DNA from: Candidatus Hecatella orcuttiae
GTDB taxonomy: Archaea > Thermoproteota > Bathyarchaeia > Hecatellales > Hecatellaceae
Direction of reading: 5' to 3'
Length of the DNA: 64,000 nucleotides
Assembly (NCBI GenBank): GCA_002011035.2
Contig: MTLY02000001.1
Span: 256,001-320,000 of the forward strand
Position 1 is the first letter of the stretch. Each line of letters starts with the position of its first letter. Below the pieces are notes generated by a model. It made no database searches. It had not been told where the DNA came from and worked only from the letters and a program-made list of their open reading frames with translations. The position numbers and the translations under genes are program-made. This document shows, piece after piece, positions 1 through 64,000 of the stretch.

Positions 1-651
1 GAGGCCGCTTTCACTCACCACAACCGCCCCGGGGCACGCTACTCGAACCTCCGGCAGCAGCCTCTCCGTCACCTTCAGGTCGACTTGGAAAGTGGTCAGG
101 TTTCGGTTGTTCACCCCCACCAGCTTAGGGTGGAGGGAAGCAGTCTTCTCCAAGTCCTTCGGGTCATGGATTTCCACCAAGGGCTCCAGTCCGAGGGAGA
201 GGACGAGGCGGTGGAACTCCTCCAGCCTGGGACATAAGGACGCCACTAGGAGGACGGAGTCAGCCCCTGCCTCGAAAGCATGGTAAATCTGCCGTTCGTC
301 TAGGATGAAGTCCTTCATCAGAATGGGAACCTGAGGGAAGGCCGCCTTCACCCTCCTGAGGTTTTCCATGCTTCCCCCGAAGAAATCCGGCTCGGTGAGG
401 ACGCTGAGCCCCACGGCTCCGCCCTGGAGCATTTCCCCCGCCACCTCTTCCACGGAACCTATCTTCCGCAGAGGACCCTGCATCGGGGAGGCTGGCTTGA
501 CCTCGGCTATCACCGGCACCTTGGAGCAGCCTCGGATGGCTTCGGTCAGGCTCACCCTCGGCCGGCGGCTTCCTCCGCTCGGCTGGTAGGCTCGGTAGTC
601 TCTGTCGACTCTTCGCCTTACGGATTCGAGGATTTCTTCCATCCTAATCAT
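1..651 (-). CDS. trpC: indole-3-glycerol phosphate synthase (3' end runs off the window)
   Basis: Not in the ORF track. Manual minus-strand translation from ATG 651/642 gives VIAEVKPASP, LSVLTEPDFFGGS, PILMKDFILDERQI, GVNNRNL, VVSESG. Start overlaps the end of trpD. Confidence 0.93.
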   Translation of the reverse strand, partial: MIRMEEILESVRRRVDRDYRAYQPSGGSRRPRVSLTEAIRGCSKVPVIAEVKPASPMQGPLRKIGSVEEVAGEMLQGGAVGLSVLTEPDFFGGSMENLRRVKAAFPQVPILMKDFILDERQIYHAFEAGADSVLLVASLCPRLEEFHRLVLSLGLEPLVEIHDPKDLEKTASLHPKLVGVNNRNLTTFQVDLKVTERLLPEVRVACPGAVVVSESGL

Positions 652-1696
652 GCTCCAAGGCCTCCAGCTTCCCGGGGTCTCCCCCAGACTCTTTTATGAG
701 AAGTCTAAGTTTTTCCAAGGCCTTTCCTGAGGACAAGGCTTCCCAGGCGAGCTCGAGGCCTTCTTCCACCCTTTCCACCTTGGAGGCGGCTAGGAGGGCG
801 TAGGCGGCGTTGAGGGCAGTCATTTCGGCTTTGGCGTTTCTCACCCCCCCGAGGACCTCCAAACTTTCCCGAAGGTTTTGCTTCAGCTCTCCTCCCCTCA
901 GTTCCTCGACGGTTTTCCCTTCCTCCAACCCAAACTGGCGGGGGTGAACGTCGTAGCTTTTGACGGTTCCATGGTTTAACTCTGCAACGTGGGTCGGCCC
1001 TACGAGGGATACCTCGTCGACTCCTATCAGGCCGTGGACGACGAAGGCTTTCTCCAAGCCCAGCTTCTCTAGGACGGCGGCCAGTTTTTCCACTAGGTCG
1101 AGGCTGTAGACGCCTAGGACCTGAGCCTCCACCGGCGCGGGGTTAGTGAGGGGGCCGAGGATGTTGAAGACGGTTCTGATCTTTATCTCCCTCCGAGGCA
1201 AGAGAGCATGCTTCATAGCTTGGTGAAATTTGGGGGCGAACATGAAGCCCACGCCCACCCTCTCCACGCAGCGTTCCACGGTTTTAGGCTCCGCTTGGAT
1301 GTTGACCCCGAACCCCTCCAAGAGGTCGGCGCTGCCGCAGCGGCTTGAGACAGCCCGGTTGCCATGTTTGGCCACGTATCCCCCGGCTGCGGCTACCGTC
1401 AGGGCTGAGAGGGTGCTGACGTTGAAGGTCTTGACAGGGCTGCCTCCTGTGCCGCAGGTGTCGATGAGGCAACCGGGAACTTTGGGATGGATCTTCACGG
1501 AGAAGCTTCTCATCACCCCGGCGAAGGCGGCTATCTCCTCCACGGTTTCCCCCTTCATCCTCAGGGCCGTCAGGAAGGCGGCTATCTGGGGCGGGGAAGC
1601 CTCGCCGCGGAGAATGGCCCCCATGGCCTCCTCCGCCTCCCCCGGAGTCAGGCTCCTTCCCTCCACCACCTTCACTAGGGCGTCGGCTAGGCTCAC
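644..1696 (-). CDS. trpD: anthranilate phosphoribosyltransferase
   Basis: DTCGTGG, FNVST, KHGNRAVSSRCGSAD and RTVFNILGPLTNP motifs. Confidence 0.97.
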   Translation of the reverse strand: MSLADALVKVVEGRSLTPGEAEEAMGAILRGEASPPQIAAFLTALRMKGETVEEIAAFAGVMRSFSVKIHPKVPGCLIDTCGTGGSPVKTFNVSTLSALTVAAAGGYVAKHGNRAVSSRCGSADLLEGFGVNIQAEPKTVERCVERVGVGFMFAPKFHQAMKHALLPRREIKIRTVFNILGPLTNPAPVEAQVLGVYSLDLVEKLAAVLEKLGLEKAFVVHGLIGVDEVSLVGPTHVAELNHGTVKSYDVHPRQFGLEEGKTVEELRGGELKQNLRESLEVLGGVRNAKAEMTALNAAYALLAASKVERVEEGLELAWEALSSGKALEKLRLLIKESGGDPGKLEALEHD

Positions 1697-1887
1697 CGGC
1701 CGCAGCCTCCAACCTCTAAGGTTGTTGCGAAGAAAAATCTGGTAGGTAAGGAAAGAAAGAGCCGCAAGAGGAGGGGGGAGGGTAATCTAAAACTGCAGGA
1801 GGCTTTGGGAAGGTTTATCTCCAGTCCAGCTGGTGCACTCGCTCCCCACCGTCAAAACTACTGTATCAGAGAACAATTCTTATTTAA
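1697..1887 (-). promoter_or_regulatory. trpD promoter and ~160-nt leader with Trp-codon uORF(s), pyrimidine tract and anti-SD segments
   Basis: TTAAATAA at 1887-1880; uORF MHQLDWR* at 1838-1815; AGCCUCC (1804-1798) is complementary to the trpD SD region GGAGGCU (1710-1704). Confidence 0.5.
1815..1838 (-). CDS. putative trp leader peptide MHQLDWR
   Basis: GTG CAC CAG CTG GAC TGG AGA TAA, preceded by the G-rich SD-like GGTGGGGAG. Confidence 0.4.
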   Translation of the reverse strand: MHQLDWR

Positions 1888-1931
1888 GGCTTATGCGTAG
1901 GCTTCTGTTTCACGCTCTCTTTTCCGCGGTT

Positions 1932-3032
1932 TTAGAGCCTTTCTGTCACCAGCCGCTCTAGAGCGTTGATGAGAGCTTGGTTTTCCTCAGGGGTTCGGAC
2001 GCAGAACCTGAGGCAGTCTCCCAGCCCCGAGGCCTCGTCGAAGCTCCGGGGGACTATTCCCTGCTGGAGCAGCCTCCTGTAGGCTTCCGGAGCTGGAGGA
2101 GTCTTAAACCGGATGAGGATGAAGTTGGCTTGGGAAGGATAGACTTGAAGGCCTGGGATGACTTGGAGGGCTTTGATGAGCCGCTCCCTCTCCTCCGTCA
2201 CCCACTGGACGTTTCTTCGGAGGAGTTCCAAGTTCTCCAACGCCAGCCCAGCGAGGGCTAGGGAGATAACACTCAGGCTGTTGGGCGGCCTTACCTTGTT
2301 GAGCAGCCGGACGGTTTTCTCGTGGGCGACCATGTAGCCCACCCGAGCTCCAGCGAGGGAGAAGGCTTTAGAAAACGTCCTGATGACTATTAGGTTCTCG
2401 TAGGCGTCCACCAAGTCCACCACCGTCCGGCCGCAGAACTCGGCGTAGGACTCGTCCACCACCAGCGGGCAGCCGGACTCCTCCAAAACCTTCATGATGT
2501 CGGAGCGGTCTGTCAGGTTTCCAGTGGGGTTGTTGGGGCTGCAGATGAAAACCAGCCTAGTCTGGCGGCTGCAGGCCTCCAGCAAGGCGTCCACGTCCTC
2601 CGAGAAGTCTTCCCTCCGAGGAGCTAGAACCAGTCTTCCTCCCATCACCTCGACAATAGTGCTGTAGAAAGAGTAGGTGGGCTTTGAAGCTAAAGCCTCG
2701 GTGCCTGGGTCGATGAAAGTTTTAGCCACGATGTCCAAGGCCTCATCCGCACCCGTGGTCACGGTTAACTGTTCCACCCTCCGCCCCAGATATTTGGCGA
2801 GGCCTTCTCGAAGCTGGGTGTAAGACGTGTCCGGGTAATCGTTCACCCCAAGCCCGGGCAGCAACTCAGCCAGCTTCGACAAAAGCTCCTTGGGGGGGCT
2901 GGGCATGGTGTTGGTGTCAAACCGGAGCACTTGCTCCTTTCTTAGGCCCAGTTTTTTTGAAAGCTCGTCGGTGGAAGGCTCCCACTGGTAGGGTCTGAGG
3001 GTCTTCACAGCTTCCCTTATCTTCATGCTCAT
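1932..3032 (-). CDS. hisC: histidinol-phosphate aminotransferase
   Basis: GADEA, CSPNNPTG, VVDESY, RTFSKAFSLAGARVGY (PLP Lys), SQANF. Confidence 0.93.
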   Translation of the reverse strand: MSMKIREAVKTLRPYQWEPSTDELSKKLGLRKEQVLRFDTNTMPSPPKELLSKLAELLPGLGVNDYPDTSYTQLREGLAKYLGRRVEQLTVTTGADEALDIVAKTFIDPGTEALASKPTYSFYSTIVEVMGGRLVLAPRREDFSEDVDALLEACSRQTRLVFICSPNNPTGNLTDRSDIMKVLEESGCPLVVDESYAEFCGRTVVDLVDAYENLIVIRTFSKAFSLAGARVGYMVAHEKTVRLLNKVRPPNSLSVISLALAGLALENLELLRRNVQWVTEERERLIKALQVIPGLQVYPSQANFILIRFKTPPAPEAYRRLLQQGIVPRSFDEASGLGDCLRFCVRTPEENQALINALERLVTERL

Positions 3033-3200
3033 ACTCTAAGCCTGCCTCCAGTGTTAGATGAAAGAAAACTGGTAGAAAAACCCTTACATGACCCCCCAGT
3101 TGGCAGCCGGCTTCGGCGCTAGATTTATGTCCTTCCAAAACCTTCTCCCTCTAACCTCAGGGCTGAAGACTTCTCCCTGAAAACAAAGGACCTGAAAAAA

Positions 3201-4211
3201 TTGAGGACCCTTGTGCCTCCGAGCCATGTCTACCTCAGAGACAACATCGCGGCCAAGGGGAACCCTTTCGGAGCCCCTGCCAAGGCTAGGGCTGAGTGGG
3301 CTCAGGGGTTGAATCTGCCTTCCAATGGAGAATGCTTCTTTTTTGCAGGCTGCGGCTACCAGTTCATGGACCGCGCGGAGACATGGTTGAAAGCTGTCCG
3401 AGGCTTAGAGAAAAGAGGCCTGCCTGTCGAACGGGTCTTGGGTGTGTCCAAAACTCTCAAAAAGGTAGGTGTGGACTTGGCCGGAGTCTACGGGAAACTA
3501 GCCGGCTCGGGGAAGACTACCGCCTACATCAACGCCCTCATCAGCGCCGTCAATGTCCTGAGAAAACTGGGAGTAAACCCCGCTTACCTCTACGATAAAG
3601 AACCTTGCTGCGGCTCACCCTTGTACTCTTCAGGCTTTGAGGAGGACTTTGCTGAAAACGCCCGCCGAACCTACCGGCTGTTGAAGTCCTTGGGGGTGAG
3701 GAAGCTGATAAGCCTTGTGCCCGCCTGCACTCACACGCTGCGAAACCTCTACCCCAGATACGTGGACGGCTTCGACCTAGAGGTCAGGCACTTCTTGGAA
3801 GAGGTTGCCGGCAGGCTGAAAAATGCCGGCATCCAGCCGGCCTTGAAAGAAGAGATGGAGCTGACTTTCCACGACCCTTGCCAGCTGGCTAGGTTCCTAG
3901 GCATCACCCAAGAGCCCAGAGAAATCTTAAGCAGAGTGAGAAATCTGAGGCTCAGGGAAGTTACGTCCACAAGCAGAGAGCGAACCACCTGCTGCGGCGG
4001 CGGGGGAGGCGTGGAGTTCACCTTCCCCGAATTGAGCGGAATGCTGGCTGAGGAGAGGATGAAAGAGCTCCTCGAAACAAAGGCCTCCGTCATCGCCACC
4101 CACTGCCCCGCCTGCCTACTACAGCTCAGGGAAGCCCGGGAGAGGATGAGGGCTCAAGTCCAAGTTTTAGACATAGCCCAAGTTTTGGACAAAGCCTTGC
4201 GGGGAGGTTAA
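3201..4211 (+). CDS. CCG-domain (Fe-S)-binding oxidoreductase subunit (GlpC/HdrD/LutA-like)
   Basis: FAGC, EPCCGSP, FHDPCQLAR, CCGGGGG, CPAC; start codon uncertain. Confidence 0.85.
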   Translation: MRTLVPPSHVYLRDNIAAKGNPFGAPAKARAEWAQGLNLPSNGECFFFAGCGYQFMDRAETWLKAVRGLEKRGLPVERVLGVSKTLKKVGVDLAGVYGKLAGSGKTTAYINALISAVNVLRKLGVNPAYLYDKEPCCGSPLYSSGFEEDFAENARRTYRLLKSLGVRKLISLVPACTHTLRNLYPRYVDGFDLEVRHFLEEVAGRLKNAGIQPALKEEMELTFHDPCQLARFLGITQEPREILSRVRNLRLREVTSTSRERTTCCGGGGGVEFTFPELSGMLAEERMKELLETKASVIATHCPACLLQLREARERMRAQVQVLDIAQVLDKALRGG

Positions 4212-4216
4212 AAAAG

Positions 4217-5452
4217 ATGGACCCTCAGGAAACCTTCGCCAAGGAATACCGGGCTAGGCTTATGCAGGCGGCTAGGGATGAGAAAATCAAGCGCGCCCTC
4301 TCCCGAGCCATAGCCTCCTTCAGAAAAAACGTGGACACAGCCCTTTCAGCCTTCCCCCACACGGTGAAGCTGACCAGGGAGGTCCGGAGGATCAAGGAGG
4401 AATCCGTAGAGCGGATGGAGGAGCTTGTGGAAGCCGCAGCCACCTCGGTGAGGAAAGCGAAGGGAGAAGCCTACTTGGCCAAAGACGGAAGGGAGGCTGA
4501 AAAAATCATCGGGGAACTGGTGGGAAGCGGTAAGTTGGTGGTCAAGTCCAAAAGCCTGACCGGGGAGGAAATAGAGCTACGGCAGTACCTGGAAAGGCGG
4601 GGCAACCAGGTTTACGAAACAGACCTAGGAGAGTTCATCGTCCAGCAGCTCGACATCAAGCCCATGCACATCCTCAACCCTTCCATCCATGTGCCCCGGG
4701 AAGCGGTGGCTGAAATGTTGAGAAAGCTAACAGGGGAGGAGGTGCCCCCGGATATAGCTGAAGAGGTTCAGGTGGTAAGGCGGCTGCTTCGGGGCAAGTT
4801 TTTCGAAGCTCACGTGGGAATCAGCGGAGCCAACGTGGTTTCAGCCGACACGGGAAGCCTTTTCATCTTGGAAAACGAGGGAAACGCCCGGCTGGCCACG
4901 GGAGCCCCTCCGAAGCACATAGCCCTCGTGGGCATGGAGAAGGTGGTCCCCACCCTCCAAGACGCTTGGAAGGTGGCGGAGGTAACTTGGCGCTACGCCG
5001 GCTATGCTGCTCCCTCCTACCTCAACATGATCACGGGGCCCAGTAAGACGGGAGACATTGAGAAGGCGATAACCTACGGCGTCCACGGCCCCCGAGAGCT
5101 TCATGTGGTCTTCCTCGACAACGGCCGCCTGAATTTTTCAAGACACCCGGTTTTGAAGGAAGCCCTCTACTGTCTTCGGTGTGGAAACTGCCTCTACGAA
5201 TGCCCAGTTTTCTCCCTCACGGCAGGATACTTCGGGGACAGATATTTTGGAGGAATAGGCGCTGTGTGGGCGGCTATAGTTTCAGGGGACATCTACGGGG
5301 AGGAATTTTACAGGGCGATCCCCCTGAGCTACACCTGCCTAACCTGCGGCCGATGCAAGGTAAGATGCCCTGTGGAAATCGACGTGCCTGAAATGATCGT
5401 GGAACTGAGAAAGCTGGCTGTGAGAAGGTTTTTGGAGAAACCCCCAAGCTAA
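4217..5452 (+). CDS. LUD-domain 4Fe-4S protein (LutB/LldF-like lactate utilization protein)
   Basis: KSKSLTGEEI, ETDLGEFIVQ, ENEGNAR, ITGPSKTGDIE, HGPRELHVV, CLRCGNCLYECP, CLTCGRCKVRCP. Confidence 0.88.
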   Translation: MDPQETFAKEYRARLMQAARDEKIKRALSRAIASFRKNVDTALSAFPHTVKLTREVRRIKEESVERMEELVEAAATSVRKAKGEAYLAKDGREAEKIIGELVGSGKLVVKSKSLTGEEIELRQYLERRGNQVYETDLGEFIVQQLDIKPMHILNPSIHVPREAVAEMLRKLTGEEVPPDIAEEVQVVRRLLRGKFFEAHVGISGANVVSADTGSLFILENEGNARLATGAPPKHIALVGMEKVVPTLQDAWKVAEVTWRYAGYAAPSYLNMITGPSKTGDIEKAITYGVHGPRELHVVFLDNGRLNFSRHPVLKEALYCLRCGNCLYECPVFSLTAGYFGDRYFGGIGAVWAAIVSGDIYGEEFYRAIPLSYTCLTCGRCKVRCPVEIDVPEMIVELRKLAVRRFLEKPPS

Positions 5453-6738
5453 AACAGGCCTGCCAGAAACGTCGAGATTAAAAAGGCGTCCAAGACCAGC
5501 AGGACTCCGAAAATCAGCCATCCGGCCGCTCTGAAATGCATTTTGTTGGCGGCGTCTCTGAGCAGTTCACGGCTGTTGGCCGTAGTGAGGATGAGGAGCA
5601 TGACTAGGGGGCTGAAGATGAAGGATATGACCATGGAGTAAACCATAGCTTGAATGGGTGTGACACCCAAAAGGAGAACCGCGTAGCCGATGATGAAGCA
5701 GGCTGTGAAGGTCAGATAAAAATGGAAGGCCTCCGCCACCTTCTTGTTCAGCCCCCTTTCCACTCCGAAGAATTCTCCGAAGGCATAGCCGGAGCTACTG
5801 ACCACCACTCCGGTGCCGATGACGGAGGAGGCGAAAAAGCCTATGGAGAAGAGGATGAAGGTGGCAGCCCCGAGATAGGGAAACAAAGCCAAGGCAGCAT
5901 CCCTAGGTGTGTCCACAGTGATCCCAAGGGGGTGCAGAACCGTGGCTGTGACCACAACGATGGCGAAGGCTTCAATGCCGGAAACGGTGATCCCGAGAAC
6001 CGAGCCGGTTCTCCCCAGTTTCAAGTCCTTAAGCTTGACGCCTTTATCCACGAGGGCTGAAGTCAGGTAGAACTGCATGTAGGGAGAGATAGTCGCTCCG
6101 ATGACAGCTGCCGAGAAAAGCAAATAATCAGGGGTCGGCTTGTGAACGATCCAAAAGGTACCTGCAGCCACAGCCTCAGGGGAAGGCTTAGCCATGAAGG
6201 CTACTGCTACATAGGCTAGGAGGGTTAAGCTTACCACGGAGAAAATTCTCTCCACCGGACTGTAACCTTTCTTCAGCAGGAAAGCCCAAACGCTGAAAGC
6301 TAGGATGGGAGATAAAACCACGTAGGGCGTGTAGAGGCCTAGGGAGCCTAGGAGAAGCTCCAGCCCAGCAGCCATGCCGGCTATTTGAGCCACGATGGTG
6401 GCAAAGTTCACGGTTAGAAGACCCAGCAGATAGGTGAATCCTACCCTGATGCCGAATCTTTCCCGGGCATGTTCTATCAGCCCTTTACCCGTGCCCACAG
6501 CGATCCTCACGCACATGTCTTGGATGAAAACGGAAAAAACTAGAGCTAAAAGTAGCGCCCACAAAACCGAGTGCCCATAGAGGGCCCCTGCAGAGGCAAG
6601 GCTTCCGATACTCGCCGCGTCGTTCCCAGCAGATCCCACGATGAGCCCTGGGGCAACAAGCCAGAGGAGATGTCTCACCCGCTTCGCTCGAGGAAAAATG
6701 CCTCTCTTGGCTTTCTTACCTCTTTTGGCAGTTTTCAA
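5449..6738 (-). CDS. NRAMP-family divalent metal transporter (NRMT/Mg2+-type signature)
   Basis: APGLIV..AGNDAAS, GALYG..LW, QDMCVRIAVGTGKGL, GATISPY; many TM segments. Confidence 0.85.
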   Translation of the reverse strand: MKTAKRGKKAKRGIFPRAKRVRHLLWLVAPGLIVGSAGNDAASIGSLASAGALYGHSVLWALLLALVFSVFIQDMCVRIAVGTGKGLIEHARERFGIRVGFTYLLGLLTVNFATIVAQIAGMAAGLELLLGSLGLYTPYVVLSPILAFSVWAFLLKKGYSPVERIFSVVSLTLLAYVAVAFMAKPSPEAVAAGTFWIVHKPTPDYLLFSAAVIGATISPYMQFYLTSALVDKGVKLKDLKLGRTGSVLGITVSGIEAFAIVVVTATVLHPLGITVDTPRDAALALFPYLGAATFILFSIGFFASSVIGTGVVVSSSGYAFGEFFGVERGLNKKVAEAFHFYLTFTACFIIGYAVLLLGVTPIQAMVYSMVISFIFSPLVMLLILTTANSRELLRDAANKMHFRAAGWLIFGVLLVLDAFLISTFLAGLF

Positions 6739-6747
6739 GGTCTTCCA

Positions 6748-7146
6748 CTAGTCTAAGTTCACTTCAAACCTGAATTCGGTCTCCTCCGTAGATATGATGA
6801 CCAGCAACTCCTTACTGGTTGAAACACCGTGAATGAGAATAGTCTCACCTGGAGAGTTCAAGGTGGTAGCTCCCCAAACGCGGGGGCTTGGTCGATAGGT
6901 TCCAGGCTTTTCCGGGTCTGGCTCCAGAACCTCCAATCGGGCGGGAAGCGAGGCTTCAGGGGAGGTCTTAACCCGTAGGTCAGCGTGGTCTCCGTCCCAC
7001 CAAGCCTTGACGGTGAAGCCTCCTGCGGAAGCTGTGTAGGAGTTTTCCGTCAAAGTTAGCGCTGAGGCGGTTAACCCGGTGGTGATAAGGATGATGAAAG
7101 GCAGCACTACAGCTAGGCTGTGAACATCAAACCTGTAAGCGCTCAA
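6748..7146 (-). CDS. hypothetical membrane-anchored protein
   Basis: N-terminal hydrophobic helix; ends 9 nt before the NRAMP gene on the same strand. Confidence 0.55.
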   Translation of the reverse strand: MSAYRFDVHSLAVVLPFIILITTGLTASALTLTENSYTASAGGFTVKAWWDGDHADLRVKTSPEASLPARLEVLEPDPEKPGTYRPSPRVWGATTLNSPGETILIHGVSTSKELLVIISTEETEFRFEVNLD

Positions 7147-7287
7147 AGCCCATTCAACCTAGAAACAGTTCTCACTATTAGACTGATAGGTTTTTCGAAC
7201 CCATCCTGCTGGCAAAGGAAAGAAATAATTACTTCTCCCCAACATTCATGGAGGTTAAATCCGGCTGCGAAATGGAGGGTTAACCCC

Positions 7288-7893
7288 GTGAGGCTGTGCG
7301 AAAACTTCTTAGGGAAGACCGTTGTGACGGCGGAAGGTGAAAAGCTGGGAAAACTCTACGACATCATAGTGGACCCCAAACATGTCTTCCCTAAGATTGA
7401 CTTCATCGTCGTCAGAGCTCGAAGGCGGAATTCGGAGAGAATTTCCCTACGCAAGATAATCCGCTCAGTCAAACTTGGGCGGAAAAGTTTTCTCTACATT
7501 CCATGGAAATATGTGGATGAAGTGGAAAGGAAACGAATCCTCCTCCGGGTGAACGCTGAAAGGCTGGAGGAGATGTGGGATGAATTTTCAGAATTCAAAA
7601 ACGCCAAAAAGAAATATTCGCTGGTCAAGGACGTTCTGGACGAGCAGGTTGTAGATTCTGACGGCCGTTTTATCGACAGGGTTGACGATGTGAAAATTGA
7701 GCAGGTAGGTCGAACTTTGAGGGTCATAGGCTTGGACATAGGGATTGAAGGGGTGCTGGAAAGATTGGGGTTCGAGAGAATCTTGAAGAACATCGGAATA
7801 AAGCTTCCGGAAAAAATGATCCCTTGGTATCTGGTCAAACTATCTAAGAGAGCTAGGAGGATTCAGTTAAAAGTTCCAGGAGAAATCCTGTGA
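7288..7893 (+). CDS. tandem PRC-barrel protein (resembles the N-terminus of MgtE-associated cytosolic proteins)
   Basis: Two repeats: LGKTVVTAEGEKLGKLYDIIVD and VLDEQVVDSDGRFIDRVDDV; SD GGAGGG before GTG 7288. Confidence 0.8.
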   Translation: MRLCENFLGKTVVTAEGEKLGKLYDIIVDPKHVFPKIDFIVVRARRRNSERISLRKIIRSVKLGRKSFLYIPWKYVDEVERKRILLRVNAERLEEMWDEFSEFKNAKKKYSLVKDVLDEQVVDSDGRFIDRVDDVKIEQVGRTLRVIGLDIGIEGVLERLGFERILKNIGIKLPEKMIPWYLVKLSKRARRIQLKVPGEIL

Positions 7894-7992
7894 AACATCC
7901 CTTTAACCCCTGCGCTTTTAAGAAGAACAATTTTTATAACTTCCCCTGAGCTATGAAAAGCGATTCAGAACTCCCTAGGCCGGGTTAATCGG

Positions 7993-9222
7993 TTGTTTCA
8001 CCTCGAATGCATCGGATGCCATGAAAAATTCGGCGGAGAAAAAGTCATCTACGTCTGTGAAAGATGCGGAGACCTGCTTGACGTTAAATACGATTATCTG
8101 GAACTGGAGTCAAAGCTCCGCTCCAAGGAATGGGAGAAACAGCCGCTCTCCGTGTGGAAGTACAAGGACTTCCTCCCAATCTTAGACCTCTCCAAGGTGG
8201 TTTCTCTAGGAGAGGGGGGAACGCGTCTCTACGAGTGCAGTCGGCTGGGACGGAGGCTGGGGGTTAAGAAGCTTTACGTCAAAAATGAGGGAGACAATCC
8301 CACAGGCTCTTTCAAGGACAGAGGCATGACCGTGGGGGTGACCAAGGCTTTAGAATACGGAAGGAAGGCGGTTCTCTGCGCTTCCACGGGGAACACTTCC
8401 GCATCCCTAGCCGCCTACGCTGCCAAAGCAGGGCTACGCTGCGTGGTGGTGGTTCCGTCCAAAAAAATAGCTCGGGGTAAACTGGTTCAAGCGGTGGCCT
8501 ACGGCGCCCAGCTTATTCCGGTGAAGGGAGGATTCGACGACGCCTTGAAGATCGTGTTGAAGCTTTCCCAAGCCAGGAAAGACCTCTATCTGCTTAACTC
8601 CATCAACCCTTACAGGATTGAGGGGCAGAAAACCTTGGCCTACGAGATCGCAGACGGCCTTCGGGGGAGGCCTCCAGACAAGGTCTTCATTCCCGTGGGC
8701 AACGCCGGGAACATCAGCGCCCTCTGGAAGGGCTTCAAAGAATATAGACGCCTAAATCTCATAGACAGCCTGCCTCAGACTATAGGGATTCAAGCCGTGG
8801 GCGCTGCGCCCATTGCCGAGGCGGTTAAATCAGGGTCGGAGACGGTGAAGCCTAAATCGCACCCTGAGACGGTAGCTACCGCCATTCGCATAGGCTCCCC
8901 TGTAAGCTGGAAGAAGGCGCTTCAAGCCATATGGGAGTCGCGGGGAACAGCGGAAACAGTGACCGATGGTGAAATCATGGAAGCTCAAAGGATGCTGGCC
9001 AGTCAGGAGGGGCTGTTCGTTGAACCTGCCAGCGCCTCCACCATCGCAGGCTTGAAGAAGCTGGTGGAAGAGGGTGTGGTGGGGAGAGATGAGGAAGTAG
9101 TCTGCATCGCCACAGGCCACGGGCTCAAGGATCCTGATACGCCCCTAAAATTCAGCGAAAAAGCCGAGGAAGTAGAGGCTGAGGTTGAGGCGGTGGAAAA
9201 AGCCATCGGTGTCTTGAGATGA
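7993..9222 (+). CDS. thrC: threonine synthase
   Basis: N-terminal Zn finger, NPTGSFKDRG, ASTGNTSAS, EGQKT, PVGNAGN, ATGHGLKD. Confidence 0.96.
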   Translation: MFHLECIGCHEKFGGEKVIYVCERCGDLLDVKYDYLELESKLRSKEWEKQPLSVWKYKDFLPILDLSKVVSLGEGGTRLYECSRLGRRLGVKKLYVKNEGDNPTGSFKDRGMTVGVTKALEYGRKAVLCASTGNTSASLAAYAAKAGLRCVVVVPSKKIARGKLVQAVAYGAQLIPVKGGFDDALKIVLKLSQARKDLYLLNSINPYRIEGQKTLAYEIADGLRGRPPDKVFIPVGNAGNISALWKGFKEYRRLNLIDSLPQTIGIQAVGAAPIAEAVKSGSETVKPKSHPETVATAIRIGSPVSWKKALQAIWESRGTAETVTDGEIMEAQRMLASQEGLFVEPASASTIAGLKKLVEEGVVGRDEEVVCIATGHGLKDPDTPLKFSEKAEEVEAEVEAVEKAIGVLR

Positions 9223-10241
9223 GAATCATTCTGGTGGGCTTCGGTGTGGTGGGTCAAAGTTTCGCCCAACTTTTAGCAGCCAGGTCTCCTGATCTGCTGA
9301 AAAACCATGGACTCCGCCCCCGACTGGTGGCCGTGGTCGACAGGGGAGGCGCTGCTGTAAACTCGAGGGGCTTGGAACCTCTGAGGACCTTGGCTGCTAA
9401 GAGGGAGAAGGGCAGTGTGGCTGCGGATGGGGAAAACGGCAGACCCGGGTTGACGCCGCTTGAGGTCATAGAGAAAGTAGGGGCTGAGGTGGTGGTGGAG
9501 GTTACTCCCACTAACATAGCTGACGCTGAGCCGGGTATAACCCACATCAAGGCCGCCCTTAAAAGCGGGAAGCACGTCATCACCACCAACAAGGGGCCTC
9601 TAGCCTTGGCTTTTCCAGCTCTCATGGAGCTAGCCGACTACAACGGCGTGCTCCTCAGGTTCAGCGGTTGCGTGGGCGGAGGCACACCCATCCTAGAGTT
9701 TGCTCGAAGATGCCTGCTCGGTGATAGGATCATGTCCTTCCGGGGGATTTTGAACGGGACCACCAACTACATCCTATCTCAGATGACGGAGAGGGGATGG
9801 TCCTTTCAAGAAGCCTTGAAAGGTGCCCAGGAGGCGGGTTATGCTGAAGCTGATCCCTCCATGGATGTGGACGGCTACGACGCAGCCTGCAAGTTGGTCA
9901 TCATGGCCAACTGGATCCTGAACCGGAAGGCTGTGTTGGGCGATGTGAAAATAGAAGGCATCCGGGGAATTACCCAGCATGCCATAAAGGAGGCTCTTCG
10001 CAGGGGGCGGAAGATAAAGTTGCTAGCTTCCGCCGACGGCAACCTCGTGGTTTCTCCCCAAGAGGTCCCGGTGGGACATCCCCTCTGCGTTGATGGAGTC
10101 CTCAATGCTGTGAGCTTCATGTCTGAGTATGCGGGGGAGGAAACCCTCATAGGCAGAGGCGCCGGTGGGAAGGAAACCGCCAGCGCCGTGTTAAGGGACT
10201 TGATCCTCATCAGGCAGTCCATCGCTAAGATTCCGGTTTAG
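9219..10241 (+). CDS. hom: homoserine dehydrogenase
   Basis: GFGVVG, TTNKGP, VGGGTP, GILNGTTNYIL, GYAEADP, GRGAGGKETASAV. Confidence 0.95.
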   Translation: MRIILVGFGVVGQSFAQLLAARSPDLLKNHGLRPRLVAVVDRGGAAVNSRGLEPLRTLAAKREKGSVAADGENGRPGLTPLEVIEKVGAEVVVEVTPTNIADAEPGITHIKAALKSGKHVITTNKGPLALAFPALMELADYNGVLLRFSGCVGGGTPILEFARRCLLGDRIMSFRGILNGTTNYILSQMTERGWSFQEALKGAQEAGYAEADPSMDVDGYDAACKLVIMANWILNRKAVLGDVKIEGIRGITQHAIKEALRRGRKIKLLASADGNLVVSPQEVPVGHPLCVDGVLNAVSFMSEYAGEETLIGRGAGGKETASAVLRDLILIRQSIAKIPV

Positions 10242-10288
10242 GTTTTCGAAAACGTTAAAATCCCTTCTCCTCCACCAAATAGCTGAAG

Positions 10289-11707
10289 GTGTCCTTAGGA
10301 TTGAGGCTTGTGATGAAGTTCGGGGGAACGTCGCTGGCTGACGGAGACTGCATCAGCCGAGCCTGCGGCATTGTAGTCGACAGTTTGAAGGGGGGGAATA
10401 AGCTTGCGTTGGTGGTCTCAGCCATGGCTGATGTTACCGACGAGCTTGTCGAAGCTTGCAGGTCCGCTGAGGTGGGTAACAGAAGCTTCATCCGGAATAC
10501 CGTCGTGGAACTCCGTCAGCTACATGAGTCAGCCTGCAGGGTTTCAGTGACAGATAAGCACCTCAGAAACGAGGTTAAGAAAACCGTGGAAGAGTCTTTA
10601 AAGGAACTGGAAAACGTTTTAGAAGGAATCACCTACCTGAAAGAGGTAACTCCGAAAATCGAAGACTACGTCCTCTCCTTCGGTGAGAGGCTTTCGGCGC
10701 CAATAGTTTGGGGGGCCCTCCGCTCTAGGGGGGTGGATGCTGAATGGTTCACCGGAAAGGAGGCAGGAATAGTGACGGATTCCAATTTCGGAGACGCTAA
10801 GCCTCTGATGGAGATGACCGTCCACCAAGTGAAGGACCGACTTCAGAAACTGTATGAGGGCGGCATCGTCCCTGTGGTGGCCGGATTCATAGCCGCTGAC
10901 CAAGAGGGGCGAATTACGACCTTGGGTAGGGGAGGTTCAGACTACACCGCAACCATCTTGGGATGCGCGCTGGCTGTGGACGAAGTTTGGTTCTGGACGG
11001 ATGTGGACGGTTTGATGACCACAGACCCCGCGGTGGAGCCTTCCGCCAAGACCATTCGGAAGCTGTCCTATCAGGAAGCCTTGGAAATGGCCTTCTTCGG
11101 AGCTAAGGCTCTGCATCCTAAGGCGATAGAGCTGGTCATGGAGCGGGGAATCCCCCTCAGGATAAGAAACACCTTCAATCCTCAAGACCCAGGCACGGCC
11201 ATTAAGGCTGACCAAGAGGTGGAGCCCAGCTCGGTAGCTAAGGCTATCTCCCTCATCCCCAAGGTCGCCATCATCACCGTCAGCGGAGCGGGCATGGTGG
11301 GAGCGCCCAGCGTAGCCTCCAAGCTTTTCGAAGTCTTAGGGAGGAAGAAAGTTAATGTTCTCATGATCTCCCAAGGCTCATCGGAGGCCAACATATCCTT
11401 CGCCGTCCCTAGGGAAAGCCTAGATGAAGTCCTGAACACGTTGGAGCTCTCTTTGCTGGGAGGAAAGTACGTCCGCGAAATAAAGGCGGAGGAGGACGCC
11501 TGCATCGTAGCCTTGGTGGGAGCGGGCATGCAGGGAACCCCAGGCGTAGCCGCCCGCATATTCAGCGCCGTGGCTAGGGAGAAAATCAACATCAGAATGA
11601 TAGCTCAGGGTTCCTCGGAACTCAACATATCCTTCGTGGTTAAGGAAGCTGAAGGAGAAAAAACGGTCAGAGCCCTTCACAGGGAATTTAACCTAGGCGG
11701 GAAGTAA
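10289..11707 (+). CDS. lysC: aspartate kinase with two ACT domains
   Basis: KFGGTS, VVSAM, SFGERLS, TLGRGGSDYTA, WTDVDG, two QGSSE ACT repeats. Confidence 0.96.
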   Translation: MSLGLRLVMKFGGTSLADGDCISRACGIVVDSLKGGNKLALVVSAMADVTDELVEACRSAEVGNRSFIRNTVVELRQLHESACRVSVTDKHLRNEVKKTVEESLKELENVLEGITYLKEVTPKIEDYVLSFGERLSAPIVWGALRSRGVDAEWFTGKEAGIVTDSNFGDAKPLMEMTVHQVKDRLQKLYEGGIVPVVAGFIAADQEGRITTLGRGGSDYTATILGCALAVDEVWFWTDVDGLMTTDPAVEPSAKTIRKLSYQEALEMAFFGAKALHPKAIELVMERGIPLRIRNTFNPQDPGTAIKADQEVEPSSVAKAISLIPKVAIITVSGAGMVGAPSVASKLFEVLGRKKVNVLMISQGSSEANISFAVPRESLDEVLNTLELSLLGGKYVREIKAEEDACIVALVGAGMQGTPGVAARIFSAVAREKINIRMIAQGSSELNISFVVKEAEGEKTVRALHREFNLGGK

Positions 11708-11721
11708 GTCTTCCCCGGCGG

Positions 11722-12399
11722 CTAATCTAAGAGGCGCTTCAACAGTTTTCTCGGATTATCCCTGACAACCACTAAGGCATCCTTCCAGCTCAGCCCAGCT
11801 CCTAAGGCAACCTGATAGGCGTCTTTTTGGGTGATGAAATCTTCAGGGCTGTGAAGGTCGGTGTTAACAACCAAGTTCGCTCCGGTTTCCAAACTCTGCT
11901 TGGCCACAAAGCCGTTGGTTAAGCAGTGTCCCTTCCGGGTTGTGAGTTCTAGGTATACTCCGTTACCCGAAGCCTTCTCGCACTCTTTCTCGCTGATCAT
12001 TCCCGGGTGGGCGAGGATGTCCACTTCCCCGGATTCCACGGCTGCCAAGTTTGTGCCCCGGGTTACAGGCTCCACCAAAGTTTCCCCGTGTGCTATGACC
12101 AGTTTGGCCCCCAGCCTTCTGGCCTTGGAGGCTAAAACCCCTATGGCTTTGGGTGGAACGTGGGTGAGCTCCACACCTGGGTAGAAACGGGTTTTCCCCG
12201 CGTATTTTTCCAGCTCCTCGGCCATGTTTGTCAGCTTGGTTACGACGGATTCCAAGTTAGCTGAGTCCACATGGTCTGTCACAGCCACAGCTTCGTAGCC
12301 CATGTTTTCAGCCCGCCTCAAAATTTCGCTGGGCAGTAGCTCTCCGTCGCTGAGAAGGGAATGGGTGTGAAATTCAATCCTTCTGCCAAGGGTCTTCAT
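11722..12399 (-). CDS. PHP-family phosphoesterase, probable histidinol-phosphatase
   Basis: HTHSLLSDG, TDH, GVELTH, HGET, LAHPG, NTDLH; ATG 12399 overlaps the hisI stop (ATGA). Confidence 0.85.
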   Translation of the reverse strand: MKTLGRRIEFHTHSLLSDGELLPSEILRRAENMGYEAVAVTDHVDSANLESVVTKLTNMAEELEKYAGKTRFYPGVELTHVPPKAIGVLASKARRLGAKLVIAHGETLVEPVTRGTNLAAVESGEVDILAHPGMISEKECEKASGNGVYLELTTRKGHCLTNGFVAKQSLETGANLVVNTDLHSPEDFITQKDAYQVALGAGLSWKDALVVVRDNPRKLLKRLLD

Positions 12400-12788
12400 T
12401 TCAGGTTTTCCTCCTCCTTGAAGGTTGCTCCTTCCAGTTTCCGGTAGAAACACGTCCTGTAGCCCCTGTGACATGCTCCGCCTATTTGGCGGACTTTAAC
12501 CAGCAGGGCGTCGAAGTCGCAGTCTACATAGAGTTCCTTGAGAAACTGGTAGTGGCCTGAGGTTTCACCCTTCTGCCAAAGCCTATTTCTCTCCGTGCTC
12601 CAGTAGTACATCATGCCCGTGGTGAGGGTTTTCTCCACAGCCTCCCTGTTGGCGGAGGCCACCATCAACACTTCTCCGGTGGAGGAATCCTGCACCACCA
12701 CCGTCACCCGGCCGTTGTGCCGGTAGTTAAGCTGGCCTGCAACCTTCCTAGCCTCCTCTGGGCCTAAGGGCAGATTTGACACCTTCAT
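12396..12788 (-). CDS. hisI: phosphoribosyl-AMP cyclohydrolase
   Basis: LWQKGETSGH, DCDFDALL, ACHRGYRTCF. Confidence 0.96.
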   Translation of the reverse strand: MKVSNLPLGPEEARKVAGQLNYRHNGRVTVVVQDSSTGEVLMVASANREAVEKTLTTGMMYYWSTERNRLWQKGETSGHYQFLKELYVDCDFDALLVKVRQIGGACHRGYRTCFYRKLEGATFKEEENLK

Positions 12789-13399
12789 TCTCCGATCGAC
12801 CTGACGAAGTTTTTGAGAAGCCTTAAGCCTTGCGCTCCGCTTTTTTCCGGGTGGAACTGGGTTCCGTAGAGGCTTCCCGAAACCACCACCGACGGGAAAA
12901 CCGTCCCGTATTCAGTGGTGGCTAGAACGGCTGCTTCCTCCGCTTCCCCCACGTAGTAGGAGTGAACGAAGTAAAAGTAGTCTCCGTCGTTTATGCCTTC
13001 TAGGAAGCCGTGGGCTTTAACCGTCTTCACGGTGTTCCAGCCCATGTGGGGGACTTTAACACCTTGGGGTAGAGGTACTACTTTTCCCCTGAGGAAGCCT
13101 AAGCCTTTAGACCATCCTCCTTCTAGGCTTTCGCTGAAGAACAGCTCCATTCCCAAGCATATCCCGAGGAGAGGGAGACCTCTTTCCACGGCTTTTTTAA
13201 GCTGGGGCAGGCGGGGGGTGAGAAACTCAACGGCAGGCCGGTAGGCGCCCACGCCGGGGAAGACCACGGCGTCCCCCTCTAGGGCGTCCTCTACCCTCGA
13301 GGTGATGAAGGGCTGGGCTCCAACTTTCTCCAAGGCCTTCCGGATGCTCATCAGGTTTCCCACCCCGTAGTCCACCACCGCTATCCTAGGCGGCTTCAA
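12785..13399 (-). CDS. hisH: imidazole glycerol phosphate synthase glutaminase subunit
   Basis: VVDYGVGNL, PGVG, GICLG, PHMGWN, YFVHSY, QFHPEKS; likely TTG start at 13399. Confidence 0.96.
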   Translation of the reverse strand: MKPPRIAVVDYGVGNLMSIRKALEKVGAQPFITSRVEDALEGDAVVFPGVGAYRPAVEFLTPRLPQLKKAVERGLPLLGICLGMELFFSESLEGGWSKGLGFLRGKVVPLPQGVKVPHMGWNTVKTVKAHGFLEGINDGDYFYFVHSYYVGEAEEAAVLATTEYGTVFPSVVVSGSLYGTQFHPEKSGAQGLRLLKNFVRSIGE

Positions 13400-13401
13400 C
13401 C

Positions 13402-13686
13402 TTATCGCCTCCTCCTCCGGAGTTCTTGAAGTAGTTCCTCCAGTTTTATTCCTTTGAAGACCAGTAGCACCCAAGTGTGGAACACTAGGTCGGCGGCTTC
13501 ATGAACTATCTCCTGCCTTTCTCCTCCCCGAGCCGCCTTCACCAGCTCTTGGGCTTCCTCCTTCACCTTGCCCAGAACCTTGTCCACTCCTCCTTTTAAG
13601 AGGCTTGAAACATAGGAGCCGGGTTTGGGCCTGTGCCTCCGGTCTTCGATGACCCGGTAGACTTCGGATAGAACCTCCAAACTCAC
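13402..13686 (-). CDS. hisE: phosphoribosyl-ATP pyrophosphohydrolase
   Basis: GSYVSSLL, KVKEEAQE, EAADLVFH. Confidence 0.95.
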   Translation of the reverse strand: MSLEVLSEVYRVIEDRRHRPKPGSYVSSLLKGGVDKVLGKVKEEAQELVKAARGGERQEIVHEAADLVFHTWVLLVFKGIKLEELLQELRRRRR

Positions 13687-14996
13687 CGACGTCGGCCTCC
13701 CTTTCGCCCTTTGAATCTTTTCTCCACCGCCAGCCCATGGGCTGGAAGCCCTTCCGCCTCAGAGAAAGCCTTCACCGTCTCCCTCAGCCTCTTCAGTCCT
13801 TGGGGAGTGAGGTACTCCACGTTGATGGCTTTCATGAAGTCGTAGACCCAGAGGCCTGAACTGAACCGCGCTACTCCTCCCGTTGGGAGCACATGGTTTG
13901 ACCCTACAGCGTAATCCACTGCCGGAGTGGGCGTGGAGGCTCCAAGGGAAACGGATCCCGCGTTGGTGATCATGGAAACAAACTTCTCCGGCTTCCTGCA
14001 GAGGACCTCCAAATGCTCCGGGGCGAAGGTGTTGATGAACTCAGCTGCCTGAGCCGGGCTGTCCGCTAGGAGGAGGACTCCTGACCTTTCCAAAGCCTCT
14101 TCCAACACGGTTTTCCTCAGCCCTTGAGAGGCGTAGGTTCGAAGTTTTTCCCCCACCTTCGCAGCCAATCTCCCGTCTGTAGTGACCAAGATGGGTACGG
14201 CAAGGGGGTCGTGCTCCGCCTGGGAAATCAGGTCCACCGCCACAAGTTCAGGGTCAGCGGAGCTGTCGGCGAAGACCACCAGCTCCGTGGGGCCGGCGGG
14301 GAAGTCGATTCCCACCTCTCCGTAGACCAGCATCTTGGCCGCGGTGACGTAGACGTTTCCCGGCCCTAGGATCTTGTCAACCTTTGGAATCGTCTGGGTG
14401 CCGTAGGCCATGGCACCGACAGCCTGCACTCCACCCACCTTGAAGACCTCCTTCACCCCAGCTACATCCAAAGCCACAAGGGTGGCTGGGTTGATTCTCC
14501 CGTCTGGGGCAGGAGGCGTGCAGGCGACCAGCCTCCGAACTCCCGCCACCTTGGCTGGGATGGCCAACATGAGGGCGGTGGAAGGATAGGCGGCTTGGCC
14601 TCCGGGAACGTAGAGCCCCACCGTTCCCAGAGGACGGAAGACCTGCCGAACGTAGACTCCTGCGGTTTTCTTGAGGACTTTGCTCTTGGGCAGCTGTTTC
14701 CTGTGGACCTCCCGGATGTTGGACGCAGCCTTTTTTATCGCCCTGAGCATTCTGCCTCCCACTTTTCCGTAGGCTTTGGCGACTTCGAAGGGCTTAACCT
14801 GCAGCTCCTCCGCCGTGATTTCAACTCTGTCGTAGAGTTTCGCATATTCGACGACGGCCTCGTCGCCTTTCAGCTTCACCGCTTGGAGGATTTCCTCCAC
14901 CTTGCCTTTTACGAGTTGAAGGCTGAACCTGTTTCTCTGGATGAGTCTGCTCAAAGCCTCAGGGCTTAGGTCTTTTATTCGAACAGGCCCTAGCAT
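13683..14996 (-). CDS. hisD: histidinol dehydrogenase
   Basis: GLYVPGG, GPGNVYV, AGPTE, SQAEHD, APEHL, GSNHVLPTGG. Confidence 0.97.
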   Translation of the reverse strand: MLGPVRIKDLSPEALSRLIQRNRFSLQLVKGKVEEILQAVKLKGDEAVVEYAKLYDRVEITAEELQVKPFEVAKAYGKVGGRMLRAIKKAASNIREVHRKQLPKSKVLKKTAGVYVRQVFRPLGTVGLYVPGGQAAYPSTALMLAIPAKVAGVRRLVACTPPAPDGRINPATLVALDVAGVKEVFKVGGVQAVGAMAYGTQTIPKVDKILGPGNVYVTAAKMLVYGEVGIDFPAGPTELVVFADSSADPELVAVDLISQAEHDPLAVPILVTTDGRLAAKVGEKLRTYASQGLRKTVLEEALERSGVLLLADSPAQAAEFINTFAPEHLEVLCRKPEKFVSMITNAGSVSLGASTPTPAVDYAVGSNHVLPTGGVARFSSGLWVYDFMKAINVEYLTPQGLKRLRETVKAFSEAEGLPAHGLAVEKRFKGRKGGRRR

Positions 14997-15001
14997 AGCG
15001 G

Positions 15002-15769
15002 CTACCCCCTAGGCGGCCTCACGGGGACACCTAGCTTCATCAACTCCCTCTTTATGTCCGCCACGGTATACTGCCGGTAGTGGAACACGGAGGCCGCTAG
15101 GGCGGCGTCGGCTTTTCCCTCAGTTAAGGCTTGGTAGATGTGCTGGGGTTCCCCAGCGCCTCCGGAGGCTATGACGGGAATGTTCACCGCTTCGGCGACG
15201 GCTCTGGTAAGTTTTATGTCGTAGCCAACTCTCGTCCCGTCGGCGTCCATGCTGGTGAGAAGGATTTCCCCGGCTCCCAGCCTTTCCACTTTCTTAGCCC
15301 ACTCCACCGCGTTGAGGCCTGTGGGAGTGCGTCCTCCGGTGATGTAAACTTCCCAGAAGCTCTCCCTCACATAGAGGGCGTCGATGGCTACCACGATGCA
15401 CTGGCTTCCGAATCTTTCCGCTCCCTTCCTCACTATTTCAGGGTCTCTGACCGCGGCGGTGTTGATGGAAACCTTGTCGGCTCCCGCCTCCAAGAGCGCT
15501 TCCATGTCTTCCAAACTCCGAACCCCGCCTCCCACCGTGAAAGGTATGAAGAGGTTTTCCGCCGTCTTCTTCACCACGTTGACCATGGTGGCTCTTCCCT
15601 CCGGAGAGGCGCCAACGTCCAAGAAAACCAGCTCGTCGGCTCCCTGCTCATCGTACATCAGAGCCAAGGCTGGAGGGTCTCCGGCATGGCGGAGTCCCTT
15701 GAAGTGGATGCCTTTGACGACGACTCCGTTGAGGACATCGAGGCATGGGATTATGCGCTTGGTTAACGT
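15002..15769 (-). CDS. hisF: imidazole glycerol phosphate synthase cyclase subunit; probable ACG start
   Basis: The frame extends upstream of the track ORF to ACG TTA ACC AAG CGC ATA ATC CCA TGC CTC GAT GTC = (M)[11 protein letters not shown]; also [29 protein letters not shown]. Confidence 0.95.
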
Positions 15770-16360
15770 CTACAAGACCCCCTTGAGGCTGGGCGGCTTT
15801 TTCTCCTCCGCCTCCCTCAACCTCGCTGCCTCTGCCAATGCTCGGCCTAAGGCCTTGAAGGCAGCTTCAGCCTTGTGGTGACTGTTTAAGCCGCGGATGG
15901 CTACGATATGCAGGTTGAAGCGGCCTCCTTCCGCCAGCGACCTGAAAAAGTGGTCCACCATCTCGGAGGAAAGCTCCCCCAGCTTCGGCTCCTTGAACCT
16001 CAGGTTGGAGCGGTAGTAGGGTCTCCCTGAAAGGTCTATGGAGACCATTATCAGGGCGTCGTCCATGGGTAGGACGGCGCTTCCGAAGCGGTTGATTCCC
16101 TTCTTGTCGCCGAGGGCCTTATCCAAGGCCTGCCCTAGGACCAAGCCTAAGTCCTCCACCATATGGTGGTCGTCGTAGACGGGGCCTTTTTCTTCGGCTG
16201 AGGCTTCGAGGGTGAAGGAGCCGTGGAAGGCCATGGACCTAAGCATGTGCTCTAAGAAAGGCTTGCCCACCTGCAGCTTAACCTCTCCGGGCTTGTCGAG
16301 GTTGACCGCTACCTTGACGTAGGTTTCCTCCGTCTTCCGTTCAACCTTAGCCTGCCGCAT
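15770..16360 (-). CDS. hisB: imidazoleglycerol-phosphate dehydratase (monofunctional)
   Basis: [37 protein letters not shown]. Confidence 0.96.
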
Positions 16361-17102
16361 TCCTAACTATCTCCTTCGCTTCCTTTAACGTAAAGACTCC
16401 CTCATATAAGGCCCTTCCAACCACAGCGCCCCAGACTCCCGCCTTTGCCAAGTGGAGGAGGTCTTGAAGGGAGGACACTCCACCCGCGTAGATGACGGGT
16501 TTATCCGTAGAGTCTACAACCTTTCTAACCAACCCCGTATCCAGTCCGCTTAACGTCCCTTCCACATTCACATCCGTGTAGAGAAAAGCCGCCACCTCCT
16601 GCCGGGTGAAGAACCGTATGAGGTTGAAGGGGGAACCTGCTGCCTCTGCAGTCCAGCCTCTGGTCACCACCCTCCCCCCTCTGGAGTCTAAGGCCACGAT
16701 AACCCGGTCGCCGCCTACACGGTTTAGGAAGACTGAAATCGCCTGAGGTCTTTCCACGGCGACGGTTCCCAGGATAACCCACCGAGCCCCCGCCTCCACC
16801 AGTTCCCGGGCGTCCTCCACCCGCCTGATGCCGCCGCCTACTTCCACAGGGATGCGGAGGCTTCTGATGATTTTTTTCACGGTTTCCCTGTTTTTCCTGC
16901 TGCCTGTGAAGGCCGCGTCTAGATCTACCACGTGGAGAATTTCCGCTCCTTCCGCTTCCCAAGCCTCAGCTACTTTCAAGGGATCGTCCGAGATCTCCCG
17001 CCCTGTTCCGGGTTTTCCTTGGACAAGTTTGACGCATTTTCCATCTTGGATGTCGACGGAGGGTATCACCTTCATCGGCTGGGGGCGCTTCCCTTCTTTC
17101 AC
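16347..17102 (-). CDS. hisA: ProFAR isomerase
   Basis: VIPSVDIQDGKCVKLVQG, LHVVDLD, VGGGIR, VGRALY. Confidence 0.96.
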   Translation of the reverse strand: MKEGKRPQPMKVIPSVDIQDGKCVKLVQGKPGTGREISDDPLKVAEAWEAEGAEILHVVDLDAAFTGSRKNRETVKKIIRSLRIPVEVGGGIRRVEDARELVEAGARWVILGTVAVERPQAISVFLNRVGGDRVIVALDSRGGRVVTRGWTAEAAGSPFNLIRFFTRQEVAAFLYTDVNVEGTLSGLDTGLVRKVVDSTDKPVIYAGGVSSLQDLLHLAKAGVWGAVVGRALYEGVFTLKEAKEIVRNAAG

Positions 17103-17956
17103 GGGACAACCCTCTCCACGGGTAGGACTATGATGTCTCTGGCTCCAGCCGTCTTAACCGAGCTTATGACATGGGGGATTTCCCCCTCCTCGACAACAGA
17201 GTACACCTCCCACATGGGGACGGGAGCCTCAACCTTCGCCAACGTGGGGCCGCCCATGGAAGGGAGGACACCTAGAACCCGCTGCAGAGCTTCTTCGGGA
17301 ACGTTCATCATCAGGAGCTTCTTTTTTCTAGCCATTAAAACACTTCGGAGAGCGGTGGTGATTTCCTTTATCTTCTCTCCTTTCTCCGCCAAGGCCTTCT
17401 TGTTGACTATTAGCCTAGCCGAGGACCTCAGAACCTCCTCCACAATCCTCAGACCGTGAATTTTCAAGGTGGCCCCGGTGTCGACGATGTCTAACACAGC
17501 CTCTGCCACATTCATAAGGGGCGTGATCTCTACGGCTCCTGAGACCTTCACTATCTTAGCCTTCATACCTTTAACCTTGAGGTAGTTGCCGGCTATGGAA
17601 GGATATTTGGTGGCAATTCTAGTCTGAGCGGTTAGGTTTCGGGGAGACTCTATCCCTGACTCTTCAGGGGCGGCTAGAACTATCCGGCAGCCTCCGAACT
17701 CCAAGTCAAGAAGCTCAGCCACTTCCGCTCCGCTTTCCACGACGTAATCGTAACCTGTGACGCCCAAGTCTACTGCTCCTCCTTCCACCAACGTCGGTAT
17801 GTCCGAGGCTCTGGCTAGGACTATGGAAAGCCAAGGAATCACCGTGGATAGGTAAAGAGAGCGTGTTTTCCAGTTTGATGGCGCTAGGCCTGCTTTCGTT
17901 AAGAGTCTGACGGAGGGCTTGTGAAGGCGGCCTTTGTTGGGTATGGCGATGGTTAT
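17099..17956 (-). CDS. hisG: ATP phosphoribosyltransferase (long form); non-canonical start or frameshifted 5' end
   Basis: The frame extends upstream to ITIAIPNKGRL; also RASDIP, DLGVTGYD, IATKYP, GAVE, DIVDTGATL and the C-terminal regulatory domain. No in-frame ATG/GTG/TTG precedes the conserved N-terminus. Confidence 0.93.
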   Translation of the reverse strand: MTIAIPNKGRLHKPSVRLLTKAGLAPSNWKTRSLYLSTVIPWLSIVLARASDIPTLVEGGAVDLGVTGYDYVVESGAEVAELLDLEFGGCRIVLAAPEESGIESPRNLTAQTRIATKYPSIAGNYLKVKGMKAKIVKVSGAVEITPLMNVAEAVLDIVDTGATLKIHGLRIVEEVLRSSARLIVNKKALAEKGEKIKEITTALRSVLMARKKKLLMMNVPEEALQRVLGVLPSMGGPTLAKVEAPVPMWEVYSVVEEGEIPHVISSVKTAGARDIIVLPVERVVP

Positions 17957-17975
17957 TCGGATTTTTCATCCCTTC

Positions 17976-18056
17976 TTGTGGGAAATTTGTGGGTTTAAAC
18001 CCATAATATACACATAAGTATATAAACTTTCCCGCACCAATACATAGTATTACAAG
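17976..18056. promoter_or_regulatory. divergent his/regulator promoter with palindromic operator candidate
   Basis: TATATAAA near 18019-18026 can be read on both strands; TGGGTTTAAACCCA palindrome at 17990-18003; TTGTGGG direct repeat. Confidence 0.55.
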
Positions 18057-18473
18057 GTGAGAGCTACGCGCATCTCAGAAATCATCCGCATAGACAACCG
18101 AGGAAGAGTGATCATCCCCGCTTCCATCCGAGAAGCCTTCGGCCTGAGAGAAGAAGCCTATGTAATGTTGATGGCGGACTTGGAAAGCCAAGAAGTGAAA
18201 TTCATCCCCTTCGCCGACCCCGACGCCAAGCTCTTCGAAGTAAAACTCTCCCTCACCGACGTGCGGGGGGCGCTGGCCAAGGCAGCCATGAAAATGGCGG
18301 AGCTGGGAGTAGACCTCCTCTCCACCCAATCCAGAACCCTGCAAAGGGGAAAGTCCGCCGAGTGGCATGCCATCGTCGACCTCTCCAAGTGCAAGCTTAC
18401 GCTGGGCGAGCTTAAGCGCAAGCTGGTGGAAGAGGGAGCTGCTAAACACGTGGAGATAAAACAGTTCGGGTGA
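18057..18473 (+). CDS. AbrB/MazE-type DNA-binding domain fused to an ACT domain; putative amino-acid-responsive regulator
   Basis: IDNRGRVIIPASIREAFGL (AbrB), then LSLTDVRGALAKAAMKMAELGVDLLS (ACT). Confidence 0.82.
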   Translation: MRATRISEIIRIDNRGRVIIPASIREAFGLREEAYVMLMADLESQEVKFIPFADPDAKLFEVKLSLTDVRGALAKAAMKMAELGVDLLSTQSRTLQRGKSAEWHAIVDLSKCKLTLGELKRKLVEEGAAKHVEIKQFG

Positions 18474-18558
18474 ATTTTGATTCGTGAAATGTAAAAGCTT
18501 AAAAAGTTAAGTTGTGATTATTATACCTACATTTGAAGAAGGTACGATGATTTAGAAA

Positions 18559-18732
18559 ATGAAAGTCAAATGCCCTGAATGCGGCGCGGAATTCGACGCT
18601 CCCGACGACGTGATAGTAGGGGAAATCGTCAGCTGCCCGGACTGCGGCTTAGAGCTTGAAGTCAGCAGCATCCAGTCTGGAAAAGTCGACGTTAAAATTG
18701 TCAGAATTTCCGGCGAAGACTGGGGGGAATGA
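18559..18732 (+). CDS. lysW: amino-group carrier protein LysW
   Basis: Not in the ORF track. MKVKCPECG...SCPDCG...SGEDWGE*: Zn ribbon plus the EDWGE C-terminus. Confidence 0.95.
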   Translation: MKVKCPECGAEFDAPDDVIVGEIVSCPDCGLELEVSSIQSGKVDVKIVRISGEDWGE

Positions 18733-18744
18733 TCAGTCACCTCC

Positions 18745-19590
18745 ATAGGCATCCTCTACGATCAGATCCGTTGGGAAGAAAAAGCCATAATCGAAACCGC
18801 CAAGTCTAGGGGAACACCTGTTAAGCTCTTAGACTCGAAATCGATGTTCTTCGAACTGGGAGCCCGGGAGCGCGGAGGAGAAAAATTCGCCGACATAATT
18901 CTCCAACGCTGCGTAAGCTATTTCAGAAACCTTCACCTCACCGCCCTCCTAGAGAAAAGAGGCTACACAGTCGTTAACCCTTACAAGGTTACCCAGCTCT
19001 GCGGCAACAAGCTTCTGACAACCCTCGCCTTGACAAAGGCTAAGATACCGACCCCTAAAACCTACGTAGCCTTCACCAAAGAGAGCGCGTTGGAAGCCTT
19101 GGATAAAATGGGCTACCCGGCGATGTTGAAGCCTGTGGTGGGAAGCTGGGGGAGACTCATCATCCCCTTGAAGGACAGGGAGACAGCGGGAGCCGTCTTG
19201 GAGGAAAGGGAGTACATGTTCCCCCTCTACCAAGTTTACTACCTTCAGGAAATGGTCAAAAGGCCGCCGAGGGACATCAGGGTCTTCGTCATCGGAGACG
19301 AGGCAGTGACAGGCATCTACCGTTATTCCTTCTTGGACATCAAGACCAACATCGCCCGGGGAGGAAAAGCTGAACCTTGCCGCATAACTCCTGAGCTTCA
19401 AGAGCTAAGCCTCAAGGCAGCGGAGGCTGTGGGCAGCGGAATTCTCGGAGTTGACATGATGGAAACCGATGAGGGAATCGTGGTACATGAAATTAACCAC
19501 ACCATCGAATTTCAGGCAACCGCCACGGTGACGAAGGTCAACATACCTAAATACATCGTAGGCTATTTGCTTAGAAAAGCCAGAAAATAG
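18745..19590 (+). CDS. lysX: LysW ligase (RimK/ATP-grasp; LysX/ArgX type); start codon unresolved
   Basis: The in-frame upstream extension reads IGILYDQIRWEEKA; also LQRCVS, CGNKL, KPVVGSWGR, RDIRVFVIG, TNIARGG, HEINHTIEF. Confidence 0.9.
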   Translation: MGILYDQIRWEEKAIIETAKSRGTPVKLLDSKSMFFELGARERGGEKFADIILQRCVSYFRNLHLTALLEKRGYTVVNPYKVTQLCGNKLLTTLALTKAKIPTPKTYVAFTKESALEALDKMGYPAMLKPVVGSWGRLIIPLKDRETAGAVLEEREYMFPLYQVYYLQEMVKRPPRDIRVFVIGDEAVTGIYRYSFLDIKTNIARGGKAEPCRITPELQELSLKAAEAVGSGILGVDMMETDEGIVVHEINHTIEFQATATVTKVNIPKYIVGYLLRKARK

Positions 19591-19611
19591 CTGCAGGCGA
19601 GGGCTCAGCCT

Positions 19612-20670
19612 ATGCTTCGAGTAGGCGTCATCGGAGGCTCAGGTTACACCGGAGGAGAACTTCTCAGGCTGCTTTTGGGCCACCCCCAAGTTGAAATAGC
19701 TCAGACAACCTCCAGAGAATACGGCGGCGAATACGTTTTCCGAGTTCACCCCAACCTCAGAGGGCTGACCAGCCTCCAGTTCGCCAAACCAGACTTGGAG
19801 AAGACGGTGAAGGAATGCGACCTTGTCTTCACGGCGACCCCCCACGGAGTTTCCTCCAAGCTTGTTCCCCGGCTGCTGGAGGCGGGGTTGAAGGTGATAG
19901 ACTTGAGCGCAGATTTCAGGCTGAAGAATCCTGAGGGCTACCCCCAATGGTACGGCTGGAGTCACCCTCACCCCGAACTGCTTCAGAAAGCCGTCTACGG
20001 CGTTCCTGAACTTCACCGGAGCGACATAGGGAAAGCTCAGCTTGTCGCTTGCCCGGGCTGCATGGCTGTGGCCAGCATTCTGGCTTTAGCCCCAGCGGCC
20101 AAAGAAAGGCTTTTCGAAGAGGACAAGGTTGTGGTCGACGTTAAGATCGGGTCTTCAGGAGCCGGAGCCAAACCCTCCCGGTCAACCCACCATGCTGAGA
20201 GAGCCGGCGTCATCCGGCCTTACAAGCCCACAGGTCACAGGCATACGGCGGAGATCGAGCAGGAGTTGAACTGGGTTGCAGGCTCCGGGGCGGTGAAGAT
20301 TTCCATGTCCGCCCACGCCGTCAACGTTGTGAGAGGCATCCTCGCCACCGCGCATCTTTTCCTGAAAGAGAAGATAGGGCTGGCGGAGGTTTGGAAAGCC
20401 TACCGGGGGTTCTACCAGAACGAGCCCTTCATCCGCTTGGTCAGGGATAAGAAAGGCCTCTACAAGCTTCCCGACCCCAAAACCGTCATCGGCTCCAACT
20501 TCTGCGATATAGGCTTCGACTTGGATAAGCATGTCAACAGGCTGGTGGTCTTGGGGGCTATCGACAACCTGATGAAGGGAGCCGCCGGCATAGCCGTTCA
20601 AAACCTTAACCTGATGATGGGCTGGGATGAAAGAACCGGGTTACTGCCGCCTGCCCTCTACCCTGTCTGA
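19612..20670 (+). CDS. lysY: LysW-gamma-aminoadipyl/glutamyl-phosphate reductase (ArgC family)
   Basis: GGSGYTGGELLRLL, DLSADFR, ACPGC, GSSGAG, HRHTAEI, DNLMKGAAG. Confidence 0.93.
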   Translation: MLRVGVIGGSGYTGGELLRLLLGHPQVEIAQTTSREYGGEYVFRVHPNLRGLTSLQFAKPDLEKTVKECDLVFTATPHGVSSKLVPRLLEAGLKVIDLSADFRLKNPEGYPQWYGWSHPHPELLQKAVYGVPELHRSDIGKAQLVACPGCMAVASILALAPAAKERLFEEDKVVVDVKIGSSGAGAKPSRSTHHAERAGVIRPYKPTGHRHTAEIEQELNWVAGSGAVKISMSAHAVNVVRGILATAHLFLKEKIGLAEVWKAYRGFYQNEPFIRLVRDKKGLYKLPDPKTVIGSNFCDIGFDLDKHVNRLVVLGAIDNLMKGAAGIAVQNLNLMMGWDERTGLLPPALYPV

Positions 20671-20801
20671 CGGCTTCCCTACCCTGCTCCCGGTCATTTT
20701 TGCCTCGAGGTTGAAGGCTGAGTTTTCAGCTATAGGTTTAAGAAGACGGCTTCATTTTGTTCTGGTTCATGAAGAAGAAGGGTTCCTACCGCGGCAATGC
20801 A

Positions 20802-21383
20802 ATGGATAGACTAGTGAGGATAGCTGAGGAGGGGGGAGCCGCGGAGGTCAAGGTCATCAACGCCAAGGACATCGTTGTGGATAAGAGGGTTAGGATGAAA
20901 TGTGCCATTCCCCCATGCAACCAGTACGGGAAAAACCTGATGTGCCCGCCTTACGTCATGTCCGTGGAAGAGTTCACCCAAATCCTCGGTAAATACAGAA
21001 AAGCCTTGCTGGTTCAGCTTGAAACTAACACCGACTCCTCAGACAAAGCGGACGCGCCCCTCACAGGAGAGCTTATAGAAACGCTAGAGGAAAAAACAGG
21101 CCTAGCAGAATGGTCGCTGAAGCTCCATAGGCTGATAAACCTCCTTGAAACCGAAGCTTTCAAGCTAGGGTTCCCCTTCGCCACAGGCTTCACTTGCGGA
21201 CACTGCCGCCTCTGTGAAGAATGCGTGCCCCCCGGGAACCCTTGCCGAAAACCCTTTGAGGCTAGGCCTTCCATGGAGGCCATGGGCATCGACGTCTCCA
21301 AGACCTGTGAAAAAGCTGGCATTCCGGTTTCCTTTTCTTCAAACCGAGCCATAAAGTTGACAGGGCTGGTCTTGCTTTATTAG
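20802..21383 (+). CDS. DUF2284-type predicted metal-binding protein
   Basis: VRMKCAIPPCNQYGKNLMCPP, CGHCRLCEEC, CRKPFEARPSMEAMGIDV. Confidence 0.8.
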   Translation: MDRLVRIAEEGGAAEVKVINAKDIVVDKRVRMKCAIPPCNQYGKNLMCPPYVMSVEEFTQILGKYRKALLVQLETNTDSSDKADAPLTGELIETLEEKTGLAEWSLKLHRLINLLETEAFKLGFPFATGFTCGHCRLCEECVPPGNPCRKPFEARPSMEAMGIDVSKTCEKAGIPVSFSSNRAIKLTGLVLLY

Positions 21384-21477
21384 CTGCGAAGCTTCTGACT
21401 GAAAGCTAAAATACGCCTTCAGACTTTTCTAAAAGGAACCGCGAATTACCAGCGACGGTTCTCAGGAAGGTTTCAGA

Positions 21478-22296
21478 TTGGCTGACAGGTTCCTTGTGGT
21501 AAAGGTGGGGGGCAGCCTTCTCAAATCAGGTTTTCCTCCCACGCTACTGAAAGACCTGAAAAGCGCGGCCCTAAACCATCGGCTCACCCTCGTCCACGGA
21601 GGGGCGGCTCTGGTTACGGAGACCGCCCAGAAGATGGGGAAAGAGCAGAAGTTCATCGTTTCTCCCGATGGAATGAAAAGCAGGTACACCGACAGGGAGA
21701 CCATGGAAGTCTACACCATGGTCATGGCGGGTAAAATCAACAAGCAGGTCGTGGCTTTTCTGCAGAGCGGAGGGGTTAACGCCATAGGCCTCAGCGGGGC
21801 GGACGGCCAGCTTCTCAGAGCTTCCAGAAAGAAAAAACTCATCATCTTGGATGAAAGGGGAAGAAAAGTGGCTATTGAAGGCGGCTACACGGGGAAAATC
21901 GAAGAGGTGAACCCCCAGCCTCTCCGCTGCCTGATGGACTTGGGCTACATGCCTGTGGTGGCCCCCATAGCCGTGGACGATGAGTTCCAGCTTCTAAACG
22001 TAGACAGCGACAGGGCTGCCGCCTACATAGCCAAAGCCCTGAAGGCTGACTGCCTCATCCTCTGCACCGATGTGGAGGGACTTATCCTCAACGGCGCTCT
22101 CGTCAAAAGGCTGAAGCTGGAAGAGGCTCGGGAAAACCTCCCCAAGATCGGGCATGGTATGAGAAAGAAGATTTACGCTGCGGTGGAAGCCTTAGAAGGA
22201 GGCGTCAGAGAAGTGGTGGTGACGAAGGGCGCCTTGGAAACCCCCCTAACCTCAGCTTTAAACCATGAGGCGGGAACCCTCATTGTCCCTCAGTAG
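21478..22296 (+). CDS. lysZ: LysW-aminoadipate/glutamate kinase
   Basis: VVKVGG, VHGG, SRYTD, AIGLSGADG, GGYTGKI, NVDSDRAA, GMRKK. Confidence 0.93.
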   Translation: MADRFLVVKVGGSLLKSGFPPTLLKDLKSAALNHRLTLVHGGAALVTETAQKMGKEQKFIVSPDGMKSRYTDRETMEVYTMVMAGKINKQVVAFLQSGGVNAIGLSGADGQLLRASRKKKLIILDERGRKVAIEGGYTGKIEEVNPQPLRCLMDLGYMPVVAPIAVDDEFQLLNVDSDRAAAYIAKALKADCLILCTDVEGLILNGALVKRLKLEEARENLPKIGHGMRKKIYAAVEALEGGVREVVVTKGALETPLTSALNHEAGTLIVPQ

Positions 22297-23485
22297 AGAT
22301 GAGATAATCCGCTGGGAAAACAGCCAGCTGGCCGACGTCTACCACCGGAGAAACCTCGCCGTAGTCCGGGGTAAGGACGCCCTCATCTGGGATGCGGATG
22401 GAAAGCAGTACATCGACTGCATGGCCGGCTTCGGCGCTGCTTTCATAGGCCACTGCAACGAAAAAGTGGTAAAGGCCCTTCAAACCCAAGCTGAGAAACT
22501 CATAGCATGCCACGGGTCCCTCTACAGTGAGGCTAGAGCTCAGCTTCTCCGAAAATTGGCCTCCATAGCTCCGAAGGGGTTGGACAAAGTTTTTCTGTCC
22601 AACAGCGGCTCCGAAGCCGTGGAGCTGGCTTTAAAGGTTTCAAGAAAGTTCACGGGAAAGAAAGAGTTCATAGCCATGATGAGAAGCTACCATGGGAAAA
22701 CCATGGGCTCCCTCTCCGTCACCTGGAACGCCAAATACCGAGCTCCCTTCGAGCCGCTCATTCCCCAGGTGAAATTTGTTCCCTATGGGCGGTCGGAGGA
22801 AGTCAGGAAAGCCCTGACGGCTGACACAGCCGCCATCATCGTGGAGCCAGTTCAGGGAGAAGGCGGAGTCTACGTGGCTCCGGAAGGCTACCTGAAGGAA
22901 CTCAGGGAGCTGGCCGACCGCCAAGGGGCACTGCTGATCTTCGATGAAATTCAAACAGGCTTCGGGAGAACTGGAAAGATGTTCGCCCTCGAACACTGGA
23001 ATGTCACCCCCGACATCCTGTGTCTGGCAAAGGCAGCGGGCAGCGGTGTCCCCATAGGCATCACCCTAGCTGGCGAGGAGGTCATGGGCTCGCTGAAGAT
23101 AGGGGAACACTCCGCCACCTTTGGGGGAAACCCCCTCTCCTGCATTGCAACCGTCGCCACCATCGACGTGCTGGTGGAAGGACGACTCTGGGAGGCAGCA
23201 GCTCGCTTAGGGAAGCACTTCTCAAGCCGTCTAAGAGAGCTGGGTGAAAGACATAGAATTGTAAGGGAGGTCCGAGGCTTAGGCTTGATGCTGGGGATGG
23301 AGCTTCGCTTCGACGTCTTGGACATCCTTAACAAGATGCTGGAGAAGGGGGTTCTGATAATGAACGCGGGGGTGAAGACTCTCCGTTTTCTCCCTCCCTG
23401 CGTAATCTCCCCAAGCCAATTGGATACCGTCGTCGAGAAGCTGGAAGAATGTCTGAGGGAAAAAGAAGCATCCATAGCTAGATAA
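22265..23485 (+). CDS. lysJ: LysW-lysine/ornithine aminotransferase (class III)
   Basis: SNSGSEAVE, YHGKT, EPVQGEGG, FDEIQTGFGRTG, LAKA, TFGGNP; true start is probably slightly downstream. Confidence 0.9.
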   Translation: MRREPSLSLSRDEIIRWENSQLADVYHRRNLAVVRGKDALIWDADGKQYIDCMAGFGAAFIGHCNEKVVKALQTQAEKLIACHGSLYSEARAQLLRKLASIAPKGLDKVFLSNSGSEAVELALKVSRKFTGKKEFIAMMRSYHGKTMGSLSVTWNAKYRAPFEPLIPQVKFVPYGRSEEVRKALTADTAAIIVEPVQGEGGVYVAPEGYLKELRELADRQGALLIFDEIQTGFGRTGKMFALEHWNVTPDILCLAKAAGSGVPIGITLAGEEVMGSLKIGEHSATFGGNPLSCIATVATIDVLVEGRLWEAAARLGKHFSSRLRELGERHRIVREVRGLGLMLGMELRFDVLDILNKMLEKGVLIMNAGVKTLRFLPPCVISPSQLDTVVEKLEECLREKEASIAR

Positions 23486-23507
23486 ACGTGAAAGGAGGTG
23501 CAGTAGA

Positions 23508-23669
23508 ATGGAGGAAGTGAAAGTTCTGCTTCAAATCGACGGGAAGATCGTGCCTCTCAACCGGTTCGCCCAGCGGATATTTCAAACCACTTTGGAAGGG
23601 ATGGTCTCAGCCCTGAAAGGCATACCCCCTGCCTACCGGGAGCTGTCCCTCTCGATTAAAAAGAAGTAA
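23508..23669 (+). CDS. small 53-aa protein resembling the C-terminal domain of archaeal MobB-like proteins
   Basis: Strong SD AAAGGAGGTG; MEEVKVLLQIDGKIVPLNRFAQRIFQTTLEGMVSALKGIP...; shorter than the ORF-track cutoff. Confidence 0.7.
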   Translation: MEEVKVLLQIDGKIVPLNRFAQRIFQTTLEGMVSALKGIPPAYRELSLSIKKK

Positions 23670-23677
23670 AACAGCCT

Positions 23678-24460
23678 TCAGATGAAAAGATCGTATTTTG
23701 CAGGCCTGACCAACTCGCCGGCTCCCGCGTCCTCACTTTCTTGGTAAGGGTATCCTCGGATAACCACTACCGGCAACGCCTCAGCCGCTTCGCCCATGAG
23801 TAGCTCTCCCGCCGAGGCCAGCTCATCGGCTACGGCTATCTCCTTCACCTTCAACGTGTAGCCGAACAGGTCTTTTTCTCCCTTTCTGTCGTGGATGGGC
23901 CTCAGGCCCGCAACGCCTATGGCGACATTGACTTGCCCCATCCTGAAGGGCCTTCCAAACGTGTCTGTTATAATCACAGCCAGCTTTTTCCCGGACAGTT
24001 TCATGAGCTGCTCTCTCAATTTTCTGGCAGAAGCATCTGGGTCTCTGGGAAGAGTTGCCACCGCGTCTCCGCCGGAAACATTGGAGAGGTCGACGCCTGA
24101 GTTGGCGCATATGAGGCCGTGGCGTGTTTGGGTGATGAGGTGGCCTCTGCGAAACCTTACAATGCTTTTAGCCTCTTGGAGGATGATTTCCGCCATCCCC
24201 ACTGGTTTTTGAATCCGCTCAGCCACGATTTCAGCCATGGCGCTGGGTTTCACGGATTTTAATCTCACCACGGAGCCTTCAGCCTTGGAGATGACGACTT
24301 GAGCGACGACGATGATGTCCCCGTCTTCAAGACGTATTCGCTGCTTTTTTGCGGTCTTCCAAATAAGCGCGGCCACGTCGTCCCCAGGTTTGACTAGAGG
24401 CATGCCGGGGATGGGGATTATCTCGATTTTCCGGGGGGACGGCATAGGCAAACCTGTCAA
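23678..24460 (-). CDS. cofE: coenzyme F420-0:gamma-glutamyl ligase
   Basis: PLVKPGDD, ISKAEG, CANSGVDLSN, LPRDPDASA, ITDTFGRPFR, ADELASA. Confidence 0.92.
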   Translation of the reverse strand: MTGLPMPSPRKIEIIPIPGMPLVKPGDDVAALIWKTAKKQRIRLEDGDIIVVAQVVISKAEGSVVRLKSVKPSAMAEIVAERIQKPVGMAEIILQEAKSIVRFRRGHLITQTRHGLICANSGVDLSNVSGGDAVATLPRDPDASARKLREQLMKLSGKKLAVIITDTFGRPFRMGQVNVAIGVAGLRPIHDRKGEKDLFGYTLKVKEIAVADELASAGELLMGEAAEALPVVVIRGYPYQESEDAGAGELVRPAKYDLFI

Positions 24461-24470
24461 CTTCCCTTTT

Positions 24471-27149
24471 TTAGAAGTTTAAAAACGACTCTAGTTTGGA
24501 GATGCCTATGATCTCTTCGAAGCTGATGTCCAAGGCGTCCAAGACTTGTTCGAAGGTGGTTTGAATGTGCTCCACATATTTGTTGACGTCGATTTCTTCC
24601 AGGGAAGCTTGGGATAACAGTTTAACCCATGGGTCTTTTCTCACTTTCACATACCTCACCACGGAGCCGGCTCCGATTTTTTCTTGGTCCTCCTTGGAGA
24701 GCTCCCTCAAAGCTTTCACATGCTGAGGGGTTGTTTTCTCATAGTCCTCCAAGCTCTTACCCAAGACGACGGTGAAGGCTAGGTCTTCCAAAGAATATTC
24801 CTTGCTCTTCAGCCGGCTGTAGCATTCTTTGACGATCCCCTTGATCTTCTCTTTGGCGTTGAAGAAGGCGTCCTCGGTTTCCACTTGGCTGAGGATGTTA
24901 ACCATGTCGGCGAAGGCCTTCTTCAAAAACTCCGGAGTGTTCCTCTTCTTCCCGGTTAAGCCTTTTATGTCAACGTTTCCCGTGGGGTAAACTCCGATGT
25001 AGTTTTTCTTCCGGGTGGAGAAGACGGTATACCGGTAAACTTTGTCCACATCCAAATCCATGCCCAAGTTATCTTTAGACCATTCGATGAGCTGGCGGAT
25101 TTGGGCTTCGGAAGGGTTTTTCAGAAAAACCGAGTCCGTGTCTCCGTAGATAACTTCAATGCCCAAGTCCTGAGCTTTTTCTATCACCTCCTGAATGGCA
25201 TACCTCCCCACGCTGGCCGTGGCTTCCGCTACAGGAGGGCAGTAAAGGACAAAGTGCTCGGCTCCGAAGACCCCGTAGGCAGCGTTCAAGATTACCTTCA
25301 GAGTCCTTTGGACAGCAGAATACCATGAACGGACTTCCGGCGGCACCGAAGGGTCTTTGGCTTTGCTCTTGTACCATCGAACTCGGAGGTCTCGGAGGGA
25401 GCCTATTAGGAGGCTGGTCAGCCCTCTTTTCTTCGTGCATACCCAGTGGGTTGTTTCCGGGATAAGGTTTCTCTTACATTCTTCATGGGGACATCGGACG
25501 GTTTCATAGGAGAGGTTCCACCTTTTGATGATGCTGGGGTACAGGCTGCTGAAGTCGAGAACGATGACGTTGAAGTTAACCCCAGCCCTCGGCTCGATGA
25601 CCACAGCGCCCCGGTATTTCTTTCCCTTGATGATGGAATGGGTTGCAGTGACGCCTTTCTCCGCGAGGATTTCCTTGGAAGTGGGGATGAGAATTCCCCG
25701 CCTCCTATGCTCACTGTACACCATGCTCCTTATCCAATTAGAAACTCCCTGCCGGGACACATCCTCCAAAGGCATCTTAGCGATTCTCGAAAGAGCGATG
25801 ATCAACTTCAAAACCAAGTTATCATCCAAAGCCGCCAGCTGGTAGGTTAGCTCCGAATCCCTGAGACAGTAGGCAGCCAACTCCATGTAGGAGAGCCGGG
25901 AAACATCCCTGTCCAACCCCAGCTTACCCAAGCCTAGGAGGGAAGAGGCTACCTCTTGGAGAGTTATCTCCCTGTACTTCTGGTCGAAAGCGTAAACCTG
26001 AATCGACCTGTTGAAGAAAAACCTGTAGAGGTCAAGGTGGATGCTCAGCCGGAGGAGGGCGGATTCCCTCCCCAGCTCAATGGGGATATCCTCCCTCGCA
26101 AAGCCCAGCCTCTCAGCTCGGTGATGAAGATACCGGAGGTCAAAGTCATCTCCGTTGAAAGTCAAAACAATAGGGTAGTCGGTGAGGATCTCAAACAGCT
26201 GCCTGAGAAGCTCTTTTTCGTCATCGTACCATTCAACCCTAGCCTCCGAGGGAAGCTCCGCTGAACCTTCGGAGACGACTCCCCTCCGAAGCAGCAGAAC
26301 TCTTTTAACAGAGTCGGAAGCCACTAAGGAGGCACAAATGACCCTGTATAGGGCTTCTTGCGGGCTGGGAACCCTGTCCAGGGTAGGGGACTCTACCTCG
26401 ATGTCCAAGGCAGCGTACCTCAGCTTGGGAACAGGGCATTCCAGTAGCCTCGCCCAGTTTTTGATGTACTCAAAAAACTCCGGAGACTCGCCTGCGAAGG
26501 CCGCTTCCACTTCGCTGAGGCTGGAGGACAGCCTCGATTCTAAGGGTATGATCTCCTCTTCCCTGATGGCGTAAGGCATCCCTACCTCCAAGTTTCGATC
26601 GTAGAGGTAGTTTTCATAGTATTTTATGTCAGCCTCCCAAACCTTCACCGAAGCGTCCTCCGGCTTCCACCGGGGGATGATGTCCCTGATGCACCCCGAA
26701 GGCCTGCCTCCGATGGCCAAGGGGTCTCGGGCGACGATCCGGGTCACCACCACTCGCCGGTCGATTAGAGGGTCCAGCTTCTCCACCTGCTCAAAGCCCT
26801 CCAACCCTTCATGGGCCATGAGCTCAGGGATATTCTTCAACTCCTCAGGCCGGAGGCTTGTCAGGCAGTAGGGCTTGTGGCCGGTGTTATCGTACCAAAA
26901 ATAAAGCTGCTCATCGGAGGGGCTGTAAAACTTCAGAACCGCGCAACGTTTATCACCGTCGTAGGTGGCTGAAAGAAGGTAGGCCTCAGCCAGATCTGAG
27001 GCTGGGGCAAGCCTTTCAGCCATATGCTTCCTAATTTTCTCCCGCCAAGCTTCCATATCCCCGGTTTTAGGGGTTTCAGGGGCTTGCGGCTTTTCCTCAG
27101 GCTTCCCCAAGTAGTCTTCTAAGGTTTTTTCCTGCATCTTCCCAGTCAC
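24471..27149 (-). CDS. polB1: family B DNA polymerase, crenarchaeal PolB1 type
   Basis: Exonuclease motifs LDIEV, FNGDDFD, YCLRD; polymerase motifs DFSSLYPSII, KVILNAAYGVFG, YGDTDS; no intein-sized insertion. Confidence 0.95.
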   Translation of the reverse strand: MTGKMQEKTLEDYLGKPEEKPQAPETPKTGDMEAWREKIRKHMAERLAPASDLAEAYLLSATYDGDKRCAVLKFYSPSDEQLYFWYDNTGHKPYCLTSLRPEELKNIPELMAHEGLEGFEQVEKLDPLIDRRVVVTRIVARDPLAIGGRPSGCIRDIIPRWKPEDASVKVWEADIKYYENYLYDRNLEVGMPYAIREEEIIPLESRLSSSLSEVEAAFAGESPEFFEYIKNWARLLECPVPKLRYAALDIEVESPTLDRVPSPQEALYRVICASLVASDSVKRVLLLRRGVVSEGSAELPSEARVEWYDDEKELLRQLFEILTDYPIVLTFNGDDFDLRYLHHRAERLGFAREDIPIELGRESALLRLSIHLDLYRFFFNRSIQVYAFDQKYREITLQEVASSLLGLGKLGLDRDVSRLSYMELAAYCLRDSELTYQLAALDDNLVLKLIIALSRIAKMPLEDVSRQGVSNWIRSMVYSEHRRRGILIPTSKEILAEKGVTATHSIIKGKKYRGAVVIEPRAGVNFNVIVLDFSSLYPSIIKRWNLSYETVRCPHEECKRNLIPETTHWVCTKKRGLTSLLIGSLRDLRVRWYKSKAKDPSVPPEVRSWYSAVQRTLKVILNAAYGVFGAEHFVLYCPPVAEATASVGRYAIQEVIEKAQDLGIEVIYGDTDSVFLKNPSEAQIRQLIEWSKDNLGMDLDVDKVYRYTVFSTRKKNYIGVYPTGNVDIKGLTGKKRNTPEFLKKAFADMVNILSQVETEDAFFNAKEKIKGIVKECYSRLKSKEYSLEDLAFTVVLGKSLEDYEKTTPQHVKALRELSKEDQEKIGAGSVVRYVKVRKDPWVKLLSQASLEEIDVNKYVEHIQTTFEQVLDALDISFEEIIGISKLESFLNF

Positions 27150-27203
27150 TTCACTGGTCGAAGGCGATGATTAATAAGTTTTTGCTGCCCCACGGCCACT
27201 CAG

Positions 27204-28097
27204 TCAATCAAACTTTTTCGCCTCCAGCAAGCACAAGGCTTCAAATATTATCTTCGCACCAAGGACGGCTGTGATGCCGCTGTCGTATCTTGGGGCTATT
27301 TCAACCAAGTCGAAGCCTTTCGCTTTCCCGTTTACCACCCCCCTCAGAATCTCCAAGAGAAGATGGGAGTTCAGCCCCTCCGGCTCAGGGTTTCCGACGG
27401 CGGGAGCGAAAGCAGGGTCCAATACGTCCATGTCGACGGTGAAGTAGGAGGACTTGAAGCTTCGGAGAAAATCCCTGATGTTTCCAGCAGCCCAAGCGGA
27501 GCCTTGGCTGAGGATCTGGTCGGAAGTCAGGTATCTGATTTTCCGGCTTTCCACGTAAGCCAAGTCCTCCTTGCACACCGCCCTGACACCTGCGAAAATA
27601 ATTCTATCAGGCCCTATTTTCTCCGCCAGTCTCCTCATGAAGGTGGTGTGGGAAAATTTTTTCCCCTCATACTCGTCTCGAAGGTCGAAGTGAGCGTCAA
27701 AAGAAACTATTCCCGTATCCTTGGGCAAGGATTCGACTGCTGAAAAAGTTAGGGTATGCTCTCCACCTAAGACCACCGGCTTCTTCCCAGCTTGAAAAAT
27801 CCTTGAAACCACTTCCTTCAGATTCGAAAAGGATTCAGCCACATCTTCAGAGACAGCCACGTCGCCAGCGTCGTGGATTTTAAGGTCCTCTAAGAAGACC
27901 CGGGTTCGGAGGCTGTAGGTTTCGATGTTGAGGGAGGCCTCCCTCAGAGCATTAGGTCCCTCCCGCGCCCCAAAACGGTAAGTGCTGGTGAGGTCGAAGG
28001 GAAACCCCACAACGACGTAATCGGCTTCGGAGAAAGGAAGCGACAGACCGGAAAAGGGGGAGGGCGGAGATGTTAAGAGGGTCTTTTTCCAGTTCAC
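27204..28097 (-). CDS. speB: agmatinase (ureohydrolase)
   Basis: GGEHT, FDAHFD, SHTT, DMDVLDPAFAPAVGNPEPEG, DLVE. Confidence 0.92.
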   Translation of the reverse strand: MNWKKTLLTSPPSPFSGLSLPFSEADYVVVGFPFDLTSTYRFGAREGPNALREASLNIETYSLRTRVFLEDLKIHDAGDVAVSEDVAESFSNLKEVVSRIFQAGKKPVVLGGEHTLTFSAVESLPKDTGIVSFDAHFDLRDEYEGKKFSHTTFMRRLAEKIGPDRIIFAGVRAVCKEDLAYVESRKIRYLTSDQILSQGSAWAAGNIRDFLRSFKSSYFTVDMDVLDPAFAPAVGNPEPEGLNSHLLLEILRGVVNGKAKGFDLVEIAPRYDSGITAVLGAKIIFEALCLLEAKKFD

Positions 28098-29086
28098 TTC
28101 TCAAATATTCTCTCCATCACGGCTGCCACCATTATGGGGAAGCAGATGGTGGTGTCACCGATAACCTGAACGTAGCTGGCTTTACTTTTAACCTTACCCC
28201 AAGACACAGCCTCCTCCAAAGTGGCTCCCGATAGCCCTCCGGGTTCAGGGCGGTCCATGGTTATCTGTATGGCGTAGTCCAATTTTTTACCCGTGGTGAA
28301 AGCTGCTTGAAAGATGAAGTTTTTCGGAACTCCTCCTCCGAGAACCAAGGCACCCGTTTTTTTAGAGGCTCTAAACATTTCAAAGAAGTTCTCCATGTCG
28401 CCCATGACATCCAATTGAATTTTCGGAACCTCCTTCACGCTTGGATATTTTCTATCCCACAACAACCCAAAACAGGAGTCGTTGAGAGCCGGAACGTAAA
28501 TCGGCTTATCAGCCTTGTAGGCTGCGTAGATTATCGAGTCTTCACAAGGTTTCATCAGCATGCCAACTTTTTTAAAAAACTCAGAGATCGACAGCCTAGG
28601 CGAGTTTTTGTTTTTCATCATTTCCCCGTAGATTTCTTGACAGATGCCCAGCATCGGCTTATCGAAACAGTCGACAAAATACTGATCCGGAATGAAGACA
28701 TCGTATATTCTGTCGATTTTCTCGGAATAAAGTTTGCTGTCGTCGGTTTGACAGGTTCCCTTAAAATGTCGACCTCCGTAGGCTTCAACGAAGTCGTGAA
28801 CCATGTTGGCTCCGGTGCTGACAATGACGTCTACCATGTCTCTCTTGATCATTTCGATGACGATCTGCTTCATCCCGGCGGGAACCATGGCGCCTGAAAA
28901 ACCAAAAAAAATAGTAGCATCATCTCTCAGCATCTGCTCATAAATGTCAACAGCCTTAGCCAGCCTTCCAGCTCCAAAGCTTCCAGACCTACCCATTTCA
29001 AGGATGAGTTGATTTACAGTCATGCCGCACCTCAACTTCACCGGCTCAACAACATCCTTACAGAATTCATGAGCCGTCTTAATCAC
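28094..29086 (-). CDS. dys: deoxyhypusine synthase
   Basis: SGAMVPAG, STGAN, DRIYD, GGGVPKN, GGLSGATLEEAVSWGK (catalytic Lys). Confidence 0.93.
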   Translation of the reverse strand: MIKTAHEFCKDVVEPVKLRCGMTVNQLILEMGRSGSFGAGRLAKAVDIYEQMLRDDATIFFGFSGAMVPAGMKQIVIEMIKRDMVDVIVSTGANMVHDFVEAYGGRHFKGTCQTDDSKLYSEKIDRIYDVFIPDQYFVDCFDKPMLGICQEIYGEMMKNKNSPRLSISEFFKKVGMLMKPCEDSIIYAAYKADKPIYVPALNDSCFGLLWDRKYPSVKEVPKIQLDVMGDMENFFEMFRASKKTGALVLGGGVPKNFIFQAAFTTGKKLDYAIQITMDRPEPGGLSGATLEEAVSWGKVKSKASYVQVIGDTTICFPIMVAAVMERIFEK

Positions 29087-29226
29087 ACCTATAAGTTTTT
29101 AACAATTCTTAAACTGGAAATGGAAATATAAAATTTTCTAAGAAAATACTTGAAGACCCGGAACAGAATTTTGGATCTCAAAAAAAACCTCGCATCTGAA
29201 ACGTTTCGAGGCTGGTTTGAATTTTA

Positions 29227-31209
29227 TCAGAAAATCCTTTTACCTGTTTCTTCGCCTACTTTTAACCCAGGTCTTCGAGCTGTCAGCATCTCTTGAAATT
29301 CTTTTGAACTCAGAATTTTCAGGAAAGCTTGAACTGCAGGCTTGTTAAGCCTGTCTAACCTTATGGCGAAGTCGTAGTTTTCATCCTTTAGATGAACGTA
29401 GTCTAGACCGTTCAGGCGGGCCACAGTCTCTATGGCCAATCCCACGTCGGCTTTTCCGTGCAGGATGGCCGTCGCTAGAGCTGAGTGGGATTTGACTTCG
29501 AAGGTGTATCCCTTAATTTTACGGATTAAGTCTTCAAAATCAACCCGCTTTTTCTTCGCTACTTCCTTTATATAAAAATCCAGCAGAATTCTGGTTCCGG
29601 AGCCTGTGTTCCTGTTCACCAAGGTTACATCCTCTCTCCAAAGGTCTTCTAGGCTACGGATCCCTTTCGGGTTTCTCCTTGCCACCACCAGTCCCTGCCT
29701 TCGGATGTAACCCCTCACCAAGGCTGCTTTCCCTTCAAGGCCGAATTTTTTCATAAACGACACATTGTAGTCTCCGGTTTCTCCATTCAGCAGGTGGATG
29801 CCTGCCATGTCAACTTCACCCCTCCTAAGGGCGGACAGGCCTCCACTAGAGCCGAGGTTGATTATCTTGAGTTTAAAGCTGGGATTTTGCTGAAGGAACA
29901 ACTCAGCGGCCACATCCAAGCCTAAGCAGTGGCTTCCCCCTATCACCAAGTCCGCAGGCTTAAACTGGGATCCGAAAATCCTAACCTGAACGCTTTCCCC
30001 CTCCTCTAGGAAAACTCTTCCCTCAGGAATTTCAATAAAGCCGTCAGCCTCGGCTAAAGTGGATATGGCCCCTGAACCCCCGACGGTGGGGAAAACGATG
30101 AACGCTTCCCCCGCCTGAATTATGTGCACTGGCAGAAAGTTCCTCCTCCCGGGGGTAGAGAAGATTCTTTCCCCCGCCTTGGCTTCAAGGACTTTCCCCT
30201 CAACCCACGGGCTTAAGCCGGCCATCTGTCTGAGAACAGGTTGGACGAGTATGTTGAAAATCATCAGCGCCGAGGTGGGATAGCCCGGCAGCCCAAAGAT
30301 AGGCTTACCTTGGATCAAGGCAATGATAGTTGGCTTTCCCGGCTTCACCAACACCCCGTGGACCAGTATGCCGGGTTTTCCAAGGCTGTCCAAGATTCTG
30401 TAGAGAATGTCTCCTGCGCCAGCTGAGGTTCCTCCGGAAACTAGGACGACGTCGCTTGTTTCAAGCGCCAGCTGGATCCGCTTCTTCAAGGCTTGGGCTT
30501 CATCGCCAACTACCCCTAGGAAGCGGGGTTCACAGCCGCATTCCAGAACGGATGCGGAGAGGGTGTAATTGTTGATGTCATAGATTTTACCGTAAGGTAA
30601 AGGTTGACCTATAGGGGTAATCTCGTTGCCTGTGGAAACCACGGCGACCACAGGTTTTCTGTAACATTTTACCTCCGAGATGCCTAAGGCTGCCAGAACC
30701 CCTATTTCTACGGGAGTTAAAACCGTCGACTTTCTCAGCACAAGCTCCCCAGCCATCATGTCGGAGCCGGCTGCCATAATGTTCTCCCCGGTGGTAACAG
30801 GCCTGTAGACTTCGAGGGAATCGCCCGCGGATGACGTATACTCCACCATGACAACAGCGTTCGCCCCCGGCGGCAGAGGCGCTCCTGTAGCGATTTCCAC
30901 CGCCTCCCCTTTCTGCAAGGTGAAGGGGGGCTCTTCTCCAGCTTGGAGCCGTCCCACTATTTTGAGCCTCACAGCTTTGTCCTCTTCAGCGTTGTAGGTG
31001 TCCTCCGCCTTGACAGCGTAGCCGTCCATGGCAGCCCTGTCAAAAGGTGGAATATCTAAGGGGGCTTCCACATCTTCTGCTGTAACCCTCCCCAAGGCCT
31101 CCGTCAACTTTACTGTCTCAACTCCCACTGGTTTCGGTTCAAAGTGCTCTCGCAGTTTCCTACCTGCTTCCTCAAGGGAGAGGAGATCCCGGAAAATTTT
31201 TCTAGCCAT
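29227..31209 (-). CDS. moeA: molybdopterin molybdotransferase MoeA with C-terminal molybdate-binding (PBP) domain
   Basis: PPFDRAAMDGYAV, STGNE, SGGTSAG, KPGKP, GLPGYP, then GSHCLG, GSSGGL, NRNTGSGTR. Confidence 0.93.
   Translation of the reverse strand: MARKIFRDLLSLEEAGRKLREHFEPKPVGVETVKLTEALGRVTAEDVEAPLDIPPFDRAAMDGYAVKAEDTYNAEEDKAVRLKIVGRLQAGEEPPFTLQKGEAVEIATGAPLPPGANAVVMVEYTSSAGDSLEVYRPVTTGENIMAAGSDMMAGELVLRKSTVLTPVEIGVLAALGISEVKCYRKPVVAVVSTGNEITPIGQPLPYGKIYDINNYTLSASVLECGCEPRFLGVVGDEAQALKKRIQLALETSDVVLVSGGTSAGAGDILYRILDSLGKPGILVHGVLVKPGKPTIIALIQGKPIFGLPGYPTSALMIFNILVQPVLRQMAGLSPWVEGKVLEAKAGERIFSTPGRRNFLPVHIIQAGEAFIVFPTVGGSGAISTLAEADGFIEIPEGRVFLEEGESVQVRIFGSQFKPADLVIGGSHCLGLDVAAELFLQQNPSFKLKIINLGSSGGLSALRRGEVDMAGIHLLNGETGDYNVSFMKKFGLEGKAALVRGYIRRQGLVVARRNPKGIRSLEDLWREDVTLVNRNTGSGTRILLDFYIKEVAKKKRVDFEDLIRKIKGYTFEVKSHSALATAILHGKADVGLAIETVARLNGLDYVHLKDENYDFAIRLDRLNKPAVQAFLKILSSKEFQEMLTARRPGLKVGEETGKRIF
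30998..31056. repeat. 59-nt direct repeat, copy 1 (shared by the two moeA genes)
   Basis: 58/59 nt identical to 32265-32323. Confidence 0.9.
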
Positions 31210-32518
31210 AAGCTGGCTCCTCCAGACTTCTCAGCAAGGTAACCTTCACGGTTTCCCCTTTTTCTATTCCTTCCTTTTCTTCAGGCACCACCACTAAGCC
31301 TTGGGCTTTAACCATGGAGGATATTATTCCAGCTCCTGTGATTCTGATAGGTTCAGCCTCATAGCCTTCTCCCGTCTTTCTTAAAGCAACTCGGACAAAG
31401 TCTCTGACGCCGGGATGGGAAGGTACTCTCCTCGCCATCTTCGCCTCCACAGTGTAGCCGGATATTTCAGGCAGAGAAGTCCCCAGCATTTTCCCAATAA
31501 TCCCCTGCACAAACAAGTAGAAGGTCACCATAGCGGCCACAGGATAGCCGGGTAAAAGCACCACAGGCTTTTCCCCCACAGCCGCCAAAGCAACAGGTTT
31601 GCCCGGGCGAATGGCCACTCCGTGAACAACAATACAGGAGTCGGGGAAAGACCTCAGAGCTTCGACCACTAGGTCCCTAGCCCCCACAGAGGTGCCGCCG
31701 GATAGTACGGTGAGGTCCGCTTTTCTCAGACCCTCCTCCATCTTGGCCTTGATGGAGTTCAAGTCTTCGGAGGCTATGCCTAGGTCTAGAGGCGTGCACC
31801 CCAGTTCCGCTATCGCAGCCAACAGGAAATAACGGTTTGAATCGAAGGTTTTTCCACTCTCAGCCGGCACTCCAGGCTCGACAAGTTCGTTGCCCGTGGA
31901 GGCCACAGCGACCACAGGCTTTTTGACCACTTTAACCTTCCCTTTTCCCAAAGCGGCTAGAAGAGCTAAGTCCTGAGGCTTCAAAGCTAAGCCCTTGGTT
32001 AGGACAACTTCCCCCTTCCGGACGTCCTCTCCAACCTTGGAAACATTCTGCCCCTGACTCACTGTTCGGTAAACTTCTAGGATGCCGGAATCATGGAGGT
32101 TGGTGTACTCTAACATGATAACCGCGTCAGCACCTTCAGGCAGGGGAGCTCCTGTCCAGACTCTCACCGCCTGCCCTTTTTTGACAATGAGCTCTGCCTT
32201 CCTTCCCACCTCCACTGTTCCAACCACGTCCAAAAGAACCGGGTTGGTGGCAGAAGCCCCTGAAGTGTCCTCCGCCTTGACGGCGTAGCCGTCCATGGCA
32301 GCCCTGTCAAAAGGTGGAATATCCACTTCAGCCGTGAGGTTTTGGGCTAAAACCCGCCCCGCAGCATCGGAAATCGGAACCTCCTCAGCATCGCGGACTT
32401 TAATTTGAACCGTCGTGAAGTATCGGTCTAGGGCTTCTGCCGCCTTCAAGGATTCAGCGAATCCTTTCAACTTAACATCTCGCATGTTTTCTGAGATAGG
32501 GGACATGACTTTATACAT
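31202..32518 (-). CDS. moeA: molybdopterin molybdotransferase MoeA (short paralog)
   Basis: PPFDRAAMDGYAV, TGAPLP, STGNEL, SGGTSVG, RPGKP, LPGYP. Confidence 0.93.
   Translation of the reverse strand: MYKVMSPISENMRDVKLKGFAESLKAAEALDRYFTTVQIKVRDAEEVPISDAAGRVLAQNLTAEVDIPPFDRAAMDGYAVKAEDTSGASATNPVLLDVVGTVEVGRKAELIVKKGQAVRVWTGAPLPEGADAVIMLEYTNLHDSGILEVYRTVSQGQNVSKVGEDVRKGEVVLTKGLALKPQDLALLAALGKGKVKVVKKPVVAVASTGNELVEPGVPAESGKTFDSNRYFLLAAIAELGCTPLDLGIASEDLNSIKAKMEEGLRKADLTVLSGGTSVGARDLVVEALRSFPDSCIVVHGVAIRPGKPVALAAVGEKPVVLLPGYPVAAMVTFYLFVQGIIGKMLGTSLPEISGYTVEAKMARRVPSHPGVRDFVRVALRKTGEGYEAEPIRITGAGIISSMVKAQGLVVVPEEKEGIEKGETVKVTLLRSLEEPAYG
32265..32323. repeat. 59-nt direct repeat, copy 2
   Basis: 58/59 nt identical to 30998-31056. 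Confidence 0.9.
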
Positions 32519-32616
32519 CCCTGTTTAAGATAGACTGAAAAACACAGCCTCATAAGGATATACATTATGCCTAATGCGAAAGACCCGGAGAAAGACTTTG
32601 GAGACAACGTCTTAAG

Positions 32617-33804
32617 TTAAATTTTTCTGGCAAATTCTTCTCCGTACTCCAAGCATTTTCGGGTTTCTTCCTCGTCTGGAACCCATTTGACAGTCAAGCC
32701 GGGGGACAGTATCTCTATTCCCGCCTGCCGGAGGGCTTCTTCAATATGCCTCACCGCACCTCCACCCCACCCGTAGGAGCCAAAGGCGGCTGCAACTTTT
32801 TTCCTAGGCTTTAACCCCTTTAGGTCTTCGAGGAAGGATGCAAGAGTTGGGAGGATGCCGCTGTTGATGGTAGAGGAGCCTACTAGGAGGCCTTTAGCTT
32901 CAAGAAGCTCCCTAATCAGGGCTCCTCGGTCTGAGAGCGGCAGCCTGAACAGCCTTACTTCAACGCCTTCCCTGCGGATGCCTTCGACGATGGCTTTAGC
33001 CATCTTCTCCGTGCTGCCCCACATAGTATCGTAGACGACTAGGATTTTCTTTTCAGCCTCTCCCCGAGCCCAACAGAGGTAGGCTTCAAGGATCTTCGCT
33101 GGGTTGCTCCGCCAAATGACACCATGGCTTGGAGCTATCATGGCGACACTCAGGTTTCGTTGCTGAAGTTCCTCTATTTTCTTTATCACCAAGGAGCTGA
33201 AAGGCCAGAGGATGTTGGCGTAATATTTAGCCGCCTCCTCCATTAGAATGTTCTCATCCACCTCGTCGTCAAACCGCTTTGAGGTTGCCAGATGCTGGCC
33301 GAAGGCGTCGTTGGGCAAAAGCAGACCGTCTTTTCCTACATAGGTGAACATGCTGTCAGGCCAGTGCAACATGGGAGCCTCTATGAAGCTTAGAGTCCTT
33401 TCGCCGAGGTTTATTTCGTCCCCGGTTTTTACCACCTGAAAATTCCAGTCTCTGAAAAAATAGTGTTTAAGTAATCCCTCTTTACATCTGGCCGTGCCTA
33501 CCACCTTTGCCTTCGGAGCGAACTTTAAAACTTCGGCTAGGGCTCCGGAATGGTCCGTCTCCACATGGTTGATGACGATGTAGTCAATTTTTTCGGGTTC
33601 CACTATCTCCCTGATTCTCTCCATCATTTCCCCTCCAAAAGGGGCGTAGACACAGTCCACCAAGACTATTTTTCCGTCCACAATGAGGTAGGCGTTGTAG
33701 GTTGTCCCCCGAGGTGTGGAGTAAGTGAAGCCGTGGAAGTTTCTGACGTTCCAGTCCACCGCACCGACCCAGTAAATGTTTTCTAGAACCTCAACCGGCT
33801 TCAT
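32617..33804 (-). CDS. fprA: flavodiiron protein (FprA, O2/NO reductase)
   Basis: GTTYNAYL, NHVETDHSG, HWPD, NDAFGQH, PSHG, flavodoxin YDTMWGST, FGSYGWGG. Confidence 0.94.
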   Translation of the reverse strand: MKPVEVLENIYWVGAVDWNVRNFHGFTYSTPRGTTYNAYLIVDGKIVLVDCVYAPFGGEMMERIREIVEPEKIDYIVINHVETDHSGALAEVLKFAPKAKVVGTARCKEGLLKHYFFRDWNFQVVKTGDEINLGERTLSFIEAPMLHWPDSMFTYVGKDGLLLPNDAFGQHLATSKRFDDEVDENILMEEAAKYYANILWPFSSLVIKKIEELQQRNLSVAMIAPSHGVIWRSNPAKILEAYLCWARGEAEKKILVVYDTMWGSTEKMAKAIVEGIRREGVEVRLFRLPLSDRGALIRELLEAKGLLVGSSTINSGILPTLASFLEDLKGLKPRKKVAAAFGSYGWGGGAVRHIEEALRQAGIEILSPGLTVKWVPDEEETRKCLEYGEEFARKI

Positions 33805-33931
33805 AAAGGACCGCCTGATTTCAGAGAATGTTATCTTAGCTCCGATAAGAGTTTTCCTCTCCCCCACCTTTCAGCCTACTGCGGAGTGAAGTGATTAGCT
33901 TAAATAGGCGGCTTCGGAAAACTATAAAATC

Positions 33932-34561
33932 ATGGCCCAGTATGGGTTTACTCCCCCTGCCGCATTCAGGCCTGTGATGGTTTTCATCGACGGAGGCTAT
34001 GTGCGGGAGATTTTCAGGGAAAAATTCGGCCATGATAGCATAGACTTTCATAGATTGGTCACCATCATGAACGAATATCCTTTTCGAGGAAAAAGCATTC
34101 AAGGAGAACTGCTGAGAGCCTACTACTACGACGCCATAGTCGAGCAGACGGAAGACCCCCATCTGTTCAGCAGACAGCAGGCTTACTTTGACAATATTGA
34201 AAAGTCTCCCGACATCCAAGTTAGGCTGGGAAGACTGATTCGAACCCATGCGGGTTACAGGCAGAAAGGCGTGGATGTGCTACTGGCCATTGATATGCTG
34301 AGCATGGCCTTCCAAAACCGCTACGAAATCGCCATTTTTCTGGGCGGAGACGACGACTTTGTAGACCTCATCGACGCCGTTAAAAATTCAGCCGGCAAGA
34401 GAGTTTTCGGCTTCTACTACCCTCACCGAATATCTAGACGGCTCTTCAATTCCTTTGACCAAAGATTCGAATTGGATGAAAACATTTTAAACAGCATTAA
34501 AAAACAGGGAGACCACTCTGCACCAGGAACAGACAAAAAAGGCGGGAACGCTAGGTTTTAG
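33932..34561 (+). CDS. NYN/LabA (PIN-like) domain protein
   Basis: VFIDGGY, RAYYYDA, QKGVDVLLAIDM, GDDDF. Confidence 0.88.
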   Translation: MAQYGFTPPAAFRPVMVFIDGGYVREIFREKFGHDSIDFHRLVTIMNEYPFRGKSIQGELLRAYYYDAIVEQTEDPHLFSRQQAYFDNIEKSPDIQVRLGRLIRTHAGYRQKGVDVLLAIDMLSMAFQNRYEIAIFLGGDDDFVDLIDAVKNSAGKRVFGFYYPHRISRRLFNSFDQRFELDENILNSIKKQGDHSAPGTDKKGGNARF

Positions 34562-34569
34562 GGTCGAGT

Positions 34570-35565
34570 TCACCGCAGTTCTTGAAGAGCCTTAAGCCTT
34601 TTCACAATGTTTGGGTGGGTTGAGAAGATCTCCGCAAACCGGTCAGCCCAAGTAAGCCTCCGGGAGAGAATTTCGTTTACAAGCTGCTGATCCGATGCAT
34701 ATCGAGAATAATGGGAAAGTTCGACGACGTCTCTAGAAGCTCTGACAGGGTCGGCTATGAAGAGGGATTTGAAGCTGCTCAGGCTGCCTATTTCCCGCCC
34801 CTGATACCGCCTCATCCTCCCTGAGAAGCGAACGATCTTAGCCAAGCCTTCGGACAGTTTACGGGCGCCGTCCTCCACAATGCTGACACTGGTTCTGTCC
34901 GCGTAATACTCTCGGTATCGGCTTAAACCCAAGACGAAGAGAGAGAGAATCCAGTAGATGGCGAGGCAGGCGATGCCGATGAGGAAGGGCGCCGCTGCAC
35001 CTTGCCCTCTTCTAGCTCCGTAGCCGCCGAACCAAGTGGAGAGCATGAGGGAATAGCCTAGGAAATAGAATATAGCCGGCAGAACGGAGACGAACATCAT
35101 AATCTGCACATCTCGATGTTTGAGATGGCCTAACTCATGCCCTATCACGGCCTCCACCTCTTCCTCTTCCAAGTTCTTGAGCAGCCCCTCCGTTACCGCC
35201 ACCCTGCTCCCTGTCAAGGGGGAACCGTAGGCAAAGGCATTGGGAATTGGAAGGCGGGCAATCATCAGCTTAGGCGTCGCTAGGTTTAGCTTCCGGCTTA
35301 GCCTTTCCACCATTCCATAGAGGCGACCGTGCTCCGACCTTGAAGCTTCCTTAGCCTTGTACATGGCCTCTATGAGTTTAGGGGCGAAAAGCCACTGGAT
35401 GATGTTGAAGATGACCACGATGGGCATCAGAACCAAGAGACTGAGACTGCCGGTAAGAGTCAGAATGGCTGCGAAGAAAAGGGTGGAAGCTCCGATGATG
35501 AAAGCCAGCGTGCCGTACATGGAGAGGCGAAGCTTCAAAAGACTCATAGGGATACCCTCTCTCAT
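34570..35565 (-). CDS. htpX: zinc metalloprotease HtpX
   Basis: PNAFAYG, AVTEGLL, HELGH, SRYREYYAD, STHP; alternative start at 35547. Confidence 0.93.
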   Translation of the reverse strand: MREGIPMSLLKLRLSMYGTLAFIIGASTLFFAAILTLTGSLSLLVLMPIVVIFNIIQWLFAPKLIEAMYKAKEASRSEHGRLYGMVERLSRKLNLATPKLMIARLPIPNAFAYGSPLTGSRVAVTEGLLKNLEEEEVEAVIGHELGHLKHRDVQIMMFVSVLPAIFYFLGYSLMLSTWFGGYGARRGQGAAAPFLIGIACLAIYWILSLFVLGLSRYREYYADRTSVSIVEDGARKLSEGLAKIVRFSGRMRRYQGREIGSLSSFKSLFIADPVRASRDVVELSHYSRYASDQQLVNEILSRRLTWADRFAEIFSTHPNIVKRLKALQELR

Positions 35566-35721
35566 TGAGAGAAGAAAAAGAGGTTTATAACTTTAACGTT
35601 GACACATTAAACCGCATTCAGTTAGCTGAATGCTCTTGGGGAAAGCTATTTAAGCAGACTTTGAAAAATACTGCTAACTCTTCCACCTCTAGTAATTGCC
35701 GAGAAGCGGAGAAGACCTCTG

Positions 35722-37317
35722 ATGCAGGGAGAACGGTATTCCCCCCGTATTCAAGAACACCCCATTCTCAGCTTTGAAAGGGGGAGGAAAATAAAGTTCT
35801 TCTTCGACGGCCGGGAGATCGAAGCCTACGAAGGGGAAACCATTACGGCGGCCCTCTACGCGGCGGGGATAAGACAGCTCACCGAGAGCCTGAAATACAG
35901 GCGGCCTCGAGGGTTCTTCTGCGCCATAGGAAAATGCTCCAGCTGCCTAGCTCAAGTTGACGGTGTATCCAACGTCAAAACCTGCGTAACCTTGGTTAAG
36001 GAAGGCATGGATGTCAGATCCCAGAAAAGAAAATTTTCTCTCCTAGGCTCCTTGGTTTCAGCCGCCTTGAAGCGCGGCCTGTTTCCATCCGTCGGAGGCC
36101 ATTACAAGAAGCTTGTGGGCGGCCCGCTTGTCTGGCCTCTGGCCCGGAGAGCCATAAAAGCCATGGCGGGATTCGGGGAATTCCCCGAACCTAACCCGAC
36201 GCTGGGGAAGTTTCTTCCCAGCGAAACATGGGAAGGAGACTTGGTGGTGATAGGCGGCGGCCCCGCGGGTATTTCAGCGGCCCTCTACGGAGCTAAGCTG
36301 GGTTTGAAGGTGGCGTTGGTGGATGAAAACAGCCGCCTAGGGGGGCAACTGGTCAAGCAGACCCATCGCTTTTTCGGCTCTAAGGAATATTATGCTGGAA
36401 CTAGGGGATTTGAGATTGGGAGAATTCTGGAAAAAGAAGCCGCCAGCTACAGTAACATCACCGTCTTGCTAGACACCACCGTCTTCGGCTTTTACCCCGG
36501 CAACATCTTGGGCGCAGTTCAGAAGATAGATTTCTGCAAGGAGAAGATGGTCAAGCTTAGAGCTAAAAGAATGGTCTTCGCCACCGGAGCCTACGAGAGA
36601 ACTTTGATCTTCGAGAACAACGACCTGCCAGGGGTTATGGGAGCCGGAGGCGTTCAAACATTGATGAATGTTCAAGGGATAAGACCTGGGAAAAACGGCC
36701 TCATCATCGGAGCCGGCAATGTGGGCCTTATCCTCGCCTATCAACTGCTCCAAGCAGGGGTGAGGGTGGAGGCTGTTATTGAGGCCATGCCAGGGGTAGG
36801 CGGATATTTCGTCCACGCAGCCAAGATTAGGAGAGCTGGGGTTCCCATTCTCACCTCGCACACGATCCTGAAGGCATTGGGGAAGGGAAGCGTAGAAGGC
36901 GCTGTGGTGGCCAAGCTTGACGACAAGTGGAATCCCCTTCCCGGCAGCGAGAAAGAACTAGAATGCGACTTTATCTGTGTGGCCGTGGGGTTGCATCCCA
37001 GCTTTGAACTCCCCTACCAAGCGGGTTGTCAGCTGAAGTACGTGCCTGAGCTGGGGGGAATGGTTCCCGTCCACGACCAATGGATGGAAACCTCGGTTCC
37101 CGGGATCTACATCGCTGGAGACACTTCAGGCATTGAAGAGGCCAGCACCGCCATTCTAGGGGGGAGAATAGCCGGCCTCTCCGCCGGCTTATCCTTGGTT
37201 AAAGACCGAGAAGCGGAAAAGTTGCGATCGGAATTCGTGAAAGCCCTAGAAGAGTTCAGGGACAATCCTCTAAGCGCAAAAATCAGGGAAGGAAAGAAAA
37301 AGGCTCAACCGAGGTGA
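35722..37317 (+). CDS. proline/sarcosine dehydrogenase-like alpha subunit (2Fe-2S plus FAD/NAD-binding domain)
   Basis: RPRGFFCAIGKCSSC, GGGPAG, LGGQLVKQTHRFFG, ATGAYER, GAGNVG, AGD. Confidence 0.85.
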   Translation: MQGERYSPRIQEHPILSFERGRKIKFFFDGREIEAYEGETITAALYAAGIRQLTESLKYRRPRGFFCAIGKCSSCLAQVDGVSNVKTCVTLVKEGMDVRSQKRKFSLLGSLVSAALKRGLFPSVGGHYKKLVGGPLVWPLARRAIKAMAGFGEFPEPNPTLGKFLPSETWEGDLVVIGGGPAGISAALYGAKLGLKVALVDENSRLGGQLVKQTHRFFGSKEYYAGTRGFEIGRILEKEAASYSNITVLLDTTVFGFYPGNILGAVQKIDFCKEKMVKLRAKRMVFATGAYERTLIFENNDLPGVMGAGGVQTLMNVQGIRPGKNGLIIGAGNVGLILAYQLLQAGVRVEAVIEAMPGVGGYFVHAAKIRRAGVPILTSHTILKALGKGSVEGAVVAKLDDKWNPLPGSEKELECDFICVAVGLHPSFELPYQAGCQLKYVPELGGMVPVHDQWMETSVPGIYIAGDTSGIEEASTAILGGRIAGLSAGLSLVKDREAEKLRSEFVKALEEFRDNPLSAKIREGKKKAQPR

Positions 37318-37323
37318 AGTAGG

Positions 37324-37809
37324 GTGGAGAAGCGTCTGAGGCAGGGCTTCATCACCTCAGAGGACCTGAAAAACCTGCCCGACAAGGAGCGGTTGAAGAA
37401 GGGCTGGGTTGCCGTGATCGAATGTCCTCAAAACATTCCCTGCGACGCCTGTATCTACGCGTGTAAAACCCAAGCTTTGGAGATGAAGACGGTGGCAGAC
37501 CTACCTGTGATAAACTACGATAAATGCATAGGATGCTTCCAGTGCATGCACGCCTGCCCAGGCGTAGCCATCTTCATGGTGCGCCTAACCGATGACGGAA
37601 AAGGCATGGTCAGTCTACCCTACGAGTTCACCGACCTCCCTAAAGCGGGGGAAACCGTGGACCTCCTCAACCGGTTAGGAGAGAAGCTGGGTCCAGCTAG
37701 GGTGATTAGAACCTTCAGCATGGGTAAGGACGCCGCCAAGTCAAGTTACGTCACCGTGGAAACTGCGCCTGAACTGATATGGGATGCAAGGTTCATTCGA
37801 AGAAGGTGA
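37324..37809 (+). CDS. 4Fe-4S ferredoxin-like subunit
   Basis: CPQNIPCDACIYAC and CIGCFQCMHACP. Confidence 0.85.
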   Translation: MEKRLRQGFITSEDLKNLPDKERLKKGWVAVIECPQNIPCDACIYACKTQALEMKTVADLPVINYDKCIGCFQCMHACPGVAIFMVRLTDDGKGMVSLPYEFTDLPKAGETVDLLNRLGEKLGPARVIRTFSMGKDAAKSSYVTVETAPELIWDARFIRRR

Positions 37810-37815
37810 AAACAG

Positions 37816-38103
37816 GTGGGAAAAGGAAAGGAGATAGTTTGTTTCTGCGAGGACGTATCCAAGGAAGAAATCGTGAAAGCCATCAAAATGGGCTTCAAGG
37901 ACTTGGAAACCTTGAAAAGGTTCACAGGCATCAGCACTGGGCCCTGCCAAGGGAAATCATGCCTTTTCCAAGTCATGAGAATTCTAGCCCAAATGGAAGG
38001 CAAAAAAATGGAGGAAATGGCGACCACGACCATCAGGCCGCCGGCAAGGCCTATCCTCATAGGCGCGCTGGCCGAGGGGGAAACCCGTGCTGGAGAAGGC
38101 TGA
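37816..38103 (+). CDS. BFD-like 2Fe-2S subunit
   Basis: VCFCEDV, LKRFTGISTGPCQGKSC, RPPARP. Confidence 0.85.
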   Translation: MGKGKEIVCFCEDVSKEEIVKAIKMGFKDLETLKRFTGISTGPCQGKSCLFQVMRILAQMEGKKMEEMATTTIRPPARPILIGALAEGETRAGEG

Positions 38104-39286
38104 GGTTGTCGTAATAGGCGGGGGAGTCGTCGGCTTATCCGTAGCCTACAACCTAGTCAAGCGAGGCGTGGGAAAAGTCTCCGTGCTAGAGAGGAGATAC
38201 CTCGGAAGCGGAGCGTCCACCCGGAACTGCTGCGGAATCCGAAGCCAGTTTGGAGCTGAGGAAAACATCCGACTGGCTAGGGAAAGTAAAAAAATTTTCC
38301 AAGGTCTCACCGCCGAGCTGGGCTTCAACATCCTCCACATTAAAGGAGGCTGTATGATGCTGGCGTCGACGCCGGAGGAGGCTGAGATCCTAGAACGGAA
38401 TGTTCGGCTTCAAAACCGTTTAGGTGTGAACACTAGGCTTCTGAACCCCGGAGAGCTTCGAGCACGGTTTCCCTATCTGAACCCTGATAAGATTAGGGCA
38501 GCCTCTTTCGACCCCACGGACAGTAAGGCTCACCATGACGCGGTGGTCATGGCCTACAGTGAAGCCTGCAGAAGGCTGGGCGTGGAGCTTAACACCTACA
38601 CCGAAGTCAAAGGCTTCAAGGTGGAGGGGAAAGCCATCAGGGCGGTGAAAACTAGCCGGGGGGAGGTAAAATGCTCCCGGGTGGTTAACGCGGCTGGAGT
38701 GTGGTCTCGGCAGGTGGCCAGAATGGCCGGGGTCAACCTTCCTAACAGGCCTCTGAGGGCGGAGGGAATGGTTACAGAGCCTTTCCATTATTTTCTCGAC
38801 CCCACCATCGTTCATCTCAACGGGCCCTTGGAGCTTACTCAAACTTTGAGAGGTGAGCTGGTAGGCGGGCTGGCGGACGGGGAAGATTTTTCCCTAAACC
38901 TTAACTCCAGCCTAAGCTTCGCGGAAAACTTCTGCAAAAGAGCAGTGGAAATCTTCCCCCGGCTGAAGTTCGCCAACCTCATGAGGCAGTGGGCTGGGTA
39001 CTTCGACGTAACCCCCGACGGAAGCCCCGTCCTCGGCCCAGCGGAGGAGGTGGAAAACTTCTTCCAAGCCAATGGTTTCAGCGGCCACGGTTTCACGCTG
39101 GCCCCGGTGGTAGGAAGGCTTTTAGCTGAAGTGATAGCGAAGGGGAAAGCAACCCCATCCCTCGAACCTTTCTATCCCAGCAGATTTAGGGAGGGTAAGC
39201 TCATCGTGGAGAATACCGCCCCCGTCGACCGGCTGAGCTGGGCTTCTACACTTCCAGAAGCCTCTTCTTCAGCGCCGAGTCGTTGA
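38087..39286 (+). CDS. FAD-dependent amino-acid dehydrogenase beta subunit (SoxB/PdhB-like)
   Basis: [38 protein letters not shown]. Confidence 0.88.
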
Positions 39287-39671
39287 GGGCTAGGATTCGG
39301 GCTGCGAGCCAAGCTGCGTTTTCTCCATTGTCGATGCCCACGCAGGCGGTGGGGACTCCCTTGGGCATTTGAACCATAGAGAGCAGAGCGTCGAGGCCTC
39401 CCAGCTTCACGCTTTTGGGCACCCCTATGACGGGTTTGAGGGTTCGGGAGGCGATGAAGCCGGGAAGATGCGCGGAGAGGCCGGCTATGCCTATAAAAAC
39501 TTCTGCCTCTGACTTTTCCAAGTATTTCTCCAGTTCCTTGGGGGTTCGGTGGGCGGAGAGAACTTTGACCTCATAGGGTATGCCCAAGGTTTTTAGGATT
39601 TTTTCTGCCTTGGAAGCTATGTCCCTGTCGTTTTCGCTTCCCATCAGAATAGATACTTTGACTTTCCTCAT
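39246..39671 (-). CDS. purE: AIR carboxylase / N5-CAIR mutase
   Basis: [37 protein letters not shown]. Confidence 0.95.
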
Positions 39672-39688
39672 TTTTATTCAAATCCTCT

Positions 39689-41176
39689 TCAGGCTTTTAG
39701 GACGAGTTTACCTTTTCTGGGAATCCATTCGACGGTTTTCCCCACCAGCCCTTTTTTAGCCCTGTACTTGTAGACAGCCCGCATAAGCTGGGCCTGCTCT
39801 ATTCTGACTTCCAGAAGTTCCCTTGAGCCAATGTCGCTTCGGTGATAAACACCCCAGCCGTCTCCCAGTTTCACGTAGGGCATGCAGGCTTCGGCCTTTT
39901 CCCCAGCCTCCATGATGGTTTCGCCTTTGGCGAAGATTTCCACCAGCCGGGAGCCGCCTGAATAGATGGCGCCGTCAGGTTTCTGGTCGGTGGATGCGAA
40001 GTAAACTCGGCCTCCATGCCTTCTGATGGCTTCGAGGTCTATGGAGAGAGGGTGACCTTTGGCCAGCTCTCTCTGGTCCGGATAGCCTCTTGGAGAGACA
40101 CATTTCACCACGGAGGCAGCATTCTCCAACTCCAGCCTGATTTTGTGGAGTTTCTCATCGAGGATGGCCTCGCATATTTCCACCATGTCGGTTTTCAGAA
40201 GGGGAAGCACGTTGACTGCCTCCGGGTCTCCCAGCCGGGAGTAGAATTCGATGATGGTGGGGCCCCAGCTGGCTGTGAGCATCATCTGCCCTGAAACCAC
40301 TCCCTTGTATTTTTCTCCTGTTTCCGCCTCCACCGCCTTCACGCACTTGTTCACAATGCTGACAGACTGCCGGTATTCCTCCATGGTGATGAAAGGGAGG
40401 AGAGGACCTTTCCCTGCGATGGAACCCATTCCCCCAGTTTCAGGACCTATGTCCATTTCGAAGGCGTTTTTGTTGTCTTGAACTAAGGGCAGAGGTCTGA
40501 CGGTTCTGCCGTCGGTGAAGGCTTGAAGCGTGTACTCAGGCCCGTCTACTTTTTCTTCAATGAGGATGCGGTCTTCGATGTCCGTGTAATCTTTCATGTG
40601 TTCGCTGTAGATGATTTTAGCATGTTCTTCTTTGACGTGGGATTTCTCCGCGCTTAGGTAGGCTTGGAGGTCTGCCACCACTTTGACCCCCTTCCCTCCC
40701 GCCTGTCTCGCAGGCTTTAAAGCTAAGCTTTCCGCGTACTCCCGCAGATAGGCGACGGCTTCGCTTACCTCCTTGAAAACCTTGAACCTCAGCCTTCCGG
40801 GGATCTTATACTTCCACATAAGCCTTCTCATGGAAGCCTTGGACATCTCCAACTCCGCAGGACCCTTCTTCGCCCCCACGCAGGGTATTCCCGCCTTCTC
40901 CAAGGTGTCAGCCACACCGTGGAAAAGAGGCTCCTCAGGCCCTACGAAAACCCAATCCACATGGAATTTTTCAGCCGCCTCCCAGACAGTTTGAGGGTTC
41001 TTGGAATCCCCTAGGAAAACTTCGCCGCCTGTTTTTTGGCAGAGGGACGCTATGCCTGGATTGTTCAGCCTCATAACAGCGTAAAGCCTAGGGTTTTGGG
41101 GGCTGCGGCAGATAGCTTCCGCTATGGCGTGCTCTCTGCCGCCTTCACCGACTAGCAAGACCTTAACGGCCATCAT
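39689..41176 (-). CDS. purD: phosphoribosylamine-glycine ligase
   Basis: GEGGREHA, VGPEEPL, AGGKGV, GPETGGMG, RLGDPE. Confidence 0.95.
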   Translation of the reverse strand: MMAVKVLLVGEGGREHAIAEAICRSPQNPRLYAVMRLNNPGIASLCQKTGGEVFLGDSKNPQTVWEAAEKFHVDWVFVGPEEPLFHGVADTLEKAGIPCVGAKKGPAELEMSKASMRRLMWKYKIPGRLRFKVFKEVSEAVAYLREYAESLALKPARQAGGKGVKVVADLQAYLSAEKSHVKEEHAKIIYSEHMKDYTDIEDRILIEEKVDGPEYTLQAFTDGRTVRPLPLVQDNKNAFEMDIGPETGGMGSIAGKGPLLPFITMEEYRQSVSIVNKCVKAVEAETGEKYKGVVSGQMMLTASWGPTIIEFYSRLGDPEAVNVLPLLKTDMVEICEAILDEKLHKIRLELENAASVVKCVSPRGYPDQRELAKGHPLSIDLEAIRRHGGRVYFASTDQKPDGAIYSGGSRLVEIFAKGETIMEAGEKAEACMPYVKLGDGWGVYHRSDIGSRELLEVRIEQAQLMRAVYKYRAKKGLVGKTVEWIPRKGKLVLKA

Positions 41177-42572
41177 CAGCGCCTCCCTCTTCTGGTGGAA
41201 GAGGATACTTACCTGAAAAACATCCCAAACACAGACGGCTTTTGGGAATGCCTAGGGCGTCGGTTAACCCTCGAAGACTCAGCCAGTGGAAACTGTCCGC
41301 CCCCACCACCTTTCCCACCTCTCCCGGAGTTAGGTTAGCAGCTATGAGTTCGTCTTCCGGAGGAACTTCAGTGCCGTAGGGGCATGAGGCCACCAGTCTA
41401 GGGCTGCCCACCCGGACGTGAATTTCCTTAGCGCCCATTCTATTCCTCATGAGGCTCACCGTGTTTTTGGTGGTTGTCCCTCGGACGACGCTGTCGTCGA
41501 CGAGAACTATTTTTTTCCCCGCCATAGCAGTCTTGATGGGGTTGAGTTTAAGCTGAACTCCCACCAGCCTTTCAAATTGAGTGGGCTTGATGGCGCTTCT
41601 GACCCTTCTCCCTGTCTGCACAAAACCCAGACCTAGGGGAGTTCCTGTTTCGTTGGAGTAGGCAACCGCAAAGGGGATGGCTGTCTCCGGGACACCTAAC
41701 ACCACCTCCGCATCCCTGACAGGGTTTTCTTTCGCCAGTCTTTTCCCGATCTCCATTCTCGCGTTGTAGACGCTGCTTCCGTTGATCCAAGAATCAGGCC
41801 TAGCGAGATAGACGTGTTCAAAGGCGCAATAGCTGGGCTGAGGCTTCACAGCCTGTTTTCTTTTGATGCTTTGGGAGTCGAAATAGTAGATTTCCCCCGG
41901 CTTTAGGTCGCTTTTGAAATCCGCCCCTATGACGTCCACAGCACAGCTTTCGGAGGCTACAACCCCGTAGTCAAAGCCGAAGCTTCCTATGGTTAAAGGC
42001 TTAACCCCTCGGGGATCCCGGGCGGCCACCATTTCACCTTTTCCTGTTAAGATAACAGTCGAGTATACGCCTTTCACCGTCTTCATCAGCTCAGCCATGG
42101 CGTCTAGGGGATGCTTTTCCTCCAATTCTCGGGAGAAAAGAGCTGCGAAAAGTTCAGCTTCGCTTTGGGGAACAAAGGGCTTGACCCTTCCTGTCAATTC
42201 CTTAACATTGAGAATTTTTCCATCGAAACATAAGGCAACTTTTTGAGGCCCCTCTACCAGCGCAGGCTGGATTTTTCCAAGCTCTTTCTCTGGCATAGCT
42301 GTTACGCAGCCTATGCCCATCCATCCTTTCAGGGCCTCTATGATTTTAGGCTCTGAGAACACTTGGTCTACGAGGCCTGGGGCCTTGTGATGGTAGAGGT
42401 TTCCATTCCCTGCGGAGGTGACAATTCCGCAGGTTTCTTGACCCCTGTGCTGGAGAGCCATGAGGCCGTAGTAGAGGAAGCGAGCCATCTTCCAAAGGCG
42501 GCTGAAGCCGTAAATGCCTATTATTCCACTGCCCACGGTAGACGGCCTCCTTCTTTCACCTCTAAACTTCAT
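41163..42572 (-). CDS. amidophosphoribosyltransferase-like paralog lacking the N-terminal catalytic Cys
   Basis: SGIIGIYG where PurF has CGxxG; keeps LQHRGQE, ARDPRGVKPL, CAFEHVYLARPDS, LVDDSVVRGTT. Confidence 0.85.
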   Translation of the reverse strand: MKFRGERRRPSTVGSGIIGIYGFSRLWKMARFLYYGLMALQHRGQETCGIVTSAGNGNLYHHKAPGLVDQVFSEPKIIEALKGWMGIGCVTAMPEKELGKIQPALVEGPQKVALCFDGKILNVKELTGRVKPFVPQSEAELFAALFSRELEEKHPLDAMAELMKTVKGVYSTVILTGKGEMVAARDPRGVKPLTIGSFGFDYGVVASESCAVDVIGADFKSDLKPGEIYYFDSQSIKRKQAVKPQPSYCAFEHVYLARPDSWINGSSVYNARMEIGKRLAKENPVRDAEVVLGVPETAIPFAVAYSNETGTPLGLGFVQTGRRVRSAIKPTQFERLVGVQLKLNPIKTAMAGKKIVLVDDSVVRGTTTKNTVSLMRNRMGAKEIHVRVGSPRLVASCPYGTEVPPEDELIAANLTPGEVGKVVGADSFHWLSLRGLTDALGIPKSRLCLGCFSGKYPLPPEEGGADDGR

Positions 42573-44005
42573 CCTTCCGCTTCAATGTATCGGACGCCTT
42601 CTGCAGGCATCTTCACCCGCATTCTATCGGCTAGCCTTTGGGCCTTAGGAGTAGGGTAGACGCCTGTTAAACAGGCCAAGCAGAGCTCTTCTTCCCTCAG
42701 GCCTATGGCTTCCACCAGTCCTCGGACAGTTTGATACTCCAAGGAGTCAGCCCCTATAAGGCGGCGTATTTCCTCCACAGTTTTCTGGGATGCGATAAGT
42801 TCTTGGTGGGTCGCTATATCTATGCCGTAAAAACAAGGGGAGATCAGAGGGGGACAGGTTATTCGAACATGGACTTCCCTAGCCCCAGCCCTTCTGACCA
42901 TGTCGACGATCTTCCGGATGGTGGTGCCCCTCACGATGCTGTCGTCCACGAGGATAACACGCTGCCCTCGGAGCACCGATTTTAGGGGGTTGAGCTTCAT
43001 CTTCACCGCATCATCCCTCGCCGCCTGAACAGGCATGATGAAGGTTCTGTGAATGTAGCGGTTTTTAATCAAGCCTTCTGCCACTGGAAGGCTGCTCATC
43101 CTAGACATGCCTTCAGCCGCAGGCCTAGAGGTGTCAGGCACAGGCACTATCACATCGGCGTTGCAGTCGAAGTCCTTAGCTAATCTTTTTCCTAGGCTGA
43201 TTCTCACATCGTAAACGCTTTTCCCCTCCATCACCGAATCAGGCCGGCTGAAGTAGACGTACTCAAACATGCAATGAGCCCTCCGACAGGGAGCAACGAA
43301 CCGCTTCTTCACTAGGTGGGAATCCGTAATCAGCAGAGCTTCCCCCGGTTTAACATCCGACAGAAACTCGCCGCCAACCGAGTCCAAGGCCACACTCTCA
43401 GAGGCGCAGGCGGCAAAGTCTTCTCCCCTGCCATAGCACAGCGGCCTCAGCCCAAGGGGGTCCCGGAAGGCTAACAGTTCACTTTGGTCGGTTAGGCAGA
43501 GGGCGGCGTAGCCTCCCTCCACCACCTCAGCCAAGGCGGAGAGGGCCTCAAAAACGTCCCCTGTTTCCCTCCGCTTCTCCAAGAGAATGTTGAGCAAGAT
43601 TTCAGCATCGGAGGACGACATGAGAGGAATACGTTTCTTCCACATCAGCCCTTTCAGCTCCATGTAGTTGACCAAGTTTCCGTTGTGGCAGAAGGCCATC
43701 TCCCCGATGCAGAAAGGCTGCGCATTGTCCACGGAGGAAAGACCCGTGGTCGAGTAGCGTACATGTCCCAAGCCTATTTTACCTCTGAGACTTAGGGCTT
43801 CCTTCAAAAGGGAGCCGCTTCCCACCAAGCCCATGGTTTTCTTGGCCACCAACCGGCCTTCAGGCTCAGCTAAGGCCATTCCAGCCGATTCTTGCCCCCT
43901 GTGCTGGAGGGCCATCAGGCCGGTGAAGATGCGGCCGGCCGCAGGCTGTGTGGTGCAGCATACTCCGAACACACCGCAGGCTTCCCGAGGATAGTCGTGG
44001 CTCAA
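42569..44005 (-). CDS. purF: amidophosphoribosyltransferase
   Basis: Propeptide then CGVFG; QHRGQE, GHVRYST, HNGN, CMFEYVYFSRPDS, VDDSIVRGTT, CFYGID, CLAC. Confidence 0.95.
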   Translation of the reverse strand: MSHDYPREACGVFGVCCTTQPAAGRIFTGLMALQHRGQESAGMALAEPEGRLVAKKTMGLVGSGSLLKEALSLRGKIGLGHVRYSTTGLSSVDNAQPFCIGEMAFCHNGNLVNYMELKGLMWKKRIPLMSSSDAEILLNILLEKRRETGDVFEALSALAEVVEGGYAALCLTDQSELLAFRDPLGLRPLCYGRGEDFAACASESVALDSVGGEFLSDVKPGEALLITDSHLVKKRFVAPCRRAHCMFEYVYFSRPDSVMEGKSVYDVRISLGKRLAKDFDCNADVIVPVPDTSRPAAEGMSRMSSLPVAEGLIKNRYIHRTFIMPVQAARDDAVKMKLNPLKSVLRGQRVILVDDSIVRGTTIRKIVDMVRRAGAREVHVRITCPPLISPCFYGIDIATHQELIASQKTVEEIRRLIGADSLEYQTVRGLVEAIGLREEELCLACLTGVYPTPKAQRLADRMRVKMPAEGVRYIEAEG

Positions 44006-46230
44006 TTTTTTCCCTCCATGATCCTAGGAATAGCCTCCCTCCACCTTTCTTCGATCTCAGCCAAGTCAACTTGGATGACAGGGGTTCCGGAGGCTTGTAG
44101 GAGGAAGACGGCGTCATCCACCACTCTGCCTACCTTTCTGGCAGGTGCGCCTTCTCGGCTTGCCAACTTCAAAACCACATCAACATTTTCCTCGTTGACT
44201 GCGAGAATGAACCTTGAATAGGTCTCGGAAAAGAGCAGTTCGTCTTTACGGGTTACCCCTCTGCAAGGAACATGTTCCAACTCAATTTTCAATCCCAGTT
44301 TCCCTTGGACAGCCATCAGTGCCAGCGCCACGGCTAGACCGCCTTTGGAGCAGTCGTGGGCTGCGGAAACATACCCAGCTCGGATGGCCTTCAAAACAGT
44401 TTGAAGGGAGGCTTTCTCCCTAGCCGCCTCAGCTGCAGGAGGCCTGCCTTGGTTTATCCGGTGAATCTCGCAGTAATATTCTGAGCCACCCATCTCCGGG
44501 CGGGTCTCCCCCACCACCAGAACACAGTCTCCGGGGTTTTTGAGGGCTAGGGTTGTTATCCATTGAAGGTCTTCTATCAGTCCCAACATAACCACGACGG
44601 TAGAAGGCTTAACAGCCACCCCTGTCTCGCTGTCCTCGTTGTAGAAGCTGACATTTCCTCCCACGCATGGAATGCCCAAGCCTCTGCCCATGTAAGCTAG
44701 GCCTTCTATTCCTCTCTTAAACTGCCAAAAGATCTCCGGCTTTTCCGGATTGCCGAAGTTACAGCAGTCAGCATAGGCGACGGGTTCAGCTCCTACGCAG
44801 ACCACATTCCTAGCTGCCTCCGCCAAGGCTCCGGCATGGCCGTAGAAGGGATCAAGGTAAGCGTGGCGGCTGTTACAATCAGCCTTGAGGGCTATGGCCT
44901 TGGGGATTTCAAGAAGCCGGAGCACGGCAGCATCACCTTCTCCGGGCTTCACCACCGACCTAACTCCCACCTCATGGTCATATTGCTGGAAGACCCACTC
45001 TTGGCTGGCTATGTTAGGCAAGGCCAGGAGGCTGAGGAAAACCTCGTTCAGATTCTCAGGTTCCTTGGGCGTCGGATAGTTCTGACCATCCGCCGGGAGG
45101 CTTGGCTCTTTGGCTTCTCTCCTGATAACAGGTGCTTGAGCTAAGATTTCGGAGGGAACTTCCGCCACCTTTTCACCTTGGAAGAAGACGGAAACATTGC
45201 CACCTTCCGTAACTTTTCCTACGATGGAGTAAGAGAGTCCGTATTTCTCGAAGACTCGGAGAACTTGGGAAAGCCCCTGAGGGTTGACGGCAAAAAGCAT
45301 GCGTTCCTGAGACTCGGAAAGAACCAGCTCATAGGGAGTCATGCCTTCTTCCCTGACGTGAACACGGTCAAGGTTTAGCTCCACCCCTCTGCCTCCTTTA
45401 AAGGACATTTCTGACGCTGCACAGGTTAGGCCGCCTCCTCCCAGATCCTTCAACCCCCTAACCTGTCCTGTTTTCAAAGCTTCCAGAACAGCTTCTATCA
45501 GAAGCTTTTTGGTGAAGGGGTCGCCAATCTGAACCGCAGGCCTGTCTTCCTCCGACTGCTGTCCGATGGTTTTTGAGGCGAAGGTCACCCCGTGGATGCC
45601 GTCCCTTCCAGTGGGACCTCCCACTAAAACTAAAATGTCTCCAGGTTCCTTGAACTCAGCTAAGATAATGTCCTCTCTCTTCGCAAGCCCAACGCAGGCT
45701 ACGTTGACCAAGCAGTTTGTTTCAAAGCTACTGTCAAACTCAACTTCCCCCGCCACCGTGGGAACCCCGATGCAGTTACCGTAGTCGCCTATCCCTCTCA
45801 CCACATGCTTGAAAAGCCACTGGGTGCGCCCTGACCGGGGGTTCCCGAATCTCAGAGAGTCTAAAAGGGCAATAGGCCTGGCTCCAACGCAGAGGACATC
45901 CCTGACGATTCCTCCAACGCCTGTAGCGGCTCCGTTGTAAGGTTCGATGGCAGAGGGGTGGTTGTGGCTTTCAACCTTGAAGGCTACCACGTAGCCGTCC
46001 CCTATGTCCACGATGCCTGAATCGTAACCCGGCCCTACGACGACCCTTGGGGAACGTGAGGGCAACAAGCTCAGCATGGGTCGGCTGCTCTTGTAGGAGC
46101 AGTGTTCGGAATACATGATGTCGAACATGCCCCACTCTACCGGATTTGGCTCTCTTCCCAGCCGCTTCCTTATCTCCTCCGCTTCTTCCCTAGTTAGGTG
46201 GGTTTTTATGGGCGGTGATAGAGTGGACAT
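44002..46230 (-). CDS. purL: FGAM synthase subunit PurL
   Basis: SEHCSYKSS, KVESHNHPS, TGRDGIHG, DLGGGGL, SESQERM, GGNVSFYN. Confidence 0.97.
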   Translation of the reverse strand: MSTLSPPIKTHLTREEAEEIRKRLGREPNPVEWGMFDIMYSEHCSYKSSRPMLSLLPSRSPRVVVGPGYDSGIVDIGDGYVVAFKVESHNHPSAIEPYNGAATGVGGIVRDVLCVGARPIALLDSLRFGNPRSGRTQWLFKHVVRGIGDYGNCIGVPTVAGEVEFDSSFETNCLVNVACVGLAKREDIILAEFKEPGDILVLVGGPTGRDGIHGVTFASKTIGQQSEEDRPAVQIGDPFTKKLLIEAVLEALKTGQVRGLKDLGGGGLTCAASEMSFKGGRGVELNLDRVHVREEGMTPYELVLSESQERMLFAVNPQGLSQVLRVFEKYGLSYSIVGKVTEGGNVSVFFQGEKVAEVPSEILAQAPVIRREAKEPSLPADGQNYPTPKEPENLNEVFLSLLALPNIASQEWVFQQYDHEVGVRSVVKPGEGDAAVLRLLEIPKAIALKADCNSRHAYLDPFYGHAGALAEAARNVVCVGAEPVAYADCCNFGNPEKPEIFWQFKRGIEGLAYMGRGLGIPCVGGNVSFYNEDSETGVAVKPSTVVVMLGLIEDLQWITTLALKNPGDCVLVVGETRPEMGGSEYYCEIHRINQGRPPAAEAAREKASLQTVLKAIRAGYVSAAHDCSKGGLAVALALMAVQGKLGLKIELEHVPCRGVTRKDELLFSETYSRFILAVNEENVDVVLKLASREGAPARKVGRVVDDAVFLLQASGTPVIQVDLAEIEERWREAIPRIMEGKN

Positions 46231-46240
46231 GGTTTTTCCC

Positions 46241-46942
46241 TCAATGTTTGATATAGTCGACCATGGACTGGAAGATCAGCGCACCGTCTCTCCGCCTGCT
46301 AGGGTTGAGGATAGGCTCTGAAGCCCTCTCTGGATGAGGCATGATACCTAGGACATTTCCCCGCTCGTTAGCAATAGCGGCTATGTTCCCAACTGCCCCG
46401 TTAGGATTAGCCTTAGAGGAGGGCTCACCTTTTTCATCCACGTATCTGAACACGATTCGACGGGAGAAGCTAAGGGCCTTGAGGGCTTCTGCCTCATGAA
46501 AGTATCTTCCCTCATGGTGGGCTATGGGCATGTGAAGCATTTGTCCCTCCGAAATGAGGCTGGTGAAAGCGGTGTGGGCTGTTTCACATCGGAGGATAAT
46601 CCACTTGCAGATGAATTTTAAGCTGTCGTTGGGCAGAAAGGCTCCGGGGAGAATTTCAGCTTCGACCAGTATTTGGAAGCCGTTACATATTCCTAAAACT
46701 GGTTTCCCTTCTTCTGCCATGAGTTTAACTTCCTCCATAGCCGGGCTTCTCGCCGCTATAACTCCGCATCTCAAATGATCTCCGTAAGAAAATCCTCCAG
46801 GTAAAACCACGGCATCATAGCCGCTGTGCTTGAATTCCTTATGCCAAACCAGCTCCGTGGGAACGTTTAGAACGTTTTTTAGAACATGGACCACATCTAG
46901 GTCGCAGTTGGAACCGGGAAACTTAATGACAGCAACCCTCGT
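46241..46942 (-). CDS. purQ: FGAM synthase glutaminase subunit PurQ; probable ACG start
   Basis: The frame extends to ACG AGG GTT GCT GTC ATT AAG TTT CCC GGT TCC AAC TGC = (M)RVAVIKFPGSNC; also PGGFSYGD, GICNGFQ, MPHPER. Confidence 0.95.
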   Translation of the reverse strand, partial: TRVAVIKFPGSNCDLDVVHVLKNVLNVPTELVWHKEFKHSGYDAVVLPGGFSYGDHLRCGVIAARSPAMEEVKLMAEEGKPVLGICNGFQILVEAEILPGAFLPNDSLKFICKWIILRCETAHTAFTSLISEGQMLHMPIAHHEGRYFHEAEALKALSFSRRIVFRYVDEKGEPSSKANPNGAVGNIAAIANERGNVLGIMPHPERASEPILNPSRRRDGALIFQSMVDYIKH

Positions 46943-46944
46943 TT

Positions 46945-47205
46945 CTATTTCTCCCTCACTTGGATGCGGCTTGTGTGAACCACAGGATTGTAGAGACGAA
47001 GAGCGTTACACATTTCAAAAACCAGCTTTTCAGCATCTTCAGGACCCTCGGCTTGAACTTCCAACTGAATGTACTTTCCAGCACGAACAGACTTCACATT
47101 TTCATATCCTCCCTTTAATAGGAGGTCACGGTGGATCGTTTCGCCTTCTGGATCCCGAGCGACAGGTTTATTTTGAATCACTACCTCAACCGTGTAATTT
47201 TTCAC
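46945..47205 (-). CDS. purS: FGAM synthase subunit PurS
   Basis: KPVARDPEGETI, VRAGK, MC..L..YNPV. Confidence 0.93.
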   Translation of the reverse strand: MKNYTVEVVIQNKPVARDPEGETIHRDLLLKGGYENVKSVRAGKYIQLEVQAEGPEDAEKLVFEMCNALRLYNPVVHTSRIQVREK

Positions 47206-47344
47206 TCATATCCCCCACATTCAACTTCGGTTTTGAAGCTACTTCCTTCATCTTTCCCAGCAATGAGTCTCGTCTATAAACATCGCTATCTATGGTTTCC
47301 TAGTTTTGTTCCCCGTGAAGGGGGGAGGTTATTGAACTTCAAAT

Positions 47345-47429
47345 TTACTCCAGCCCGGATGGAAGACTCGTGAACACGGCTTTTCCTCTTCAGCTTATAC
47401 GACGAATCTCGCTCTTCCTCTTGGAGTAA
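47345..47429. other. candidate structured non-coding element upstream of the pur operon
   Basis: Nested inverted repeats TTACTCCA/TGGAGTAA and GGAAGA/TCTTCC in an intergenic region. Confidence 0.4.
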
Positions 47430-47599
47430 GATTGCAGATGTTTGATATAAAAAATTTTTTGCATAAATGATTAAAAACTTTGAAAAATTTACATTTATAT
47501 GTATATCATTTGAGTTGAAACGGTCAAACCTAAAAGTGAAAAATTTAAAAGAAAAACTTATAATATCTAAAGATCCCGTAAGGATTCAATCCTAGAAGG

Positions 47600-47836
47600 T
47601 TGAACTTCGTGGAAACCGGGAAGAAACCCATAGTGTTCTTGGCTAAAAACTTGAACGCGAACATCAGGGTTAAACTCAAGAACGACCTAGAATACAGAGG
47701 TCGACTGGTTAAATGCGACAACTACATGAATCTCATCCTGGACAACGCCACAGAATATGCCAGCGATGAACCAGTGGTTCAATACGGTAGCATCTTCATC
47801 AGAGGTAACAACATCATCATGATATCCTTCCAGTGA
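47600..47836 (+). CDS. Sm-like archaeal protein (SmAP/Lsm)
   Basis: VKLKN..EYRGRLVKCDNYMNLIL (Sm1), IFIRGNNI (Sm2). Confidence 0.93.
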   Translation: MNFVETGKKPIVFLAKNLNANIRVKLKNDLEYRGRLVKCDNYMNLILDNATEYASDEPVVQYGSIFIRGNNIIMISFQ

Positions 47837-47882
47837 AGTAAGAAGCAACTTTATTCAGTAATTCTAAACGCGGGGAAATAGA

Positions 47883-49079
47883 ATGGCCAGAGTGCTTATA
47901 GAAAGCATCGGAAGAAAGCCTACTGTTGACTACGGCATAGAAATAGTAGAAAGAAAAGGTAAAGGGCACCCCGACTACATAGCCGACGCCGTAGCGGAAA
48001 ACCTCAGCCGAGAATTGTGCAAATGCTATTTGGAAAAATTCGGAGCCGTTCTCCACCATAACCTAGATAAAGGTTTGGTTGTAGGTGGAAAGTCAAATCC
48101 AAGATTTGGAGGAGGAGAAGTCCTCGAACCTATTCACATCATTGTCGCCGGGAGAGCCATTACAAAAAGTGGTGGAGAAGTCGTTCCGCTGGGAGAACTG
48201 GTTGAAAACTCCGTGAAGGCTCTCATAAAAAGAAACTTCAGGTTTCTTGACCCTGACAAACATGTGAAGGTGTACCATAAAATTCGAGAGGGTTCAATGG
48301 ATCTTGTTAAAATCTTTCAGGCTGGGAAGACGGTGCCCCTTTCCAACGATACATCTTTCGGTGTGAGTTTCGCTCCATTAACCCCCACGGAGAAACTTGT
48401 TTTGGAGGCTGAAAAATACCTGAACTCAGAAGGCTTCAAGAAGGAACTCCCTGAGGTGGGGGAGGATATTAAAGTCATGGGTTTGAGGAATAGAAACAAA
48501 GTGAAGTTGACGATATCCGCAGCCATGATAAGCCCTCTAATCCCCAACAAAGAGCATTATATAAGTGTGAAGGGGGAGGTCTGTAAGAAGGTTAAGGAAC
48601 TGGCCGCCACACTAACGGATATGGATGTAGACGTGAAGGTGAACGTGGGCGATAGGCCCAGAGTAGGCTGCTTCTATCTCACAGTTACAGGGACCTCAGC
48701 TGAGATGGGAGACGACGGAAACACGGGGAGGGGGAACAGGGTGAACGGGTTGATAACCCCTTGCAGACAGATGAGCCTTGAAGCCACCGCGGGAAAAAAC
48801 CCCGTCAGCCACGTGGGAAAAATCTACAACCTTCTCGCCCGAATTTTGGCCAATAAGATTTATGAGGAAGTTAAGGGCATCCGCGAAGTATACGTAAAAA
48901 TCCTAAGCCAAATAGGAAAACCCATCAACAAACCCCTGATGACCAATGTTCAGACGGTGATGGAGAAAGGGCGAACCTTACAAAGTATAAAAGATGATGT
49001 GAAATCCATCGTCGACGAGGAAGTAGCTGGTGTGACAAGACTGACGGAGGACATCCTCCGTGGAGTTGAACTTTTCTAG
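47883..49079 (+). CDS. mat: archaeal S-adenosylmethionine synthetase
   Basis: [56 protein letters not shown]. Confidence 0.95.
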
Positions 49080-49090
49080 GGCGGCTGCTT

Positions 49091-49969
49091 CTACTCTTTA
49101 CCGACTATTTTTAATGCTTCTTCCAGAGTCATCCTAATTTTAAATTTTCTCTGAAAAAACGTCCATATGTTTTGAATATCCCTTTTTAGGAGAAAATCCG
49201 CATTGGGGTGGGTTGCGGTGACATATTGAGGCCAATCGATTATTTTCAGAGAGCCGTCCGGGGAGATCATGACGTTGTATTCACTGAGATCGCAGTGAAT
49301 TATTCCAGCTTCCCTCCAAGCCTTGCCGATGTTTTCCAAGATCTCCATCATAGTCTGCTTCGGCCGAGGTAGCTTAGTAACGTGCACAAGCCTTCTTCCT
49401 TCTATTTTATCCATCAAGACAGCGTGGCGGTTCTGGGCTATGGGCCTCACCACTTGGATCCCATGTGCGTGAAGCTTCTCAAGGGCTTCGTACTCTCTTT
49501 CCGCAGCAGCTTTGGAGCGGAAAAGCCATAGGGCCTTCTGTTTTACATAGCCTCTCACACGCCTTGTTTGTCTGAAGCTTATCCTGCCAAGTCTGTGAAA
49601 TTTCAATGCAAGGAGGGCCCCTTGGGGGTTAAAGGCCTCATAGACATCGGCCTCCTTACCGAGGCCTAGGCTTCCGCCTAAAGCCTCTATTAATTCAGCT
49701 TTGACGAAGAAGTTTAAGGCGAGAAAATCATAGCCTAAGTAATTTAGAGAGTACCCCACGTAGGGGCGGGAGGTTCTTCTCAGCACACCCAGTTTCTCAA
49801 CCCGCTCTAACCTGTAGAGGGCTTCCTCTGGGGGGAGGTTTGAGTAGCTTAAAACAAGGTCCCGGGGAACAAACTCGTGACTAGTCATCCCCGTTTCCAC
49901 CCCTAGGAGAATGCGGAAGTCCCGGGGATCCAGTTGCCTGAACCTCTGCATCACAGACTTAAAGGACAT
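49091..49969 (-). CDS. rio2: RIO2-type Ser/Thr kinase
   Basis: wHTH N-terminus, GYDFLAL, GKEADVY, LKFHRLGRISF, HCDLSEYN, IIDWPQ. Confidence 0.92.
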   Translation of the reverse strand: MSFKSVMQRFRQLDPRDFRILLGVETGMTSHEFVPRDLVLSYSNLPPEEALYRLERVEKLGVLRRTSRPYVGYSLNYLGYDFLALNFFVKAELIEALGGSLGLGKEADVYEAFNPQGALLALKFHRLGRISFRQTRRVRGYVKQKALWLFRSKAAAEREYEALEKLHAHGIQVVRPIAQNRHAVLMDKIEGRRLVHVTKLPRPKQTMMEILENIGKAWREAGIIHCDLSEYNVMISPDGSLKIIDWPQYVTATHPNADFLLKRDIQNIWTFFQRKFKIRMTLEEALKIVGKE

Positions 49970-50020
49970 AGTTGTTGAAAAATGCGGAAAAGACGTTTTT
50001 AAATATATAAATGGGAGCGG

Positions 50021-51640
50021 TCACCCGCCGCCCTGTTTTCTCCGGAGGCATGCCTCTATAAAGCCGCGGTAAACCGGCTCCGGCTTCCCGGGTCTGCTTT
50101 CAAATTCCGGATGGAACTGCACTCCCATGTGAAACAGGTTTCTTGGATATTCGCATATTTCCACCCTTTTTCCGTCGGAGCTTTTCCCGGAGAGGAGAAG
50201 TCCGCCCTCCTCTAGGATGGGCCAATATTTGGGGTTTACCTCAAATCGATGCCTGTGCCGTTTCCGCACCAAGCTGCTCTTGTAGAGTTTATGGGCTAGG
50301 GTTTTAGGCTCTATTCGAACCTCTTGGGCGCCAAGCCTCATGGTTCCCCCTTTAAGCTGCACGTTTTTCTGCTCAGGAAGCAAGTCAAGAACTGGGTGGG
50401 GCGTCTGAGGATCGTTTTCGGTGCTGTTAGCTTTCTCCAAGCCGCATACGTTTCTGGCGAACTCCACCACTGCCATCTGAAAGCCGAAACAAATGCCTAG
50501 GAAAGGTATGTTCTGTTCCCTTGCATGTTTAATCGCAGCGATTTTACCTTCAGTCCCCCTCACTCCGAAGCCTGGAGGTGTCAGAATTCCATTGTACCCA
50601 TTCAGAATGCTGAGCTTGGAGAGGTCTTCCTCGAAGATTTCAGTTTCAATCCAATCCATCTTCACCGAGACTCGAAAAGAGCCTCCCGCGTGTTTTAAAG
50701 CCTCGTTGATGCTGATGTAGGAGTCAGCTAGTTTGGCGTATTTTCCACAGAGGGCAATTTTAAGCTCCACGGTGGGCTTGGAGAGGTCTTCGACGACCTT
50801 TAACCAACCGTTCCACGCCGGCTTTTGCTTGGGCAGACCTAGTCTTTCGCAGAGGTATTCGCCCATACCCTGTCGGTCGAAGGTGAGGGGCAGCTCGTAA
50901 ATGTTAGGTATCGTCGGGGAACAGAAAACACTTCGCTCTTCCACGTTTGCAAAGAGGGCTATTTTCCTCTGAGCCTCTGGCTCAACCATCGTGCTACACC
51001 GGGATATAACGATGTCCGGCTGTATTCCTATCCGCCGCAGCTCGTTTACGCTGTGTTGGAGAGGCTTGGTCTTCTGTTCCTTGGTAGTTTCAAGAACTGG
51101 GACCAGTGCCACATGGACAAAGAGAGTGTTGAGGTAGCCTTCTTCAAGGCGCAGCTGCCGGATGGCTTCTAAGAAAGGTAAGCCCTCGATGTCGCCGGTG
51201 GTACCTCCGATCTCTGTCAGCACGATTTCAGCCCGCGTCTTCTCAGCCACGCGACGTATTCGCCTCTTTATTTCATCGGTTATGTGAGGGACTATCTGGA
51301 CGCATTTTCCTAGATAGTCGCCTTGCCTTTCCTTTTGGATAACCTCCCCGTAAATCTGCCCTGTGGTGATGTAGTGGTCTTTGCTCATGTTTAAATCCAA
51401 AAACCGCTCATACCAGCCGAGGTCGAGGTCTGTTTCTCCTCCATCTTCGGTGACAAAAACTTCCCCATGCATGTAGGGGTTCATCGTCCCCGCGTCCACA
51501 TTGAGGTAAGGGTCTATCTTAATGGCGGTGACGTAGAATCCTCTAACTTGGAGCATCTTTGCTATGGAGGCCGCTGCAACCCCTTTCCCAACGCTGGATA
51601 AGACTCCTCCGGTTACGAAGATGTATTTCGTCAACACCAT
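50021..51640 (-). CDS. pyrG: CTP synthase
   Basis: [46 protein letters not shown]. Confidence 0.97.
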
Positions 51641-51777
51641 TCTCTCCTACGCCGGACTCCGTCATAAACTCTTTTCACCTAGCTTAAAAAATAACTTATT
51701 AATTAACTCCCCGCCCTTCAAATCCAAGGCTAAATAGCGCCTAGAAAACGCTCGACGGCCACAATAGCAGAAAGCCG

Positions 51778-52587
51778 CTAGAATTTGGTCATGCTGAGGG
51801 CTGAACTGCAAGGGCAATGTCTATCCTTGGAAATTTTAGGTACGACCTCGTAGATAAGCTTCTTCACATTTTCAATGTTTTGGGTTAGAACCTTTAAGAT
51901 CTCCAAGTGGCTGACAGGTTCAGGCTGCCAGACATCGTAGTCCGTTACCAAGGAAATGTTAACGTAGCAGATCTCCAACTCTCGGGCCAGTGTGACCTCG
52001 GGATACTGAGTCATGTTGATGACCTCCCAGCCGAAGCTCTTGTACCACCGGCTTTCAGCCCTAGTGCTGAACCTAGGCCCCTGCACCACCACCACGGTGC
52101 CGCGGTCGTGAACCCGCAGTTTTAAGCTTCTCCCAGCTTCAATGACCCATTTCCGTAGCTCAGGGCAGTATGGGTCGGCTGCTGACACATGAGCTGTCAC
52201 CGGGCCGTCATAGAAGGTGTCTACTCTCCCCGATGTCCTGTCTACAAACTGGTCACATATTACAATGTCGCCCAATTGAACGTGAGGTTGAAGGCTGCCT
52301 ACTACACAGGGGGCCAGAATTCTCTTCACCCCCAGCTTCCCCATAGCCCAGAGGTTAGCTCGGTAGGGTATGGTGTGCGGGGGATGCTGGTGGTGTCTCC
52401 CATGCCGGGGGAGGAAAGCCACTTTTCTGCCTGCGATTTCCCCTAGGGCCAAGAGGTCGGAGGGGGGTCCGTAGGGGGTGTCTATTTTTATCTCTCTGGG
52501 TTTCTCCAGCAGCGAGTACAGCCCTGTGCCTCCCAGTATGCCTATTTCAGCTTCCTCTCCCAGAGGCTTGTTTTCTCGATCCTTCAA
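51778..52587 (-). CDS. mtnP: 5'-methylthioadenosine phosphorylase
   Basis: GILGGTG, TPYG.PS, LPRHG, GPRFSTRAES, INMT, VTDYD. Confidence 0.92.
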   Translation of the reverse strand: MKDRENKPLGEEAEIGILGGTGLYSLLEKPREIKIDTPYGPPSDLLALGEIAGRKVAFLPRHGRHHQHPPHTIPYRANLWAMGKLGVKRILAPCVVGSLQPHVQLGDIVICDQFVDRTSGRVDTFYDGPVTAHVSAADPYCPELRKWVIEAGRSLKLRVHDRGTVVVVQGPRFSTRAESRWYKSFGWEVINMTQYPEVTLARELEICYVNISLVTDYDVWQPEPVSHLEILKVLTQNIENVKKLIYEVVPKISKDRHCPCSSALSMTKF

Positions 52588-53312
52588 GCTATTGCGGCCC
52601 TCCTTTTCCCTGATTTATCTATCAGCTTGGCTTCTTTAACTTTGAGGTATCCCCAGTATCCCCGCCAAACCTTCTCAACGCCGCAGAACTCCACCTTTCT
52701 CGCGAAAAAAGGAGTATCCTTCACGAAAGTTTCCCCTTCTCCCCCTTCCAAAGAGGGGTGGACTCCGAATTTTTTGTTAAGGATCTTAAGGTCTCGAACA
52801 GCCTCCTCATCCAGTCTCCGGTTAAGCCAGCTTTCATCAAAACCTTCAGCTGCCACAGCGGTGAAGACAATTTCGAAACCTAAACTCAGAACTTCCTCTA
52901 GAAGTTTTAAAGGATCCCTGCCCCACAGCGGATTCAGGCTTATTAAGCCGGTTTCTTTGCAGATTTTTTCGATGCGGGATTTCTGGTACTGGCTTTCAAC
53001 AGCACCTGAAGCAACGGCCTCGATCCGATATTTCTTTTTCAAGAACTCCAACGCTCTTCTCAGGTCTTGAAGTTCTTCTTCTTTTCTCCCAGAAGTCGCC
53101 TGGATATGGAGAGGGAGTCCCATGGCTTGGGATTGAAGGGGAGTCAGGTCGATGCAAGGATGATGGAACATCCAAGATTCGGGGTTTGCTGGTTTAACCG
53201 TCAGTAGAGCTGAAACTCTATGTCCGAGGCTGACTGTTTTCAGCACAGCTAAAGTGGAGTCTTTCCCTCCGGAGAAGAGTACCGCCACTTTTAAGGGCTT
53301 CACGGCTACCAT
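52584..53312 (-). CDS. dph6: diphthine-ammonia ligase (Dph6 family ATP pyrophosphatase)
   Basis: LFSGGKDS, SWMFH, GAVESQYQ, PLW, GEGGE-like EGGEGETFV. Confidence 0.88.
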   Translation of the reverse strand: MVAVKPLKVAVLFSGGKDSTLAVLKTVSLGHRVSALLTVKPANPESWMFHHPCIDLTPLQSQAMGLPLHIQATSGRKEEELQDLRRALEFLKKKYRIEAVASGAVESQYQKSRIEKICKETGLISLNPLWGRDPLKLLEEVLSLGFEIVFTAVAAEGFDESWLNRRLDEEAVRDLKILNKKFGVHPSLEGGEGETFVKDTPFFARKVEFCGVEKVWRGYWGYLKVKEAKLIDKSGKRRAAIA

Positions 53313-53473
53313 TCGCCTGAGTTGATTAATTTTAAGGCTACCTAGTTTGACCGACCTTCCTGCCATAGATTAAAGGGGATGGTGTATTTTTCGTTTTCAG
53401 CTGAAGAAAACCTTTTTCTTCTAGGGACGCCTACTAGCTCTGAAATCCGCAAACACTCTCTCGGTGTCGAAGA

Positions 53474-54487
53474 ATGCCCTGCACGGTTACCGTCGGAGGC
53501 TTTTGGGGAGACGAAGGCAAAGGCAAAATCCTGTCCTACTTGGCGGTGAAAGACCAAGTCAAATGGGGGGTCAGAGGCGGCGTAGGCCCTAACGCTGGGC
53601 ACACCGTCATTTACAAGGGCAGAACATTGAAGCTTCGGATGCTTCCCAGCGCCGTCGTCAACCCGAACACGCAGCTTGGAATAGGAGCAGGGGTGCTGGT
53701 GAACCCCCGTTTGCTACTGAGCGAAGTGGAAATGACAGGCTGTCACGGACGCCTCCTCCTCGACCGCCAGTGTGCTATCATCGAAGATCGACATGTGGAA
53801 GCTGACAAGGCTTCAGCGCATCTATCCGGGAAGATCGGAACCACGGGAACGGGAACAGGACCTTGTAACGTGGAAAGGGTTCAGAGGACGGTTAAAATCG
53901 CCGAGGAACACTCTGAACTTAAGGCTTACTTGGGTGACGTGGCTGGGGAAGTAAACGAAGCGCTGGATAGGGGAGAAAAAGTCTTGGTGGAAGGAACTCA
54001 GGGGACTTTTCTCTCTCTCTACCATGGAACCTATCCGTATGTCACGTCCAAAGACGTTACAGCCTCCTCCATCTGCGCCGACGTAGGCATCGGACCTACC
54101 CGAGTAGATGAGGTTTTAGTGGTGTTCAAAGCCTACGTCACCCGAGTTGGAGGAGGGTTCTTACCCGGCGAGCTTCCTCCTTCGGAGGCAGAGAAAAGAG
54201 GCTGGAGCGAAACAGCCACGGTAACCGGTCGAACAAGGAGAGTAGCGCCTTTCAACGTTGAACTGGCTAAAAGGTCGGTGAAGCTGAATGGAGCAACTCA
54301 GATCGCCTTGACCAAAATGGACGCCCTTTACCCTGAATGCCGGGGGGCTAAAAAACTGGACCAAGTGCCTCTGGAGGGAAGGAGATTTCTCCAGAAAATC
54401 GAAGACCTACTAGGCGTGCCTGTTACCCTTGTGGGGACAGGCCCTGACCTCGAAGATGTTATCGACCTCAGAAAAGGCCGAATTTAA
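53474..54487 (+). CDS. purA: adenylosuccinate synthetase (short archaeal form)
   Basis: WGDEGKGK, GPNAGHT, IGTTGTG, EGTQG, YVTRVG, TVTGRTRR. Confidence 0.96.
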   Translation: MPCTVTVGGFWGDEGKGKILSYLAVKDQVKWGVRGGVGPNAGHTVIYKGRTLKLRMLPSAVVNPNTQLGIGAGVLVNPRLLLSEVEMTGCHGRLLLDRQCAIIEDRHVEADKASAHLSGKIGTTGTGTGPCNVERVQRTVKIAEEHSELKAYLGDVAGEVNEALDRGEKVLVEGTQGTFLSLYHGTYPYVTSKDVTASSICADVGIGPTRVDEVLVVFKAYVTRVGGGFLPGELPPSEAEKRGWSETATVTGRTRRVAPFNVELAKRSVKLNGATQIALTKMDALYPECRGAKKLDQVPLEGRRFLQKIEDLLGVPVTLVGTGPDLEDVIDLRKGRI

Positions 54488-54870
54488 ACAGGAGGGCTTC
54501 TTCCTTCTTCTCTTTTAACCTGCTCTTGCGAAGCAAGAAGGTAGCGCTTAGCAGCCCACAGTTTTTCAGAAACCTGTCCTCGACCTTCAGAGGCATCGCA
54601 GAGTTCCAAAGCTTCTTGGAGGAGGGTCTGCGCTCTAACCACGCACTCCGCAGGGTTCTGTTTTTCATCTTCGCAGTTCAGGTTCTCTGGTTTTAGGTAA
54701 ATTGGTTCTCCGTCGATTTCCAGTAGGAAGAGGGCATATTCGACTTCCGATGACGCCTCCCAGATTTTCAGCTCCGCCTTCGAGGGTGTTCTTTGGATAT
54801 AGTCCTCCAAGGATGACTCCAGTTCCTTCAAGGCTTTTTCGATGGATGTTTTGACTTCTGGGGAAGCCAT
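54484..54870 (-). CDS. hypothetical alpha-helical protein
   Basis: 128-aa ORF filling the gap downstream of the VTT gene; protein-like composition; no motif recognised. Confidence 0.6.
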   Translation of the reverse strand: MASPEVKTSIEKALKELESSLEDYIQRTPSKAELKIWEASSEVEYALFLLEIDGEPIYLKPENLNCEDEKQNPAECVVRAQTLLQEALELCDASEGRGQVSEKLWAAKRYLLASQEQVKREEGRSPPV

Positions 54871-54940
54871 GGAAAAGTCGCCGTTTTCCTTTGCCGGCTA
54901 CTCCCATAATGTAATAGGGTCTTTCAGTTAAATTTTTGCC

Positions 54941-55591
54941 TCAGCGGGAAAAATTGGTGTTGAGGGTTGTCCGGATGAGAGTTTCGTATTTTTCCAGAAC
55001 TTTTTCCCAGTCGATTTTCCATATTACGAAAACAGTTACTAGGAGAGCGGCGAAAGTTATGACCGTGAAAACAAGTGTGGTAACTGGGCCGCCTCCTCCC
55101 ACCAGAGAGCTTGCGATTCCGCCTAAATATTTACCTCCAAACACCAGCATGTAGAACATGGCCAGTTTACCTATGATGCAGGGAATGAAGGCTCTGAGGA
55201 AATTGAAGTGAAGAAGACCGAGGGGAACAAAGAGAATATCGTCGGGCAGAGGGGTGAGAGCAAAGAGAAATATCAGAAGAGGCCAGATGTTTTTATGCCT
55301 CATCAGTATTTTCAACATGGCGTCGAACTTTCTCTTCCGCTTTTCACTGACCACATGTTTCGCTGCGTAGCCTAGGATATAGCCGGAGAGCTCCCCCACA
55401 GCGGAACCCAGTCCCGCCACCGCGGCGAGCATGTAGGGGTTGATGGGCATATTGAGGCCTAGCCACAAGATCACCACCGTATAGGGGATGGGGATGATCA
55501 CCGAGGAGGCGCCTATGAAGCTTATCAGAAACACTCCTACGAAGCCCAGCTGCCTAGCGAGATCCCATAGAAGCTGTTCAACGCCGACCAA
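54941..55591 (-). CDS. VTT/DedA (YqaA-like) membrane protein
   Basis: IIPIPYT, GSAVGELSGY, FALTPLPDD, GKL. Confidence 0.85.
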   Translation of the reverse strand: MVGVEQLLWDLARQLGFVGVFLISFIGASSVIIPIPYTVVILWLGLNMPINPYMLAAVAGLGSAVGELSGYILGYAAKHVVSEKRKRKFDAMLKILMRHKNIWPLLIFLFALTPLPDDILFVPLGLLHFNFLRAFIPCIIGKLAMFYMLVFGGKYLGGIASSLVGGGGPVTTLVFTVITFAALLVTVFVIWKIDWEKVLEKYETLIRTTLNTNFSR

Positions 55592-55728
55592 TCAGTTCAC
55601 TTCTATGCTAGTATGAGATTTAACAATATAAATCTAAATCCGCATCACCTCACCCCTTATGCCGGAAAAGATGGTCATCTGTTAGAAAAACACATTTCGA
55701 CCTTTAAACCACAACCATCGACAGCCTT

Positions 55729-56703
55729 TTAGTAAAAGAATTTTGCCAGTTGGAATAGGTAAACGACGTAGAGGCTTAATAGAAGGAGGCCTTTCCACCT
55801 TGTCAGCTCATATCGGTGCCGCATTAACAGCAACATCACCGCAACCACCAGAAGCATCCACGGATAGGCGAACTCGATGGTTTTAGGGTCCACTTTTATC
55901 GGGTTTACCAAGGCTGAGACGCCTATTATCCACAAGATGTTCAAAACATCAGCGCCGAGGATGTTTCCTACGGCTATTTCGCCTTTGCCTTTACGGGCTG
56001 AAACCACGGCGGTGCTTATCTCCGGCAGGGAGGTCCCTAGGGCGATGACCGTTAACCCTATAACCACTTCAGGTATCCCGAAATATTCAGCTATGGAAAG
56101 CCCTGACCACACCACCAGCCTAGCTGAAACTATAACGCCGCCGGCGCCTGTGAGAAACAGGAGTAAAACCCTTCGAAAGGTGACCTTTCGAGCCTCAACG
56201 TAGCCTTCCGTGTTTAGGTGGCTTTTCCTCTGCTGAGCCCCGGTTTTTATGAGGTAAAGATAATATCCAACCAGCAGAGACGCCAACACCAAACCTTCAA
56301 CTCTCGTAACCGAGGCGTCTAGGGCCAAGAGGTAGGATAAAAGAGCTGAGAATATCAGGAAGACTCCGAATCTCTTCAACACTTGCTTGTCGATGGAAAT
56401 GCCGGCTATAATTGCAGCTAAAGCCAATGCGAAGGCGTCGTCGGCAACCACCGATCCTACAGCGTTGCCCAAGGCTACCTCAGGATGCCCTAAGTAGGCT
56501 GCCTGCACGGAGACAGCGAACTCCGGGGAAGTTGTGAGAAATCCCATGAGCACTATGCCAATGAAGATTCGGGGAAGTCCGAGTTTGTCCGCTAACCCCG
56601 CAGCCCCATCGACAAAAAAGTCTGCACTTTTAAGCAAAAAAATAAAAGCTGAGATAAAGACGGTAAAGGAAATGAGGGGTGCTTCCGTCAAATCCGCCGA
56701 CAA
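55729..56703 (-). CDS. Ca2+/Na+ antiporter (CaCA, YrbG-like)
   Basis: Alpha repeats TTSPE...GNAVGS and GTSLPE...GNILGA. Confidence 0.9.
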   Translation of the reverse strand: MSADLTEAPLISFTVFISAFIFLLKSADFFVDGAAGLADKLGLPRIFIGIVLMGFLTTSPEFAVSVQAAYLGHPEVALGNAVGSVVADDAFALALAAIIAGISIDKQVLKRFGVFLIFSALLSYLLALDASVTRVEGLVLASLLVGYYLYLIKTGAQQRKSHLNTEGYVEARKVTFRRVLLLFLTGAGGVIVSARLVVWSGLSIAEYFGIPEVVIGLTVIALGTSLPEISTAVVSARKGKGEIAVGNILGADVLNILWIIGVSALVNPIKVDPKTIEFAYPWMLLVVAVMLLLMRHRYELTRWKGLLLLSLYVVYLFQLAKFFY

Positions 56704-56712
56704 CCCAGCTGG

Positions 56713-57960
56713 TTATACGCCGAACTTTTTCAGTCTTCCAACCAGATTCATGAGAATGGGCATAAGGTCTTTACCTCGAATCCTGCCTAGCCCTCCCTTG
56801 GCGCAGGCCTTCTCTGAGAACTGGTTGACATCGTCTGCCAGCACCCCCCAGCCGGCTATGGTTAGGGGAACAGGGTCTCCGGAGTGGTTCCGCATGGATA
56901 GAGGCGTTGTATGGTCAGATGTCAAAGCTATCACAGTCTCTTCCAAGTTTAGGTTGTTTAACAGAAATTTCACCATGGAATCTAGCTTTTTAACCATGGC
57001 CATTTTCCCCTCTAGGTTTCCGTCGTGGCTGGCGTTGTCTGCTCCCTTCACGTGGAGAAAGAAAAAGTCGAAGTTCTGAAAGTTCTCCACCAGCTTCTTA
57101 GCCTTAGCTATTACGTCTGTTTCCAGTGTTCCCGTCGCACCTTCGACGTTGAGAAGCTCCATTCCAGCCGCTGCGCTTACCCCTCTGACTAGGGCGGTGA
57201 CGGCTATGCATGCGGCTTTCACGTTGAAAAGCCGTGTCATGGGAGTTATGGGCGGTAGAATGCCTGCTCCCCTGAAAAGGACGCAGTTGGCAGGTTTTGC
57301 ACCCTTCTCCGCGAGTTCCCTATTCAGCGGATGCTCTCTCAGTATTTGATGAATTTTTTTCGTCAGACGGTTGAGGATGCCGGCTGTTTTCAGTGCTTCA
57401 GGACTCTGGTCTGTTGCTTTCACCTCCAAAACCTTGGAAGAGGTACGCCCCGGGTCAGAGTCGGTTACATTGCGGGAAAGTCCTTCCCCCCTCAGGATTA
57501 GGGCTCCTCGGTGTTCGGTGGTGTGAAGGAAGGAAACCTTCACGTCCGGATATTCAGGTAGGGAAAGATTTTGAAGTTGGGGGGCCAGTTGAGCGGCTAG
57601 TTCGGTTCTTATTCTTCCCGCCCTCCGGTCTAAGACCGTCATGTCCTCGTCGACGGTGGCGAAGTTAACCCTGAAGGCCACATCACCCGGCTTCACCGGG
57701 AAACCTCCACCTAAAGCCTCCAGCGCCCCTCTGCCCCGGTAGACTTGGAAGGGGTCGTAGCCGAAGAGAGCCAAATGAGCGGTGTCACTGCCAGGAGGTA
57801 TCCCAGGGGATATTACATCCATGATCCCGTTGACCCCTAACTTGGCGAGTTCGTCCATGGAGGATTTATCCACAGCCTCCAGCGGGGTTCTTCCCTCCAG
57901 CTCCTTCACAGGCCTGTCGGCTAGGCCGTCGCAGACGATCAGCACTGCTTTGGGTTTCAT
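56713..57960 (-). CDS. apgM: 2,3-BPG-independent phosphoglycerate mutase
   Basis: DGLADRP, GRTPLE, PGSDTAH, GRGALEA, DNASHDG, TSDHTTP. Confidence 0.94.
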   Translation of the reverse strand: MKPKAVLIVCDGLADRPVKELEGRTPLEAVDKSSMDELAKLGVNGIMDVISPGIPPGSDTAHLALFGYDPFQVYRGRGALEALGGGFPVKPGDVAFRVNFATVDEDMTVLDRRAGRIRTELAAQLAPQLQNLSLPEYPDVKVSFLHTTEHRGALILRGEGLSRNVTDSDPGRTSSKVLEVKATDQSPEALKTAGILNRLTKKIHQILREHPLNRELAEKGAKPANCVLFRGAGILPPITPMTRLFNVKAACIAVTALVRGVSAAAGMELLNVEGATGTLETDVIAKAKKLVENFQNFDFFFLHVKGADNASHDGNLEGKMAMVKKLDSMVKFLLNNLNLEETVIALTSDHTTPLSMRNHSGDPVPLTIAGWGVLADDVNQFSEKACAKGGLGRIRGKDLMPILMNLVGRLKKFGV

Positions 57961-58065
57961 GCTAACCCAGCCTCCCCTTCTTTCAGCTTCATCTCTAAAA
58001 CCTCTTAAATACTGTGTTTCTCTCTAATTAAAATTGGTTTTGAAGAGGGCTCGGTGTAGGGGTTT

Positions 58066-59505
58066 ATGGCTGTGGAGAGAAAGCGATGGCAGAGGGAATT
58101 CGGAGACTGGTTTCACCAAGTTATTTGGGAGTCAGGGCTGATGGATTACCGCTACCCTGTGAAGGGTTGCGGGGTATGGCTTCCCTACGGTTTCAAGCTG
58201 AGAAACAACGTGCTAAACCTCATGCGGAGGCTGCTGGATGAGACAGGGCATGAGGAAACCCTCTTCCCCCTCATGATAACCTCCGACATGGTGAAGAAGG
58301 AAGCTATTCATGTGAAAAGCTTCGAAGACCAGCTTTTCTGGGTAACCAAGGCTGGAGACCGAAAGCTGGATGAAGAGCTCGCCCTCAGACCCACCAGTGA
58401 GACAGCCATATACCCTATGATGCAGCTTTGGATACGCTCCCACGCCGACCTCCCCAAGCGGGTCTACCAAGTGGTTAACACATTCCGCTATGAAACCAAG
58501 GCCACTAGGCCGCTGATCAGGGTTAGGGAAATCTCCACCTTCAAGGAGGCTCATACTTTTCACGCCACCTTCGAAGAGGCGGAAAGACAGGTGGAAGAGG
58601 CTGTGAGAATCTACAGCCAATTCTTCGACAGCCTCGCCATCCCCTACGTGGTCTCCAAGAGGCCGGAGTGGGACAAGTTCCCGGGAGCCCTCTATTCCAT
58701 AGCCTACGACACCGTTCTCCCCGACGGGAAGGTCCTGCAAATAGGAACCGTCCACAACCTAGCTCAAAACTTTTCCAAAGCCTTTGATATAACCTTCGAA
58801 AACGCTGAGGGCCTCAGGGAGTATGTCTGGCAGACTTGTTACGGAATCTCAGAAAGAGTCATCGCAGCCCTAATAGCCGTTCACGGAGATGATAAAGGGC
58901 TTATACTTCCCCCGGGGGTCGCTCCCATTCAGGCTGTTGTCATTCCCATACCCTATAAGAGCAAAGAAGCTGCCGTCACTGAAAAAAGCAGAGAAATCAA
59001 AAAAGTCTTGGAAAAAGCGGGCGTGAGAGTTTGGCTGGATGAGAGAGATAAACTGACTCCCGGCTCCAAGTTCTACGAATGGGAATTGAAAGGCGTGCCC
59101 CTTCGGATTGAAATTGGCCCAAGAGATCTAGAGTTCCGCAACCTCACATTGGTGAGAAGGGACACGATGGAAAAGTTTCAGGTACCTGAAGAAGAGGCAG
59201 CATCCAGAGTTTTGGAAACATTTTCCGAAATCCAGTCTTCACTTTCAAGAAAAGCATCCGAATGGTTGAGGCAAAGGATCCATCAGGCTGGGAACCCCGA
59301 GGAAGCCGTTGCTTTATTCCGTGAAAAACAGGGCATTGTTGAAGTGGGATGGTGCAGTAAAGAACGGTGCGGTTTGACTTGGGAGGAGGAAACCGGCCTC
59401 CAAGTGTTGGGAATTGCTTGGGGAGAGACCTCTTTAAATGGGGGCGTCTGCCCTATCTGCGGTGAAAAAGTTGGACGGGTTCTCAGGCTGGGAAAACCCT
59501 ATTAA
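58066..59505 (+). CDS. proS: prolyl-tRNA synthetase (archaeal type)
   Basis: RYPVKG, LRPTSET, FRYETKATRPLIRVRE, QTCYGISER, anticodon domain, C-terminal Cys motifs. Confidence 0.96.
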   Translation: MAVERKRWQREFGDWFHQVIWESGLMDYRYPVKGCGVWLPYGFKLRNNVLNLMRRLLDETGHEETLFPLMITSDMVKKEAIHVKSFEDQLFWVTKAGDRKLDEELALRPTSETAIYPMMQLWIRSHADLPKRVYQVVNTFRYETKATRPLIRVREISTFKEAHTFHATFEEAERQVEEAVRIYSQFFDSLAIPYVVSKRPEWDKFPGALYSIAYDTVLPDGKVLQIGTVHNLAQNFSKAFDITFENAEGLREYVWQTCYGISERVIAALIAVHGDDKGLILPPGVAPIQAVVIPIPYKSKEAAVTEKSREIKKVLEKAGVRVWLDERDKLTPGSKFYEWELKGVPLRIEIGPRDLEFRNLTLVRRDTMEKFQVPEEEAASRVLETFSEIQSSLSRKASEWLRQRIHQAGNPEEAVALFREKQGIVEVGWCSKERCGLTWEEETGLQVLGIAWGETSLNGGVCPICGEKVGRVLRLGKPY

Positions 59506-59545
59506 CTTGTCCGTGGCTTAAGCTTAACGGGAAGGTTTATGGCAA

Positions 59546-59821
59546 ATGGGGAAAAAAAGGAAAAGCAGAGGAAGGGGAAAAGGCGGTAAAGGAAGAAGTG
59601 AAATAGTTCAATGCGACAGCTGCGGAGGCATGGTACCTCGGGATAAAGTGAAAAAAGTCACCGCCTGGGTTTCCTTTGTAGACCCAGCTTTGAGTAAGGA
59701 GCTCAGAGCCCAAGGAGCCTTCATCCCCCGAGAAAGGGTGACTAAGTATTATTGCGTATCATGTGCTGTGCACCGGGGAGTAGTGAAGGTTAGGTCAAAG
59801 GCGGAAAGAAGGCAGACTTAG
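59546..59821 (+). CDS. rps26e: 30S ribosomal protein S26e
   Basis: KKRKSRGR, QCDSCG..VPRDK, YCVSCAVHRG.VKVRS. Confidence 0.93.
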   Translation: MGKKRKSRGRGKGGKGRSEIVQCDSCGGMVPRDKVKKVTAWVSFVDPALSKELRAQGAFIPRERVTKYYCVSCAVHRGVVKVRSKAERRQT

Positions 59822-59848
59822 TATCCCTTAAACTCAGGTAAAGTTTTC

Positions 59849-59884
59849 TTCCGCTGAAATTATCAGCGGAAAACCTTTTTTTTT
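59849..59884 (+). terminator. hairpin plus T9 tract after rps26e (terminator or PadR operator)
   Basis: TTCCGCTGA-AATTA-TCAGCGGAA followed by 9 T. Confidence 0.5.
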
Positions 59885-60221
59885 GGGGGGGGGTGGGCTG
59901 AAGCTGAGCGTCAAAAGGCTGAACGACAAACTTACTAAGGAAAACCTATGGATTTACATCCTCGCAGAACTGGTGAAACGGCCCATGTACGCCTACGAGG
60001 TTGCCAAAGCCGTCAAGCAGAAATACATGATCCCCGCTGCCACCGTTACAACCTACGTGGTCCTCTATAAGATGAAAAGGGAGGGGTTGATAGAGAAAAA
60101 GGAAAAGTCTTTTCCCCTCTCAAGGCCGGCGAGAAAATATTACGGGATCACCGAGAAAGGCCTTAGAGCCTTAGAGGAGGGAAAAAGGCTTCTGAGACAA
60201 ACCCTCGACGTTTTAGGTTAG
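59883..60221 (+). CDS. PadR-family transcriptional regulator
   Basis: IYILAEL..RPMYAYEV, YVVLYKMKREGLI, RKYYGITEKG; start uncertain. Confidence 0.85.
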   Translation: MGGGGLKLSVKRLNDKLTKENLWIYILAELVKRPMYAYEVAKAVKQKYMIPAATVTTYVVLYKMKREGLIEKKEKSFPLSRPARKYYGITEKGLRALEEGKRLLRQTLDVLG

Positions 60222-61036
60222 CCTCTGCCAAGCGAGTAGCGCTGTCCTATTCTGGTGGCGGTGGTTTTGATTTCCACACCATTCTGGAGCGCCACGATCT
60301 CTATGAGCTCCTGAATACCTGAGGTCCTGATCTTCTGCTGCAGAATTTCCTCTATTTGAAACACACCAGCAGGGTTGCTCATCTTCACCAGAATTTTAAG
60401 CGGCCTATTTCCGCCTTTGCAGATCTCAACAGATTTGATGGATAAGGCTGAAAGAGAGTGAATGTCAACTTTTCCAATTTCATAGGGAACCCTCGCCCTC
60501 CCTTCAGCCATGTCAAGCCCATCGGCCACTTTGACTATTCCAGCTTCCACGCTTAGGCATTTCAGGTTTTCTTCACTTGAAAAAATGCAGTGAAGGATTT
60601 CCTGCTTTAACCGAAGCATCCGCTGCCGGTCTTTCTTATAAAGAACTGGAAGAAGCCTCTCCAAAACTCCCTCCGCTAATAGGCATCCGTGGATATGATG
60701 CAGCTCCCGGTGGACAGCGTTCCCTACATCGTGAAGGTAAGCTCCGCAGAGTGTGACCAGCTGGGAGTCCACGAGGTCGCCGTCTCCATCTTTAACAACC
60801 GACATGCTCACTTTCTCCGAGATGATGTCAGCGATTTCCAAGGCTGTTCCAGCCACAATCCTCGAGTGAACAGGCCCGTGGTCGTTGTACATCAGCCTCT
60901 TAACAGCCATGGTATTGGCCATGGAAAGATAGGTTTGAACGTCCGTGTCTTTTTCTAGGAGGTTAAACATCTTTCGCAGCTTGGGATTCTTCAAGTGCGA
61001 ATAGATAAGCTTGGAGGAAACCAGGACCACTCCCAC
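60218..61036 (-). CDS. HD-domain phosphohydrolase
   Basis: YNDHGPVH, YLHDVGN, VADGLDM, IHSLSA. Confidence 0.85.
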   Translation of the reverse strand: MGVVLVSSKLIYSHLKNPKLRKMFNLLEKDTDVQTYLSMANTMAVKRLMYNDHGPVHSRIVAGTALEIADIISEKVSMSVVKDGDGDLVDSQLVTLCGAYLHDVGNAVHRELHHIHGCLLAEGVLERLLPVLYKKDRQRMLRLKQEILHCIFSSEENLKCLSVEAGIVKVADGLDMAEGRARVPYEIGKVDIHSLSALSIKSVEICKGGNRPLKILVKMSNPAGVFQIEEILQQKIRTSGIQELIEIVALQNGVEIKTTATRIGQRYSLGRG

Positions 61037-61126
61037 TCACCTAACCTCAAAAAGAGAAAGCACCGTATTAATAGGTTGGGAGGCGGGAGCGACAGCGCTG
61101 GGGGAGCCCTCAAGGGAGGGTTTAGC

Positions 61127-62806
61127 TTAATAACCCCACCCCTTCAATCTTTCTCTGATGAGTTTCTCCTCCTCCGCAGACCAAACTTCCTCGGGTTGAT
61201 GTTCGTAGGCGGATTCCTTCTGAAGACGTACGTCTTCTTCGCTGACACCTTCGAGGATGTTTGTTAAAACTTGCCCATCCACATCATCAGGTATGGGTAA
61301 GCCCATGAGCTGCAGAACTGTAGGGAGCACGTCCACTGTTCTCACATCCACTTCAACCCCTTGTTTGACACCGTTTCCAGCCATCAGGAAAATTCCGTCT
61401 TCTACCGAAAGCGCTTCATGAGCGCCGGAGCGTATGGGGGAGGGCATGATCAGGGCTTCGGGGTTGGAAACGGGGGTCGCTCGGTCTGTGTGCTTCATGG
61501 TGAACACTAGGTCGCTGGCTTGGTCTACGAAGGGACCGGAGTAAATTTCCTCCCTCTTGTAAACTTTGTCCACCAAGTTTTCTCCGGTTTCCGGATCCTT
61601 CAGCTTGTACAGTTCGCTGATGATGTAGTCTCTCACTTTTTCGTATTCTTCCCCCGGATTTACAATGCCCTTCGGCTCTCTCCCCTTGAGGTTGATGTAG
61701 ATGTCAAAATAATTGCCACAGTAAGCCTTGGTTTTACTCCAATCCACATCTTTAATGTTGAAACTGGGGAGAATGGACATCAAAGCCTTCTTGGCAATGA
61801 AGTCCCTGAGGAATTTCATAAGCTTCCGGCTCTTAAGCAGAAAACCGTTTTTTGAAGATTGGAAGTAAAACAGCCGCTCCACATTACCTGGCCCAAGTTT
61901 GCGGGTTAGGGTGTAGGTGGACCGCGGCTTCAACTTAAGCAAGCCAAGGGACATCAGCCACTCGTCTAAGTAGAAAATACGATATTGAGGTTCAAATCCG
62001 TGGTCTGAAAGCGCAACTACAACAGTGTCTTCGTCCAGTTTTGCAACTATCTCGCCGATGATGCTGTCGATTTTCTGGTAGAAGGAGAGGACGGTGTCTC
62101 CGTACTCCTTCGCCTCCTCTGGGTTGTAGGAAGGATGGTTTGGGTCCATGTACTTCCAGAAAAAGTGCTGAATTCTGTCAAGAGCGGTGAAGACGATGAG
62201 GAAGAAATCCCAGTCGTAGCGTTCCATGAGGTATAAAGCTGTTTTCCCCCTGTTCTCCTCTATGGAACGCAGCTCCTCGATGAAGGAATCCCGGGTGGCC
62301 ATGTAGCCGCACAGCATCGGGTCAACTTCTTCCTTGTAGTCGCTGATTTCTTCCATGAGGCTCTTGGGGTACGCGGATGTTTGGCCCGGCGAGGGAATGC
62401 CTGAAATCATAAAGCCGTCGACTTTGTCAGGGGGGTATGTGGCTGGGAGGTTGACGATGCCAACTTTTCTTCCCGCCTCGTTGAGTATATTCCATATGGC
62501 CTTCGTCCTCCTCAGCTTTGAGTTGGCAATCTGCATGTCGTAGCCGCCTTCTCGCCGCTGCGTGAAATTGAAGATTCCGTGTTTCCCAGGGTTTTTTCCG
62601 GTTACGATGGAGGTCCAAGAAGTGGGGCTGCTTGGGGGGATCGTTGAAATAAGCCTACCGCCCACCCCTTTCGCTCTTATGCGGGATAGGTTGGGTAGTT
62701 TGCCTTCCCGCATCCACTGGCTAGTAAGCTTGTAGGAGGCTCCGTCCAAACCGAAAATGAAAACTTTTTTCCTTTTCTCTGAAGCGGCTCCAGCCTCCGA
62801 ACCCAT
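61127..62806 (-). CDS. alkaline phosphatase superfamily phosphodiesterase / nucleotide pyrophosphatase-like protein
   Basis: GLDGA, STIPP, TGKNPGKHG, DRIQH, SDHGF, GAH, C-terminal RLKGWGY. Confidence 0.85.
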   Translation of the reverse strand: MGSEAGAASEKRKKVFIFGLDGASYKLTSQWMREGKLPNLSRIRAKGVGGRLISTIPPSSPTSWTSIVTGKNPGKHGIFNFTQRREGGYDMQIANSKLRRTKAIWNILNEAGRKVGIVNLPATYPPDKVDGFMISGIPSPGQTSAYPKSLMEEISDYKEEVDPMLCGYMATRDSFIEELRSIEENRGKTALYLMERYDWDFFLIVFTALDRIQHFFWKYMDPNHPSYNPEEAKEYGDTVLSFYQKIDSIIGEIVAKLDEDTVVVALSDHGFEPQYRIFYLDEWLMSLGLLKLKPRSTYTLTRKLGPGNVERLFYFQSSKNGFLLKSRKLMKFLRDFIAKKALMSILPSFNIKDVDWSKTKAYCGNYFDIYINLKGREPKGIVNPGEEYEKVRDYIISELYKLKDPETGENLVDKVYKREEIYSGPFVDQASDLVFTMKHTDRATPVSNPEALIMPSPIRSGAHEALSVEDGIFLMAGNGVKQGVEVDVRTVDVLPTVLQLMGLPIPDDVDGQVLTNILEGVSEEDVRLQKESAYEHQPEEVWSAEEEKLIRERLKGWGY

Positions 62807-63149
62807 AAAACATTATCACCCTTTTTCAATTATTAAATCATATCGATGTCCAGAGGAGGACAGCGGAAGAAAGCACAGATTTCCCACCTTCTAATCAAAT
62901 AAGAGGATAATTGGCATGAAAGCATAGACTATTCCCTATTTATCCTGATATTTAAAATTTTATCCGGTCAATATACTTAAAACAGTCGTATGGGCGGATA
63001 TCCCCGAGATAATTCTAAAGCTAGCCCGCCAGCCTATACTTTCGACCGTCTTCAGCCGGTTGCTAGTTTCTTTTAGGGTTTTTCGTCTGCCTTAAATCTT
63101 ATCAGTTCGACATCCTTTTCAGCTATTAAGGGTAAAAGGGGGGAGCTGC

Positions 63150-64000
63150 TTGGCAGGTATTTTCAGAGCCTACGACATCAGGGGAATCTACGGACAAGAC
63201 TTAACCCCTGAACTGGCGTTGAAAATCGGATTAGCCTTCGGGAACTTTTTGGGCGGCCGTGAACAGGTGGTTGTGGGAAGAGACTCCAGACTAAGCGGCC
63301 CTCCCTTGGAGAGAGCTCTTACAGCGGGGCTTATGGCTTCAGGCTGCAGCTGCGTAGGGCTGGGAATAGTCCCCACACCTGTTCTCTACTTCGCTTCTGT
63401 TCACTACGGACAGAGGGGGGGCGTGATGTTGACGGCTTCTCACAATCCGCCTCAATACAACGGATTCAAACTCTGCCGGGGAGGTGTCGCCTACTCCTAC
63501 GAAACCTGTATAGGGAAATTGGAGGAAGCCGTTGAGAAAGCTTCCTTTACTCTTGCAAGCTGGCAAAGAGTGGGAGCCTACGAGAAGCAAGAGGTGCTAG
63601 GCGACTATAGCAGCTGCGTGATCAAAAACCTTCGACTGGAAAAAAAATTGAAGATAGTCTTAGACATAGGCAACGGCGCTTGCGGATATTCGGAGAAAAT
63701 CTTCCGAAACCTAGGCTGTCAAGTTGGCAGAACCCTCTTCCCGGAGCCTGATGGGAGATTTCCTAACCACATCCCTGACCCCCTCAAGGAGGAGACCCTT
63801 ACAGCTTTGAGGCAGGAGGTAGTGGCGTCCAAAGCCGACATGGGTGTGGCCTTCGACGGGGACGGAGACAGGGTGGGGTTTGTGGATGACAGGGGGCGCA
63901 TTGTCCCCGGGGACTCTGCTTTCATTCTCTTCGTGAGAGATGTTCTCAAAAAGCATCCTGCCTCGAAGATTGTTCTCAATGTTTTATGCTCCAAGGCGGT
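63150..64000 (+). CDS. phosphomannomutase/phosphoglucomutase (partial, runs off the window)
   Basis: Not in the ORF track. TTG start, IFRAYDIRG, VGRDSR, TASHNP, FDGDGDR. Confidence 0.92.
   Translation, partial: MAGIFRAYDIRGIYGQDLTPELALKIGLAFGNFLGGREQVVVGRDSRLSGPPLERALTAGLMASGCSCVGLGIVPTPVLYFASVHYGQRGGVMLTASHNPPQYNGFKLCRGGVAYSYETCIGKLEEAVEKASFTLASWQRVGAYEKQEVLGDYSSCVIKNLRLEKKLKIVLDIGNGACGYSEKIFRNLGCQVGRTLFPEPDGRFPNHIPDPLKEETLTALRQEVVASKADMGVAFDGDGDRVGFVDDRGRIVPGDSAFILFVRDVLKKHPASKIVLNVLCSKA

Follow-up and report, generated by a model that had tools for sequence, protein, structure and literature searches.

In Escherichia coli, infC and pcnB start with AUU, and NCBI translation table 11 lists CTG, ATT, ATC and ATA as starts. 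Translational coupling by termination-reinitiation has reportedly been described for both archaea and bacteria (by Huber et al. in 2019). The passages of an E. coli study that we draw on count only two confirmed non-canonical starts in that organism, with near-cognate codons initiating at 1–2% of AUG and ACG at about 0.1–1% (10.1101/063800). In eukaryotes, as set out in part of another article, CUG, GUG, ACG and others are read by Met-tRNAi as near-cognate starts (PMC5666671). The core factors aIF1, aIF1A and aIF2 of archaea are of the eukaryotic type, according to sections of a further source (PMC6237735), and the start codons given in the relevant portion of an archaeal review are AUG, GUG and UUG only (PMC7531240). 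As reported in excerpts of a ribosome profiling study of Haloferax volcanii, about 30% of the putative alternative initiation sites were near-cognate, and these were set aside there as possible false positives (PMC7261190).

Here we analysed four biosynthetic genes (hisF, hisG, lysX and purQ) in a window of 64,000 nucleotides from the archaeon Candidatus Hecatella orcuttiae (Bathyarchaeia), for which the original prediction proposed ACG or ATA as start codons.

Reading frames of hisF, purQ, hisG and lysX

In all four genes (4/4) the family-conserved N-terminus was indeed found 5′ of the first ATG, GTG or TTG, with an in-frame stop still further upstream. We used NCBIfam full-length models to locate position 1 in each gene, and this position fell on the codons that had been proposed as starts (Table 1). 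The bodies of the genes are intact: each matches its full-length model end to end, and none contains a stop or a frameshift. The Shine-Dalgarno (SD)-like run reported 7–9 nt before the proposed start was confirmed for hisF, purQ and hisG; the 3′ end of the 16S rRNA reads GGATCACCTCCT, which gives the SD consensus GGAGGTGAT.

Table 1. Coordinates of the genes, candidate starts and SD-like runs in the window.
Feature	Position	Strand	Remark or basis
hisF open frame, stop to stop	15002..15769	-	conserved from first codon
ACG, putative hisF start	15767..15769	-	same frame as hisB, abutting its stop TAG 15770..15772
AAGGGGGT, SD-like run	15777..15784	-	7 nt 5′ of hisF ACG
hisG open frame	17099..17965	-	opens KIRITIAIPNKGRL; aligns with relatives' N-termini
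ATA, candidate hisG start	17954..17956	-	model position 1; SD run of 4 in register
ATC, other in-frame hisG start candidate	17960..17962	-	sequence
ATG (17969..17967) and A5 run, one base off hisG frame	17962..17969	-	sequence
lysW, 57 codons, end EDWGE-TGA (TGA 18730..18732)	18559..18732	+	sequence
ATG one base off lysX frame	18729..18731	+	sequence
lysX open frame, in lysW frame behind TGA	18733..19590	+	sequence and profiles
ATA, candidate lysX start	18745..18747	+	alternative is ATC at 18751
purQ, putative start to stop	46241..46942	-	TIGR01737 match
ACG, putative purQ start	46940..46942	-	2 nt past purS stop TAG 46945..46947
GTGAGGGAG, SD-like run	46951..46959	-	within purS end, 8 nt 5′ of purQ ACG

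The hisB gene ends in GVL-TAG, and hisF then reads ACG TTA ACC AAG. Residues 1-251 of HisF match positions 1-254 of the 254 in TIGR00735, so that position 1 of the profile is residue 1, the ACG. The Pfam His_biosynth match begins at residue 5, and the first canonical start is residue 35 (TTG 15667, 34 codons 3′ of the ACG). A search of the genome found no second copy of hisF. In purQ the ACG opens TRVAVIKFPGSNCD, and the first canonical codon is GTG 46894. Positions 2-227 of TIGR01737 match residues 23-251, which places position 1 on the ACG.

In hisG an in-frame TGA (17968..17966) is followed by AAA ATC CGA ATA ACC, and the first canonical codon, GTG 17842, lies 41 codons downstream. Position 1 of TIGR00070 corresponds to residue 4, the ATA, and the SD-like run AAGGGATGA ends at 17966, 9 nt before it. 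The lysX frame opens with TCA GTC ACC TCC ATA (SVTSIGILYD) and has its first ATG at 18844. Residues 5-284 match positions 1-280 of TIGR02144, and position 1 of the LysX_preATP_grasp profile is likewise residue 5; the register of the SD-like TGATC fits ACC or TCC rather than ATA.

The original prediction had advised checking the bases in raw reads. We compared them with contigs built separately from the public runs of as many as three studies, with depths of about 20-290. The comparison covered three of the four sites (hisF, hisG and lysX), and the match was exact. Contigs of run X5, from another study, showed 0 differences across the three sites, and those of run X8, from a third study, matched at hisF and hisG. 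The hisF ACG region is identical in contigs of X1, X5 and X8, and the hisG region with the ATG and A5 run is identical in X5 and X8. The assembly bases are correct at the hisF, hisG and lysX sites, and the identical independent contigs rule out assembly error there.

Starts in relatives and across the genome

Alignment of orthologue N-termini, a further check that had been proposed, showed that the near-cognate codons of hisF, purQ and a fibrillarin gene sit at the canonical starts of relatives. For hisF, ATG, GTG or TTG stands at the ACG codon or one codon earlier in 19/19 relatives. The purQ ACG aligns exactly with ATG, GTG and ATG in the three relatives (3/3), and the fibrillarin relatives carry ATG, GTG or TTG at the same position in 29/29 cases; two genomes of the same class have GTG where this genome has ACG. 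The picture differs for hisG and lysX, whose ATA codons align with an internal isoleucine of the relatives and not with their start. All five hisG relatives (5/5) have a canonical in-frame start, and those of group g5 begin ATG AAA AAC in frame. Four lysX relatives use a TAATG overlap (4/5 relatives in frame); the remaining one, G001, also lacks a canonical start and reads TAA CCT ACG CCA AGC ATA.

The original prediction called the four genes otherwise intact and saw no frameshift in the body of any other gene here. The bodies of the four genes are indeed free of frameshifts. The remark does not stand for the 5′ end of hisG, where comparison with relatives revealed a real frameshift: compared with L118, a 7-nt segment with the true ATG and GGTGA is missing from this genome. 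For lysX it is doubtful. In both genes the earlier reading had overlooked an ATG one base out of frame (Table 1). Thus hisG and lysX are less clean cases, for which a +1 frameshift stays as a rival explanation.

Because relatives carry ATG, GTG or TTG at the same positions, the non-canonical state is recent, has arisen gene by gene and is not conserved. Judged from these alignments, it looks like relaxed start-codon choice with turnover rather than conserved tuning. The original prediction would have been refuted by canonical starts in all close relatives combined with a pattern confined to these genes. Relatives are indeed canonical at hisF, purQ, hisG and fibrillarin, yet the pattern extends genome-wide.

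To count such genes, we scanned 133 stop-to-stop open reading frames (ORFs) in which 15 or more free codons precede the first canonical start. By our reading, 26/133 have a family match that sets in 5 or more residues upstream of this codon, including one weak case and one split tyrS. The latter is not a start-less gene, being split by a 29-nt insert; folding of the insert region showed no clear motif. The genome also contains gene fragments, such as a C-terminal piece of Hydrolase_4 and a piece of AhpC. By our own reading of the result tables, about 25 of 1807 ORFs (about 1.4%, or about one gene in 70) are start-less at a conserved N-terminus. This is a lower bound, as 143 further candidate ORFs (8-14 free codons) and 10 short ones from the first batch lie outside the scan. 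TGA, TAA and TAG all occur as stops ahead of the 26 ORFs, and all three end long ORFs, which rules out reassignment of a stop codon.

The start-less set is functionally mixed (fibrillarin, Top6B, TFB, Csl4, toxins and methyltransferases, among others). Fibrillarin and Top6B are essential genes; each is single-copy, with one match in the genome, and both are start-less. Three start-less genes (DUF2119, ksgA and cysS) have no near-cognate codon in SD register. Given this mixed set and the canonical starts of relatives at hisF, purQ, hisG and fibrillarin, the suggestion that such codons tune subunit stoichiometry in glutamine amidotransferase complexes was not borne out.

The same scan of 400 kb each from two same-class genomes found 5/437 and 5/441 start-less ORFs, among them TBP and ribosomal protein L18 (ATA behind AGGAGG). 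Distant controls gave 0/226 against 2.9 expected from the rate in the class (P about 0.05), a weak contrast with so small a set. Together with the SD association described below, these counts bear out the idea of a lineage that tolerates near-cognate starts, a trait of the genome and apparently also of its class.

We tested for SD association in all 1807 ORFs, taking the codons that lie after the in-frame stop and before the first canonical start and counting those preceded by a correctly spaced SD run of 5 or more. The SD-preceded share was highest for ACG (15/194) and CTG (24/362), compared with 417/16527 for other codons (odds ratio 2.9, p = 4e-8). Inside genes the ACG/CTG association with SD runs was absent (odds ratio 0.95). 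Genome-wide, ATA, ATC and ATT were not enriched behind SD runs, and the codon assignments in hisG and lysX are therefore weak.

A similar signal was seen for 115 ORFs directly behind GGTGA, in which the optimally spaced third codon is ATG in 16, GTG in 14, TTG in 18, CTG in 7 and ACG in 5. Together, CTG and ACG account for 12/115 third codons behind GGTGA as against 14/554 behind other TGA stops (p = 4e-4); among relatives, ACG occupies this position in 0/27 and 0/27. At SD-led genes ATG, GTG and TTG are used about equally, so there is hardly any selection on the first base of the start codon. We rejected NTGA before start-less ORFs as a sign of +1 shifting: any TGA after A, G or T yields NTGA, and the TGA mostly ends the SD core GGTGA, in frame with the start and at optimal spacing.

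Coupling to the upstream gene was considered as a special cause and likewise rejected. In hisF, purQ, lysX, fibrillarin and Top6B the start is at most 10 nt 5′ and at most 12 nt 3′ of the stop of the upstream gene (with a gap to the upstream same-strand stop of 0 nt in hisF, 2 nt in purQ and 12 nt in lysX), while hisG heads its operon and has no such coupling. Coupling is no more frequent at near-cognate sites than at canonical SD-led starts (20/39 SD-led ACG/CTG sites against 63/143).

How translation of these genes may begin

We consider it probable that ATG, GTG and TTG have really been lost from the DNA of these genes and that translation is kept up by SD placement together with a start codon bearing one mismatch. 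The small ribosomal subunit would be placed by SD pairing, and within operons the site may also be supplied with ribosomes that have just finished the preceding gene. The initiator Met-tRNA would then accept a one-mismatch codon in the P site, namely ACG in hisF and purQ and ATA or the neighbouring ATC in hisG and lysX. CTG would complete the NTG set, with ACG tolerated too. We infer that initiation takes place at these codons, with methionine and at a useful rate; the latter has to be set against ACG initiating in E. coli at just about 0.1–1% of AUG, as stated in the part of the study cited above (10.1101/063800).

Loss of aIF1 is ruled out, as the gene (SUI1) is present in the genome. The initiator tRNA looks ordinary, with a CAU anticodon, an A1:U72 pair and a GGG:CCC stem. 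ARAGORN, run with and without intron mode (the former being noisy), showed no additional initiator-like tRNA whose anticodon is CAG or CGU.

A different route may be imagined for hisG, lysX and a leuA-like isopropylmalate synthase (IPMS) gene elsewhere in the genome only, in which ribosomes would start at the out-of-frame ATG and slip by +1 within the first codons. A canonical start lies just upstream in the 0 frame of hisG (ATG 17969) and lysX (ATG 18729), and hisF and purQ have none. The hisG ATG precedes an A5 run that could permit re-pairing of Lys-tRNA, and the path ATG AAA A/ATC would give MKIRITIAIP, with MKIRITIAIPNK as the expected N-terminal peptide. This product aligns with relatives from the first lysine (KIRITIAIP against KPKITFAIP in L119). 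The IPMS gene reads ATG GGG G/ATA here and GTG GGG T/ATC in the same-class genome G017, with AARTGGGGNATH common to both. Known +1 sites have a 0-frame stop or a rare codon at the site of the shift. The putative sites here have neither; at the hisG AAA A the ATG frame is open for 84 codons (17715..17969), which accords with use of this ATG and at the same time leaves the shift without a 0-frame stop. Moreover, the hisG ATG resembles the remnant of the 7-nt deletion, with a G-run that abuts it too closely for the usual SD spacing, and in lysX no slippery run follows an ATG that arises only from GAA-TGA. In hisG and lysX such a shift would not be conserved, since the relatives of hisG (5/5) and lysX (4/5) are plainly in frame. 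We regard slippage as unlikely. Recent pseudogenes, or genes yielding only N-terminally truncated, inactive proteins from a downstream GTG, TTG or ATG, are more doubtful still. Canonical starts in relatives do point to recent losses, hisG does have its 5′ frameshift and the genome does contain some gene fragments; on the other hand, none of the four bodies carries a stop or frameshift, no other hisF was found and the single-copy essential fibrillarin and Top6B are among the start-less genes. Truncated forms would miss conserved parts (the CLDV strand of HisF, PNKGRL of HisG and FPGSNCD of PurQ), and an SD association of ACG and CTG is not expected of dead genes.

For hisF only, the TAG between hisB and hisF might be read through, for example as pyrrolysine, giving a HisB-HisF fusion that needs no start of its own. 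The two genes share a frame with only this TAG between them, a tRNA-Pyl with anticodon CTA is encoded in the genome, and its MttB and MtmB genes resume right behind an in-frame stop at known pyrrolysine positions. We nonetheless hold readthrough to be very improbable. TAG ends 210/809 long ORFs and is thus an ordinary stop here, and two relatives have the same in-frame TAG directly followed by ATG or GTG, so that their hisF has its own start. Neither could readthrough explain the whole set, because in purQ, hisG and lysX the preceding stop is TAA or TGA or the frame is a different one. The least credible explanation, to which we give hardly any weight, is a sequencing or assembly error or RNA editing to AUG (of ACG by C-to-U, of AUA by A-to-I). 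Every case is one base from ATG, and for editing no RNA run is listed as containing the locus. However, at 3/4 sites the contigs of the three studies show the same bases, random mistakes would not concentrate on SD-led start codons, and CTG, the commonest variant, is not convertible to AUG by either known deamination.

Loss of canonical codons offset by SD placement thus remains our preferred reading, and a more far-reaching form of it is conceivable, if somewhat less likely than not to hold. The class as a whole may initiate mainly by position (SD register or coupling), with the codon read loosely and NUG and ACG all serving as working starts. If so, an SD-using archaeon would have a eukaryote-like near-cognate hierarchy, in which CUG or ACG would start about 1-2% of the genes overall and, among strongly SD-led ones, as many as about a fifth (12 CUG/ACG beside 48 canonical codons at optimal spacing behind GGTGA). 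Start codons would drift freely among these states, and public annotations would cut short thousands of proteins of the class. In a bolder sub-case, hisG and the leuA-like gene might slip by +1 directly past the start codon.

Significance and relation to known systems

If experiments confirm these starts, they would constitute the first genome-scale evidence that ACG and CUG serve regularly as archaeal start codons. The initiation factors of the lineage are of eukaryotic type, and the case would therefore bear on the evolution of start-codon stringency. Gene callers restricted to ATG, GTG and TTG would truncate about 1-2% of proteins in such genomes; counted from the proposed starts, 34 residues are lost in hisF, 38 to 40 in hisG, 33 in lysX and 16 in purQ. 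For a large uncultured group, such calls would skew both the protein databases and the pathways reconstructed from them. The hisB-hisF, purS-purQ and nop5-fibrillarin junctions offer native test cases.

The putative starts resemble the non-canonical starts of bacteria in that each belongs to an SD-led gene, is its single near-cognate start and is missed by gene callers. Compared with E. coli and its two confirmed cases, about 1.4% of genes would be affected here, and ACG, although among the commonest near-cognates in this genome, is absent from the starts of NCBI table 11. Termination-reinitiation coupling as described uses canonical starts, unlike the near-cognates found here. With archaeal initiation as reviewed, the lineage has in common the factors involved and the presence of both SD-led and leaderless mRNAs. 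In contrast to the sites of H. volcanii, the near-cognates described here are the sole possible starts of conserved genes.

A further likeness in codon use is to near-cognate initiation in eukaryotes, where a one-mismatch codon also takes the position of methionine and CUG and ACG are prominent. In contrast to eukaryotes, the codon here would be chosen by SD pairing or operon coupling and not by scanning, as far as sequence alone can tell. Finally, unlike the eukaryotic near-cognate starts of isoforms and uORFs, those described here appear to be the sole starts of housekeeping genes.

Start-less genes of the window

The hisF, hisG, lysX and purQ genes of Candidatus Hecatella orcuttiae (genome of 1.75 Mb, three contigs; the window spans C1:256001-320000) had been predicted to begin at near-cognate codons, each one mismatch away from a canonical start. 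In stop-to-stop frames and on direct inspection of the gene junctions, all four were confirmed to be start-less, with the family-conserved N-terminus lying behind an in-frame stop and upstream of the first ATG, GTG or TTG. The proposed start codons (ACG 15769 in hisF, ATA 17956 in hisG, ATA 18745 in lysX and ACG 46942 in purQ) fall on profile position 1 of the NCBIfam full-length models. Additionally, the spacing of the Shine-Dalgarno (SD)-like runs noticed ahead of those of hisF, purQ and hisG is workable, judged against the 16S rRNA 3′ end (GGATCACCTCCT) and the SD at canonical starts of this genome, upstream of which GGAGGTGAT is found with its T at -9.

Junctions of the four start-less genes (window coordinates)
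Feature	Position	Strand	Observation
hisB end	15772..15770	(-)	GVL-TAG; hisF next in same frame
hisF start region		(-)	ACG TTA ACC AAG directly behind hisB TAG; first ATG/GTG/TTG 34 codons downstream
hisG ORF	behind TGA 17968..17966	(-)	begins KIRITIAIPNKGRL; first canonical codon 41 codons in
lysW	18559..18732	(+)	lysX in same frame behind its TGA
lysX ORF		(+)	N-terminus SVTSIGILYD; first ATG 37 codons in
purS end	TAG 46947..46945	(-)	
purQ start	ACG 46942	(-)	opens TRVAVIKFPGSNCD

Public sequencing runs from eight studies contain this stretch, none of those listed being an RNA run, and contigs of four of them were compared with the window over 14000-20000. No differences were observed in X1, which may be the source sample, over the whole interval; in X5, from another study (depth 61-74), over 14000-16686 and 16789-19827, including the hisF, hisG and lysX sites; or in X8, from a third study, over 15370-15855 and 17671-18019, including the hisF and hisG sites. 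The X7 contigs reach none of the sites. Because contigs from independent runs are identical there, assembly error is ruled out at hisF, hisG and lysX; purQ lies outside the compared interval.

In relatives, hisF starts with ATG, GTG or TTG in 19 out of 19 cases, at the position of the ACG or one codon earlier, and two of them share the layout in which a TAG directly precedes the start. For purQ, a match was obtained in three of five close relatives, whose ATG, GTG and ATG line up exactly with the ACG. For lysX, four relatives have a TAATG overlap with lysW, while H. orcuttiae carries ATC at the ancestral ATG position plus a one-base shift; the gene of G001, a genome of the same family, likewise lacks any canonical start (TAA CCT ACG CCA AGC ATA).

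An in-frame ATG opens hisG in four close relatives and in G001. H. orcuttiae retains an ATG at 17969, one base out of frame, and lacks, relative to the close relative's locus L118, 7 nt holding the true ATG and GGTGA, an SD core whose TGA can be the in-frame stop before a start codon. The 5′ frameshift in hisG is therefore genuine. H. orcuttiae and four close relatives (L118-L121) share the motif (A)TTTCCCAC some 10-20 nt ahead of the hisG start region (window 17970-18010 (-)); it may serve the his operon as a conserved element, promoter-proximal or regulatory. Between hisG and lysW lies a small ORF (18048-18473 (+)) with, judged by eye, an AbrB/SpoVT-like N-terminus (RIDNRGRVIIPASIREAFGL) and an ACT-like C-terminal half; it could encode a putative amino-acid-responsive regulator between the his and lys clusters.

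Extent in the genome and in relatives

Simple codon-usage selection gave 1807 ORFs, 286 of which have at least 8 free, coding-like codons ahead of the first canonical start. A Pfam scan was run on the half of these, 143 ORFs, that have 15 or more free codons, and covered 133 of them, all but ten short ORFs; the second batch of 143 lay outside it. By our reading of the tables, the family match starts 5 or more residues ahead of the first canonical codon in 26 of the 133. Less the split tyrS and the weak case of a PAP2 protein, this carries the start-less pattern beyond the window; the original observation holds and extends further than first reported.

We read the likely start as ACG in five genes (hisF, purQ, Top6B, fibrillarin and the ParE toxin), CTG in about 9-11 (Csl4, MoxR, TFB, Trm5, Endo-dU, GT2, TrmI, ArsR and the PIN toxin, possibly also PAP2 and Ham1), ATT in two (the B12 radical-SAM enzyme and an amino-acid kinase) and ATA or ATC in four (hisG, lysX, the IPMS-like synthase and RNase H); DUF2119, ksgA (KsgA) and cysS (CysRS) were assigned none. 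Fibrillarin and Top6B have a single match each in the genome. The fibrillarin ACG aligns with GTG in two same-class genomes, and every one of the 29 other genomes examined from the phylum has a canonical start.

Some sequences stand apart. In the DUF2119 gene (L085:811-900 (+), contig C3 near 171,811-171,900), an in-frame ATG precedes a TAG by five codons (ATG ACG GCG GGG GCG TAG GCT...), and no near-cognate codon is in SD register; TAG readthrough or pyrrolysine is a candidate explanation of its N-terminus. We rejected tyrS (L059:5500-5586 (-), contig C2 near 176,500-176,586) as a start case because it is a split gene, with the N-terminus to AYWGFEPSG in one frame and LMHLGTGF in another. Removal of the 29-nt GC-rich insert between them, flanked on both sides by CCGGA direct repeats, restores GFEPSGLMHLG. 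Either a small mRNA intron or a genuine frameshift within an essential gene could account for the insert; a fold spanning it gave no clear bulge-helix-bulge motif. Isolated ORFs at L027:5147-5494 (-) and L053:7415-7630 (+) match only the C-terminal ends of Hydrolase_4 and AhpC-TSA domains and look like gene fragments, which suggests a few decayed genes in this genome.

The same pipeline, applied to 400 kb each, found 5 start-less genes among 437 ORFs in G001 and 5 among 441 in the same-class genome G017, including an ArsP permease with ATT behind a 6-nt SD. With a more permissive pipeline than for H. orcuttiae, none was found in the distant control G038 (0/103 ORFs, 100 kb), in other classes (0/74, 21 loci) or in E. 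coli K-12 (0/49, 50 kb); pooled, this is 0/226 versus 2.9 expected at the class rate (P about 0.05), a weak contrast from a small sample. In relatives, an ATA behind a perfect AGGAGG appears to be the start of ribosomal protein L18, and no canonical start precedes the first repeat of TBP (L142:389-979 (-) in G001; L167:16289-16846 (+) in G017); therefore, highly expressed core genes also appear to be affected.

Association with Shine-Dalgarno sequences

For all codons from the in-frame stop to the first canonical start of the 1807 ORFs, we scored SD runs of at least 5 upstream at the right spacing. ACG (15/194, 7.7%) and CTG (24/362, 6.6%) had the highest SD shares of all codons, versus 417/16527 (2.5%) for all others (pooled odds ratio 2.9, p = 4e-8). 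No enrichment was observed in this test for ATT, ATC and ATA or for AAG and AGG, and when CTG, ACG, ATA, ATT and ATC were pooled, these five near-cognates showed no SD effect inside genes (odds ratio 0.95).

A second test used 115 ORFs opening directly behind GGTGA, the TGA of which shares its frame with an optimally spaced start. Their third codon is ATG in 16, GTG in 14 and TTG in 18; thus, the three are about equally used at SD-led genes. CTG (7) and ACG (5) make up 12 of 115 at this position, versus 3, 6, 5 and 6 at codons 1, 2, 4 and 5, and versus 14 of 554 behind other TGA stops (p = 4e-4). Overall, the first canonical codon is ATG in 821, TTG in 572 and GTG in 410 ORFs; the ATG share of this genome is unusually low. 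Operon coupling is about equal at near-cognate sites (20/39) and canonical SD-led starts (63/143).

Alternative readings and proposed mechanism

For hisG, lysX and the IPMS-like gene, a +1 slip from the out-of-frame ATG is possible. The last lacks a canonical start in two genomes of different families (L109:4500-4585 (-) in H. orcuttiae; L154:14740-14800 (-) in G017), which share AARTGGGGNATH (peptide KWGI[IV]L) and an out-of-frame ATG or GTG with GGG and a single additional base behind it; a conserved +1 slip and an ATA/ATC start would both fit. It is also conceivable that hisF is made by TAG readthrough, since the genome encodes tRNA-Pyl (anticodon CTA, ARAGORN) and Pyl-type MttB and MtmB, yet TAG terminates 210 of 809 long ORFs. 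Outside the window, one ORF (L039:5366-5851 (-), C1:347366-347851) matches MttB only over profile positions 341-493 of 500, and another (L039:12115-12861 (-), C1:354115-354861) matches MtmB only over positions 197-445 of 450; the in-frame stops directly before them lie at the known pyrrolysine positions. Given this layout, the tRNA and the frequency of terminal TAG, TAG is a common stop and likely also a Pyl codon.

The best reading of these sequences would be SD-positioned initiation at one-mismatch codons. The SD would place the ribosome, the ordinary initiator tRNA would accept the codon, and termination of the upstream gene would often also feed the site. The initiator tRNA is indeed ordinary (CAU anticodon, A1:U72, GGG:CCC stem), and aIF1 is present. 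Discrimination at the first base looks weak, since SD-led starts use A, G and T equally and also include C. The affected set differs from genome to genome and orthologues in relatives are canonical, as would fit start codons drifting among tolerated states; tuning of glutamine amidotransferase subunits, suggested in the original prediction, is not supported as a conserved device.

A 2020 review gives AUG, GUG and UUG as the only archaeal start codons (PMC7531240), aIF1 is described as the fidelity factor (PMC6237735), and near-cognate codons make up ~30% of putative alternative sites in H. volcanii ribosome profiling and were set aside by the authors (PMC7261190). For E. coli, only infC and pcnB, both AUU, are published as confirmed non-canonical starts, with initiation relative to AUG at 1-2% for near-cognates and 0.1-1% for ACG (10.1101/063800). 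In the literature searched, no paper was found to describe archaeal housekeeping genes that regularly start at ACG or CUG. Sequence statistics lend good support to the proposed near-cognate initiation in H. orcuttiae, and the case would best be filed under near-cognate initiation, as a novel variant.
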